Counted from the stretch's first letter, positions 1-64,000 are shown. The stretch: DNA of 64,000 nt from Rhodosorus marinus CCMP1338 (GCA_029953675.1 JAMWBK010000005.1:3100001-3164000), one strand, 5' to 3'. Program-made: numbers and translations. Notes: generated by a model from the letters alone, not told the origin.

Positions 1-1231
1 TCTCATAACCCTTATAGGCGCCGAATGCACCCAGCGCGAGGACAACAATGCCGATCACGATCAAAAGGAACGTCTGGTTGTCCATGGTGCCTTCGCCGGT
101 GGTGAGCTCGACAGTCTGATTGAAGTAGGTGCTTCCATAGCTCGCCACGAGTGGCGCAGAGATAGCCTTCTTCTTCTCATAGAAAACGGTCAAAGCCATC
201 TGATACTGTTTCGGTTCCAATCTCAAGAACGGGCGGAACTTGTAGATAACACTGAACTCGGACTTGGCCGGGATGGTCGCGTTAACAAGCGAGTACGAAA
301 AGTTCTGCACGAATGAAGAGTAAAGATCGTGCTGGTTCAACGAGCCCATCACACCCCAAACGTGAATTCCCTCATCAAGACCATTGACGAAGGTCATCTG
401 GGATTCGGTCTCCTTGCCCAGTGTGAGAGCTGCTCGCGATACGAGAAAAGGAGAAGATTCAGCAAATTTGTACCCAAATGTTGAAGTGGAGAGGTTTCCC
501 TCTTTCCCGTCTTCGATTTCGCTTACCATTGTTGTTCTCGTTGCCGAGGGTGGAATAGACGGAAATTCCGGAAAGCGGTGGTGGGATATCGTTGAGCGGG
601 TATCTCTGGGCAAACTCGTCATAACCCCTCTCAGGCTCGACATGTTCATCTTCATCGTCGTCTACTTCCGAGAGAACTTCTTCCAATACGTCGTCAGCTT
701 CCTCAACTTCGACATCATCTCCCGACATCTTCACTTTGAACTTCATCTGGTCCTTCGGCGGCTTCCCTTTACCATCAAGATTCACATTAATCTTGACGTC
801 TTCGTTCGACTCCACTTCTTCGTTCGAATCGACTTCGATCGGTTCGTCGCCTTCTTCGTCATCGTCGTAGGGTTCGTTAACGCCATTCAATCTATCTTCT
901 TCTTCCATTCTTCTCATGAACTCTTGCTCGTATTCGTCGTCATCGTCGCCAAATAAAGCCTCCATCTCCTCAATGTCGATGCCTTGTTGGTTAACATATT
1001 CTGCCCCATCCATATCGTCTTCGTCCTCGTTCGCGCAAGCACCTTCAAAAGCAGAAGAAACAAGTTTTAACTTACCCGATCAGTTTTACCCCGGGTGGGG
1101 GGGTGGGGTGTGGGGGGCAACCAAGAACCAAGGGGCTTTTTGCGATAATACGAACCTCTGAGAACCATTGCAGAGAGGAAGAACACCGCGCCTAACAACC
1201 CAAGTAACAAAAACTTGCTCGATCTCGCCAT
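1..1231 (-). CDS. SSR1: Translocon-associated protein alpha (TRAP-alpha); 3' end runs off the window
   Basis: Manual splice model: exons 1156-1231, 527-1042 and <1-429, GT-AG introns, frame preserved. Signal peptide MARSSKFLLLGLLGAVFFLSAMVLRG, long acidic tract, then VMGSLN...FVQNFSY...YKFRP...FNQTV and a C-terminal TM helix, typical of TRAP-alpha. Confidence 0.85.
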
Positions 1232-2899
1232 CGTCCAATATATATCTGTAGCTTCTCAGCAACAACAAGGACAACCCCTCAAAAATCTGTCTTCCTCTCC
1301 AATCTCCTCCTCAGAATGAATACAATATGATTCAAAAAAAAAAACCAGAAGTCCGCAGGAATCGATACCATTCACACCATCCTCCGAAGCAATCGCTAAT
1401 CGCACACCCAACCTCCCCCGCACCATAAAAGCCTAAGTCGATCAAGAAAATCAATCCACGCGCCGCCCTACAAAATCGCCAGAATTTCACTCTCTCCTTC
1501 CCCCCCAAACCCCCCCTTCTCCTTCCAGCTTCCGATACCCTTTTCGCATCACTAATACTCTATCCAATCTACCCCTCCCCAACTAACCAGCAATAGATAG
1601 ATATTCTCAAACTCCTAAATTAGAGCCCCCCAAATAACAAAGATAAAATATATATCTTATATTATCAAAATAATTTAGATCATTATAGTCTATGACTATA
1701 TGGCCGATATTTCTTTGAAATATCTTATTTAGAGAATATTTCAACTGGTTATAGTTTATTTTAATATTTTTCTCTCTGAACGCGAACCCCCCTCTATGCA
1801 AGTCTATTGGACCCCAACAGTCATTCCGTAAACAAAAAGCGGAGGGGGTCAATTCTTGAATCTGCAAATGGAACCTGTTGAAGGGGGTAGTTGCATTCAT
1901 GCCACCACTGAGATATCGGCCGGATGTAGTAGACAATGAAACTTGACTGAAATAGATTGAATATGGACAATATTGATTGTATTGAATCATTATAGACTGT
2001 TGTGGATTGCATCTTTGGATTGGATCGGAAGAGAAAATGTACTGTGGAAAATGGGAGGGATTGTGGTGGCGCTAGATGGGTTGGAGAAGGGGCAACAAAG
2101 TGGGCGAGAGTTGGTAATGGTTCAGGGGGACGGGGGAAGGGAAGTGGGGAGAGCGTCAGAGTTTGTGTATTGGGGTAGTTTTGCGATGCTTGTTTTGTTA
2201 TTTTAGCACAGATCTCTGTAGGGGGTTTGACTGTGTGCTTCATGTTCCCTGCTGAAGGCCAGATCCTGGGCAGGGTTTTTCCAGCTATCGGCTTTTGGGA
2301 AGGTAGCTTTTGTTGTGCTAGTGTTCAGTTGGTTACAATCTACTGCGGGATTGCATGTGAGCTGTGCTTGTTTTTCTCGGATGGGTTGTGCGGTGTCTCT
2401 CATTCCCATTAGCTGCTCCGCTGGCGTTCAAAGTTGAGTATTTCGCGGATGGACATATTACAGATCTAGGATCAAGCAGTCCTAGTCGATCATCTTAGTA
2501 CAGCGACGGGATTCGATAGATCGAAGTCTCTCGCTTGGCAGCATCAGGCGGGCGCGGACTAATGTCCTCCAAGAAGTCCGAAAAGCGGAAGAAGCATCGA
2601 GCATTGGAGCGGGTCCTTCGAACAGAAAACGAAGAGCGCCTTGTCCTCAAGATACAAGGACTACACGGAGAGCGTCTCGAAGTCGATCTCACGAACAGGC
2701 CAGTATGAGAGCCCTTCGCTACTTGCCAGACATCGAATCCATTCCGCTCAGCAGCCATCCTTAAGCTCAAACATTATGGTTAAGACGAAAGGGACAGGTC
2801 AAGGACTGACTTTCGTCCCTCGGCTTCCACATCACGTTCCAAAATTCTTGCTTTGGGTTGAATGCTCCAACGTCTACTCCCACTTATCCCAACCAGTTC

Positions 2900-3070
2900 A
2901 ATACGCGCGGTTACACAGAACGCGAAGTTGACACACTACGAGGAAGCCATGTCGATCGAGAAGTCCGGCGACAAGTACCTCCCATTTGCGATCGAAACTA
3001 TTTGTCCGGGTTGGACAACTGGCCGGGAAATTCTTGCGAGACAGTTGCAACTTGTTGAAACTCCTCAAGA
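2900..3070 (+). mobile_element. Decayed REL endonuclease fragment related to family D
   Basis: KLTHYEEAMSIEKSGDKYLPFAIET and, in another frame, GQLAGKFLRDSC align with KIAHYKEAMVIEKPDDKFIPIAIETFGRTGQMAQEFLRDSC of the ORF at 26314-27009. Confidence 0.7.
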
Positions 3071-3109
3071 ATGAAGTGGCAGTTCCTGGTGGCCGGGAGG
3101 TCTTGAGGA

Positions 3110-3240
3110 GGGAGTTTCGAGGAGTTGAAGACGGCTGTGACCTCGGAGCCCGTGCTCGCTTTGTCTCGGTTTGATGGAGACGGATTTGAGGTCGCGAGGG
3201 ACGCCTCCGGGGAGGGGATCGGCCGTGGTTTCGTTCAGAG
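3110..3240 (+). mobile_element. Ty3/gypsy pol relic (RT connection to RNase H start)
   Basis: FEELKTAVTSEPVLAL...FEVARDASGEGIG resembles the gypsy consensus F..LK..l...PvL..P.f...F.v..DAS..gig. Confidence 0.55.
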
Positions 3241-3705
3241 GTGTCTTGTCCATGACGGTCTCAATCATAAATCCAGCAATCTGATCCGAATAAACTATAT
3301 CCCCTATCCTATATATGATATGAATTCATGCAAGAACACTAAAAATCAATTTTCACAGCGACATGGTGAAGTACTATTGATAGAAAAAGACGATCACGAT
3401 AAACGTACTCTATATATGATATATATTATTTGTTAAAGGCAAAATTACTTGGTGAAGTGTAATTAACGATATGAAAAAACGATCATGTTTGGTTAAGGTG
3501 AAATGAGGCTGCTGAGCGTAGGATCCGAGAATCGAGGACTGTGGAAAGGGATCGATTTCAATCGGGGAGGTTTGGGCAGTTTTGGGATGATGGGAGGTTG
3601 GCTTGGGTTTCTATCTTGAGGTGGTGGGAAGGGGGGGCTGGGGGGGTTGGAATTGGTTGGAGAAGTATTTATATTTGATTTGTCCTATGCGGCTTTTTTT
3701 AATTT

Positions 3706-4835
3706 ATGTATAGCATGTATCGAGTTTTGAGTGTGGGTAGGAGGGCGCTTGGGAATGTTGGGATTGGTGGTTGGGTGTTGAAACGGTCGGGATGCGGGGC
3801 CGGTCGCACGTTGGTGAGGGGCTTGGCAGCAGCGAGTGGATCGAGGATCGGGGAGATAGTGGATTTGGCGGCGCGAACGAAGCCTTTGAAGGATGCTATT
3901 AAGTATTTGCAGACGACAAATGATCAGCTTTTGATTTGGACGAATTCTGATGTGAAGGTGAGTTTTGGGGTGGCTCCGTGACCTTTGTCAACGCGTACCT
4001 GGTGGCTCCAATTCTGGTGCAGTATGGCCTAAATTCCAAGGTTATTGTCTGGCTTGTTCTGTAGAAACATACGGACGCGTTTGCCAACGGACTGCTGGCT
4101 TCTGGCTTCTCCGCAGGTGACAAGATTGCAGTTTGGATGCCCACAGGGTCCATCGAGTACACTGTGAGCATCTTGGGAGCGGCGAAAGCTGGAATCACGC
4201 TAGTTACTATTGATCCGCCCGAAGACCCGACATCGGCGGATCTAGGGAAGGTCCGCGGGGCTCTGGAAACGTACAAGCCTAAGGGCCTGATCTTGTGGTC
4301 GGAGTATGGAGCCAACGACCCTGAGCAGGATGGTATCACGGGTATACTATCCAGCCTGTTTCCTGACAAACCCACTGAGAGGTCTTTGAGGTCCATGTTC
4401 ACCAAGTCGACGGGGATCAAATTGTCCGTCGGGAGCAAATACCCGTCTCTTGAATATGTCTTCCATACGGGTCAACAGAACATCCGTGGCACTTTGAACT
4501 TCAAGAATCTTCTCTTGTACAGTTCGGAGACTCCAAGATCAACAGCAAATGGGGAGGAGGATGTGCTTATTTGTGCCTCGTCGGGCGAGAAACTTTCCGC
4601 CGATGCTCTTATCGCTTCAGCCAAGACGCTTAGTCGAGACCTGAAGCTCTCCTCCAATCAAGACGAAAAAGAAGGCAAGGCAGTGCTGAGGACGACCGAC
4701 GTAGCGGACGGAACCGTTGCTAAGGGCCTCGTTGCAGCGATGATGAGCGAGTCGTTGTTTATTTCACCCTCTTACAAGCCCGTGGGAGACATAAGTTCTG
4801 AAACCGCAGCGAGAGAAGATGCTGTGGTTCTCTAG
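3706..4835 (+). CDS. Truncated AMP-binding (acyl-CoA synthetase-like) protein with a mitochondrial-type presequence, about 340 aa
   Basis: Exons 3706-3957 and 4065-4835 (intron GTGAGT...GTAG, in frame). Arg/Gly/Ser-rich N-terminus, then WTNSDVKKHTDAFANGLLASGFSAGDKIAVWMP...ILGAAKAGITLVTIDP, matching the ANL N-terminal subdomain. Confidence 0.75.
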
Positions 4836-5327
4836 ACCGCACCATCGCTGCTTGCTTACTCTAAAAGCTGACTCGCCTCCAAATGGAATAGGCAACGATA
4901 ATATTTTTGGAAAGCGAACGAGAAATGTATGGTTCACCCTCGCCTGAGGACCACCGAGCTTGTCAGCCCACTGGGCCATAGGAGCCGCCACCTCTAACAC
5001 AAAGTCCGGCCGCACCAGACCAATAAACCAAGTCCGTTGATATTCTGTTCAAGTTTCCAGTACATTAATTATCCTTACTTTTGCTACGGCTGTTGCACGC
5101 TTGTTGCCGCCCGGTACGTTCGACCTTGGTGGGCATTTTGTCGTCTCGCCCCTTTAATCTGCTTATCAGTCATTGCAGGGCCTTCCGATGGCCCAAGACC
5201 AGAGGAATGTGGCACAACCCACCAACGGGCCGTGGTGTACCTATACATCTCTTACAACATAGTGTATAGCTCACAACCATCGAGCGAGAGCAGGTGCTCC
5301 TTCTCTTCAGCATAAAGCATCTAAATC

Positions 5328-6395
5328 CTACGTCACGATGACCGCCATATCCAAATCCCTTCTTTCGATCACTGGAGTCATGCAAAGGGGGCACCAATTT
5401 TTCCGACGATTGACCAGCCATGCGTCGCAGCACGGCACATGAAATCTATGACCACATTTCAACTCCCTGACCTATTCAAACGCAAGAAAAAGAAACAAGC
5501 TTCTTAAGCTGCCCGTTTTCCTCGAACTGCTGCATCGCATGTGTTCACAACGCGTGGAACGGAGCACAGCAGAGTACTCTATCCCCTAAACCACCCTCAC
5601 AGATACGTCAATGAGCCAATCCAGTTCTTTGGGGTTACTGTCGTAGTCGAGGAGGATGCTCTGGGGACAGAGACACCAAGCGAGCAGACTCGTACGTAGA
5701 CCCACGTGCCTTTCTGAGAGATTTGGTCCGACTCACCTTTTGGTTTTCCTTCATAGGGCCAAGGCATACTATACACGATTCTTCCTCTTCCTCCTTCGAA
5801 TTTCCTCCTGTAGTTAGTACGGAGGATTCTCCGATTTCTCTCTGGATCTCCAAACGGCCTGACCAGTATCGCGTCTGTAGGAACGACGTATGTGGAAGAG
5901 GGTTGTAGATGATATTCTCCCGAAGCCCATGATCTGCCAGAACTCTATCGTCGTTTTCAATTCTCTGCTCATGCAGACGCTGTACAAGCGCAATCCCAAG
6001 CGCCGGGAACACGATGTATCCCACAAGCAGGATCGTATACCCCGTAAACACCTCTCTGTCTCTCTCAGAATTTCTGTCAAATTTTACCCGTTGCGCTCGC
6101 TCCCGCCTTTCATTGGGTCTTCGCTCAGTTCTTTTAGCCTGCCCTTGGACGAACCATGGCATCCTTTCCGCAGACCTGCATCAAACAGAGCCAGAAGCAT
6201 AACACAAATCAGAAACCCCTCCTAAAAACTAAAAGCACAGAGCGGAATTCAGGCAAAACCAAGCCACCATCCTCACCATTTATAAACACTCTCAGATTCC
6301 AGCAGATCCAGCCCTGCCGTCCTCATCGAGACCCCAAGAATAGTACCAAAAGCAATCAAAACACTAAGCCAAAATACGATTGCAGAGGATCCCAT
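5328..6395 (-). CDS. Membrane-anchored RING-H2 E3 ubiquitin ligase, about 233 aa
   Basis: Exons 6277-6395, 5737-6175 and 5328-5471. Splicing rebuilds CIVC...CGHRFHVPC...WCPLC (C3H2C3). Hydrophobic N-terminus plus an internal TM segment. Confidence 0.85.
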
Positions 6396-7181
6396 GGCAA
6401 AAATCCCCCAACCTCCTTCCTCCCACCCCCGCCACCGAATCCAAAGCCCACACAAATACGACCTTCCTACATTCAACCTACTACCACAGCATCACCTCCC
6501 CCACCTCACCCACAACAACTACTATAGCCCTACTAACGTACCACATAGTTATAGAATCATCACATTATATACCGATATCCCAATTTCATACAATTTCTCC
6601 AACAACCTCAGAGCCTAGTCAATCTTCAATCCCCTTACAAGGGACCACCAGTCTGCAAATCCCCACCCACCCCCCTCCTCTTCTCTCCCCTCCTCCCCGA
6701 AAAGGGACAGCTAACCCCAACAACAACTCTACTAGCTGCTCTGCTAGGAATAGCAATCGTTAGCTATAAGGTTATCAACGCATTCAAACCCCCCTTCCTC
6801 TCTACCCATATAGAAAAGCCTATCTTTAATTATTTTACAATATTAAGCATTTTTGGTATATATAGTATTGGGCGTAAGGGGGATTGGACTTTGGTTAGAA
6901 TTTCACTCCGAACGTGTTTGTAAAAGCTAATTGAACCTGATGGTTAAGTCTTTCGGTTTCTGCTCCCCCTGGTGAAGAAGAGATTTACTTAACTAGTATA
7001 AGACTGAAGCATGTTTTGATATCTAAATTTAGAGGATTCTAGGGCGTGTAAGGTTTTCTATCTGTTTAGTGGCGTTAGAAAGGGGGTGGGTAGGGGGGAG
7101 GGGGTTGACTTTATCCATGCTGTTTTTGCATCAAATTTTTCATCGACAAGAGGGGCCCTCTGGGTGAGTTGTTTGGAATGC

Positions 7182-7284
7182 ATAATGATTGAACTTCATG
7201 TGGTTAGGAGTTTGCAATCAATCTACTTGATTTTTTGGAAGAAGGCGCATGAATAATGATTGAACCTGAATAATGATTGAACCT
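7182..7284 (+). repeat. Three copies of ATAATGATTGAAC in intergenic DNA, including a 17-bp tandem duplication
   Basis: Copies at 7182-7194, 7253-7265 and 7270-7282. Confidence 0.7.
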
Positions 7285-9401
7285 GTAGTTGGGAGTTCGC
7301 TTTTGTTGCAGGGTTTGGTGAGTGGGGGGGGTGAGGGAGTAACGGAAATATTCTAAGCCCATTTTAGAATATAAATGACATTTTAGTCCTTTGTCTGAGT
7401 GTTTTGGAGGGTACAGGTTGTTGGACGGATTTACGTGCTGAGTGTAAATGGACAGGATTTGTTAGGGTTGGAATTCTGGCAGACCTCATTCGGGGAGGGA
7501 CCTTTGCTTCCGATAAAAAATGACGCTCATGTTAGATTGCAAGGGGCTGTGGTGAGGGGCCTTGGGTATGTTCACTGTTTGTACCCTTGTGAAACGATTT
7601 TCGATGCAGGGTCAACCATTATCTTGACGGGGAGCCTGACTATTGTCCAGGAGCGGGCTAACGCTTTTTCGCACGTTCTCACGTGTCAAGTTTTCGGATG
7701 TCGTGTCAAATTTGGAGAAGGCGTACTATTTGCAGCCAGCGCCTGGCTACGATTCGTGACCCTTGGGCAGTTCCCCTGTGTGAGGTCTGCTTAAATGCAG
7801 GTAAAAAGCTCGCGCATGAATCTGCGAGGGCGGATAAGAAGGCCAGAAATGCGAAGAACCAGCTCTCTAGTTGCTCATCGCTTTCTTCTATTTTGACGTG
7901 AAAGTGTAACCACGGGACCCGCCCCCTCTAAGAACCAACTGCTCACACGGCGCGGTAGTGCACATCGAAAACCTGCGAAAGGGCCGCGGTATTTGCAAAA
8001 ACTTGACCCAACCCTGCTGCGTGTTTCATAGAATTCACGAAAGGCAGGTTCCCAGGGTGACACGAACTTGCAACAGAAACTTGAAAACCTACTCAGAATA
8101 ATGCTTCCAACCTCTCCAAACACCAGCCACTACCTGCTAACAGAGGAACGAAGCCTACAACAAGCAATATTTCTGAACACATGGAATCCGCCTCCCTAGT
8201 CAATATAAAAGAAGTTCGATACTCGCGCAGCATCTGGTGGTGGCCTGTTGAAATATCTATTCAATGCTGTGTGAGTACAACGAGCTCTACTAGCCTCTGC
8301 CAACACCAGGACAACATCAACAATCCTAGCACGTCATAGACGCATCGTTGACGTCCTCATATCCATCAGCGCACTGACCTTTCCATCAAGTAGCAGAAGC
8401 TTTAATACACTTCTCTTCCCCCCTCCCCCTTTGGCACCAAGATCTATTGCCTTCTATAGTTTTTCAAACTTTTAAAAAAGTTTTCCGCTGACCACCCCTT
8501 AAAAACCCAGGAAAAAACGCTCGATCTAGCTCCAAGCACATCTTCCCCCTGCCACTTTTCACTACGAATAAGTCCTTGGAGATAGACTATTGCTACCCCT
8601 CCATTGCCAACTAGAAACAGGAACGGATAACTATATTTTTCTTACTAATTCAGTATAGCTATTGATAGTCCTACTTTGTCGGGGCATAGAAGATGTGAAA
8701 TCTCAAAGCGTAGATTTATCCACCCTTGGAAGACGTCGACAAAAAGGTCTTCAATCACTATCTGTTCTCACCCACCCTACTTCAGCTAACCTTTTCATCA
8801 GCGTCAAAAAAAATTGATTATTGATTAATGGCAATCATTTCTACCCCCCGACATCTGTTTAAATCGAAATAGGACACGTGCTAAATGATTGATTTAAGTG
8901 TTTAGGGGTTTTGGATGTTGTTTCTTGTTGTAGTTTTTTAAAAACAAAAAGAAATTTGGCAAAGGGCGAGTTGCGTCATCATCGGTTGATGTCTAACTCT
9001 CATCATCTAAAAGGTATTGTTCGGCACTGGGGACAGGCTATATATACAACCCGTTGTGGCGGTCAAGGGCAGGTTGGGTTTTCATCAGGAGGAGGGACGG
9101 GGGGAAGGGGGAGGGGGGGGGATCAAGGTAGATGGAGGCTAAGTGTTTCTTTTGTTCAAGGAGGATTGCGAGCTGGTTTGTCGATAGATCAATTGTTAAG
9201 TTGGAAAAGGAACGGTGTGAGAGCTTGGATTTTTTTTCTGGTTATCTAGCGCGTGGGTTTCGGAGTCCATGATATTCTTGTACCGTTGAGAAAGATCAGA
9301 AAGGTATTTATCCGGTTGCGTTCACGTTCTCTTTGCTTTTTTCTTTCCGGGACGCCGAGAACCCATAGAAAATTTTGGTTGGTGTGAATCATACGGGGCC
9401 C

Positions 9402-9757
9402 ATGTCCACGCAGAACATACAGTACTCCGAGAAGTATTACGACGATCAGTTCGAGTACAGGTGCGTAAACGTGGTCGCACGAGATCGACACAATTTGTTC
9501 GTGAATCGAATCGATTCGTTCTTCCGTCGACGTTGAAACTCATGGTCATTCGCTTGTGGTGCTTCGTTGTTGATTCGCCTAGGCACGTGATTCTGCCAAA
9601 GGACATTGCCAAGTATGTGCCACGGAGTCGACTTATGAGTGAAGAAGAATGGAGAGCACTCGGAGTACAGCAGAGCCGCGGATGGGTTCACTATGCCATT
9701 CATCGTCCGGAACCACATATTTTGCTCTTCAAGCGTGAGAAGGACGGTAGCTACTGA
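9402..9757 (+). CDS. CKS1: Cyclin-dependent kinase regulatory subunit Cks1, 77 aa
   Basis: Exons 9402-9460 and 9583-9757 give [30 protein letters not shown]...[35 protein letters not shown]. Confidence 0.97.
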
Positions 9758-10293
9758 GGAAAGGCTTGTTGTACAGAGTTAGTAAAGCGTTTACTCGAAA
9801 CCGGCATCTCTAACTCCCCGCGAAGGGCTCCTCCATGTGCTACAAAAAAACAACGTGTCTTTGGCTCTCGCCCGCAGCAATGGATCAAAAAAACCATCGA
9901 ATGGGCAGCGCGATTTCGCAAGACTATCCCAATATGCATGATCTACAGCCGCAAGCAAACTGGGCGTGTTTACAAGCACCTTAAGTTGACTCCGACGGAA
10001 TGGAGTCGCGTGAATCCTTACCAACAACTCCATTCCGTTGATTCGTGTTGGAACGTAAGTGCCTCAGAGTACAAGTCCGTCGCCTAGCTGACGAATGTCT
10101 AATCGGCAGAGCCTCCACCACAGGACAAACCGGGCTTGCGCCGTCGCACGTACAAGGGCTCTCTCGTAGCCTGAGACTCGACTGGACGCGTCTTTGCGTT
10201 CCCAGATTCCCATGTTTTTGACGTTGACGCAAACCAAAACTCAAGGAAACCGCGGAAGAGAAAACTCTCCACTGGCTTTGCACCTCCACCACC

Positions 10294-11764
10294 CTAACTA
10301 TCCCGCCCACCCGATCCGCCACATGTTTCACAGAACATGATCCCCACCCCAAGACACTGTGGACAGCTTGAACTCGACACGCCATGACGTCCAACACAAA
10401 CCGAGCAGTCTACAGATCCAGTTCCGCTACATACCGGACATCTAAACCATGAAAACAAATTGCAGGGAGCACGTGAGAGGGGGCGCATTATCCACCTAGA
10501 ATATTAACCCGTTTCGTACCGTGACGCTTCAAGTTCCTCCTTTTCCTTCTTCTCGTCGTCCAAGTTAGCTTTTCCCTGCCTTATTCCTTTGGTAACAGAT
10601 AGTGGTAGTTCAACGTTCTTTAGGACCTCCTCCATCATTTCATCGTACTCCTCCTCTGCATACAGTCCATCTACGGAGACTCCAGAACTGTCCGCTTCTT
10701 CTTCCAAACCTGTCGAAGAACTGGCGCTTTCATCATCAGCGGCTTTCGCTGCTTTTCGGGCTCCTCCCTTGCCACGCTTCTTCTTGGTGGGCTTTTCAGT
10801 GGTCTGTCCAGCATTCCTAGCCTGCCATTCAGAACAACAAGAGCCAAAAGGAAACAAAGTGGGCAAGCTGCAATTGCTTCAACCCGCTGCGAATGGTCGA
10901 CGTGATTACCGATGCTCGTTCTTTTGCCTTCTGAGAGATGAGTTTTTTGGTCCGTTCAGACCTCTTCCGGCCAAACATGGGGTTCTTCTCGCCAGTGAAG
11001 CTGTTTCAAAAGTAGTGCAGTGAACGTCAGGGGTGTATGAGAGACGATCATCAAATCGCGCGGTATATTGGATTGGGATCGATACCTTTCGCTCAAGGCC
11101 TGACGGTGTTCTTGGGAGAACTTGCGCCCTTTCAGTGCGGCGGAGATCTTTGCCTTGACTTCTGGCGAGAGGCGTCTACCTCGTAGGGATTCAGAAATTC
11201 TTTCTCTGGTCTCCTCTGAGACTTCTCGTGTTCGCCGCGGGTTGTTCTGACCTTCTGCTCTTCTTTTCTCCCAGACTGAAAGAGCTGCTAGTCTAATCTG
11301 CTAGATGTTCGTGTTTTGTCACGAGAGTGAGCTTCTTGAGTCCGTCACGGCAAGAGCCAGGTGCCGGCCGCGCGGGAACCCACCTTCTCCTTAGTTTCTG
11401 CCGATAATTTTCTTCCTTTCATCTTCTTTGATATTTGAGCCCTAGAGGAGCTGCTTAGCTTGGACGTCGACGCACGCCCATCTGCTTGGGAAGGATCCGT
11501 CTCCGAAACTTCCGAACCCTCCACCGCCGGTTCCACAGCTTCCACATCATCCGACTCATCGCCGCCTGTTTCATCCTCGGGTTCAGATATGTCAGAACTT
11601 GCATCCGCGACCAAAGCTATGTTCGTAAAATCCAACCTGGAGCGAGGCCCGACGTACGACACCCTGAATAGATCTGCCTGAGTAGTACAAACCCATGGAT
11701 TACCCAAGACTCCAGCTGAGAGCCGACGATATGGTACAATCGCCGAAACAAAAGCGGCCGTCAT
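10294..11764 (-). CDS. Plastid-targeted protein with NUMOD3 repeats and a C-terminal DnaJ-type zinc finger, about 377 aa
   Basis: Exons 11384-11764, 11086-11297, 10910-11000, 10520-10821 and 10294-10441, all in frame. Starts MTAAFVS. NUMOD3-like motifs KGRKLSAETKEK, GRRLSPEVKAKIS, KGRKFSQEHRQAL and GEKNPMFGRKRSERTKKLIS. Ends with four CxxCxGxG-type repeats. Confidence 0.8.
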
Positions 11765-13280
11765 TGGTATTCACCTTCTCTACCCATCGGTTTTATACAT
11801 AAACAAAAGACACCCCGCTCCCTTCCCCACGCTGCCCCTTCCCCCACCTAAGCACACCGCTTCAGTCCAAATAGCATAGAAAAAAAACCTAAAAACCCCG
11901 TAGTACGCCAATTTCAAGAATTCCAATATGGATCCTTATTCAACTAAGCCAAAAACCCAATCCTCCCCTTCACTCAACGAGAAGCTTTTCCACGCCAGCC
12001 TCACGGTTATACACAGTCCTCAACCGGGCCCCTCCCAACCCCATTCCCCAATTCCCCTCTCATCCCTCATCTCCCAATCCCATCCTCACCTTGGCTCCGT
12101 TTCCAATGGCCAAATGCAATTCCAATCAAACAATCACAAAAACTACAGGTAAACGAAATATACGTTTTTTGTTTGTTTTTTGTAAGATTAGTTTCCTAAT
12201 GTTATTTTCATTGGTTAGGGTTGTCATATCTGTCTGATTTCGTCCGATATACCAAGCTGTCCAGAAAAGAAGTTTCACAGACTGTAATTACGTAATAATA
12301 ATGAAGTTTATTTTCTAGCTCGCGTCCGGTAGAAATACTTCAAACCTCAATAACAAATAAAAAAACATCTTTTCGTCCAATCATGACCGACTGACGTCCG
12401 ATATTCATCAATCAACGACAATTATTGATTGATATTCAATTTTCTTCTTCGGATGGCGATGTCCCGGTTATGGTCTTCTCGGCAAATTTTGTGGCTTTGT
12501 CGGACCATCCCAATCGTACAGTTGTTTTAGAAGCTTTTCGAAGACATCCTCCTATTTTTCTACATTTATTCAACACTTTTTCTCGAATAAAAATTATCGG
12601 ACAGTTTGTAACTATCGAAGATTAAACCAATCAAGTGTAAAGTAGCGTTTCAAGTATCTAGAAACATCGAAATATAATAATGTCTTTATAGCTGTGATAA
12701 TACATTTCTGATTGAAAAAGAGATATTTTCCGCAAAATCCGTTGTGGTTTGCTAGAGATTTTTGTTTTGATTGGATTTGAGAAATATTTACGTTGTTTCA
12801 TGAACGAGTGCTTTGTCATTGGCTATGGTACAGAATATTTTTGTTAAGAAACGCATCGAGATTGTGTTTTTATTTAGTTTTAGTGAGGGTTGATAGGTTG
12901 GATTGGATTCAATGGAAACCATTCACACCGTTTTTGCGACGAAAAGTAGATCGTTTTTGGTTAGTTGCGAGAACGAGCTGTCTGGGGCATTTGCTAGCGG
13001 AAGTGGGATTGAGAACTGTGACCTCATTGCACAGACTACAACGCCGAGGCGATGACCCGCTCCAGGCCTTTGGTTAGATTGATTGCAGAACTGAAAAACT
13101 GGGAAGGGAGGCTCGGTTCAAAAGAGATGCAGTGAGGAGGCTACAGTTGTCTCTATCGTTCTAGCTCCGTCTGTCAAGCAACTGCCTAGGAGTCCAAAGA
13201 AAACGCAGCGTCTGTACTTTCCTCAACTGCAAACTACGTATGACAGATGAAGATCGACTGTCCGCTTGGTCACAAACTAT

Positions 13281-16076
13281 TTACAAGGTTATGTTAACTG
13301 TGTTTCCGTCAGCATCGTGCAGAGCGAAGGATTTCGTCCTCCACGCAAGCGCCCATAGGATGTTCTGCGCCTCCTCGTATTTCGTGTTTTTACGGCGCTC
13401 CAGTAGCTTCTGATGAGTGGCGGCTAGAGCGCCATTTATAACGGCTTGCGACAATAGATCTGGTGGGTCTAAGCCTTCTCCTTCATCCTCTGGGTCTACG
13501 AGACCTAGCAGAAGTTCTGTCCAATGCGCGGCTGCGTCATTCGCCACCGGGTTTTCGCCTATTTCATCCGTTATGAGTGTCTCCATGAGCTTGACAAGAA
13601 CTTCGCTCGCGCTTGGAGACTTGCCTGCCGTGCGAGCAGAGGCGTAATTGATCGCAGCTAGTCGCCCGGGTGTCACAATACTCAGGAGTACTTCCTCCCT
13701 GTGTGAGCGGATCATTTCAGGTAGATCTACCCCGGCTTGACCTAGGCAAACGCCCTCTGGCTCGTAGCAACCTTTCCCGACCCGCTGAACCAGAACACCA
13801 AGATGAGGCTGCAAAAGTGAAAAACCGAGAATCCCATCCTTGGGATCCAAAGCTGTTCTAATCGCAGTAAATGCTCTATTTGTCAGGGCCGAATCCACAA
13901 CCAAGTTCGGTTTCTTGTCCGACGTTCCTGCGCGCTGTCGCGTCATCTCAAACCCACCAAGGTAGCGGGTAAGAAGAACCAATTGCTGCGTTGCCATCCC
14001 TAATACTGTGTCCATTTCCTCTGCAAAATCAAACCACGGGATATTGCTCTTCTTCGCAGACTCCTTCAGCTTGGGCACTATTGATCGGTACAGCTCGAGC
14101 AATTCAAGATTGTAGTCCATCGGTGAGCTGCTGAAGTCGAACATACCTACGTTCGGGTCCAAGTACGTGCTCGACAGATCCTCATCGGTAGCGAAATGAA
14201 AGCCGTCATTCACAGCTTTTGCTCCAATGGCAGAAAGCATCTCCAGGTTGCTGTCCTTGATATAACTGGAGTCCGACGGGAGGGAAAGAGAGAGCGGAAG
14301 AGATGGATCGCTTAGCGTTGCTTGACCAGTGCCGGTAGTTGCATTAGCTTGTTCATCCTACCCATATTCGATCGCTCTATAGTCGTAGTCGCCGAGAGTC
14401 TGCGAGAAAAACTGTACCTGGTCCGAGCCCTTCAGTCGAAAGATCGGCTCCAAGTAGTCCATGACACTGGAAGTAAGCCCCTTTTCCTTCACAAACTCGG
14501 CCTTGCCCAGTGAATCGAGGTCATAGTTAGCGGATCCTCGAAGGTTGTTGCGAAGGCCGAGTGTATGTCCAACCTCATGCATTGCGAAGTACTTGAGGGC
14601 TTGCAACACTATTTCGTCGACTGAACCTGATTTTCGGGTGAGTTCTGCAAGTAGACGCCTAGAGTTCGTCAGCTTCATAGGCCTCTCGGGTTTCTGCACT
14701 TTTCTCGAGGCTGAATTGGTTAGGCTAGCTTGCTTTCCATTGGCAAGCCTCTTCTTGCCCAGCATTTGCTGTACCAGTCCGTGGGTTAACACAATGTTCG
14801 AGAACAGAATCTCCCCGGACCGGGGATCAACGACGCTTGGACCGAGGGAAAAGTCCTCCTCCAGACTAGGTGACCACGATATCGAGTTGAACAATGGATC
14901 CCCTACCTGGAAGTTTTCCGGGTAATCGCTATCACCAGGGAGGACCGCTCTTATAACGCGCTTCTTGCTCCACCCGGATCTCGTCCCTATTGCAGAAAAG
15001 GCCAAATTCCACTCCTCAACGCCTTCCTTTATAACCGAACGCCACATCCCTGGTACAGTAGAGTCCACGACGTAGACAATCTGTCCACCGTTCCGTTGCA
15101 GATTTCTTCGCTGAATGAAATCGACTTGAGAGTGCAGCGCTCGATCGGCATCGAGGAAGATGTGCGATGATGCAAAGTAACCCAGGCGTTCATCGGATAT
15201 TCGAGCCTGCATCGGGTCATCGGGAAGGGTGAGAATCGTGAACTCTGCTCCCGCCGCGGCTCTCCCAACCGTACTTCCAACGTCATCGACAATATTGTAT
15301 TCGATTTCCATTTCGATCCGTACGCTCTTCTCGAACGCCGCGATTGCAGACACCCTCGCCGAATCGGGGGCCATCGTACCATCCTCGGGGAGTACGAGCA
15401 TTCCTGCTGAGACCAACGGGCTTACGTTCGCGATGTAAGAGGACTCCGAGTCGCTCATACCTGGTGTATACAGAAAGCTCGAGATCCACCCCGTATAGGT
15501 TCCTTGCTTGTAAGCAGTGCTCAAAGGGGAATCCTCGTTCTCAATAGAGATGAAGTACTGTGGTGGATACATGTCGATGGCTGTTTGGTCATCGGACAAA
15601 CGAAAGGCAAAGACCGAATCGGCGGTATCTGACACTGGCGTATTCAATATGAAGAACTCCGCATCCCCTCGATTCCAGACCGCGCTGATGATGAATGGCT
15701 TGTCCAGTTGCGACTCGGGGATCTCGAATAGGATCACATTTGAAAGGGGTCCACTTCCTCGGTACACTGTGAACAGGCCTTCCTCCTTTTGGAAACTTGA
15801 ATCGGGAACAACAGGGAAACCATCGAGATACAGGTTCACCGTTTCATCACTCTCAATGTTGACAGCGGAAGTCAGGATTGTCTGAACAGACTTCGATCTC
15901 CGGACCGTTCTAATCAGGAGGAAGATGCACAGCACACCAACAAACGTGGCAACAAAAATCATCAATCCAACCTTTCTCGACGACGACCCTGAACGCTGAC
16001 GCAGATCTCGAGGGCGAGAGAAGTAGTCCTCCGAGCCTGAGTCTGGTTCGCTCAGAGCCACTCGCTCGTCGCTCAT
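13281..16076 (-). CDS. EcxA-like (DUF5117/DUF4953) metzincin metalloprotease homolog with an N-terminal TM anchor, about 899 aa
   Basis: Exons 14362-16076 and 13281-14265. RLGYF, GVEEWNLAF, GPSVVDPRSGEIL, HEVGHTLGLRNN, Met-turn SVMDY and GDYDYRAIEYGY across the splice junction. Confidence 0.88.
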
Positions 16077-18149
16077 CCTTGCTCATTAACATACACACAA
16101 CACAACCACCACCGCAACACCGTCATGAGCCAAGTCCTACACTCCCATAACAGCACAACCAAACAGAGAACCTCTCATCTCCGCTAATCCTCACAAACTC
16201 CTAGTTGCCCGCTCCAGCGCGACCGGAAAGCCAACGACCAGGTATCCTTCACGTTCTCATGGACTTTTTAATTCCAAGTCCAGCCTGCCCAAGACAATGA
16301 CATCTACCGCGAACACTGCATCCGCTTCACAACCTGCTAAAGGATGCGAAGTAGAAGTGGACGATAACATCGTCCGTTATTGACGAAGCGAAAAAGCAAA
16401 AGAAGGGACTGAGTGTTGCTTTGCCACAGTGTCTCTCTGCTCGAAGGGGATTTATCTTACAATCAAACTTTTCATCCGGACGCGACCTAGAACAACAAGG
16501 TCGATGGGTTTGGCTGCTCTTGGGGGATGGTCTACTAGTTGTGTCGCGCGCCATGCGTTGTTGAAAAGGTAGATTTAGTCTTGAGCCATGGACTGAAAAA
16601 GGAAAGCCCTCTCCTTCCGGCTCACAAACCCACAAACCAAAGCATGCGTTCGTGGTATACTGCGGAGGTAGGTGGTGCTGTTTTCAGGTTTTTTGTTTTT
16701 TTTTGCATCGCACGGCTTCTATGGAGTGTTGCAGTCTTTCGAAACGGGATCCATCGAACCGCCTGCGATTCCATCTCGGATTTTTATGTAGTCTTTGAAC
16801 GCTGGGCATGCGCTTGCACAGTCATAGATCCCGGGGAATGCCTCGGGATGCTGGGCTTGAGACGTATTTTTTCGGTTGTAGTGACCATGAAAGCTCTACA
16901 TGAGAGCTCCCTAGTGGGTTGCGTCATCGCGTTCTCCACATAGCAACGAGATTTGTTCCTAAACCCACACTCGCTAATCTGCCGGTCATTCAAGCGGCAG
17001 CTAGGTTTTCCACGATCCGAAGCTTTCATTTCGGGCAAATGGCAAAGTAGCAAAAGAAGTCGTTGGGGGAGGACTGAACAAAGTCGACATCAACGGGGAA
17101 GTCCAAAACAGTGTTGTGACAATCAAACGAGGTCCGGGTTTGAACCAAAAAGTCTTGATCCTTGAAGTCTGATCAGAGCTCGGACGATGAGGAACCCGCC
17201 AAGGCCTCCAGCAAGCTCTTCAACGAACGATCAAACTACCCATCTACCAGGAGTTCATTTGATACTAAGTGCTTCGACAGTCAATCAAACATCCCAATTA
17301 ACCTGTGATAGATGCCATTGCAAAGATTGGAGTGCTACTCTTCAAGGTCAGACTCACTATCAAATTAAAGCATAAAAATTCCTTAAAACGACCATGAAGT
17401 TTTTATAAAATACTTGTTTTGGACGAGAATATGGAGATATGTTTCTAAAATATGATCTTATTCAGATATTGCCCCAACTAGGTTTTTCGAAAAACATGAG
17501 TATCTCATTTTTTCCTAGTTTGGCTAATTGAGGTTGTTGTGTTTTCAGTGTCATGGAGTTTGTAATTCTCTTTCCACTTGTTTCACGAGGCGGATTAGGT
17601 GTTCCTCCGAGGTTATGCAAAGGGCGGATGCACTGTGGCTGTGCTTGCCATGGAACTCCTTGAGTGCTTTGAAGTTTGGCTTGCTGACCAGATGAACTGC
17701 GACTACATAGAATTGTACTCGGGGATCATGAGTTTGGATATCAGACTATCGAAGACCGACATGGAACACACAGACCCGTTGACGCAAAGGTTCGCGCTGA
17801 ACATAGCGCAGAATGTTTTCCTTTTCGGAGCTGCAGGATGCTAAAACCTGGAGACCCCCGGCACTCAGTGGACACTTCTTCTACATCCTCTGCTTATTGA
17901 AACAATGAGAGATAACGGACGAAAAGAATTGTTGCCTAAGATTCAAATTGTTTAATCAGTGAAGAGTCTCAGATGTGAACTATTAGTTTTCTCTTTCCTA
18001 CCACGCAGGTAAACAGGTAAACAGTGTCGGTAAATAGTTGGCCGAGTTTTAGCTCGGGAGTGTCAAGTTTTTGTTGGCTAGATGCCGGTTGGCGTTGATT
18101 TGCCCGGAACCAGCTCTATCGAGCGTTCGCTTCGGCTTGAATCGCGTGC

Positions 18150-18524
18150 CTAGTCAAACATTGGCTCCATGTCGAATTCTACAGAATCAGGATTTTGTAA
18201 TTGCTTTCTCCGCTTTCTCAGTGAATTTCTTCTTTTCCTCCTATCCCAGAGTCTCCTCTGCTGTGAAGCCTCGTTAATCCAACTATGAACTTCCTCCTCC
18301 GTAGTACTACCGCTGCCAGACTTTGTGCCATTCGATTTCGAGCCGTCCAAGCGAGACGACCAGTAGCAGTCCCTTGTGCAGTACACCTGCATGCGCGAGT
18401 CATAAATCAAGGTCTCCGACCACATACACGCATGCCGACACCTGCCACACTTCAAAACCTCGACGCCATCGTGAGCAGCCCTAAAATACGCCCTTGATAA
18501 GGGCTTCGCATGAACCGTTGTCAT
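18150..18524 (-). CDS. Hypothetical 124-aa protein with a CxxC...YCxxxC putative zinc finger and basic tail
   Basis: Intact ATG ORF (CGRC...YCTRDC, RRKRRNSLRKRRK). The upstream C-rich tract has the same polarity as other minus-strand genes here. Confidence 0.5.
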   Translation of the reverse strand: MTTVHAKPLSRAYFRAAHDGVEVLKCGRCRHACMWSETLIYDSRMQVYCTRDCYWSSRLDGSKSNGTKSGSGSTTEEEVHSWINEASQQRRLWDRRKRRNSLRKRRKQLQNPDSVEFDMEPMFD

Positions 18525-21500
18525 ATTAATAGTCGCTTTTCCTCTCCCCCCATCAACCCTGCTCTGCTACGAACTCCCACAATCCCACTCTAGCAAGCTT
18601 CCCTCTAGCAAGCTCCCCTCAAGCAACAACGAAATGTCGTATATACAAATGTCAATCCCACGGAAGCTATCTCACATCAACCCACTCTCCCTGCAATGCC
18701 CGGGCTCACCCTTCAACACAAGTCCATCTCTTCTTCCAAACCCAAGAAAAAAAAAGCCTCCACTCCGACAGCCTGCCCGTTCGACATCAACAGGTCTCCC
18801 ACCCCTCTACCAAAACATCCTCTAATCCGATTACCACCAGAACCTGTTCACAGAAAGGGGGTTTTTGATGTATGCGTCCCGTACCCCCCCGGTGTACCGC
18901 ACCCCCCCCCTCCCCTCCCCCCACCTATCATCCAAAACGGAGATCATTCATAAAATAATCAACATTTCTATTCTTCACGGATTCCAACCCTGTCCTTCAC
19001 CGAACTGATTATTTTTCAATTTTTAGCTTCTTCTTCTTGCAGGCAACCTGCAACTAGGAAAAAAAAACCACGCTTGTAAGCATTTTTATTCTTTTTTTCA
19101 GCAATCTGCAAAATCGTACGTGGACGGGTACCCCCCCAATTGATTGCGATGTAACCGCCGTGGGACCTTTGTCCAGGGGGGTCTTCCTTTCGAACCCTTG
19201 ACAAGCCAATACCATGCCTCTTCGCATCAGATTTCCTTCCATTCAATAAAAATACCTTCTACCAATAAAAAGAACTAGTGTGAGTTTTTCTATATCATTA
19301 TTGGACAGATATGTATCCAGAAAAATCCAATTGCTGAATGGTGCTCCGAGTTTCACATGAATCTCAACTGTTTCGGTTACTCGCGGCGAACGGGATTTGA
19401 TATAGAATCATATCATCTATTATTTAATTAAAGATTTTTAAACCTTCCACTGCAGATTCGGTATCTCAAGAAAATAAGCCAATAGTTATACAAGATCTGC
19501 AAGGTCTTTGACGCGTGGCATTTTTGGATTGAATGAATATTTGAGCGGATACGAGATGGTATAATTAATTTTGGAAAACGATTGTTGGGTGGGCAGGATA
19601 GGGTGCTGGGTATTGGATCTTTTGTCGAAAAGCAGTTTTGCCAAGCTCCGCAAAGACCGCTTTTCGTGGAAAGATCATTGTTTTGGAGGGAGTTCAGCGC
19701 CCAATTCCGATCGGCCGGATCAGCGGGAACGGATGTGGATGGATGTACATGCCGTCAGGACCTTTCCCAAAGGACTTGAATGGCCGATTCCAGCCTTCAC
19801 GTTGGCTGGTTGTTATCTGTTCTACAGGCCACCATCCCCGCGCAGGCTGATCGACCGACATACAACTGGAACCGGCCTATGTTTATTGACAACCCCATAG
19901 GGAGCATTAGATGAAAATCGGCGGACCACCAGTAGCAATTTATTCTGGCCCTGCGAAGAAGCTCCAGACCAGCGCGAGCTTACCTTTCCCCATTCTAGTT
20001 CTTAGAGGACTCGTGCGACTAGCTGCTTCGGTTGTATCAACAAAAGTGCTGACCAGGATTTTTCTCGGGATGAGCTGGCTGTGAGTTGGGCGCGGATTTT
20101 CGCCTTGAAAATTATTTTCTTTTGTGCGTGCCCCAGCCCTTTAGCTACGACGAAAACTAGTGTACGTTCTGCGGGGCTCCCGGCGTGGTCGGCGTAAAGG
20201 CCCGACAGGATCTGGGCTATTGCTTCGAGTACGTTATACAACTGCGTTGCTGCAACTGGGTTGATTATTCTACCCTCTGCTCTTCGATAATATGGGTTGT
20301 AACAACGCAGTTGGTGCATCCTGGACAATCACCATGTATTGCCTAAAGTCGGCACCGTGGAAACTGTTCAGGATACATGCGTTTACGATCAGTGGAAAAA
20401 TTACCAAGATGAGCCTTGATGCTGGACGTGCGGTAGATGAGCAAGGTTAGACAGATAGTATCCGGGAGCAAGAGCAGAACCTCTCACAATTAGCTTCTCA
20501 ACTGAAGGCAGTACATTCAGAGACAAAAGGTGTGAATGTGCCACTGCCAGGTTGCAAGAATGGGGAGAAATCGTGGAGCTCTCTCGGATCGAAAGCATAT
20601 CTTTTGATGGTCTGTTCATATGGTTGTTCCGAGTTTACCAAGGAATCCTCGGGGGCATTGCGAACCAGTTAAAGACCTGATCAAGCGAGAGCCGTCCAAG
20701 AGTTGGGCTTGGTTGGTCAGCGTGGCGCTCGGAAGGAACTCTGCGAGTCATTCAGCCCCAGTACAAGTTGAAGCTATTCGAAAGACGCCCCGAAAGACAA
20801 TTCGGAACTGCTCCAAACCAATACAATACACAGAAGGTATCCGTCTCGTATGCACAAAACACCGCGCACGGTCCTTTGCCATGAGCAACGTCCGCAAAAG
20901 GTTCTTCACATGGTCTTCTGTTCGAGCCCAGCATAGAAAATACTGTGAAAACAGTTTGCCGTGCTTGCACAGGTGTGGACCTGAGCGGTGGTGCTCCATT
21001 GGTCGTAACATCCGCGTACTTGGAATCTCACAGCCCCGAGGGTAAATTCGCAAACCAGCGTCGACCCTCGCGGCAAAAATAGACCCCCTACATAGGCCAG
21101 TCATCGCGGAGAGTCTGATCGCGAGTGTGCTTGCTGAAATCCCAATTCAATATCGACTTAGGACCGGTTTGTGTCACATGCTCCGCAAGTATTGGTGAAG
21201 ACTCGTGTGGCTCCACATTTCCATAATCACGTAGCAGGGGGACGCATGAGTAGACTCTATTTTTTGCCACGAGAGTCGCCGCTGCTTCATCATCACTGTC
21301 TGGGCTTCACTATCAGGAAGAAGAAGTGTTTTTATTGAAATTCGTAGTAGCTATGTTTTCCCATCCCCACTCGTTTCGATTGAAATTCCTGAACGCCAGA
21401 ACCACATACGAAATCTTTCAACATGAAGTGCTAACCCCGTCCAATATGGGACCACGTCAGGTAACGTGGTGCGAGTGGTTTTGTTCCGCTCAACGGCGGA

Positions 21501-22282
21501 AAGCGATCTATTGCCTCTTCGCATGTAGGGTGCTACTTTCTCCTTCCTCGCTCATGTTATATTCCTTCGCTACACTCTTCGTGTTCATACTGGAGCACGC
21601 TCCACTGGCATATACTGGGATGGGACATAGCCGTCTCCAGCGGTGCTGAATTTATGAACGTACTCTTTTGAACAGGGTAGGAAACAACAGCTCTTCTTGC
21701 AAACGCTGTTGTTGAAGTCCAGGGCTGGTGAACACACGCTCGACTTACGCAGACTAATTTGTACAAGGGTTATCAATACAAGCGAAGAAGGGAGTAGCTC
21801 CTGACCAAGACTGGTACGCTTGGTCCCTGCTGACCAAGTACTGCGGACAAACAACGAACGTAGGAGGACGAAAAGGGACGAGCTAGATCTTTTCTGGTAT
21901 TCTTAAATGTCGAGGGGTTTGATTCGAGTCAAAAGGACAATTGAAGAATTAAGCATCAAACAAGAAATTCAGAGTCTTGACCTCGACCAGTGGCTGGTCG
22001 TTATTTCTAAGGCACTCATAGAGTTGGATATCAACGGTCAATCTGGGAACCCGTTACGAAATTTCCGGCTGATATATATATGGACAGGTGTCCGTTCAAG
22101 ATATTATTGTTGACCCCTGGAATGGATCTTGGACTTTAGAGAAAAATCTGTTGGTTCAAAAAAAAGGAGGGGGGGTTTTAAGAGCAGTTTTTTCTTTGGG
22201 TGGCCCCAATTCATAAATTTCCAATACTAATTGGAAAGAGCGGTCCACGGAACTTAACTCTTCAACATAGATCGCACCCGTT

Positions 22283-22384
22283 GAGGAACGAAGCTTTTCG
22301 CAGCGAGAAGCGAGGACATCCGAGGGTAGGATCGAGGAACGAAGCTTTTCGCACCGAGAAGCCATCATATCCGAGGGTAGGATC
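22283..22384 (+). repeat. 51-bp tandem duplication (2 copies)
   Basis: gaggaacgaagcttttcgca...ccgagggtaggatc occurs twice with a few substitutions. Confidence 0.85.
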
Positions 22385-24084
22385 GATGTACTGGTCGACT
22401 TAAAATCCTTTGTAAGTAATCCCAGAACAGTTCCCTCATCGCATGCAGATACTCTCACAATGAGACAAAGAACTGATTAGATGAAGAAACCAGGTGCCAT
22501 TTTTAGCCAATCAAACTATTCCACACTTAGGTTGTGACTGTTATTTGTTATGTAGAACTGTGTTTATTTTAAATATTTCACCATATTGACTCACATGATA
22601 CAATAGGGACTAAATATTAGCAAAACACGACTGTTTGACAGGATTGTAAGTTGTGTTGGGAAGGGATGGTTATCCCAAATTACTAGATTGTGGAAGAAAT
22701 ATGGAAGACTTAGAAAAAGCAACCAGGCGTCGTTTCTAAGCAAAAATGGGTAAGATTTCTATTCAAAATCTATATGTAGTCTACGCAGGATGTTTCGAGG
22801 CCGTCCTGGACGCCGAACGTGCACCGCTGAAGGGGACCCTCACGGGGCGCTCACGTTGCTCCCTTGGAAACGTTGCCTTGAGGGGTACTTTGGTGCTTTA
22901 GCTACTTGGGTGAGTAAAATATCACCGTTTTTCTGATCAACTGAGCCTTGAAATTTTAGAAGAAAATTATTTTGGTGCTGAAGATAGATAAGGATGGGTT
23001 CACCATTTCCCCATTTCACCTTTTCAAAATTTGTCTCGTCGGACGCGCTGTGTTCTTGATCATCTATCCTCACTTTTTCCAGCAGTATTCATATCATCAA
23101 ATAAAATTGAAAAATTATTCTCATTCGGATTTTTGCTGATCTGTTGTCGAGTGATTCTTCTCATGGGCTTTTGGCTGTGTTTAGTCCCGAGCGGAGACAC
23201 AACCAATATATAGAATTCGTCCATTATTTTTTGTACTGGAGCCAATTCAAGACCTCCAACTTTGACTGGCCTAGAACCCCCCTTTCCCCCCCCCAGGGTG
23301 CGAGTAGTTGAAACGGTGGGTGATGTATGATGGTCCAGTTATTTCGTTTGAAAACCCAGCTAGCTCATGGTTTTAGTCCATTTCTCACTTTGATGGGAAG
23401 ATTTGCCAGGGGTAAGAGATTCCCTTTTGGGATACGAAAAATTCAACGGACTTTAGGGGTGAAACTTTCCTGGAAAGCAGTCGTCAATCGGAAAAGCTGT
23501 ACTCTTTTTTCAAGAATATGTATCAGTAACTCGACGTGTATTTTATGCCTATGAGGGGTGCGTGGGCTTGGTGTCACTGGACCACACCGTTGAAAGGTCA
23601 CCCTTAGATAACACTCCAAAAACAATCTCTAAACAATAACTGGAGACCCCGTGCCAGCAAGAAAAACCGTTCCTTTTGGTGAGAGCGTAGATGATGTTCT
23701 TTTGTTTATTATATATTCTATGATTTGGAAGGTTTTCGTGTAAGTCGAGCAGACAGACTTTTGTCGGACGTTTTTATTTGTTTGGCATTTGGCAAGCTGA
23801 AAACTCCGTAATTGCTTCCGCAATTCGCGAAGAAAAATCATCGCAACTCACTAACTGGCGCAGGGCTCCAATCAAGCCCGCAAACGAGTATATTTGGCCA
23901 TAGGTTGTTAACCCATACAGCATATAGCAGCTCCTGCGGCATCATAAGAAGGGCATTGCATCAGAAGGGCGTTGCAAGATGAAGGTTGGATTACCTGCAT
24001 ATATGGAGGTGTAGGAGTGAGGGAAGGAAAGACTGAGGGGGTGTTTGGGTGGTGCTGGACGAGCACGCCGGGTGGAAGCTAAGG

Positions 24085-24360
24085 ATGGGAGTGCACTTCC
24101 AGACAAGGGCTCTTTGGGTCAGCGGGTTGGTTTTCGTGGTGCTTGGATGGACTTGTTATACGGCGAGTTTGCATTACAGGTGGATGTTCCTGCCGCCACT
24201 TGCGTTTGCCTTCCTTATTCTTGGGGTACCCCTGCTCTCCGTGGGTCTGAGTGGAATGAACCAGGAAGCTTTGTTTGAGGATGCCGTGGAGCAGCTGCGG
24301 GCGGAGTTTGTTGAGCAGCGGCGGAGCCCTTCAGTCGCGAGAAAACAGTTGAGCGTTTAA
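24085..24360 (+). CDS. Hypothetical 91-aa protein with two TM helices and a coiled-coil-like tail
   Basis: ATG ORF MGVHFQTRALWVSGLVFVVLGW...LFEDAVEQLRAEF with a G-rich upstream tract and downstream AATAAA. Confidence 0.5.
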   Translation: MGVHFQTRALWVSGLVFVVLGWTCYTASLHYRWMFLPPLAFAFLILGVPLLSVGLSGMNQEALFEDAVEQLRAEFVEQRRSPSVARKQLSV

Positions 24361-24799
24361 TTCCAAGTCCGCGACGAACAGCAGAGGTGCTGCGGCTGTA
24401 ACACTAGAGTGTCGTTTAATTATGTTTATGTATAGGTTCGCTCTCAATGATGCGCTAAATGTAATAAAAAGGTATTATTGTTTCTGAGAAGTGATGTTGC
24501 GCATGAGAAATGGGCCGAAGAGCATGTTTCAGGTCCTCATACTGTTTCGCTACGGAACCAGGGGCTACCGGGAACCATCAACCGTTCGTCGGTTGCTGCC
24601 TCCCTCACATCGTTAGACTGAGAGCCACGCTGCGCCGTGCAAATGCACACGAATCTGGTGAAGGTTGGGGTTCTATTATGGATCGGCAGGGTGACTGAGG
24701 GGGAGATAGGATGTTTGGCTATACAGCTAAGGCCTTCGTCAACAGAACCACAATGGCGCATCTGTGCTCGATCGGTCGCACAAACTCTCCTACTTGGAA

Positions 24800-27100
24800 T
24801 CGTGCCGTCGCCAATGACATGCTACCCAATCCATATGAATATTTGTTCACTCAAAATGATGTGGTACGCATTCTTGGAATTCCTTGGCCGATAACATGCG
24901 CGTGGCATTCCACGGCTAACTGCACAGCTCGAACGGGTAAAAACCAAGATAATTTTCACGAGAGGCACATGGATGGTGGAAGTGGCTCTATTTTGATTTT
25001 GGGGTAATGCTGGGAGAAGCATTGAGCTCCACTTGACGCACCAGAAAGCAGACGGGTTTTGAAAGATTTAGAACATCTGGTCCTTCGAATGGACCTCGGC
25101 TAAAACGAACCCAGCCGCTGGGCGGAGATAGTTCAGTCGGGAAGGTCTTACCACGAGAGCTTAATCGCAACGCCCCTATGAAGTTGGTAGCTTCTCGCGG
25201 TTGGAATCGTATGCATCATCGTGACCGCTTCCGATCAATGGCAGGAGCTGGATTTACGGTCTGCCCATGATCTCCACTCGATCGGACAAAGAAAGCTCAG
25301 TGGCAACGCGAGACCATCGGTGGGTGTAGCAAACTGGGTGGACCCCTTATTCTGGTCTTGCAGAATTGGCTGACACCAAGGTGCGCCAATTGCTGATAGT
25401 CTGTCTGTATCCTCGCGGGTTAAAACATTTCTATCAATGGTCGTACCATGGCTGGAGTTCTGCATATTTAGCACGGGAAACCAGTTTTGCGATTTGAACG
25501 GCCTCGGCACGTGACTCCGCAAATGGAGGTTGACGGGCACAAGTCTACTGCGGCAATTGCAATCCTCAGGCCGATCACGTCATCATGGATTCGCGAGCAC
25601 GAGTAGTAACTTGCCCTCGACGGCGGTTTCGTCGTTGCCAAAACAAGCACTTCCGCAGGCGTTATCATGCGGAGACCACTCTCCTCATGGATATACAGCA
25701 GTCCATGGTAAATGCTGGAAACATTTTACACCAGTGTGAAACTGATGGGAAGAGAACGAGACATACCCCAAATTCTTCCGAATTGCAGTGATCGGGAGGG
25801 TTATTTCAGGGACATCTGCTCGAAGGAGAGGACCAACTCCCTAAACAGTTTGTATTTATCTAGCAAAGATCCGGTCGACCTTGAGTGCTTTTCCCGCGCA
25901 ATATACCCCGCACCACAAACAAACAAAGGTTCTGTCCTGACCTATTCTGATGCGACTCGAATCTTGACGTCCTTCCACAATAGCCATCGCTCGGTTTCAA
26001 TATTGACGCGAACGATGTAGTCACCAGGGAAGGGATAAGTTATGGTTATGGAGCTCTTACGTCGCGAAGTGCTTATGACGTCTGGGGTTAACAACCGCGA
26101 GAAACATCTCTTCGAAGCGCCCCGGGCGAGACTGCAGCTTGGAATAATGGTTCAATACAACAAACCCTCTCTCGAGAAGCACACCATTGCGCATTCCAAA
26201 AGCTGGTCACCAACCCACGAATCTCCCCTGAAAACCGAGCTCGAATACGGTCTGCCGCGGGATCCGGGTCGGGAGTCTGGCTACGTGAAATACCAACGCT
26301 GACACCGAAAAAATTGAGTGCGGTTGAGATGCAGGTAAACGTTCGACAACTGCTGGGTCTGCCAATTCCGGGATTGCGGACCACCGAGAAGTGCACTAGT
26401 TGCCGGAGTAAACACGGAAGGACTGGGGTACAACGGTTTCATCACTGCCCAACATCAACTGGACTGTGGCAACGTAGGCATGACGAAATCTGCAGAGAGC
26501 TGGCACGGTGGCTAAGGCGATGGAACTTCATGGACGTAGAGCAAGAACCTGAGGGGTACTTCGAGAACTACGGACTGCGACCTGATATCGTTGCTAGGCA
26601 TCCGAGGACCAAACAAAGGTATGCGCTGGATGTGACGGTGGTGTCACCATTACAGGGAAAATATTTGCGGCGGAGCCAAGATGATAGCGGATACGCGGCG
26701 AGAGCTGCGGAGAAGTGGAAAATCGCTCACTACAAAGAAGCGATGGTGATCGAGAAACCGGATGATAAGTTCATCCCGATAGCAATAGAGACGTTTGGGC
26801 GTACGGGGCAAATGGCACAGGAGTTCCTCCGGGACAGCTGCAAGCACTTACTGCACAGGAGTGAGGAGCTGAGAGACGTGAGATCCCAGATCAACCGGCA
26901 ACTATGGCGAGGTAACGCAGAGATAGCATTAGGCGCTTTGCGCGTGGACCAGCTGGAGAATCCGCTGGTACCTGTTTTTTCTTTTGAACGTAGCATGAGA
27001 CCCCGGTAGCGGGGTTCCAGTAAGTTTTTCCCTAGATAGGATTAGACGTAGTGTTGCGCTGCAGTAGGCAGCTGCCCAGTAAAGCTTACGGTTACGTTAG
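24800..27100 (+). mobile_element. CRE-like non-LTR retrotransposon, family D, decayed; zinc knuckle and REL part still open (about 26245-27009)
   Basis: ARIRSAAGSGSGVWLREIP...VRQLLGLP...CTSC...HHCPT...QRRHD...LRPDI...LDVTVVSP...KIAHY...FIPIAIETFG. Upstream there are only faint RT-thumb relics (VRILGIP), so the 5' boundary is uncertain. Confidence 0.75.
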
Positions 27101-27814
27101 TCTGGGGTTGGTCCATATACCTCGGAAATTCGCTGCGTCAACACGTACTGGTATAAAAGTTTCCCAGCAGTAACTAACACGTTCGCCTTGTATGCTGGAC
27201 CCTGTAGCCTCAACTGTGACCCGGGAGCCTGGGGTCGTGCTCAACTTGTTCTCCATTACGGCTAGTTCTAGTCGTAGAGGATTTGGGGCTCGCTCTTTTG
27301 GGTGATTTGGTGGAATATTATCCTTGTTCCATTCTCTCCAGTCCTTGAGCATCCTTGCTGTCTTAATCGGATAAACGTCTGTGCGACATTCGTCTTCTCC
27401 CCAACATCGGTCTGCAAGTCGGATAAATGCTTTATTTGACGAATTGACCAGTGGTTAGACCGTCCAGACTTCAGTCCAGATTCATCAATTTGTTCTTTGA
27501 TTTTGTTTTTGGAGGAATCGGGGTAGAGTCTAGCGGGTTGTCCCCATCTCTCGTGACTGCGAGTTTCCAACGGCCCCAACATGTTTTTAATTCTTGCCCT
27601 ATGGGTGTGTTGTTTTTGTTTATAAAATAGACTATTTTGACGTGCACTCGTATTATGGAGAGAACTCATCCATATAATGAATTATTCAACTAAACTTCAC
27701 GATACCATATACCTAGACCTACCTAATTCTGAAAAGCTTGGAGGAGAAATCTGAGGAGAAAAGGTAGGGGGACAAGTTTTGAGGAGAAATTCACCGAAGA
27801 TACACTTCCCCTAT

Positions 27815-27847
27815 AGGTAGTTAGTCTCTGAATAAACGGATGATGAT
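27815..27847 (+). mobile_element. Isolated family-B 3' terminus with GAT tail, abutting the copia LTR
   Basis: ggtagttagtctctgaataaac followed by ggatgatgat matches the family-B end at about 61538-61571. Confidence 0.7.
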
Positions 27848-28114
27848 TGTTGGAATTTTCAAGGATTCGTGACCTTGACCTCAGTTTCATCCTCCAAACT
27901 TCGGTACCTTCTTTATTGTTCCACTGACTAATGGGCCGATATATTCCATTTAAGTACTCTAGTATACTGTGAAGATGATCGATATCTTGTACTGTTCAAA
28001 CTGTTTCCTCCATTTGAAACCGTAACGGTATGATTCCGCATCCACCCATCGTATGCCATGTGCGTATCGGTCTTACCGTATGTATCACGATGTGTGAATG
28101 CCCTTCTACGAACA
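27848..28114 (-). repeat. copia-1 3' LTR, 267 bp, TG...CA
   Basis: Repeated at 31985-32107 and lies next to the PPT. Confidence 0.9.
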
Positions 28115-31100
28115 CTCCCCCTCGCTCTCATGTACCACAGTAGAGAGTCGATCTACAATACCCAGCCCGGACCTCAATATCTCCGTCCTCTCCTTCATCA
28201 GAGGCTTGGTGAGCAACCATCTCGTCGGTGCTGAGGTACTTCAGCTGTACCTCTTCGGACGCACACCTCTCGCGTGCGTACTGAAGTTTGACAGATACGT
28301 GGCGCGACATCCTGCTATCCCCGGATGTCGCCCACCGCAGAGACGACGTGTTGTCCGTGTATGCAACTAAGGGCATACTAACGTCCTTGCCAGTCTCGAC
28401 GATGAACTCCTGTACCCACCTCTGGGTCGTCATCATGTCCCCCAGCGCCTGGTACTCCGCTTCCGCCGTCGATTGGGCCACCGACCGTTGCTTCCATGAT
28501 CGGTAAGCCACTGGCGCTCCATCGACTGTCACCAACAAACCTGAAGTACTCCTACTGTCTTCGTGACTGGCCCATCTCGCATCAGAGTATCCGGTTACTT
28601 GATATCTGATTTGCCTCTGCTCACCATCGTCTGAGGAGTTACCAATAGCTGGATCCGTTTTTGATTTACCACCCAATTTCATTACTTTTCCCTGCGTTCC
28701 CGCCAAATATCGCAGGGGCTGCCGCGCCTTTTCGAAATCTCCGAGTCGATAATCTGCCGTTTTTTGCGCGATCAAGCCGACTGCATAACTTATATCAGGT
28801 CGCGTTCTAGTGCTTAAGTAGAGGAGAGATCCAGTTAGCTCCTGAAACGGTGATGAGGTCATTTCCATCGAAGTCTCTTTCGTAGAGGGTGCGATGGAAA
28901 TTGGTGTGGGTAACGGGGGACATCCCTTCAAACCGTACGCGAGGGTAAGTGTGCGAATATAATCTGCCTGCGAGAGGTAGATTTCTGTTTTCCTCCGGTC
29001 TCGCACTATTCTCACACCGAGGAAATCTCGTGCCGCTCCTAGATGTTTGATGTCGTAAAGGTTTGACAACACGTTCTTCGTTATCTCAACGCCAACCCGG
29101 CTCCCAACGATAAGCATATCATCTACGTAGACCGCGATGATGCACTTCTCCTTCCGGTACACGCAGCTTTCTGTTCTCAGCTGCTGAAAACCTTGCGCAA
29201 GGAAATCGTTGCTTAGTTTCCGGTGCCACTCTCTTCCCGCTTGTTTTAGGCCGTACAAGCTCTTCCGTAGGCGCGAGACGTGCTCCGCCTTTCCCGGTTC
29301 CTCCATGCCGCGGGGCTGCATCATGTAGATCTCTTCCTGCAGGCTCGCATTCAGGTACGCAGTCTTCACATCAGCTTGCTCCACTTCGAGAGCTTCCATC
29401 GCTGCTATGGTCAGGAGTACTCGAACGTTGGCGAACTCCACCTTTGGCGCGAAGACCTCCTCGTAGTCAATGCCATGTCTCTGGGCAAATCCTTGAGCTA
29501 CGAGTCGCGCGTTGAACCGTTGAACTGATCCATCTGCATTTTTCTTGACTTTTTAGGATAAGTCGTGACCCAAGAACCTGGCTCCGAGGGACAAGTTCCC
29601 ATGTCCGGTTCGCCGGTAACGATCCGAGCTCTTCGGCAGCAGCTCGTCTCCAGTCTTCAGCGTAAGCGCCGTTGATCGCTTCATTCCAGGACTCCGGGCT
29701 CGGTACGTCGTACAAGTAGTCCCCCTTCTGCAGGAGGTTCACTGAAACCTCCCTTCCTCGGGGTCTTGAAGTCATTCGTTTTTGCAGATTAATTTCTTTC
29801 GCCGGGAAGACGTCTTCAGAAACGCGCCTGATCGCGATTATAGGACCTGTCAGTTGTCGGATCCCAGATCCTCGCCACTTGTGAGTCCGCTACGAACATG
29901 AGGATTCCTGTACTGGACCTGCTATCCAGTTTACCCTGTTTCCCCGGTTCGTACCGCTTGTATGTGATCTCACACCCAAACGGATATGCGTTTCCCAGAT
30001 CCATCTTGCTGCCCCTAACCGTCTCCTCTGGACATTTCCCTTTCAGGAACTTCTGTGGGGTTCGGTTGATGTTGGCGACGACTACCTTTAGTGCTTCCGG
30101 CCACATGTCGTCTGTCACTCCGCTGTCGAACATGGTGGCACGCAGAATTTCTGAGACTTTTCTCACCATTCGCTCCGCTATCCCGTTGCTGGAGGGAGTA
30201 TACGGGGCGCTCGGGTCCCGCGTGATACCCAGGTCACGTAGTAGGGGTTTCATGCTACTATGCTCAAGTGCGTTGTCACTTTTGAGTCTTTTTACATTTG
30301 CCCCATGTTGCGCTTTCATTACCATGACATGCTCCCTAAAGGCTTCATCAATGAGACTTCTGTGTTCAAGGGCATGCGCTCCCAGCATCCCTGTTGCCTC
30401 ATCCACGAAGACTCCTATATCTTTCTCTCCATGTCTTCCTGCACGGAACGGTCCGGCGATGTCAGTATGTATGCACTCGCCGAACGTCTCTGCCTTCCTG
30501 AGAGGTCCACTTCCACCCATCGCGGTCATCTTTGCTTTCTCGCAGCTGGAGCATTCGAACTTGTCAGGTACTTTGTCGCCCATGCGGATAACACCGTCCT
30601 TTTCTAGTTGTTTCACAGCTCCAGCACCCGGATGTACGAGCCTCCTGTGCCATCCCATGGCATCCGTATCTTCGTTGCTACGTACTACTGCTACCGCTGC
30701 TGTTTGTGTTCTGCTATTGCCGCTAATCTCCAAGTCAGTATAAAGGAGACCAGACTTTGCAATAGCTTTAATCACTTCCCTCCCATCCTTTTCTACGACT
30801 AATGTCTTTCCCTCTAAAGATCTAATGGAGAAACCGTTTTCCATCAATCTACTTAGACTGACTACATTCAATGAGCCGCCTGGAAGGTAGATAGTGTCCT
30901 TCAGCGACAATATATCTCCTTTTCGCGTCCTTAGCTCGACCGTACCCATCTTGCCGAGGGTCTTCGTTGTCCCGTCCCCGAATATGATGTCAGTGTCAAC
31001 CGTCCTTGTGGGGCCCGAGAATGCACTCTCAGAGGTGCATATATGGTCCGTTGCTCCAGAGTCCAGCACGAACCTTGCTGGAGCTCTGACCGCCGTCATT

Positions 31101-31984
31101 CCTGCGTGGAATCTTCGCGTTTCCGGCCTGGTTTCCTCCTTGTCCTGCTCCTCAGGACAGTTGGCTACGGCGTGTCCGGGTTTCTTGCACCCATAACACA
31201 GAAATCCCCTGGGGATCTTCCTCTTCTTCTTCTTCTGCACCGTTGTGACGTGGTTCGTGCTGGAATCCGTTTTGGACTTGATTTGTTTGGACCCTCGAAG
31301 TCGGTCCAGCTCCTCAAAGTCGTTACAGAAACCTGTCCAGACTGGACTTTTGTCCTTCGCGGCGCAGAACAGGAACTCCGCGTACTCGTCGCCCCTCTCC
31401 TCCAAAATCTTCCGGATGACAAGACGTTTTTCTTCATCTGTGGGCGCCACGCCCGTTGTCTCCCTGATCTCTGCAAACTGGGTTTGTAGCCAGTTCACCA
31501 GAGAGCGTGGCGACTAGTTGGTGTGCATCTCGCGCCGATACACCTTGCCCCACACGCTGTCCGCCGTCTCGCGGGAGGAGGGCTCATATCTAGCCCGAAG
31601 CGCCGCCCATACCTGCTCTGGCGCTGCCTCTCTCGAAGAGGCAAACGCAGTGTCCAGCGCCGGCCCATCCAGCACTCTGGAGAACACCGCAGAGATATAC
31701 TGTCTCTCCGCTTCCGTCGCGTCTATCGGGTTGTCGATTACATCCCTAAGATCTTTGACGGTCAGGTAGCACTCTACCTGGTGTCTCCAATTCCGGAAGG
31801 ATCGGAACGAATCCTGATCCCCGGTGAACACTGACGGTAGCGCGAAATCCTTCAAGCGCGCGTCATGTTCTGCAACACTTCCCCTCGTCCTCGCCGCCAT
31901 TCTGAGGCAACACCACGCACAATCCCTATTCCCGTAAAAAAGCACCAAGCAGCTCTTACAAAATCGCACCAAGCGATGAGACTA

Positions 31985-32107
31985 TGTTGGAATTTTCAAG
32001 GATTCGTGACCTTGACCTCAGTTTCATCCTCCAAACTTCGGTACCTTCTTTATTGTTCCACTGACTAATGTGCCGATATATTCCACTTAAGTACTCTAAT
32101 ATACTGT
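31985..32107 (-). repeat. copia-1 5' LTR, truncated where family A begins
   Basis: Matches the first ~123 bp of 27848-28114 with about 3 substitutions, then breaks off. Confidence 0.9.
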
Positions 32108-32117
32108 AAGAAAAAAA

Positions 32118-34228
32118 TAGGGGTGGGATTTTCCGGGGGTTGCGAACTAATCACCCATACGATCGAGCTCGAGCGAGCCAGTAGGCCTGATTGGGTCGTT
32201 TTGGTAGTTGAATTCCGTAACGCGTTGAACAGCGTCTCGCGGACGCATGCTTTGGAGGTGATTCGCAGGTTATTCCCGGAGGCGTGGCCGTTCCTATCCG
32301 GTATTTACGGAGGGGGGAGCCTCCCTTACTTGACAGCGCAGGGCTCTGTTTTTGCAGCACGTACTGGCGTTCAACAGGGTGATCCTTGTGGGCCGGTACT
32401 TCACGCCTGTGCCTACCATGACGACGTGACGTTGCTGGGCACTCCTGAGCACATGGCTCGGGGACTGACCCAGATCGAAGCAATCGCGCGTGGAGTAGAT
32501 CTAACCGTGGAACCCGAAAAATGCCGTTTTCTCGGCCCGCGTGAAGTTTCGAGGGGCTCCCTGCCACCTAGTCTCCGGGCCCTTGGTGAACATGCGGGGC
32601 TCGAGCACCATGGCGTCGGTTTCGGGAGTGACAACTTTGTCCAAGACTCTTGCGAACAAGTTTTAGCGCGCCATAAGCAGCTCACCGAGGCCATTGAGCG
32701 CCTACCGGATAGCATGCTCCAATCGGCCTGCCTGCTCTCCCGCTTTTGTGCCTGCCCCCGACTGAATTACTGGCTGCGAAGCCTTCCACCGCACTGGGGC
32801 TCGTGGATGGCAGCCAAGGCGGACGAGGCGACGCTGAAGCACTGGGGAACGCTCCTGGATGAACCCCTGGATGTGGAAGCGGCTCCTGACAGGGACCTAA
32901 TTCGTGGCCAGATTGCCCTACCTTTGCGATTAGGCGGATTTGGAGTGGCCGACCGTGGACTCGTATGCTCGGCAGCGGCGGTCGCCTCCTGGGCTACCGC
33001 GCTTCGCACCTTGGTGAGTTTTCGGATGCGAAGTGCTTGCCTTTTGGATAGAGCACTGACTAGCGAAGACCCCGTGACCCTTCCGCCGCCGCTTTTGAGT
33101 ATCTATGATGCTCTGCAACAGGCGTTCAGCAAGCGCAACGCCGTGCCGGACGAGAGCCGATCCAGATTTCCCTCCTGGAAGGAGCTGTTATGGGGACGAA
33201 CTGAGGCGCTCGAGGACTCTCCCATCGACAGAGTACTCGCCGACGAGGGGGAAGCTAGCCCCGGGTCACCGGTTGCCGATTATCCGGGTCTGAGCCGATT
33301 GTGGAGCTCGCGCACTGATGTGATACAACATAGCCTCACCTGGGGCCAACACAGTGCCGCTCACGCAATCTTGCTCAACTCTCCACTCACGCCGCCTAAC
33401 ACCGCCGCTCGCCTCCGCCGTATGGGAGGCCATCTTTCACATTCGTGGTTAACGACCCTGCCGTCATCACTGGGTCACCGTCTGGATGCCTTCCAGTTTC
33501 GCTCTGCCGCACGGATTTACCTGGGTTTGCCACAAGCTCCGCGGCACTCTAATCGGCCGTCTTTCTGTCAGGGATGTGAGAGTCGGATCGATGCTTGTGG
33601 TTACCATTTCTTAGGTTCATGCGAACTGTTGAGAGGTCTTCGTACGAGGCGTCACACTCGCTTCAAGTACATTCTCAGCGAATGTCTGACTCGGGTAGGG
33701 CATACGGTTGAGGTGGAATCGGAACTACCCAGATCGGTCTCGGACAGGGCACCGCCCCGCTGTATCGCAGATCTCCTCGTCTCCGATGCTGCCGCCAGAC
33801 GTTCAGCATATGTTGACCTCGCGATTACATGCCCTATGGCAAGCGCCCTTCTCACGGCTGCCGCCCGCGGCCGGGGAGCAGCTGCTTCGGCCCTTCGCCG
33901 CGTGAAGGAACGACGGTATGCTGAGAGTATGGCCAGCCTGCCTCGCGCTGAGGGTCGCTCCCACCGGTTCCAGCCTTTCATTGTGGAAAGCTTTGCTCAC
34001 GTGGAGAAGTCGGGTTTGGAGTGGTTGCGGAAATGTTTCACTGAGCATCCTGTTGAATACTTGGAATTTTTGCGGCGCTTAAGTGTCTCTCTGTGGCGAT
34101 ATTCGAGCAGCATGCTTGCCGAGGCGCGCCATCGGCGCCTGGGTTTGCACGCTTCCCTACCTAGTTCTTAGTTCCTTTTCGCGGTTTGCGTAGCGTTGTA
34201 GGCTATGCTAATAAAGCCAGTAAAGCCA
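32118..34228 (+). mobile_element. CRE-like non-LTR element, family A, 5'-truncated (ORF 32123-34171)
   Basis: GVGFSGGCE, FRNALNSVSR, GVQQGDP, AYHDDV, LPLRLGGFG, CQGC...HFLGSC...RRH, IADLLV, YVDLAI and FQPFIVESF, i.e. RT, zinc knuckle and REL. Confidence 0.92.
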
Positions 34229-36308
34229 ATGTACGAGATCGGGTTTCCGTCCAGGTATGCGACAGTGCCGGTTACGGATTTTCGGTCCTTTGGTGATGAC
34301 CATGACGCGTCTACGTAAAGTGTGATCTCCTCCTGTTCTTGACAAGGAGAGAAGACTAGTGATGCGTTGATTGTGCCTCGCAAGTACCTTAATATTCGCC
34401 TTCCAGCTGACCAGTAGTCGTCGTTGAAGCGTAGCGCCTTTTGTGGCTAGTAGCGTAACTGGCGTGATGTCGGCTCTGGTTCTTGTAGAAATGTACAGTA
34501 GAGCCCCGATGAGTTCTCGGTGAGGGAACTCTTCTTGCCTTCCGGACTTGTCCGTTGGTATATAGTCCCTTGTCATCGGCGTTGGTACTGGTTTGCTCTC
34601 GCTCATTCTAAAGTCTTCAGTATTTTCTCGATGTACTTCTTCCGCCCCAAGGAGATGGATGATGTTTGGGGTCTCTCGCGATTTCGATGCCAAAGTATTC
34701 TCTCGCTGCGTTGAGGTCTTTCAGATCGTACATTGTGTGTAGCTGCTCCTTAACTTCTGCCACCCGTTGTTTGCTTCCGATGATTAAGAAGTCATCGACG
34801 TATACCACTACGACTAGGTAGACACGTTCCTTTACGAAAACGCACGGGTATGTAGTTGTTGCTTTAAAGCCATGACCTTGTAGGCCTTTCCTTAGCTTCT
34901 CGTACCATACTTTCAGGTACAGCTTTAAACTATAGAGTTTAGCCTGCAGACCCAACCATTGTCTTATGTGCCCAGGGGGTATCTCCTCATCGAGTTCGCC
35001 ATTAAGGTAGGCCGTCGATACGTCAATTTGTTGCACGTCGTAGTTACGTTGGGCTGCCACTGAGAGCATTACTCTGATGCTGTTGAAACTGACCTTCGGG
35101 AAGTACACTTCTGTAAAGTCTTGCTGCTGGAAACCGCTTGCGACTAGCCGTGCTTTGAATTTCAGAGGCTCCCCGCTCCCGTTCCGTTTCAGTTTGAAAA
35201 CGAATTTGTTGCTTGACTCTTGCTTATCCTTTGGTCTGTCCACCAGCGACCAGGTCTGATTCTTGCTCAGACTTTCGAGCTCGTCCGCGATTGCTTCCTC
35301 CAAATACTTCTCGTGGGGTCCATCCCGCGCGAAGTATTGCCAGCAAGGGCTTCCTCGATGGTTTGAGGGTCCTTGATTATTCTCAAGCTGTTCAATGTGG
35401 GTTTGGATGTCGTGCTTGATCTTATCTGTCGCGGTAAATTTGTGACTTCTCTTCTTTCGTTGTTTGTTCGTTATTCTCACGATCTTCGAGGCTGTTGTCA
35501 GGTTTCACATCCTCGATGTGAGGTCTAAGGTGGGTTTTACGAACTGGTGTTTCTAGTTCATCTTCGCAGCTCGATTGGTCCGGATTCTGACTGATGTAGT
35601 CTTTCGCTTTGGCGTAGTCGATGGCTTCTTGGATGTCCGGTGTAAGTGCGGCTTGGGGATCCTTCAGAGGGAAGGTTTCCTCCTGTACTACTATGTGTTT
35701 TGTCTATCTTTTGCGACCATCTCCGAGTTGGATCAGTCAGGTGCCTGCCGCTTCGCTCACAACGGAGTATAATCCCACGCATCGTTGGCGAGTTTGTCAC
35801 GTCGCATATAACCATCTTCCTTTGGTTCTGCGCGATCGCTAGGCAGGGGAAAGAATACATGTTGCGGAAGTACTCTTTCGTGCAGGTAACCATTTCCCAA
35901 GGGCTTTTGTTGTTCCCTCGCCTTGGTCTTCCGTTTAGGATCCTTTCGATGATTTGGAGGATCTCTGTATAGGAGTTCTTCCCTATGCCCGATTGGTACA
36001 GGAATACCCTAATGAGCATCAGGATACTCCGGCTGGTTCGCTCCGAGATCCCGTTTGCTTCCGCGCTGTACGGGGGCGTTGTGTCTAGGGTGATCCCTAG
36101 CTTTTCGAATTTTTCTTGCATCCCTAGGGGTATTCATTCGCCTCCCCCCCGTCTGAGCGGACGGTTATTATCCTCTGACCCGATAAGCACTCGAAATACA
36201 CACATATTCATCGAATACCTGGGAGGCGTCGGTTTTTTTCTGTATCGGATATATTTTTGGAAATCTCGGTACCTCGACTGTGAAGGTGACCTAATATTCT
36301 GCTCCTTT

Positions 36309-39300
36309 TGATACGAACGAATGGTTTTTTTCCCCTCGAGGCTGAAAAAAAAACCCCGAGGGGAAAAAAAGACTAAGCGCGGCGAAGTACTCGCGCCTCC
36401 AACATCAAAGCGGCATTCATGCGCCACAGCAGGAAACTTAAGCGGGTAAACAACGATTGAAGACGGTCAGGGCGTTCGCGGAACAACTCCCGAAGCCAGC
36501 GAGAACCAACAGAGTCCATGAACCCAAAGCACTCAATGATCAGGGGTACCAAGCGATGTGCTAGTGCCGAAGCACGAACACCAGGGGAAGACAAAGCCCC
36601 CGCGTATTTGATCTCTTTGCGGCGTCTCATGCTGGCGGCGGCAGATCCACGGCGCTCCCCCGCAGCCGGGAGATAACGACTAGCTTGAGGGTTAGGAACA
36701 GCAAGATCAACGTATGTGGTACGGCGGCTGTCGTCACAGGTGATCACCAGGTCGGCTACACGGCGTTCATCATTTTGAAAGTCCGCGACGGGTAAAGGTT
36801 TCTCACGTTCGATTTCCAGACCGGCTTGCCGGACTATAGGCCGAAGTTCCCGGTATAACAGGTTCAAGATCCGTGTGTGGCGGCGGGTTCGAGCACCTTT
36901 CACCGCCGGGCAACTAGCGAGCAGGTGGGCGCCAAAATCTGCGTTGTCTTCAGTCTGAGAGCAGAGAGGGCACGACGAACCCATCTCGTACGGCCAAGGG
37001 GGCTGATGTAAGCCGAGGTATAAGCGCAGTGAAGTACGCACTTCGAAATCCGACAGTGTGAGTGGCGGAAAGGCTGGTACGGTCATGAGCCACTGAGAGC
37101 TAAGAACCCCTCCAAGACTACGTAGGCGGGCGCGAGCGCGAGAAGATGAGACCATCTGCGCGAGGAGTCGGCCATATGCAGCACGGTGCAAGTCCCAAGA
37201 AAGGATATTTTGCAGCGCATCCGTGCGTGCTTGAGCTCGGCTCCCAGCGCGCTGGGAATCATCAGGAGGATCAACTGGAACTTCTTCTTCTGCGGCAACC
37301 ACTGGGTCAATCTCCCCTAGAACAGGTTCAGGCGCAGGACGAATCCCCGGGGCGGAGCCTCGAGAGCGGTCAAATACAGCTCGCCAGTCAGGAAGACGGG
37401 GTTGAACGGTTTCGGGGAGACTAGTACAGGAATTCAGGGCGGTTTGGAGCTCCAGAAACAAGTCTTGGGCGCTTTCCGGTACGCTGGGAAGCAAGACACC
37501 CCGCGAGAGGCTCGCCATCAAATTGCGGAACTTCGAGATACCCAAGCTGCTCAAAGTGGGAAGTGCGGTTCCCCAGGCCCCTACTGCGGCTGCAGGTTGG
37601 ACCACAACACGATTGCAGAGGCCCAGTCCCCCAATCGCAATGGGAGGCCTACCTGGGGGCGCACAACATCACAGGTGGGTCGCGGCAGAGCGCTCAGCTC
37701 TTCATCGAGAAAATACCCCAGGTCACGGAAACTTTCAGCATCCGCACGAGTGGCCAACCGCCGGCCCCAATGAGTTGGAAGTGAGCGAAGCCAATAGGTT
37801 AACCGCTGACTGCAACAATACCGAAACAGCAACAACGAGCACTGGAGAAAGCCCGGAGGTAGCCGTCGAAGCTCTGCAACCAGCTGTCTGTGCTTACCGA
37901 GGAGCTGCAGCAACTCGCCTTCAACGAAGGACGGCGACCCGTAGGGGATGCCTAAGTGGACAAAACCATCCGGTCTCCAAATATCCTGGAACGACGCAGG
38001 TACCTGCTGCTCTTGTGCAGCTACACCTCCCCAGTAGAACGATTTGTGATGATTAACCTCCAGGTCAACCCGCGAAGCCAAGGAGCGGAGACGATCATAA
38101 GCGAGTGCTAGAGTATCAGGGGGCCCCAGGAGGCACACGTCGTCGTGGTATGCAACCGTACGAACCTGCGGGAATTCGGAGCGAAGACAAAGCAAGACGA
38201 GTTGTAGTCCACAGGCATGTAGGAAAGGGGACCAGGGATCACCCTGTTGTACCCCTGTGCGCGCCGCAAACGTGTGTGAGGAAGCGCCAAGGGTGTCATA
38301 GGTAGCCCCACGACCAAGCGGAGAATAAAGTCTACTAACAAAGGGAAAGCCTACGGGGAAGACTTCGCGCACCACGTGCATGAGAGCCGGACGAGAGACG
38401 CGGTTGAACGCATTGGTAAAATCTACAGAGAGGAGCCCAGAATCTGGGGAGTACGCCATTTCCGAACGGATTAAAACAGACAACAACTCACAGCCACCAC
38501 GATAGCCCACGCCTAACTGCACGTGCCCAAAGAAACGGCGGGATTCGGGAACCAGGATTTTCACTAACCATCGCGCCGCCAATTTGCGGACCACCTCAAC
38601 CAGGCCAATAGGGCGAATAGCAGGGCTCGAGGCCGTGTGGCCGGGCTTCGAAAGCAGACACAACTGCGAACGCCCGACCAAGAACCACGCACACTCACAC
38701 AGGGGATCACCATTCACAAGCGCTTCGACCACCCACGCCAACGCCTCAAACCTTCATCACTTAAGAAACGGAGATATTCCACCCGCAGCCCCGAGGGCCC
38801 TGGGGAACGGCCCTTCGGAGCATCATGAACCAACTCACGCACCGCCTCCAGATTGACCACTAACCGCGCACTGGGATGTGGCGCGGCGCGGTACTCTTCC
38901 AACACTGATTCAAACGAGGAGTCCCAAGGGGAGCCTTCCGAGGGAAAGAGCAAACGGAGCGGTGAAGAAAGATCATCGGAGTATGGAACCACAGGTTGCC
39001 GCTGCTGCAGGATCCCGGCTGCCCGCCGCAGATCACCGCCTGCCACCGCGTGACGCGCCCGATTCTGTCGAGAAGACCTAAAAGCTGAGGAAGCACTAGG
39101 AGAAAAGGAAGAGAGAGAAGCGAAATAAAGACGTTCGAGGTCCTCAAAGTCGCCGGAAAGGAACATTTGCAGTTTTCGGCGAGGGTGGACCCGGCGAGGA
39201 TGTGGGTTGAGGGGGACGGTAGAGGATGTGAGCACGAGGCGGGGAAAAAAAAAGAACAAGAGTTCCCAGCGAAGAGAGCAGTGAGGGTTCGCGGCGACCT

Positions 39301-41053
39301 GCTGCCAGAGAAAATCCAACACCAATCCTAGGGGCTTATGAAGTCGACGAGGGAGCCGTACGGCCGTGCTCTGACGACAAAGGGGAAGGGAACCGTCCGG
39401 GTAGGAGGCGACAAGGTGCGAAAACCACGAGAGAACACGCTCATGCCAGGCTGAGCGGTCACTGGTAAACAGGGGTAACCGGGACGACACGCACGCGGAG
39501 GAGGAAGACTCAGACATCGGGCCTCCCCTCAGTCGGGAAGGCAGATCGAATATCCGGAGGAGGTGCCTCGGAGGGAGGCTCAGGAGCCGCACGACGCTTA
39601 CGTGGAGGGCGCACGAAGGAACTAAAAGACCTGAAGAAAGTAGACACAGGGTTTTCAGCAGCGGAGTCTTGACTGAGGGTGTCCAGAGCCAGCGGATTCG
39701 GAGAGGCCGATGGTGCTTCTGCCATGTCGGTGTCACGAGCCTCGGAGACAGGGCGAGGGGAGGAAGGGTGCTCAAGAGTCGGCGGCAGAAGGTCAAACGC
39801 AGGGTGGGCTTCCAGCAGGGTGGCCTCAGTGGAGAGGAAGGCCTCTAGCGCGGTGCGGAGGACCCCGCGAGGAGGAAAACGCGCGAAGAGGCTCGCCTGT
39901 ATGCGCGAGAGCCGCGCCGCATGAGTGTGTAGCGCGACAACCGAAGCCTGCGAGGCATCCAGGTTTTGCAAGGCCGACGGAGGAACCCAGCCGGCGTCAA
40001 AACGATCGAACTCGACAAACAAAGAGACATGAGGACGAGTCAGTATCATGTTGGCCAGAGCAGAGCGCTGGGGCGCGGGGGTGGTTACAAGCGATTGAAG
40101 GAACTGGTAAGCCGAGTCAGTAACAAGAAAACAGGCATGAGGGCCCGTGAAGTCCACATATAGGAATTCAGACGGGGCGACCCCAAGGGAGGAAGCCATG
40201 GTGTCGCGAAAATCGCGGTAGTGGACGGGCGCGCGGCCCCGACCACGAGAGGGGGTCTGGGGACGCACGTTCGTCATCCAAACAAAGTGGAACGGAGATA
40301 GTTGGCGAGAAGAGTCAATAGGGATGTGTTGTGGCATCACACGCACCATTGCCGTCGTGCGTTGTTCAGAAGAGCCCCTGCGTAGGACCTGCGAATAGGT
40401 CGCACGTGGGGCACTGGAGGGAGCAGGATTCGGGCCCGACGCGGGCCCAGGAGGCGTCTGTCCTTGAATAGGGGTAGGCCAGTCGGAATCAGGAATGACC
40501 GGAGCGGAGCGCTCGGGTCGGGTGGAGGCAGGCCCCGCTGTACCGTGCGGATCCGCGGGGACGGGCACCGGGGGGTATGGGGCAGGCGCGGAGGCGGAGA
40601 AGCGCTCCAAATAGGCGATCAGCAGGGGCAGGCGGTGTTCCTGGGAAGCAGTCACAAGAAGACTCGTCAGTTTCGAGCAGATCCCATGGGCTAACTCGTC
40701 AGCGCAGTCCGTGAGGGTGGCCGCGGTACTAAACCCGCCCACGCAGAGCTCCACGCGCGCTGAGAGAACGGCTCCGTCCGCCGGAATGGGTGGGGAAACC
40801 CCAACCATAACGATTGGAAGGTGTGAAAAACCGATTCCCCCACGAAACCCCCAAAAAGAGAACTTGTTCCCAACGTTTGCAACCAAAGAAAAACCACCAC
40901 GACCTCCAAGGGGCGCTAGCAACCCCCAGCACGCACCACACCACTAGAAGATGCGGGGGAAAGGCTGCAGAAAGAAGCGCCTCCCACCGAAGAACACAAT
41001 TGCGACTCAAAACCACCAAAAGCCAGCACCATACACCCTCACGAAACCAAAAA
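36309..41053 (-). mobile_element. CRE-like non-LTR element, family C, near full length: ORF1 39510-40808, ORF2 36373-39517 with two frameshifts
   Basis: RT motifs DFTNAFNRVSR, GVQQGDP and AYHDDV; CPLC...HLLASC...RRH; REL RVADL/YVDLAV/LVPLIIECFG. Candidate 10-bp TSD ctgct(c/t)cttt at 36299-36308 and 41054-41063. Confidence 0.95.
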
Positions 41054-41335
41054 CTGCTTCTTTGGGCGGGAAACGTTGTCAGCTTTGCGCATGCAGCCAT
41101 TGCGCCTCTTTTTTTTGTAGAATTTACAACCCTTGTCGAAGTTGACGTTGTATGTAACCTTTCTTCATGATCGCAGGCACAGAGAAGTAGTTTCCCTCGA
41201 TGGCAGGTGGGTATAAAACGTCCTCGATCGTTATTAGTTGTCGCCTATTGCCGACTGCCGTTGCGATGACCACTGTTCCTCTTTGATTTCCGCTGATCGT
41301 TCGTTGGTCTGCGAGAGTTACAGTATTGATCTTGG

Positions 41336-41568
41336 TGGTTCTACTAACATAGATGCGCTACGCAAGACGAAAAGGAAGCTAGGGACTAGGGAGAAGAGCG
41401 TGTAAGCCTAGGCGGCGGTGGAGCGCCTCGGCGAGCATGTTGCTAGAGTACCGCCAGAGAGCGACACTTAAACGGCTTAGGAGCACCAGAGATTCTTCAG
41501 GATGTTCGGTAAAACATTTACGCAGCCATTCCAAGCTTGAATTTTCCAGATGCAGAAAGTTTTCAAAA
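41336..41568 (-). mobile_element. Family A 3' fragment
   Basis: LEWLRKCFTEHP...LSVALWRYSS matches the end of 32123-34171. Exact 12-bp TSD tattgatcttgg at 41324-41335 and 41569-41580. Confidence 0.9.
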
Positions 41569-41620
41569 TATTGATCTTGGATTCGTTGATTGTCGCGAAC
41601 AGACTTCGTTCGCCGGACAT

Positions 41621-42036
41621 CATCATCAGGTTTATTCAGAGCGGGTCGCACGCCCGTTCACTACCGTAATTTCTTCTTCACGTTTATTAAGAGGCTAACT
41701 ACCCCGAGAAGCGTAGACAAGACACCGATGACGCGCCTCTACAAACAAAGCAACATTTGAGCGCCACAGGGTCAAAGAAAGCTCCGTGAGCAGACTATCT
41801 AGCGCCCTGGGTCGTTGCGAAAGATACATCGCAGCCAGCGAGAACCTACACTATCTATCAAGCCAAAGCATTCAATAATGAGGGGGACAAACCGGTATGT
41901 CACCGCCGAATCGCGAAAAGTAGGGTTTGACATCGCAGCCGCGTACTGTGATTTTTCACATGCCGCATGGACCGAGCTGCAGCTCCTCAACGCCGAGCGG
42001 ACACAGGCAGGTACCTGGTCGCCTGAGGACAAGGGA
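41621..42036 (-). mobile_element. Family B 3' fragment plus a second minimal B terminus
   Basis: Matches about 61205-61560 and carries a ctgatgatg tail. It splits the copia-2 protease (SHM|SGERSLF) with acat on both sides (41617-41620, 42037-42040). Confidence 0.85.
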
Positions 42037-42663
42037 ACATGTGGGACGTTGCTCCTGAGTCAATGACTATGTCGTTTGGATTTGCACTGAAGCCCAGTGC
42101 AAATAGAGTTTCTTGCAGTAACTGCGTTTACATGTCAGCTCTTCCACGGTGCGGTGTAGTAGAGCAGCATTGGCTCTCAAGGTGCACAGATAGCACACGC
42201 CTTAATACTTTCAGAGCCTCCGGTTCCTTGTTGCTGTGGAAATTCTTCCTCCGGCACTCCTTTTGGAAGAGTCCATATCGGTTGCGCTTGTGGCATTTTA
42301 TCGATGCTCTGCATTGGACCGTCTTCTGGTTGTTCCGAACATATTTCTCGCATTTCAGATTAGGCCCCTTGAACCGCATGTGCATAATCGCGTGCTCGTT
42401 GGGTTTTGATGTTGGCATTGTCCTTCGGCCACCTCCCAGGCGCGCTCTAATGGTTTCCCAGTCAAGTTTCTCCTTGGAGATGTTTTTCAGGCCTTCGATG
42501 GTTGATCTCAAACGCGTTTATCGTTCAGGATCAGCAGATGTGGCCCAAGCGCTTTTTCTAGAACGTAAAACTGGGCTCAAACCTGTTGGCAAATATGTGT
42601 TTTATGCGTTTTCTCTTATGTCTCTTCTTAGTTTATCTTAGATTCTCCCCCACTAGCATGTCA

Positions 42664-42965
42664 TCAGGTTTATTCAGAGGCTAACTACCCAGAGAAGCGA
42701 GATAAAAGACGCTGATGACGCGCGTCTACAAACAAAGCCGCATTTTAGTCCCACAGGGTCAAAGAAAGCTCCGTGAGCAGACTATCTAGACGCCCTGGGT
42801 CGTTGCGAAAACGTACATCGCAGCCAACGAGAACCTACAATATCTATCAAGCCAAAGCATTCAACAATGAGGCGGACAAACCGGTATGTCACCGCCGAAT
42901 CGCGAAAAGTAGGGTTTGACATCGTTCTGCGATTCTTTAACATGCCGCATGGGCCGAGCTGCAGT
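42664..42965 (-). mobile_element. Family B 3' fragment
   Basis: Matches the family-B 3' end. atgtca flanks both sides (42658-42663, 42966-42971). Confidence 0.85.
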
Positions 42966-43054
42966 ATGTCAATGAGCTTGAGTCATATAAGCATCAAGCT
43001 TGGTTAACCCCAACGCTTCTAAGTCACTTCATGGTCTACACTTGCGTGTCTCGA

Positions 43055-43248
43055 TTCAACACGTTAGTTTCCATTCTAGAGCCTGCACGCTCATTTCACC
43101 ATTTACACGTTTCAGGGCCGTGTGATGGGACGCCAACTGTATCAGCAGCATTTTCAACACGTTGGTTTCCATTCTAGAGCCGTACGCTCATTTTAACCAT
43201 CTACGCGTTTCAGGGCCATGTGATGGAACCGCAACTGTATCAGCAGCA
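43055..43248 (+). repeat. About 98-bp tandem duplication (2 copies)
   Basis: ttcaacacgtt...ttccattctagagcc...tttcagggcc...caactgtatcagcagca occurs twice. Confidence 0.85.
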
Positions 43249-43801
43249 ACTATGACAAAGTCTTCATGGTGGTGGGACGTCCTTCGATTGACGTTTGACT
43301 ATTAACAGTAATAGCTGTTCTAATTATAGCATAAAGCGTCTCTAGCACGTAAAATACTACTTCATACAGTTCAACTTTTTGAGTTTGTTGGCGCATTGCG
43401 CCACAACAGTTTATCCAATGAATTACGGTATATACGGTATATATGCGTATTAGCCAATCATTGAATTGCCCACCAATTCTAAGTGCGACCGTAAAATTTA
43501 AACCATTCATTCAAAAGTACTGGACTATATAGAAAATCAAGCCGTAGGTAACGTGTGTTCGACGTGAAAGTTCTCACAGTGGACTGGCGTCTTACAGAGC
43601 TATAGAGACCCGCGGAGGCGCATACACCGTTCGTTACCTTTTACTCGAGCAACCTCTCTGATCGCAGAATGGCTAGCATATTTATCCCGTTCTGGAATGG
43701 GGTGGGCAGTAAGCGCCTGGGCGGCCCAATCGCCCGGTTCGCGGAGTTTTAGATTTTACGCAGCGTGGGCCAATGCGAACTACTTGCTCTCCCCATATTC
43801 C

Positions 43802-43844
43802 ACATCAGTTTATTCAGCGCCGAACTACCCTAAGAAGCGAGAAA
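43802..43844 (-). mobile_element. 43-bp family B micro-insertion
   Basis: tttctcgcttcttagggtagttcggcgctgaataaac + tgatgt between 9-bp repeats ccatattcc (43793-43801, 43845-43853). Confidence 0.8.
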
Positions 43845-44111
43845 CCATATTCCCATAGCCGGGCTGGGCAAATTCACTTCCTGCACAAGCCTAGGTGAAA
43901 GGGTGATGGGAAATGAGTATTGGACTGAAATGGCTATGAATGAATTTGTTTATGGTTATAAAGGTAGATCGGACGCATTGTTGAGGAAGGGGGGGGGAGA
44001 GAGGAATGGGATTAGGTTGGTCTGGGGATATTGAGAGGGTAAGGGACTCGTTGTTCAGATACGAGGCAGCTTTTTAATGTTGAAGATAAGGCGATAGATT
44101 CTGGAGTATAG

Positions 44112-44933
44112 ATGGCGGAGAAAGATGTGAACCTGACCGGGGTTCCGGAGACGATGCTTTGGACGCTTCACAATCGAGCCGATGAGGCGCGGAGAACTGA
44201 TGGGTTCGTAAAGGATGATCTGTGTTTGAGTATCTATGAATCAATAGACTATGACTATGGGAGAAGCTTTGGACGACCGGATTCTTCCCACGGATGGAGG
44301 TCGAGCCTGCTGGATAAGCGGTTAAGCGAATGGATCGACCGAAACGACGGGGGAGTTGTCATAGAACTTGGCGCTGGGCTGGAGACGCAGTTCTACAGGG
44401 TAATGGATGATCGAATTCGCTGGTATGCGGTCGATGTTCAGGAAGCTATGGCCGTGAGAGAAAGGTATATTCCGGCGCACGAAAGGCTTGTAAATATAGG
44501 GAAAAGCGCGCTGGACTATACCTGGCTCGACGATGTTCCAGAGGGAAAGGACGGCAAGGCATTTGTCAGCATGCAAGGATTGCTGATGTACTTCCGCGAA
44601 GAGGACGTCAGGCAACTAATTCCGACAATCTTGGCCAAGTACCCCAACGCCACTCTAGTTTTCGATGTGATTTCGAGATGGTTTTCTGATATGACTGTGA
44701 AAGGATTGTCAAAAACAAAGCATTACATGTTTCCGCCGATGCCGTGGGGAATATCACGAAAAGAGATCGAACCCTTTATGGCGGAAGTGTTCCCGGGTGC
44801 TCAGATAACCGTTATGCCGTACAAATTCAGGCCCGAGTGGGGGGGCATGTATGGGCTTTTCCAGCTCTTGGGTTCCTTTGGTTTTACTGATGCGCCTTTA
44901 ATCCTTGCCCTCTCCAAGGACGGAGATCGATAG
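44112..44933 (+). CDS. Class I SAM-dependent methyltransferase, LCM/TcmP-like (COG3315-type), intronless, 273 aa
   Basis: LTGVPETMLWTLHNRA, VIELGAGLET, WYAVDV, SALDYTWLD, MQGLLMYF and LVFD; intact ORF. Confidence 0.9.
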   Translation: MAEKDVNLTGVPETMLWTLHNRADEARRTDGFVKDDLCLSIYESIDYDYGRSFGRPDSSHGWRSSLLDKRLSEWIDRNDGGVVIELGAGLETQFYRVMDDRIRWYAVDVQEAMAVRERYIPAHERLVNIGKSALDYTWLDDVPEGKDGKAFVSMQGLLMYFREEDVRQLIPTILAKYPNATLVFDVISRWFSDMTVKGLSKTKHYMFPPMPWGISRKEIEPFMAEVFPGAQITVMPYKFRPEWGGMYGLFQLLGSFGFTDAPLILALSKDGDR

Positions 44934-45019
44934 AGTGGCTTTGGTCCCCAAGCCGAGCACGATCGGCGTGTACGAGATGATACGATGCTCGCGACCTAAC
45001 TCGTCAACATTTTATTTTC

Positions 45020-45170
45020 CCACACACCGGGAATGTACTCTGCCGAGCGTGGGGAAATCCGAAAAATATTTACCACCTATATTCCTCCGTCCATATCTGG
45101 CTACGAAAACCCGACCAGACGTAGGTAATGCAGCAAGCTTATTAGCTCAGCACTCTGCAAATCTAGACAT
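45020..45170 (+). mobile_element. Small copia RT relic
   Basis: YLATKTRPDVGNAASLLAQ resembles the copia L.YL...TRPDI..AV..L motif. Confidence 0.55.
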
Positions 45171-45538
45171 AATCACTGGCAGCTAAAACGAGTCCCACGC
45201 AGTAAAGCATACTCAAAACCTAACAGTGTGAAAGATGCTTCAGTCCTTTTGAAGAATGAATGAATACCAATCTCCCCGTCTCCCCCCCTCCACCAAAAAA
45301 ACACACCTCTCTCTTGGGGGAAACCCCTGCATCCGTTCTTTGCCTTACATCGTTTCCAGATGGTATTGTTGTCCTGGGAAAGGAGGGCCTGTAGGGATTC
45401 CGCAATAGCAGCCGGTCGGGGTCACTCCTCGGATTCCCGAATATTACTTCGAAACTTCGCCAGGGCAACCCAGTAACCTTTATTCGGCAACTACCCGCCG
45501 CAGCGCAACCCAAACCCTCTCATGGCGGAGACGAAGTT

Positions 45539-45570
45539 GGCGATCCGTTTATTCAGAGCCTAACTACCCT
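45539..45570 (-). mobile_element. 32-bp family B micro-insertion
   Basis: agggtagttaggctctgaataaac + ggatcgcc between 9-bp repeats gacgaagtt (45530-45538, 45571-45579). Confidence 0.8.
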
Positions 45571-45605
45571 GACGAAGTTCGTGAAGAGAAAACTTGATAC
45601 GTAGA

Positions 45606-46335
45606 TGGTGGTGGTTTACTGGTTTTTATTGGGCTTTTTTTTAGCAGAGCCTGAAGCGCTACGCAAGGCGTGGACTGTAACTCAGGAGAGAAACATGCAA
45701 ACCCAAGCGCCGATGGCGCGCCGATGGCGCGCCTCGGCAAGAATGCTGCTGGCATATCGCCACAGGGCGACACTGAAACGGCGTAAGCGTTCCAAGTATT
45801 CCATAGGGTGCTCAGCAAAACATTTCCGCAACCACTCCAAACCCGACCCGACCACGTGGCCAAAGGTTTCCACAACGAAAGGCTGCAACCATGTGAGAAC
45901 GACCTCAGCGCAAGGCAGACTGGCCATACTATCAGCATACCGTCGTTCATTCACTCGGCGAAGGGCCGAAGCGGCTGCTCCTCGGCGACGGGCGGCAGAC
46001 CTGAGATGATCGCTTGCCACAGGGTATGTGATCGCAAGGTCCACATATGCTGAGCGTCCGGCGGTAGTGTCAGAGACGAGGAGATCTGCGATGCAGCGAG
46101 GCGGTGCCGTGTCCGAGACCGATCTGGGCAGCTCCGATTCCATCTCAACCGAAGGCCCTACCCGAGTCAAACTTTCGCGGAGAATGTACTTGAGGCGAGT
46201 GTGACGCCCCGTACGAAGACCTCTCAACTGTCCGCATGAACCTAAGAAGTGTTAACCACACGCGTCAATCCGAGTCTCACATCCCCGACAGAAAGACGGC
46301 CGATTAGAGTACAACACGGAGCTTGTGGCTAACCC
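45606..46335 (-). mobile_element. Family A 3' fragment (zinc knuckle and REL)
   Basis: Homologous to 33525-34228. Ends ccagtaaaccaccacca. 7-bp TSD acgtaga at 45599-45605 and 46336-46342. Confidence 0.9.
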
Positions 46336-46448
46336 ACGTAGACCCCCCCCTGTTCTCACAAACGTTTCGTTATCTGACGCCGAGGAGTCCACGAGCGACG
46401 TGTCGGGCTACGCACTTCCTGAGTCTCCCGAAGCTACCACCTCTTTCC

Positions 46449-47189
46449 GTTTATTCAGAGCCTAACTACCCTGAGAAGCGAGAGACAAGACGCTGATGAC
46501 GCGCGTCTACAAACAAAGCAGCATTTGAGCGCCACAGGATCAAAGAAAGCTCCGTGAGGGGACTATCTAGACGCCCTGGGTCGTTGCGAAAGATACCTCG
46601 AACCCAGCGGGAACCTACACTATCTATCATGCCAAAGCACTCAATAACGAGGTGGAAAAACCGGTATGTCACCGCCGAATCGCGAGGGGTAGGGTTTGAC
46701 GTCGCTGCCGCGTACTGCGATGCTTTCACATGCCGCATGGACCAAGCTTCAGCTCCTAGACGCCGAGCGGACGCAGGCAGGTACCTGGTCGCCTGAGGAC
46801 AAGGGATGGAGAGGTCAATGTACTCACTGCGACGCGCATTTAGGTCAGTCACACGAGATCCTCCACCCGCTGTACCGCTGGGACGTCACTCTCGTCAGCA
46901 ATTTCCGATACCACCGCCAGAGGGACCTCATACTCCACTACTCGATCCGTACCGAGCGATTGAGAGGTAGCGGAAAAGCAAGCAGTTGAGCCGCGTATGG
47001 CGTCTGGTCCAGGCCCCTTGAACCTCCGCACAAGGCGCCAACCAATGCGCACCATAATCACCCCGCGGCACATTGGCCCCGCACAGTGCACATCTAGAAT
47101 CCCGCTCAACGGGCCCGCGGGAGTTGCGGCAACCCCAGGTACAGTCGTAAGCTTACACGAACTTCGAGATCGGTAAGCGCCAAAACGCT
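46449..47189 (-). mobile_element. Family B 3' fragment (about 740 bp, single REL core), head-to-head with the 5' end of the long B copy
   Basis: MTDLNARRSEYIDLSIPCPQ...HQRLVSRFSG* followed by ttaggctctgaataaac. Confidence 0.9.
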
Positions 47190-47957
47190 GGTTTTTTGTT
47201 GGCTGGGTTGGGCGCGATTGAGTTTGTTCGCGATCCTCGTGTGGGCTGCCTTCTTTCTGCGACTGTTCCTCGCCTTTCCCGGCGTCTCCGGGTCGTCCGC
47301 GAAGGTTTTTTTGGGCGGTTTTGGTCTGGGAAGGTGGTTACGGTAGGGGATTGGTTTAATTTTGGTGTTGGTGTTTTGTGCGGCGATATTTCGGTCACAA
47401 GTACACCTGCACCACTCTTCCCCGGCGTCCCTCTGAATCTCCGCTTCAGATGGTTCCGTCAACTGCCTCTCCGCAGTCAGTGGAGCTAAGACCCGGGGGA
47501 TTCGGCACACTAGCTGAGCTGCCAGGTTGCACCAAGGCTACTGCGGAAGCCTTAGTTGTCCAAATTGCTCGCGCAGTTGCTGTTGCTGCTGAAGCCAACC
47601 GCCTCGCGGAACTGACTTCCACCCTCACTGCTTTTGCCGATGGCCCGTGCCCCGGCGCGACGACGGCGGCCGCGGATGTCCCACTTCGCGTGTCCCATCT
47701 GGGACAAACGAGGTTGAGACAGCTGTTCATGAGACAGCTGTCCTCCCGAGTCGATCTCTTCTGGCAGACTCTTCTGTGTCTGGTCCCGTGCCCCCTGCCG
47801 CCGCTACTCGCCCGCCGCGGCCTTCCTATTCCCAAGTCCTCCGTCGCGGGTCCGCCGAGGCCCGCGCGGAGGCCCTGGTACGTACATTCCCTGCCGAGCC
47901 TGCCGTTGACTCTGTTCAACGGACCATATCCTCAGCGTTGATTTTTCGGGACCCATG

Positions 47958-48197
47958 TGTTAGAACTTGCCCTGACAGCTGTGTAATCTATGTAAGACAC
48001 TCCCTACTTTAGTGTAAGATCTCCCTACTTTAGTGTAAGATCCCTACTTTAGTGTAAGACGCTAATGTGCTAGTATTTCTACTTTACTGTCAGGCACCTC
48101 TTAGTTTACAGTTACCAAGACTATATAAGACCTAGCATTGCTAGATCTTGAGACCTAGAATGGAGTAAAGGACAAGTTGGTTAGAAGAGTTCTAACA
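47958..48197 (+). repeat. gypsy 5' LTR with three internal 18-bp repeats ccctactttagtgtaaga
   Basis: TG...CA; 4 substitutions relative to the 3' LTR (hand count). Confidence 0.95.
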
Positions 48198-48286
48198 GTG
48201 GTCTCATCGCTCAAAGGTTTAAGAGGATACGAACGGAGGGAGGGGCGATCTAGCGGAAGCAGGAGGACTCGAGTAGCCAACTTCAA

Positions 48287-49018
48287 ATGACTACGTTTAC
48301 CATACCCCCGCCCGAGGCTTACGACGGCAAGCGGGATTTCGTCAAAATTCAGACGTTCGTAGCCTCACTGCGTGGCTACCTGAACTTCCATCACGTAGCA
48401 GACTCCGGCCGCCAGTCAGTCCACTACGCGGGGCTGTTTTTGAGAGCCCAGGCCCAGGTCTGGTACCAGGGTCTTCGACAAGCGGCGGATGGCATCCCGG
48501 AGGCACTGGCCTCCCTCAAAGACTTCGAACAGGCCCTGCGAGGACAGTTCGAGCCTCACGACCATATCGAGCGAGTCCGGGCCAAACTGCGCAGCGCTCG
48601 ACAACGCGGCCCTGATGTCACCCGTTATGTCGACTATCTGGATGAACTTTTCATGCAATTGGGAGAGTTCATCAGCGACTCTGAAAAGCTGGAGCGCTTT
48701 AAGGCGGGCTTGACTGGTCGTGAGCGAGACTTCGTCTACTATGGTCGACCCAAGACCTATGAAGAAGCGAAAGCCATCGCATTGAGCCTGGCGGGTGCCC
48801 ACGAGATGCCGAAGGAAGTGACGAAGGGATCCTCGAATCCACCAAGAAGCAAACCCCGCACAACGTCACCGCGCCGGCCCCACACGCGCAGCATGGGGTC
48901 ACCGCCAACCTGCTACCAGTGTCAAGAGGTAGGACACTTTAAACGAGACTGCCCCCGGCGACTGGCGTATTTGCAGGCGGAGGTGACACGCTTATCGAGC
49001 CTACAGCAGGAAAAATAA
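48287..49018 (+). CDS. gypsy Gag, 243 aa
   Basis: PPPEAYDG, AQVWY, RAKLRSARQ and zinc knuckle CYQCQEVGHFKRDC. Confidence 0.93.
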   Translation: MTTFTIPPPEAYDGKRDFVKIQTFVASLRGYLNFHHVADSGRQSVHYAGLFLRAQAQVWYQGLRQAADGIPEALASLKDFEQALRGQFEPHDHIERVRAKLRSARQRGPDVTRYVDYLDELFMQLGEFISDSEKLERFKAGLTGRERDFVYYGRPKTYEEAKAIALSLAGAHEMPKEVTKGSSNPPRSKPRTTSPRRPHTRSMGSPPTCYQCQEVGHFKRDCPRRLAYLQAEVTRLSSLQQEK

Positions 49019-49035
49019 CGGACTCCGGACGAGGG

Positions 49036-52000
49036 ATGCCGTCCGAGAGTCCAACGACCAGCATCCCAACCGTTGGGTTACAGCAACGGGGTAATGCAGG
49101 CCTAACTGCAATAGGCGTGGTAGCGGCGGAACCGGTGGAATGTCTCATCGACACCGGTGCGGTGACGTCAATTAGAGAGGACGTTGCGAAAGCCGCCAAC
49201 CTACCGAGGTACGACGAGCCACGGACATACGGGTTGGCTGTCGGTGAGGAGACCGTGATCAGCCCCGGAGTGACGGAGACAACGATCACACTCCAGGGAC
49301 GACAATTCAAGACGAAGCTGCGAATATTCAAGCATCTAAGCCACGATGTATACTTAGGTCTCGATTTCTTGAGGCAACATCGAATAACTGTCGATTGTAG
49401 CGCGGAACCCCCACAGCTGGTACTGGGAGCGGAAGACACCAGCATGCGGGGGATCACAAGTATGGAGACGGAGGAAGAAATAGGGGAGAGGTCTGGCGCG
49501 GTCATCCGGGAAGAGAAAGGCGGAAAGGACCAGGTTGCCGACCCAGGAGAGAAGTTTGGTGCCGTCATCCGGAAAGAGTTTCCCCAAGTTTTCCAAGATA
49601 CACTGCCGTTGCCACCGAAGAACCGGCAATTATATGCACTCAAAATCGAATTGGAACCAGGGGCGAGTACACCAGCTCAACGCGCATATTCGATGTCACG
49701 GGTCGACCGAGACCGGCTACAAGGAGAGTTGCACGACTTGGAAGAGCAAGGATTTATCTCACGGAGCAGAAGTCCGTATGCTGCACCTGTGTTGTACGTG
49801 GACAAAAAGGACGGTGGGCGACGCCTCTGCATCGACTATCGCCGGTTGAACCAGATCACCGTGCGAGAAAGAACGACCCCGCCTAGAGTGGAGGAACTAT
49901 TGGATACCCTGAGCAGCGCGCGGGTTTTCACAACGTTAGACCTCCGCTCGGGATATTGGCAGTTGCCAATTGAACAGGCATCACGCGAGAAGACGGCCTT
50001 TGTCACGTGCTTCGGACAATACCAGTGGAATGTCATGCCGTTTGGGTTGAAGAATGCGCCCTCGGCATTCATCCGCTACTTGACGGATGTATTATATGAT
50101 CTTCTCAACCAGTGCGTTGTGTTATACGTTGACGACATTCTGGTATATTCCCCAGATGACACACAACACCGGGACGATGTTCGAAAGGTGCTACGACGCC
50201 TCGAGCAGCATCAGCTGATCGTCAAATATTCGAAGTGCGGTTTTGGATTACGCCAAGTTTGCTACCTAGGCCAAATCTTGGCGGGAGGCACTCGACGTCC
50301 CAATCCGGAAAAGGTCAAAGCAGTTCAGAATTGGAAGACGCCAACGACGGTTAAGGAGCTACGGGCCTTCATGGGTTTCGCGAACTTCTTGCGCCCCTTT
50401 GTACCACACTTTGCCCAGGTAGCGGCGCCCCTCCACAGGCTAACGAAGAAAGACCAAAAGTGGGGTTGGCACGCGGACGAACAACAAGCCTTTGATGGGT
50501 TAAAGTCCGCCATATCAGCAACCACCATGCTGTACATGGTTGATCCGATCCTCCCCTTCATCGTGCAGACGGACGCAAGCGACACCGGGGTGGGTGCTGT
50601 CCTATTCCAGACCCGCCAGGATCAGGAGGTGCCCGTGGCGTATATGTCCCGATCCTTCAATAGCACCGAGAAACGCTACAGTACGTACGAGAAAGAACTC
50701 TACGCTATCGTCCTGGCCATCCGCAGGTGGTCCGTGTATCTTGATGGGCAACAGTTCACTGTGCGTACGGACCATAACCCGCTACGCTTCTTGCAAACAC
50801 AGACGACATTAACTCGTCGGCAGGCGCGGTACGTGAACATATTACTACCCTACTCCTTTGAGGTTCAATACGTACGCGGCAAGATAAACGTCGCGGATGC
50901 ACTGAGTCGCGACGCATTACGAGCCACCCGCGTCACGATGGAAGCCGATTGGACTCCAGAGTACCAAGCTGATCCAGAATTCTGCACGCAATTTCGCAGC
51001 CCGGACCAGTTTGAGGGTTTCCAACGAAAAAAGGGTCTATTATTCCTCCATGCACGACTTTGCGTACCCGAACGCCGTGTTAATGAGGTCATCGATGGGC
51101 ACCACCAGTCTCTAACGTCAGGCCATTTTGGCGCACAAGCTACTTACCGTGTGGTGCGACGACGCTATTGCTGGCCCAGCATGAGGAAGGACATCTTCAC
51201 GCGCGTCCAGCAATGCTCGGTTTGTGCACGAGAACAACCGCTGCGTCGGCATCAAGGGGAACTACAACCCCTCCCGATACCGGAACAGCGGGCCTCTGAT
51301 TGGTCGATGGATTTCATCACTGCATTTCCCAACGTCGAGGGCTATGATGCCATTCTGGTGGTCGTTGACCGGCTTACGAAGTATGCCGTGTTCATCCCCA
51401 CAACGAAGACGGTGACTGCAGAAGAGGTGGCAGCGCTAATCGTGAAGAATATTATCACGTGGTTCGGACTACCACGAAGCTTCGTCACTGATCGTGATAA
51501 GGTCTTTACCGCCACATTCTGGCGCCACCTAATGCGAATAATGGGGATTGACCACCTCTGTCGACGGCATATCACCCTGAAACGGATGGGCAAACAGAGC
51601 GCGTCAATCAGACCCTCCAGATCATGCTGAGATGCTGTTGTACGAGCCACACTTGGGTACAGAGTTTACCCCTGCTTCAACTGGCGTATAATAATCATAC
51701 TTCAGCGAGTACCGGGTATTCACCATATTTCTTGTTAACAGGAGGGCACCCGCGGCTCAATTTGGACACCTCAACCCCTACTACTACGATTCATAATCTG
51801 GCCGATGCTGTTACTGCCTTTTCGCAACGTCAAGAACGAATCCTCGCTGACGCACGGAAATCTATGGCCCTGGCGCAAAAGTTATACACGGAACAAGCAA
51901 ATTCACGACGTCATGCCAAAATCTTCAATATCGGAGACAACGTTTATTTGTCAACGCGGAATCTCTTACTGGAGGGCCCAACCCGCTTCCAACCTCGATG

Positions 52001-52376
52001 GTTGGGCCCGTTTCCCGTGATCGAGAAACACTCTGATGTGGCATACACTCTGCAGTTACCGGATGAAATACGGATACATCCGACATTTCACGTTTCTTTG
52101 CTAAAAGGTGCCCCTACGTGTCCTCCGAATTCTCCGATACGGAGTATCCCTCTCCAATCGGATCTCTATTCAACGTTACCGATCCTGTCGGTATTGGGAG
52201 TCCGCCATGCGGCTACCGGTGTCCGACAGTTCCTATGTTATCGCGAAAACGAATCCTGGACTGATGCCACTTGGATACCCGAGCCGGACTACCCCACCGA
52301 TCTACAATCTCGACGACGCTTACGACACTACCTCAATTATCGCAAGGCGCTTGACGCGCTACCTTCAACTTCTTGA
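49036..52376 (+). CDS. gypsy Pol (PR-RT-RH-IN-chromodomain-like) with one frameshift near 51557
   Basis: LIDTGA, LDLRSGYWQ, MPFGLKNAP, YVDDIL, TDASDTG, SMDFI, STAYHPETDGQTER (restored by +1 nt), WLGPF and DATWIPE. Confidence 0.93.
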
Positions 52377-52403
52377 GTTTGTCCCCAAACTCGGCGGGAG
52401 GAA

Positions 52404-52643
52404 TGTTAGAACTTGCCCTGACAGCTGTGTAATCTATGTAAGACACTCCCTACTTTAGTGTAAGATCTCACTACTTTAGTGTAAGATCCCTACTTTAGTG
52501 TAAGACGCTAGTGTGCTAGTATTTCTACTTTACTGTCAGGCACGTCTTAGTTTACAGTTACCAAGACTATATAAGACCTAGCATTGCTAGATCTTGAGAC
52601 CTAGAATGGAGTAAAGGACAAGTTGGTTAGAAGAGTTATAACA
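52404..52643 (+). repeat. gypsy 3' LTR
   Basis: Direct repeat of 47958-48197. Confidence 0.95.
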
Positions 52644-53202
52644 CCATGCTTGCTTCTTGGTTATATGGATACTGCGTACCAAGTCCTATCTACTTTGTTG
52701 AAAACGCCTCCTGCGCAGAGATATGTTTTAGCGAATAAGGTCTTGACACGCGCCCGCGTTTCTTTAATGCTTGATTTTGACCGTTTCTCTTTCCAATCCC
52801 TCGCCCCTTCGGATCTCCTTGATCGGTTTCGGCCCATTTTGAGCGGCTTTCAACGGTTCAGAAAAACCCGCTAGATCGGCTCCCAAATAGGGGTTTTCTC
52901 CATGCTCCTGTCCAAGATTTGCCTTGCCTCGGAAACTTCGCTTTTGGAGAATCATCCTGACTTTCCTCGGGTGTTTCCGCTGGGCGTCTTTCTGTCGGTG
53001 CGGAGCCCCGTGACGACGTGGGGAAGCCACCCTCTATGGATGTACATGTCGACCCTGAGGTGGACCCGCTCGCCATTGAGCCGAGCACCCCTTCGCGCTT
53101 TGGCTCAGGGGAGGGTCTCCGGCTCATTAGGGGCTATCTGTGCCTCCCTCTCCTCTTTGCGTGCCCCTAAGCTCAAGCGTCCTCTCTTGGCGCCAGTTGC
53201 GG

Positions 53203-56200
53203 CAGGCCCCTAGTTTTTGGTTTCGTGAGGGTGTATGGTGCTGGCTTTTGGTGGTTTTGAGTCGCTATTGTGTTCTTCGGTGGGAGGCGCTTCTTTCTGC
53301 AGCCTTTCCCCCGCATCTTCTAGTGGTGTGGTGCGTGCTGGGGGTTGCTAGCGCCCCTTGGAGGTCGTGGTGGTTTTTCTTTGGTTGCAAACGTTGGGAA
53401 CAAGTTTTCTTTTTGGGGGTTTCGTGGGGGAATCGGTTTTTCACACCTTCCAATCGTTATGGTTGGGGTTTCCCCACCCATTCCGGCGGACGGAGCCGTT
53501 CTCTCAGCGCGCGTGGAGCTCTGCGTGGGCGGGTTTAGTACCGCGGCCACCCTCACGGACTGCGCTGACGAGTTAGCCCATGGGATCTGCTCGAAACTGA
53601 CGAGTCTTCTTGTGACTGCTTCCCAGGAACACCGCCTGCCCCTGCTGATCGCCTATTTGGAGCGCTTCTCCGCCTCCGCGCCTGCCCCATACCCCCCGGT
53701 GCCCGTCCCCGCGGATCCGCACGGTACAGCGGGGCCTGCCTCCACCCGACCCGAGCGCTCCGCTCCGGTCATTCCTGATTCCGACTGGCCTACCCCTATT
53801 CAAGGACAGACGCCTCCTGGGCCCGCGTCGGGCCCGAATCCTGCTCCCTCCAGTGCCCCACGTGCGACCTATTCGCAGGTCCTACGCAGGGGCTCTTCTG
53901 AACAACGCACGACGGCAATGGTGCGTGTGATGCCACAACACATCCCTATTGACTCTTCTCGCCAACTATCTCCGTTCCACTTTGTTTGGATGACGAACGT
54001 GCGTCCCCAGACCCCCTCTCGTGGTCGGGGCCGCGCGCCCGTCCACTACCGCGATTTTCGCGACACCATGGCTTCCTCCCTTGGGGTCGCCCCGTCTGAA
54101 TTCCTATATGTGGACTTCACGGGCCCTCATGCCTGTTTTCTTGTTACTGACTCGGCTTACCAGTTCCTTCAATCGCTTGTAACCACCCCCGCGCCCCAGC
54201 GCTCTGCTCTGGCCAACATGATACTGACTCGTCCTCATGTCTCTTTGTTTGTCGAGTTCGATCGTTTTGACGCCGGCTGGGTTCCTCCGTCGGCCTTGCA
54301 AAACCTGGATGCCTCGCAGGCTTCGGTTGTCGCGCTACACACTCATGCGGCGCGGCTCTCGCGCATACAGGCGAGCCTCTTCGCGCGTTTTCCTCCTCGC
54401 GGGGTCCTCCGCACCGCGCTAGAGGCCTTCCTCTCCACTGAGGCCACCCTGCTGGAAGCTCACCCTGCGTTTGACCTTCTGCCGCCGACTCTTGAGCACC
54501 CTTCCTCCCCTCGCCCTGTCTCCGAGGCTCGTGACACCGACATGGCAGAAGCACCATCGGCCTCTCCGAATCCGCTGGCTCTGGACACCCTCAGTCAAGA
54601 CTCCGCTGCTGAAAACCCTGTGTCTACTTTCTTCAGGTCTTTTAGTTCCTTCGTGCGCCCTCCACGTAAGCGTCGTGCGGCTCCTGAGCCTCCCTCCGAG
54701 GCACCTCCTCCGGATATTCGATCTGCCTTCCCGACTGAGGGGAGGCCCGATGTCTGAGTCTTCCTCCTCCGCGTGCGTGTCGTCCTGGTTACCCTTGTTT
54801 ACCAGTGACCGCTCAGCCTGGCATGAGCGTGTTCTCTCGTGGTTTTCGCACCTTGTCGCCTCCTACCCGGACGGTTCCCTTCCCCTTTGTCGTCAGAGCA
54901 CGGCCGTACGGCTCCCTCGTCGACTTCATAAGCCCCTAGGATTGGTGTTGGATTTTCTCTGGCAGCAGGTCGCCGCGAACCCTCACTGCTCTCTTCGCTG
55001 GGAACTCTTGTTCTTTTTTCCCCGCCTCGTGCTCACCTCCTCTACCGTCCCCCTCAACCCACATCCTCGCCGGGTCCACCCTCGCCGAAAACTGCAAATG
55101 TTCCTTTCCGGCGACTTTGAGGACCTCGAACGTCTTTATTTCGCTTCTCTCTCTTCCTTTTCTCCTAGTGCTCCCTCAGCTTTTAGGTCTTCTCGACAGA
55201 ATCGGGCGCGTCACGCGGTGGCAGGTGGTGATCTGCGGCGGGCAGCCGGGATCCTCCAGCAGCGGCAACCTGTGGTTCCATACTCCGATGATCTTTCTTC
55301 ACCGCTCCGTTTGCTCTTTCCCTCGGAAGGCTCCCCTTGGGACTCCTCGTTTGAATCAGTGTTGGAAGAGTACCGCGCCGCGCCACATCCCAGTGCGCGG
55401 TTAGTGGTCAATCTGGAGGCGGTGCGTGAGTTGGTTCATGATGCTCCGAATGGCCGTTCCCCAGGGCCCTCGGGGCTGCGGGTGGAATATCTCCGTTTCT
55501 TAAGTGATGAAGGTTTGAAGGCGTTGGCGTGGGTGGTCGAAGCGCTCGTGAATGGTGATCCCCTGTGTGAGTGTGCGTGGTTCTTGGTCGGGCGTTCGCA
55601 GTTGTGTCTGCTTTCGAAGCCCGGCCACACGGCCTCGAGCCCTGCTATTCGCCCTATTGGCCTGGTTGAGGTGGTCCGCAAATTGGCGGCGCGATGGTTA
55701 GTGAAAATCCTGGTTCCCGAATCCCGCCGTTTCTTTGGGCACGTGCAGTTAGGCGTGGGCTATCGTGGTGGCTGTGAGTTGTTATCTGTTTTACTCCGTT
55801 CGGAAATGGCGTACTCCCCAGATTCTGGGCTCCTCTCTGTAGATTTTACCAATGCGTTCAACCGCGTCTCTCGTCCGGCTCTCATGCACGTGGTGCGCGA
55901 AGTCTTCCCTGTAGGCTTTCCCTTTGTTAGTAGACTTTATTCTCCGCTTGGTCGTGGGGCTACCTATGACACCCTTGGCGCTTCCTCACACACGTTTGCG
56001 GCGCGCACAGGGGTACAACAGGGTGATCCCTTGTCCCCTTTCCTACATGCCTGTGGACTACAAGTCGTCTTGCTTTGTCTTCGCTCCGAATTCCCGCAGG
56101 TTCGTACGGTTGCATACCACGACGACGTGTGCCTCCTGGGGCCCCCTGATACTCTAGCACTCGCTTATGATCGTCTCCGCTCCTTGGCTTCGCGGGTTGA

Positions 56201-57955
56201 CCTGGAGGTTAATCATCACAAATCGTTCTACTGGGGAGGTGTAGCTGCACAAGAGCAGCAGGTACCTGCGTCGTTCCAGGATATTTGGAGACCGGATGGT
56301 TTTGTCCACTTAGGCATCCCCTACGGGTCGCCGTCCTTCGTTGAAGGCGAGTTGCTGCAGCTCCTCGGTAAGCACAGACAGCTGGTTGCAGAGCTTCGAC
56401 GGCTACCTCCGGGCTTTCTCCAGTGCTCGTTGTTGCTGTTTCGGTATTGTTGCAGTCAGCGGTTAACCTATTGGCTTCGCTCACTTCCAACTCATTGGGG
56501 CCGGTGGTTGGCCACTCGTGCGGATGCTGAAAGTTTCCGTGACCTGGGGTATTTTCTCGATGAAGAGCTGAGCGCTCTGCCGCGACCCACCTGTGATGTT
56601 GTGCGCGCCCAGGTAGGCCTCCCATTGCGATTGGGGGACTGGGCCTCTGCAATCGTGTTGTGGTCCAACCCGCAGCCGCAGTAGGGGCCTGGGGAACCGC
56701 ACTTCCCACTTTGAGCAGCTTGGGTATCTCGAAGTTCCGCAATTTGATGGCGAGCCTCTCGCGGGGTGTCTTGCTTCCCAGCGTACCGGAAAGCGCCCAA
56801 GACTTGTTTCTGGAGCTCCAAACCGCCCTGAATTCCTGTACTAGTCTCCCCGAAACCGTTCAACCCCGTCTTCCTGACTGGCGAGCTGTATTTGACCGCT
56901 CTCGAGGCTCCGCCCCGGGGATTCGTCCTGCGCCTGAACCTGTTCTAGGGGAGATTGACCCAGTGGTTGCCGCAGAAGAAGAAGTTCCAGTTGATCCTCC
57001 TGATGATTCCCAGCGCGCTGGGAGCCGAGCTCAAGCACGCACGGATGCGCTGCAAAATATCCTTATCCTTTCTTGGGACTTGCACCGTGCTGCATATGGC
57101 CGACTCCTCGCGCAGATGGTCTCATCTTCTCGCGCTCGCGCCCGCCTACGTAGTCTTGGAGGGGTTCTTAGCTCTCAGTGGCTCATGACCGTACCAGCCT
57201 TTCCGCCACTCACACTGTCGGATTTCGAAGTGCGTACTTCACTGCGCTTATACCTCGGCTTACATCAGCCCCCTTGGCCGTACGAGATGGGTTCGTCGTG
57301 CCCTCTCTGCTCTCAGACTGAAGACAACGCAGATTTTGGCGCCCACCTGCTCGCTAGTTGCCCGGCGGTGAAAGGTGCTCGAACCCGCCGCCACACACGG
57401 ATCTTGAACCTGTTATACCGGGAACTTCGGCCTATAGTCCGGCAAGCCGGTCTGGAAATCGAACGTGAGAAACCTTTACCCGTCGCGGACTTTCAAAATG
57501 ATGAACGCCGTGTAGCCGACCTGGTGATCACCTGTGACGACAGCCGCCGTACCACATACGTTGATCTTGCTGTTCCTAACCCTCAAGCTAGTCGTTATCT
57601 CCCGGCTGCGGGGGAGCGCCGTGGATCTGCCGCCGCCAGCATGAGACGCCGCAAAGAGATCAAATACGCGGGGGCTTTGTCTTCCCCTGGTGTTCGTGCT
57701 TCGGCACTAGCACATCGCTTGGTACCCCTGATCATTGAGTGCTTTGGGTTCATGGACTCTGTTGGTTCTCGCTGGCTTCGGGAGTTGTTCCGCGAACGCC
57801 CTGACCGTCTTCAATCGTTGTTTACCCGCTTAAGTTTCCTGCTGTGGCGCATGAATGCCGCTTTGATGTTGGAGGCGCGAGTACTTCGCCGCGCTTAGTC
57901 TTTTTTTCCCCTCGGGGTTTTTTTTTTCAGCCTCCGATTAAACCATTCATTCATT
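53203..57955 (+). mobile_element. Family C element, second copy: ORF1 53459-54757, ORF2 54750-57898 with one frameshift near 56635
   Basis: Nearly identical to 36309-41053 in the opposite orientation. Tail attaaac-cattcattcatt. Exact 9-bp TSD cagttgcgg at 53194-53202 and 57956-57964. Confidence 0.95.
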
Positions 57956-60730
57956 CAGTTGCGGGGGGAAATCCTTCTGATTCCGTTGCGGATTCGCATC
58001 CCGTAGACGCTTCCTCCGTGGTGAGGGAGCAGGATGTCTGAGTCTTTTAGGGAACATTGCGAGCTTCCTGCTTTCTTTTCGAGCCCAGGTAGCTTTGAAG
58101 ACTGGCGTTCTCGCCTTTTCTCTTGGTTCGAAGGGTTCGTTGGGCGTTTTCCTTCTGGGGATATCCCTCTTTGCCATCGTTCGCCCCCAGTCTCTCTCCC
58201 TCATCGCTTGCGCGGCAGGGTTTCTTTTTTTTTTTTTGGATTTCCTGCTTATGGAGGTGGCCGACCATCCTCAAGCAGCACTTGGTTGGGAGCTTTTGTT
58301 TGTTTTTCCTCCGCTAGTGCTCACGGTCCCCCAGGGGCGCCATGCATGTCCAATTAGACGCAAAGTTCAGTCTTTTCTGGCGGGGAACTTTGCTTTCTTG
58401 GAATTTTTACACCTTGCTAGTGTTTCTTCTTCCTCTTCGTGCGGCACTTCACCTTCTTCTCGTTCCCGTAGGCAGGTACGGGCAAAGGCAGCAGTGTGCT
58501 GCCTTGGCACAGGGGGAATATCGGACGGCCATCCTTCAGCAAGGCGCTTCAGTCGAGCCTTATCGGACTGACCTGGCTGATCCAGTCGCCGTGTTGTTCC
58601 CAGCGCGACGTGAGTTGGAATTCTGAGTTCCAGCGTGTCTTAGATCCTTTTGTCGATTCCTCACTCGGTAGGGCTCGGTTGCTTGTCCCGCCTGATGAGG
58701 TTCTGGCTCTGCTTAGGTCCGCTCCGAAAGGTCGTGCACCTGGTCCACTCAAGACTCCGGATCGAACTTTTTCACTGGTTGGGTGAAGAGGGGCTGGACG
58801 CCCTCGCGCGGGTACTGGAGGGTCTTGTCAAGGGGGGCGATTTTTGCGCAGAGGCCTGGGCACTATTGTCGCGCTCCCAAGTGGTCCTCTTGCCCAAGGC
58901 TGGACATTCAGACCAGACGCCTTCCTTTCGCCCAATCGGGATGTGCGAAGCATTGCGGAAGCTGGCGAGCCGCTTTCTATCCCGTCAGCTCACTAGGGAG
59001 GCCAGGTTTTTTTTTGGGTTGACCCAGGTCGGTGTCGGCTATTCAGGAGGCTGTGAACTGGTGACGCGCATCCTGCAACTGGACGGTCTCCGCGATGAGC
59101 CCTTGCGCACGCTTTCGGTGAATTTCGGCAACGCGTTTAACAGTGTGTCGCAAGCACACGCGCTTGAGGTAGTTCGTTAGCTCTTCCCCTCTGGCTTCCA
59201 GTTCCTACGTCGCGTATATGGTGAAGCGCCAAGCGGGCCCCGATTTGTCACCTTAGGTGCCGAGAGCCACAACTTTGCGGCTCATACGGGTGTGCAGCAG
59301 GTCGATCCCTTAGGGCCGTTCCTGCACGCCTGTGGATTGCAACTGGTGCTGTTGCGGATGAAACATCAGTTCCCGCGGGTCCGTGCAGACGCCTTCCATG
59401 ACGATGTGACGCTCCTTGGCACCCCTGACGATGTGGTGCCGGCCTACGATTTTCTTGGCGAGGTGGCTTCCTTGGTGGGGCTGCGTATAAACCATGCCAA
59501 GTGCGATTTTGGGCGGGATCTCACTGCACCGCGGACGCGGTTCCATCCAGGTTTCGAGACATTTGGTCCGCTGAGGGCTTCCTCCTGTTCGGTGTCCCCG
59601 TGGGCACCCCGATATTTGTCGAACGCACCCTCTCCGCGCTACTGAGTCATCACGATGAGCTCCTGACTGAGCTTTGCAGTCTCCCAGAAGGGTATCTCCA
59701 GACCGCTCTGCTCATCTTCCGCTTCAGCGCGTGTCAGAGGCTGACCGATTTTTTGCGGCAGCTACCATCCGAGTGGGGGTCTTGGCTGCCGCTCCGCGCA
59801 GACCAACGAGCGAGGGATGTGCTAGGCATTCTGATGGATGCTGAGCTGTCTGTATTGGGGGATGTAGAAAAGGACCTGCTTCACCGACAGATCACATTGC
59901 CCGTGCGGTTGGGCGGCCTGGCCGTGGCATCCTACCCGGCGATCCAGCCGGCCGCTGTGGTGAGTTCGTGGGCGAATGCGCTTAATACGTGGTCTACGGA
60001 GCGTGATCCGCATGTGAGTGGTTTCTTGAGAGGGCTTCGGGTTGGGAGGCTGGATGCGACTCTCGCCTTGCCCTGCGGCTCGGTTTTTTTTTTTGCGGAA
60101 CTGGAAGCGGCTTCTCAACGATGTACTGCCCTACCGATTGGTACCCAGGCTCGTTGCAATTCCTGGGGGGCAAATTCTTGACTCACTCAACGGCCAGCAT
60201 TCGGGAGTTTCTGCTGCAGCGCCGTGTGTTGTAAATGGTGTAGAAACTGACGAGGATATGGACGCGGTGGCTGTGCCGTCGAGAACCCCTGAGGAGGGCG
60301 TTCCCCGGTCGGGTCCGGCCCCTTCGAGGACCGATGTAATCCAAAAAACCCCTTCGTGGGACATACATTGGGACTCGTATGCCCCCCTTCTGAGTTCACC
60401 TTCCTGCTCGGCTTCGACTTTAGCTCGACTGCGCGGTTTGGGGGGGAGTCTCAGCTCCTGCTTCTTCACGGTCATACCTGCGTATCCGCGGTTAGCGCTC
60501 GCCGATCTCGAACTTCGTGTAAGCTTACGACGGCACCTGGGGTTGCCGCAACCCCCTTGGCCTGTTGCGCGGGATTCTAGATTTGCATGGGTCGGGGCAA
60601 ATGGGCTTTGGGGTGATTATGGTGCGCACTTGTTGGCGTCTTGTGCGGAGGTTCAAGGGGCCCGGACCAGACGCCATATGCGGCTCAACCGCTTGATTTT
60701 CCGCTACCTTCGTTCTCAATCGCTCGGTAC

Positions 60731-61225
60731 GGACCGAGAAGTGGAGTATGAGGTCCCTCTGGCGGTGGCATCGGAAATTGCGGACGAGAGTGACGCCTCA
60801 GCGGTACAGCGGGTGGCGGATCTCGTTGTGTCTGATCTAAATGCGCGTCGCAGTGAGTACATTGACATATACATCCCTTGTCCTCAGGCGAGCAGGGACC
60901 GAGACGTGGGGTATGAGGTCCCTCTGGCGGTGGCATCGGAAATTGCTGATGAGAGTGACGCCCCAGCGGTCCAGCGGGTAGCGGATCTCGTTGTGTCTGA
61001 CCTAAATGCGCGTCGCAGTGAGTACATTGACATATACATCCCTTGTCCTCAGGCGAGCAGGGACCGAGACGTGGGGTATGAGGTCCCTCTGGCGGTGGCA
61101 TCGGAAATTGCTGATGAGAGTGACGCCCCAGCGGTCCAGCGGGTAGCGGATCTCGTTGTGTCTGACCTAAATGCGCGTCGCAGTGAGTACATTGACCTCT
61201 CCATCCCTTGTACTCAGGCGACCAG
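60731..61225 (+). repeat. 3 x 165-bp in-frame tandem repeat of the REL catalytic core in family B
   Basis: Units start at 60731, 60896 and 61061; each encodes 55 aa, DREVEYEVPL...QRVADLVV...EYIDIYIPCPQASR. Confidence 0.97.
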
Positions 61226-61571
61226 GTACCTGCCTGCGTCCGCTCGGCGTCGAGGAGCTGCAGCTCGGTCCATGCGGCGTGTGAAAGAATCGCAGAATGC
61301 GGCAGCGATGTCAAACCCTACCTTTCTCGATTCGGCGGTGACATACCGGTTTGTCCCCTTCATTATTGAATGCTTTGGCTTGATAGATAGTGTAGGTTCT
61401 CGCTGGCGCGAGATATCTTTCGCAACGACCCAGGGCGTCTAGATAGTCTGCTCACGGAGCTTTCTTTGACCCTGCGGCGGTCAAATACTGCTTTGTTTGT
61501 AGACAGTCGTCATCTCCGCGTTGTCCCTCGCTTCTCAGGGTAGTTAGCCTCTGAATAAACGTGATGATGAT

Positions 61572-62370
61572 TATCCCTTCGCGGAAGCAGCAACAATCCT
61601 CTTACGCCGCCAACAGAATCAATACTCTTTGGCTAAGGCCAATTTACTTTACGCCCACGAACGACAACGATTCTACTATGATCGAGGCAAGAAGGATGTG
61701 CAGTTTCAGGCGGGCAACTATGTTCTCTTATCCGCACAAAACCTACAAATACCCGGTTCTAAAGTTTTCAGACCTCGCTTCATAGGACCGTTTACAATTT
61801 TACGGAAAATTGGCAACCTCGCATAGAAGCTGGAGTTTCCGGGAGGTTCTCACATGCTTGATGTTTTTCATGTATCGTTATTACGGAAATTCAATGGACC
61901 AGAGCCTGAGACTTCTCAAGTAGTTACTGCCTTACTACCAACCGTACCTCAGCGGGAAGTGAAGTCAGTTTTGGAATCGTCCAGGTGAAAAGAACCTGAG
62001 TGAGTACGATGTCTACTTGGGAGGTGAAACCATAGATGACTCGCGCTGGCTGCCCAGGCTCGCAACACCAAGCAGCAGATTCCATACTACTGTAATTTCC
62101 AAAAGGTAACTTCTTCTTCATCAGCCCGGAAGTTTTCTCCTGCGGTGGGAGGAGATGTCACGTCCTGAAGAAACAACCCGTTAGCATGGCCAGAGGGCTA
62201 AACTTAGCATGGTTGGAGTGCTAAACATAGCATGCACGGAGGTCTAAACTGGCGCAACTGGAGAAAGATATCCTATAAATACGGAAGTTACGACGTCCCA
62301 GCACGGTTCTAGAGTGAGAGAGAAGGTGTCCAAGATACATGGAAGAAAAAAAAAACTTAAAAAGGTATTT
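61572..62370 (+). mobile_element. Decayed Ty3/gypsy integrase tail with PPT and probable LTR start at 62156
   Basis: RQRFYYDR...GNYVLLS...PRFIGPF...VFHVSLL; gggaggaga followed by TGTCA. Confidence 0.75.
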
Positions 62371-62383
62371 GGATCTTGAACAT

Positions 62384-62509
62384 GCGTCTAGATAGTCTGC
62401 TCACGGAGCTTTCTTTGACCCTGCGGTGCTCAAATGCTGCCTTGTTTGTAGACGCGCGTCATCAGCGTCTTGTCTCTCGCTTCTCACGGTAGTTAGGCTC
62501 TGAATAAAC
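62384..62509 (+). mobile_element. Family B 3' fragment
   Basis: Matches 61435-61560. Degenerate 17-bp TSD at 62371-62387 and 62510-62526 (3 mismatches). Confidence 0.85.
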
Positions 62510-63505
62510 GGATCATCAACACGCGTTCTACGCAGAAAGTGATATTATGCAAAAACCAAATGACAGCCTGTCTCTAAATGAATAGCCTTCTAGAAGCTAA
62601 ACTTATTAGATTTAGGATATACTCTCGCATTTGCTCAGCCGGAGAAAGGGTAAACAAATACCGTAGATACGACTTCAGTATTGGTTTAGCGAGAAAGAAG
62701 AGGACACAGCAAGGTTAATTGGGGAATAGATTAAAGGTTGTCGTCTAGAGCTAGACTAATTAATTGAGAAGAGAAAGCAAGAGAAAGTGTGGTGGTATTG
62801 GACATAGGGTCCTATACTCTAAGACCCCAGGTATAGTGTATACTCTAGAGGTGAGTGAATGAGGACCGTCCATCGTAGTCCGAGACTACTAAAGTTAGAG
62901 TACTTAGAATTCATTGTTCATGGGGTCAGATACACAAATAAAGGAAGGTGCTACCGCTGTTTGGGAAAAGGTTACTAACAGAGGCAATTTTCTACATGGT
63001 CTCATCGCTAGTGCGATCACAAATACCTTTGTGCGATGGAAACCAGAGTCAGTTTGGCTGAGAGGGATCACCGAGTTTATCAAGGGTGGGTATCGGTGTC
63101 CTGTTGTTGATGAGGCGGGAAGTAAACGCCTCACGACCCCCTCCCCCCCCACCCCCGACCCACCGCGGTTCTCGCCCAAAGCTGTATATACTACGCAGCG
63201 AGGCGCGGGCAAGTGCAAAATATTTTTTTAACCCTATGGTTGCTTTGCCCGGTGGTGGGGGGTAATTAGTTGATTTCCTGCCCAAGCGTAGTAGATGAAG
63301 GAAAGTGGGAAACAACTATTGTCACGAAATGGGTATGAAGGGAGGTCGGATGGATGGTCGCGCGGAGGGGGGGAGAGGGGGAACTGGGATTATGCTAGTC
63401 TTGGGATTGAGATGGTAAGGGCTTACCATCTCAACTGGATTGGTTGTTGAGGCATGAGGCTGTTTTTAAAGTTGAAGATATGATGATAGAGATTCTGGAG
63501 TAAGG

Positions 63506-64000
63506 ATGGCGGGGGAAGATGTGGTGAACCTGACCGGGGTTCCGGAGACGATGCTTTGGACGCTTCACAATCGAGCTGATGAGGCGCGGAGAACTGATGG
63601 GTTCGTAAAGGATGATTTGTGTTTGAATATCTATGAATCAATAGACTATGACTACGTGAGAAGCTTCGGACGACCGGATTCCTCGCACGGATGGAGGTCG
63701 AGTCAATTGGACGAGTGGTTAAGGAAATGGATCGACCGAAACGACGGGGGAATTGTCATAGAACTTGGCGCTGGGCTGGAGACGCAGTTCTACAGGGTAA
63801 TGGATGATCGAATTCGCTGGTATGCGGTCGATGTTCCCGAGGCTATGGCCGTGAGAGAAAAGTATATTCCGGCACACGAAAGGCTTGTAAATATAGGGAA
63901 AAGCGCGCTGGACTATACCTGGCTCGACGATGTTCCAGAGGGAAAGGACGGCAAGGCATTTGTCAGCATGCAAGGATTGCTGATGTACTTCCGCGAAGAG
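63506..64000 (+). CDS. Second copy of the LCM/TcmP-like methyltransferase; 3' end beyond the window
   Basis: MAGEDVVNLTGVPETMLWTLHNRA...MQGLLMYFREE is open for 165 codons to the window edge and is homologous to 44112-44933. Confidence 0.9.
   Translation, partial: MAGEDVVNLTGVPETMLWTLHNRADEARRTDGFVKDDLCLNIYESIDYDYVRSFGRPDSSHGWRSSQLDEWLRKWIDRNDGGIVIELGAGLETQFYRVMDDRIRWYAVDVPEAMAVREKYIPAHERLVNIGKSALDYTWLDDVPEGKDGKAFVSMQGLLMYFREE

Follow-up and report, generated by a model that had tools for sequence, protein, structure and literature searches.

Non-LTR retrotransposons that end in a short repeat are well known: repeat tails and slippage are familiar from the I factor, UnaL2, Rex1/Rex3 and Dong-like elements. 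The I factor carries (TAA)n and UnaL2 (TGTAA)n, both with slippage (PMC3747384), Rex3 ends in (GATG)n and Rex1 in a variable oligonucleotide tail (PMC6274825). In UnaL2/L2, the I factor, Rex1 and Rex3/RTE the variation in repeat number from copy to copy has been attributed to slippage of the reverse transcriptase (RT) (PMC3747384, PMC6274825). For L1, pairing of poly(A) with a T-rich target is accepted (PMC3812793). Lineages with a restriction-like endonuclease (RLE) that are associated with microsatellites have also been described, and HERO is a mostly non-site-specific RLE clade (PMC4640811). The first-pass annotation of the locus studied here did not recognise tail priming of this sort as described for the clade. 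Novelty in kind was not upheld, as repeat tails other than poly(A), RT slippage and tail-target pairing are on record for other non-LTR clades (PMC4640811, PMC3747384, PMC6274825, PMC3812793).

The window, a stretch of 64,000 nucleotides analysed at its full length, belongs to Rhodosorus marinus (GCA_029953675.1, contig JAMWBK010000005.1) and lies 23-87 kb from a contig end. Together with further loci such as L002 and L003, about 95 kb of R. marinus sequence was covered. From 27.8 to 62.5 kb, copia, gypsy and non-LTR elements are nested within one another. The non-LTR families A, A', A2, A-short, B, C-lineage and D are related retrotransposons of R. marinus. They are dispersed, and inserted into gypsy fragments, other non-LTR elements, unique DNA and sites near genes. 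Most copies are 5'-truncated; their sizes span 13 bp to about 4.9 kb with the 3' end common to all, and full-length copies have two ORFs. The 3' ends of 10 B, 8 C-lineage and at least 12 A-lineage copies were read.

The protein anatomy can be read in C copy 2 (53194..57964, plus strand), a full-length element with its body at 53212-57943, ORF1 at 53345-54757, an RT frame at 54471-56684 and a CCHC/RLE frame at 56660-57898. The RT frame matched Pfam RVT_1 at 1.2e-11. A phmmer search of PDB returned L1 ORF2p (2e-10) and R2 proteins (4e-9), about equidistant from the query RT, and the closest database proteins were anonymous, at 25-33% identity. The C-terminal frame aligned with the start of the R2 CCHC/RLE region, HxxxxCPAVxGARxRRH, at E = 0.0013. 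The published REL motif is C-x1-3-C-x7-8-H-x3-4-C-x9-10-RHD/N ... E ... R/KPD-x12-14-D/E (PMC12857005). C, A' and A2 carry it as CxxC-x9-11-H-x4-C-x9-RHT ... E ... [IV]AD-x13-D, with a longer C-to-H spacer, T for D/N and A for P, while D has RHD and RPD. No APE-type endonuclease was found: Pfam returned RVT_1 alone on the 737-aa frame, in which some 390 aa precede the RT. Target-primed reverse transcription has left its footprints as 5' truncation and as target-site duplications (TSDs) of 6-17 bp at eight insertions. With RT, CCHC/REL, no APE and these footprints, the R. marinus families are RLE-lineage non-LTR retrotransposons.

As in the RLE clades CRE, R2, R4/Dong, NeSL/Utopia/Togen and HERO, the RT is followed by CCHC-RLE and the motif residues come in the order C..C..H..C..RH..E..xxD..D/E; the [IV]AD variant resembles the RAD of MoTeR/FoTeR (PMC12857005). 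Those clades, too, are often associated with simple repeats (PMC4640811). Unlike them, the R. marinus elements have no fixed target, whether spliced-leader genes, rDNA, snRNA genes, telomere repeats or a two-flank microsatellite. CRE-type insertion into spliced-leader genes or telomere repeats was not found, the TSDs of the readable insertions being unrelated. Membership of the CRE clade (CRE1/2, SLACS, CZAR, MoTeR-like), presupposed in the first-pass annotation, is putative. The resemblance at the 3' end is to UnaL2/L2, the I factor, Rex1 and Rex3/RTE, where a 3' UTR hairpin (predicted in R. marinus) is likewise followed by a short tandem repeat without poly(A), repeat number varies by copy, and 5' truncation is frequent and TSDs occur. 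These clades have an APE-type endonuclease, whereas R. marinus has the C-terminal CCHC/RLE; moreover, the R. marinus tails are very short (1-4 units), and the A-lineage unit is 8-10 nt. Membership of the L2/UnaL2, CR1, I, Rex1 and RTE/Rex3 clades was ruled out by the presence of the RLE and the absence of APE.

The C lineage has tails of the (CATT)/(ATTC) type on eight ends. C copy 2 ends in GATTAAAC with the tail (CATT)3 at 57944-57955; its TSD, CAGTTGCGG, lies at 53194-53202 and 57956-57964, and nine extra nucleotides precede the body. C copy 1 (36310..41055, minus strand) ends in ..AAAAAAAC (36324), followed by the tail CATTCGTTCGTATC at 36310-36323, with the TSD AAAG[G/A]AGC(AG) at 36299-36308 and about 41056-41063. 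The two copies are 99.4% identical, yet their tails differ. The ATTAAAC plus (CATT)n ending proposed for this family thus holds for copy 2 (57936-57955) and not for copy 1, which has AAAAAAC plus CATTCGTTCGTATC; other C-lineage ends read ATTGAAC or AAGAAAC. In both copies the frame is broken at a G5 run between RT and RLE; they may be non-autonomous or mis-assembled. Two orphan C-type micro-insertions consist of an end plus a tail, TTTAAAC CATTCATTCA at 43495..43515 (plus strand) and TAAAC AAATTCATTCATAG at 43938-43955 (minus strand). Family D is represented by a 3' part at 26314..27109 (plus strand), with an RLE reading frame at 26314-27009 containing the RHD and RPD motifs, followed by the 3' UTR. 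The end and tail assigned to it in the first-pass annotation lie at 27076-27096, outside the range given there, and had to be given up: CCCAGTAAAGC at 27075-27085 is internal to the element, and the supposed tail, TTACGGTTACG, is itself part of the conserved element. Homology to a second D copy (L003 19026-19100) persists past this point, through ...ACGTT[A/C]GTCTGGGGTT, so that the element runs to at least 27109.

Nine family B ends with mostly TGA/GAT-type tails had been reported in the window, and all nine were recovered, eight as matches to GGGTAGTTAGSCTCTGAATAAAC (none expected) and one as a short copy at 41630. They are located at 27837+, 41630-, 41682-, 42668-, 43808-, 45547-, 46449-, 61560+ and 62509+ and are followed, in this order, by GGATGATGAT, CTGATGATGATG, GTGAAGAAGAAA, CTGATGACATGC, TGATGTGG, GGATCGCC, GGAAAGAGG, GTGATGATGAT and GGATCATCAAC. 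A tenth, at a second locus (L003:9434-), continues with AGATGATGATG. The general pattern is ...CTCTGAATAAAC followed by a tail of the N(T)GATGATGAT type. B1 (27816..27847, plus strand) is a 22-bp 3' fragment with the end CTGAATAAAC (27837) and the tail GGATGATGAT, and adjoins a copia LTR. B3 (41682-42036, tail GTGAAGAAGAAATT) and B2 (41630-41667, tail CTGATGATG) form a head-to-tail pair at 41618..42036 on the minus strand. The only candidate for a flanking TSD is the 4-bp ATGT, and of the TSDs quoted earlier it is the one that could not be distinguished from chance; CCAAGATCAATA, TGACAT and CAGTTGCGG are real. B4 (42658..42971, minus strand) is a 297-bp copy at 42668-42964 with the tail CTGA (42664-42667) and the TSD TGACAT (42658-42663 and 42966-42971). 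B5 (43793..43853, minus strand) is a 34-bp copy at 43808-43841 with the tail TGATGT (43802-43807), three extra T at the 5' junction and the TSD GGAATATGG (43793-43801 and 43845-43853). B6 (45530..45579, minus strand) is a 24-bp copy at 45547-45570 with the tail GGATCGCC (45539-45546) and the TSD AACTTCGTC (45530-45538 and 45571-45579). B7 (46437..47183, minus strand), a 735-bp 3' part ending at 46449 and followed by GGAAAGAGG, stands head-to-head with B8 (47184..61571, plus strand), which is apparently full length (about 4.9 kb), ends in CTCTGAATAAAC (61560) and has the tail GTGATGATGAT at 61561-61571. The pieces of B8 (47184-47957, 52649-53202 and 57956-61560) are interrupted by a gypsy LTR element (47958-52643, TSD CCATG) and C copy 2, and B8 has lost the CxxC of the CCHC knuckle. 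B9 (62371..62522, plus strand) is a 126-bp copy at 62384-62509 without an added tail. Its imperfect 13-bp TSD, GGATCTTGAACAT / GGATCATCAACAC (62371-62383 and 62510-22), directly follows AATAAAC and extends to 14/17 matches; the tail-like GGATC is therefore target DNA, part of a 13-17-bp imperfect TSD.

In the A lineage the ends consist of degenerate units in tandem, RTAAAG(Y)CCA or (CCA)n. The family A copy (45599..46342, minus strand) is 5'-truncated and ends in CCAGTAAAC (45614-45622) followed by CACCACCA (45606-45613), with the TSD TCT(ACGT) at 45599-45605 and 46336-46342; the AGTAAAC plus CACCACCA ending given for it is present at 45606-45620. The A' element (32121..34228, plus strand) is truncated within the RT and retains one RT-CCHC-RLE reading frame (32123-34171); its 3' end consists of the hairpin GCGTAGCG..GCTATGC and the terminal units ATAAAGCCA GTAAAGCCA. 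A-short (41326..41581, minus strand), a 232-bp 5'-truncated copy at 41338-41569, ends in ..GTAGAACCA and has a perfect 12-bp TSD, CCAAGATCAATA (41326-41337 and 41570-41581), the first letters of which, CCA, equal the tail unit. Among four A2 copies that are 97-99% identical, the number of degenerate units ranges from about one to six or more, and the dinucleotides separating the units vary.

The tails are family-specific, as the first-pass annotation had held: the period-3 signal of B and the period-4 signal of the eight C-lineage tails exceeded those of all 20,000 random genome samples. Most are short, about 4-15 nt, and poly(A) is missing after all of the roughly 30 ends, again in agreement with that annotation. 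In six of the eight events with TSDs (B4, B5, B6, C1, C2 and A) the tail sits after the element end and before the TSD, and one of the eight has no added tail; the chance rates of TSDs of the observed lengths are 0.06 to below 0.001. The tails were therefore brought by the insertion and are not pre-existing microsatellites, so the artefact feared earlier does not apply where TSDs are readable, the GGATC of B9 excepted. Likewise, no insertion with a TSD had the same microsatellite on both flanks, the 5' flanks being without the repeat and the tail-like TSD of B9 the sole exception.

These features probably reflect an RT with specific 3'-end recognition that makes repeated or abortive copies of a short terminal unit, with microhomology at the nick helping and not being required. 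The RT would recognise a conserved 3' UTR hairpin or closed domain followed by ...TAAA(G)C, and cDNA synthesis would begin on the family-specific terminal unit, UGA/GAU in B, CAUU in C and CCA or RUAAAG(Y)CCA in A. Upstream of the repeats, an invariant 7-bp hairpin is predicted in the A lineage, a 9-bp long-range stem with one-sided changes only in C, and a pairing of GUUUGU with AUAAAC in B. These predicted structures are almost invariant, and the only two compensatory pairs occur in one B copy. Through slippage or re-initiation on the RNA 3' end, the unit would be copied repeatedly or abortively, and a number of slightly degenerate units set at each insertion would thus take the place of poly(A). 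A tendency to abort and restart could give rise to the many 13-40-bp 3' fragments, the orphan micro-insertions and the same-orientation head-to-tail arrays. Where the nicked target offers 2-5 nt of pairing with the RNA tail, as in about half of the readable events, this would be exploited. The tails could also be transcribed from donor copies and not made anew at each insertion. For B, whose copies are about 88-90% identical, the tail differences could stem from different master copies or later decay.

In the first-pass annotation each family primes reverse transcription by annealing its repeat tail to the nick, with a weak family-specific target bias. In the strong form of this model the tail would select the target, giving a family-specific bias that includes insertion into earlier tails. 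The first TSD letters are exactly in phase with the tail repeat in three of seven credible events (A-short CCA|CCA, B4 TGA|TGA and C2 CATT|CA), and the TSD of the eighth event, B9, GGATC(A/T)T.., itself resembles a B tail; L1 poly(A) pairing with T-rich targets is a precedent (PMC3812793). However, the binomial p of about 0.007 for the register match rests on three events and post-hoc definitions in a small sample (eight TSD events in all), and when any repeat phase is allowed, 3/8 hardly departs from chance expectation (about 0.19-0.25 per event). Despite clear TSDs, tail-TSD microhomology was not found in four of the eight events (A, B5, B6 and C1), and the TSDs of these eight events have no motif common within a family. 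Pairing is therefore at most facilitating and not required. The idea of tail-target pairing is weakly supported by the few insertions examined, and its strong form appears doubtful.

The pile-ups of tiny 3' fragments, all in the same orientation and head-to-tail, are predicted by annealing to an existing tail. At L002 (16810-16900, minus strand) terminal fragments from two or more other families (A-short-type and C-type) come after an A2 tail, and at L003 (19090-20800) six or more truncated A' units stand in an array. No TSD surrounds the inner copy in the B3-B2 pair, an argument for one composite event produced by template jumping. The R2 RT, according to Bibillo and Eickbush, reportedly jumps end-to-end between templates and makes non-templated additions, in vitro and for a site-specific animal element. 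By analogy, such jumping would explain the head-to-tail composites, the variable 1-2 nt between units and the chimeric 3'-end pile-ups of R. marinus. The pile-ups fit tail-directed insertion and template jumping equally well, and the arrays could also be repeated insertion at one spot.

AATAAA, ATTAAA and AGTAAA are classical variants of the poly(A) signal, although they may not be the signals of R. marinus itself. If the hexamer were a genuine signal and the tail the spacer to the cleavage site, the RNAs would be polyadenylated and the RT would begin at an internal position 5' of the poly(A). In every case the hexamer precedes the tail by 1-2 nt, the tail lengths would suit such a spacer, and the flank beyond the copia insertion beside B1 reads AAGAAAAAAA. 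Against this, poly(A) is absent from every end, ATTGAA, AAGAAA and GAGAAA variants keep the tail, the A-lineage hexamer sits inside the 8-10-nt tandem unit and is repeated with it up to six times, and the B hexamer is predicted to pair with the upstream GUUUGU. The explanation is highly improbable, and the earlier description of a poly(A)-signal-like hexamer holds weakly: with AAAAAAC, ATTGAAC and AAGAAAC at C-lineage ends, it is not uniformly signal-like. That the elements are microsatellite-specific like Dong, Togen and some HERO, with repeats that are pre-existing target DNA, can hardly be right: RLE-bearing lineages often target microsatellites (PMC4640811), the GGATC.. of B9 is target-derived and a distant RT relative (P0003, L006) has a long (TAA)n tract at its end, but the 5' flanks lack the repeat, the TSDs are unrelated unique sequences outside the tail, insertions lie inside other transposons and near genes, and half of the (GAT)3 tracts in the 95 kb are located exactly at B ends.

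The R. marinus families work like the repeat-tailed APE clades and fall outside them. It is very unlikely that their insertion site and cDNA start are set mainly by RNA-DNA pairing, with the tail as a small guide, earlier tails as landing pads and a telomerase-like copying of repeats. If this were true, new copies would land preferentially in earlier tails, and same-orientation pile-ups would result.

The layout between 27.8 and 62.5 kb was obtained by self-comparison, from reading frames and by direct reading of the sequence, and proved to be a nest of LTR elements and many non-LTR copies. A copia-type LTR element (approx. 27848-32111, minus strand), a copia fragment (34.2-36.3 kb) and a gypsy-type element (47958-52643; LTRs of 240 bp, target-site duplication (TSD) CCATG) were identified. 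The copia-type element stands between a B tail and an A-rich stretch, AAGAAAAAAATAGG, preceding a truncated A' element; it is without clear TG..CA LTR ends (27838-27850, 32105-32125) and has no clean 5-bp TSD, the best pair being ATGAT versus AAGAA. Family C is present in two copies of 99.4% identity, C1 (36338-41055, minus strand) and C2 (53212-57943, plus strand). An apparently full-length copy of family B (47184-61560) is interrupted by the gypsy-type element and C2, and eight other B copies in the window are truncated. Copies of the A lineage are located at 32121-34228, 41338-41569 and 45606-46340, and family D lies at approx. 26.3-27.1 kb, outside the range considered in the first-pass annotation. 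Between copies B4 and B5, in DNA not assigned to anything else, there is a twofold repeat of a 98-bp unit (43055-43248, 88% matches).

The long reading frame of family C contains a reverse transcriptase (RT) domain (RVT_1, 1.2e-11) and matches the L1 ORF2p and R2 RTs in PDB at 2e-10 to 4e-9, and a domain search of this frame found no APE domain. The frame downstream of the RT aligns to the start of the CCHC/restriction-like endonuclease (RLE) part of an R2 protein (E = 0.0013) and matches the REL motif, the signature of the RLE (PMC12857005), as CxxC-x9-11-H-x4-C-x9-RHT ... [IV]AD-x13-D. RHD and RPD are the corresponding RLE motifs of family D. The elements are non-LTR retrotransposons of the RLE type and have two ORFs. 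The first-pass annotation took them for members of the CRE clade, a putative placement; the fixed target typical of that clade is not a feature of these elements. In C1 and C2 the frame is broken between RT and CCHC/RLE within a run of five G (56633-56637 in C2, approx. 37.6 kb in C1), and the homologous place in family A' (32123-34171) is read through in one frame. The break reflects either an assembly error in the homopolymer or a defect common to C1 and C2, and a genuine defect would mean mobilisation of the two copies in trans. Within the endonuclease-coding part of the long B copy, a 165-bp unit is present three times (60731-61230, 95% matches), repeating the active-site segment ..VADLVVSD..YIDI.. 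three times.

The methyltransferase gene at 44112-44933 locates the window to 3,100,001-3,164,000 of JAMWBK010000005.1 (3,187,197 bp, GCA_029953675.1), 23-87 kb from a contig end. No transposon genes are annotated in this region of the R. marinus assembly, and the genome paper (PMC10250338) reportedly mentions transposable elements a single time. Protein homology searches found no close relative of the family C RT in the protein collection (best identity 33%), which indicates that the transposons of this alga are not annotated there; the closest proteins, 25-33% identical, are anonymous. Via methyltransferase paralogues, two more loci of R. marinus were reached, namely L002, an extension of the window to 74.3 kb, and L003 from contig 12, and the genome sequence examined amounted to approx. 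95 kb in total. Three LCM/TcmP-like SAM methyltransferase paralogues (window 44112-44933 and 63437-64000+, L003 10001-10822) are set in transposon-rich DNA near contig ends. Their best source-named matches outside Rhodosorus are bacterial, with 53-59% identity, and they may represent a horizontally acquired gene family near chromosome ends. A host Met-zincin gene (DUF4953/DUF5117; 13281-16076, minus strand) is found in two frames of 572 and 319 aa, the former (14358-16076, minus strand) 100% identical to R. marinus NDN08_001928. As NDN08_001928 is annotated as a single 899-aa protein, a short intron or a frame change is indicated at approx. 14.24-14.36 kb.

No poly(A) was observed at any 3' end read, as the first-pass annotation had claimed. 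The B-end 23-mer GGGTAGTTAGSCTCTGAATAAAC occurs eight times versus zero expected, and a ninth, shorter B copy is found at 41630; most B ends then carry N(T)GATGATGAT-like sequence. At the tenth B end, which belongs to another locus, the sequence is GAGAAAC-AGATGATGATG. The C lineage has eight ends, from subfamilies approx. 67-84% identical to the window family across the 3' ends, and all eight are ..GATT[A/G]AAC or AAGAAAC followed by CATTCATTCATT, CATTCGTTCG.., AAATTCATTC.., AAATTAATTCCTTCATT.. and similar. The periodicity of the tails (period 3 in B, period 4 in C) was stronger than in any of 20,000 random samples from the same genome. A-lineage ends are built from degenerate units in tandem, GTAAAGTCCA TTAAAGCCCA GCAAAGCCCA GTAAAGCCCA at L003 3302-3345, ATAAAGCCA GTAAAGCCA at 34211-34228 and ATAAAAACCA GTAAACCA CCA CCA at 45606-45630, so that the hexamer described as poly(A)-signal-like belongs to the repeated unit. 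The variants ATTGAA, AAGAAA and GAGAAA, which keep the tail, also speak against a strict role of the hexamer as poly(A) signal. The tail assigned to family D had to be withdrawn; past TTACGGTTACG the homology to a second D copy (L003 19026-19100) continues, which places the D terminus at or beyond 27109. At 36325-36337 (minus strand), C1 has GAGGGGAAAAAAA in the place of CGATTAAA in C2. Approx. 30 nt upstream stands TTTTTTTCCCCTC, to which GAGGGGAAAAAAA is exactly reverse-complementary, so that a perfect 13-bp hairpin is formed; the change has the appearance of a 3'-terminal snap-back or quasi-palindrome event.

Tails differ even between closely related copies. In four A2 copies (bodies 97-99% identical) the number of degenerate terminal units varies between about one and six or more, the units being separated by variable dinucleotides, and C1 and C2 also differ in tail. 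Very short copies of 13-38 bp are common (B1, B2, B5 and B6), and orphan pieces consisting of end plus tail are present at 43495-43515, 43938-43955 and, as AATAAAT(CCA)6, at L003 11173-11199. Head-to-tail pile-ups were observed at three places, always in the same orientation: B3 then B2 at 41618-42036, and two in the further loci. At L002 16810-16900 (minus strand, approx. 70.3 kb in window coordinates) the first part is an A2 tail with six or more degenerate units, followed by a 13-nt A-short-type end (CTTAGTAGAACCA), CCAGTAAA(TCCA)3 and a C-type tail (AACAAAATTCATTCAATT), which adds terminal fragments from at least two more families (A-short-type and C-type). L003 19090-20800 is a tandem array of at least six 5'-truncated A' 3' ends. 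A block of three units in this array is segmentally duplicated (609 bp), and 0-5 extra nucleotides are found at the junctions. Variable tails, tiny copies and pile-ups fit a stop-and-restart behaviour, in which the RT would often halt once a few nucleotides, or up to a few dozen, had been copied, and then restart on an RNA 3' end, by slippage or template jumping. Template jumping is known for the R2 RT. Slippage has been described for the UnaL2 and I factor RTs (PMC3747384). Insertion of later copies into earlier tails would fit these features equally well; no TSD was found around the inner copy of the B3-B2 pair, and a single composite event is therefore favoured there.

The origin of the tails was assessed from their position relative to the TSDs. 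Simulated false-positive rates were 0.058 for a 6-mer, 0.019 for a 7-mer and at most 0.006 for at least 8 nt, and with mismatches 0.006 (10 nt, one mismatch) and 0.0005 (17 nt, three mismatches). Eight insertions had TSDs of low chance rate. Fuzzy 6-of-8 candidates of the L003 C-like and B-like copies were excluded from the statistics, because random matches of this quality are to be expected in a search space of that size. The tail was defined as the sequence from the conserved end (..TAAAC; ..ACCA in A-short) to the TSD, and was CACCACCA in A (TSD TCT(ACGT)), CTGA in B4 (TGACAT), TGATGT in B5 (GGAATATGG), GGATCGCC in B6 (AACTTCGTC), (CATT)3 in C2 (CAGTTGCGG) and CATTCGTTCGTATC in C1 (AAAG[G/A]AGC(AG)). 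In these six of the eight insertions the tail is located between the conserved element end and the TSD and thus arrived with the insertion, which argues against the repeats being pre-existing target DNA. An added tail is absent in the other two. The A-short body terminates in ..ACCA directly against the TSD CCAAGATCAATA, and nothing stands between B9 and its TSD (GGATCTTGAACAT / GGATCATCAACAC); the tail-like GGATC of B9 is part of the TSD and is therefore target DNA. The repeat was never present in the 5' flanks of the eight insertions.

The first-pass annotation had further proposed that each tail anneals to the nicked target, primes reverse transcription and biases target choice. The repeat phase was read from the last tail nucleotides and the length of its continuation into the TSD was counted. 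Continuation in register was 3 nt in A-short (CCA) and B4 (TGA), 2 nt in C2 (CA) and 0 in A, and the tails of B5, B6 and C1 end off-register. At least 2 nt in register were found in three of seven events (binomial p ~0.007, post hoc and with very few events), or in four of eight if the tail-like TSD of B9 is counted; with any phase of the repeat allowed, the count was near chance. The register match is suggestive of tail-target pairing. Pairing cannot be required, since four clear events are without microhomology, and these speak against the stronger proposal that the tail selects the target, which is possible. If true, tail-guided priming would bear on the choice of priming site by R2-like enzymes. 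The evidence here stays within what other non-LTR elements already show. Microsatellite-specific insertion as a general explanation is excluded by the tails inside TSDs and the repeat-free 5' flanks.

Secondary structures were predicted at the 3' ends of three groups. In the A lineage an invariant 7-bp hairpin (GCGUAGC...GCUAUGC) is placed immediately before the units, in C a 9-bp long-range stem (UUGGAGGC / GCCUCCGA) ends just before UAAAC, and in B GUUUGU is paired with AUAAAC, one copy having two compensatory pairs. Covariation is too thin as proof of these structures. With them, the hexamer can also be understood as a structural element rather than a poly(A) signal. Rfam search and tRNA scan of the window found nothing, and thus gave no sign of an HDV-like ribozyme or a tRNA-like end. 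Pairing of the B tail (UGAUGA) with an upstream UCAUCA in the 3' UTR was rejected, as the tail of B3 is changed with no compensating change, and addition of CCA by a host enzyme found no support for the A-lineage CCA ends. A metagenome scan with the B end gave no matches. With the A-lineage hairpin there were 39, none of them related and apparently from coding sequence of bacteria. For the relatives P0001 and P0002 the contigs end either before the element ORF does or approx. 100 bp beyond it, and the element of P0003, a distant RT relative (25% identity), has a long (TAA)n tract as 3' terminus.

Repeat tails other than poly(A), with slippage, are textbook knowledge for I factor, (TAA)n, and UnaL2, (TGTAA)n (PMC3747384). 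Rex3 ends in (GATG)n and Rex1 in variable oligonucleotide repeats following a conserved 3' UTR (PMC6274825), and for L1 it is accepted that the poly(A) tail pairs with the nicked target (PMC3812793). The R. marinus families resemble I factor, UnaL2, Rex1 and Rex3 in having repeat tails instead of poly(A), and neither these tails, slippage nor tail-target pairing is new, contrary to the first-pass annotation. RLE-bearing clades are mostly target-specific, frequently for microsatellites, with HERO largely non-specific (PMC4640811). Unlike most of them, the R. marinus families are dispersed and not site-specific. They constitute a dispersed RLE lineage with repeat-tailed and apparently specifically recognised 3' ends, a combination better documented in APE-type clades, and add such a non-site-specific lineage from red algae. 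The defined 3' ends, tails and TSDs provide a practical handle to catalogue the non-LTR families of R. marinus.
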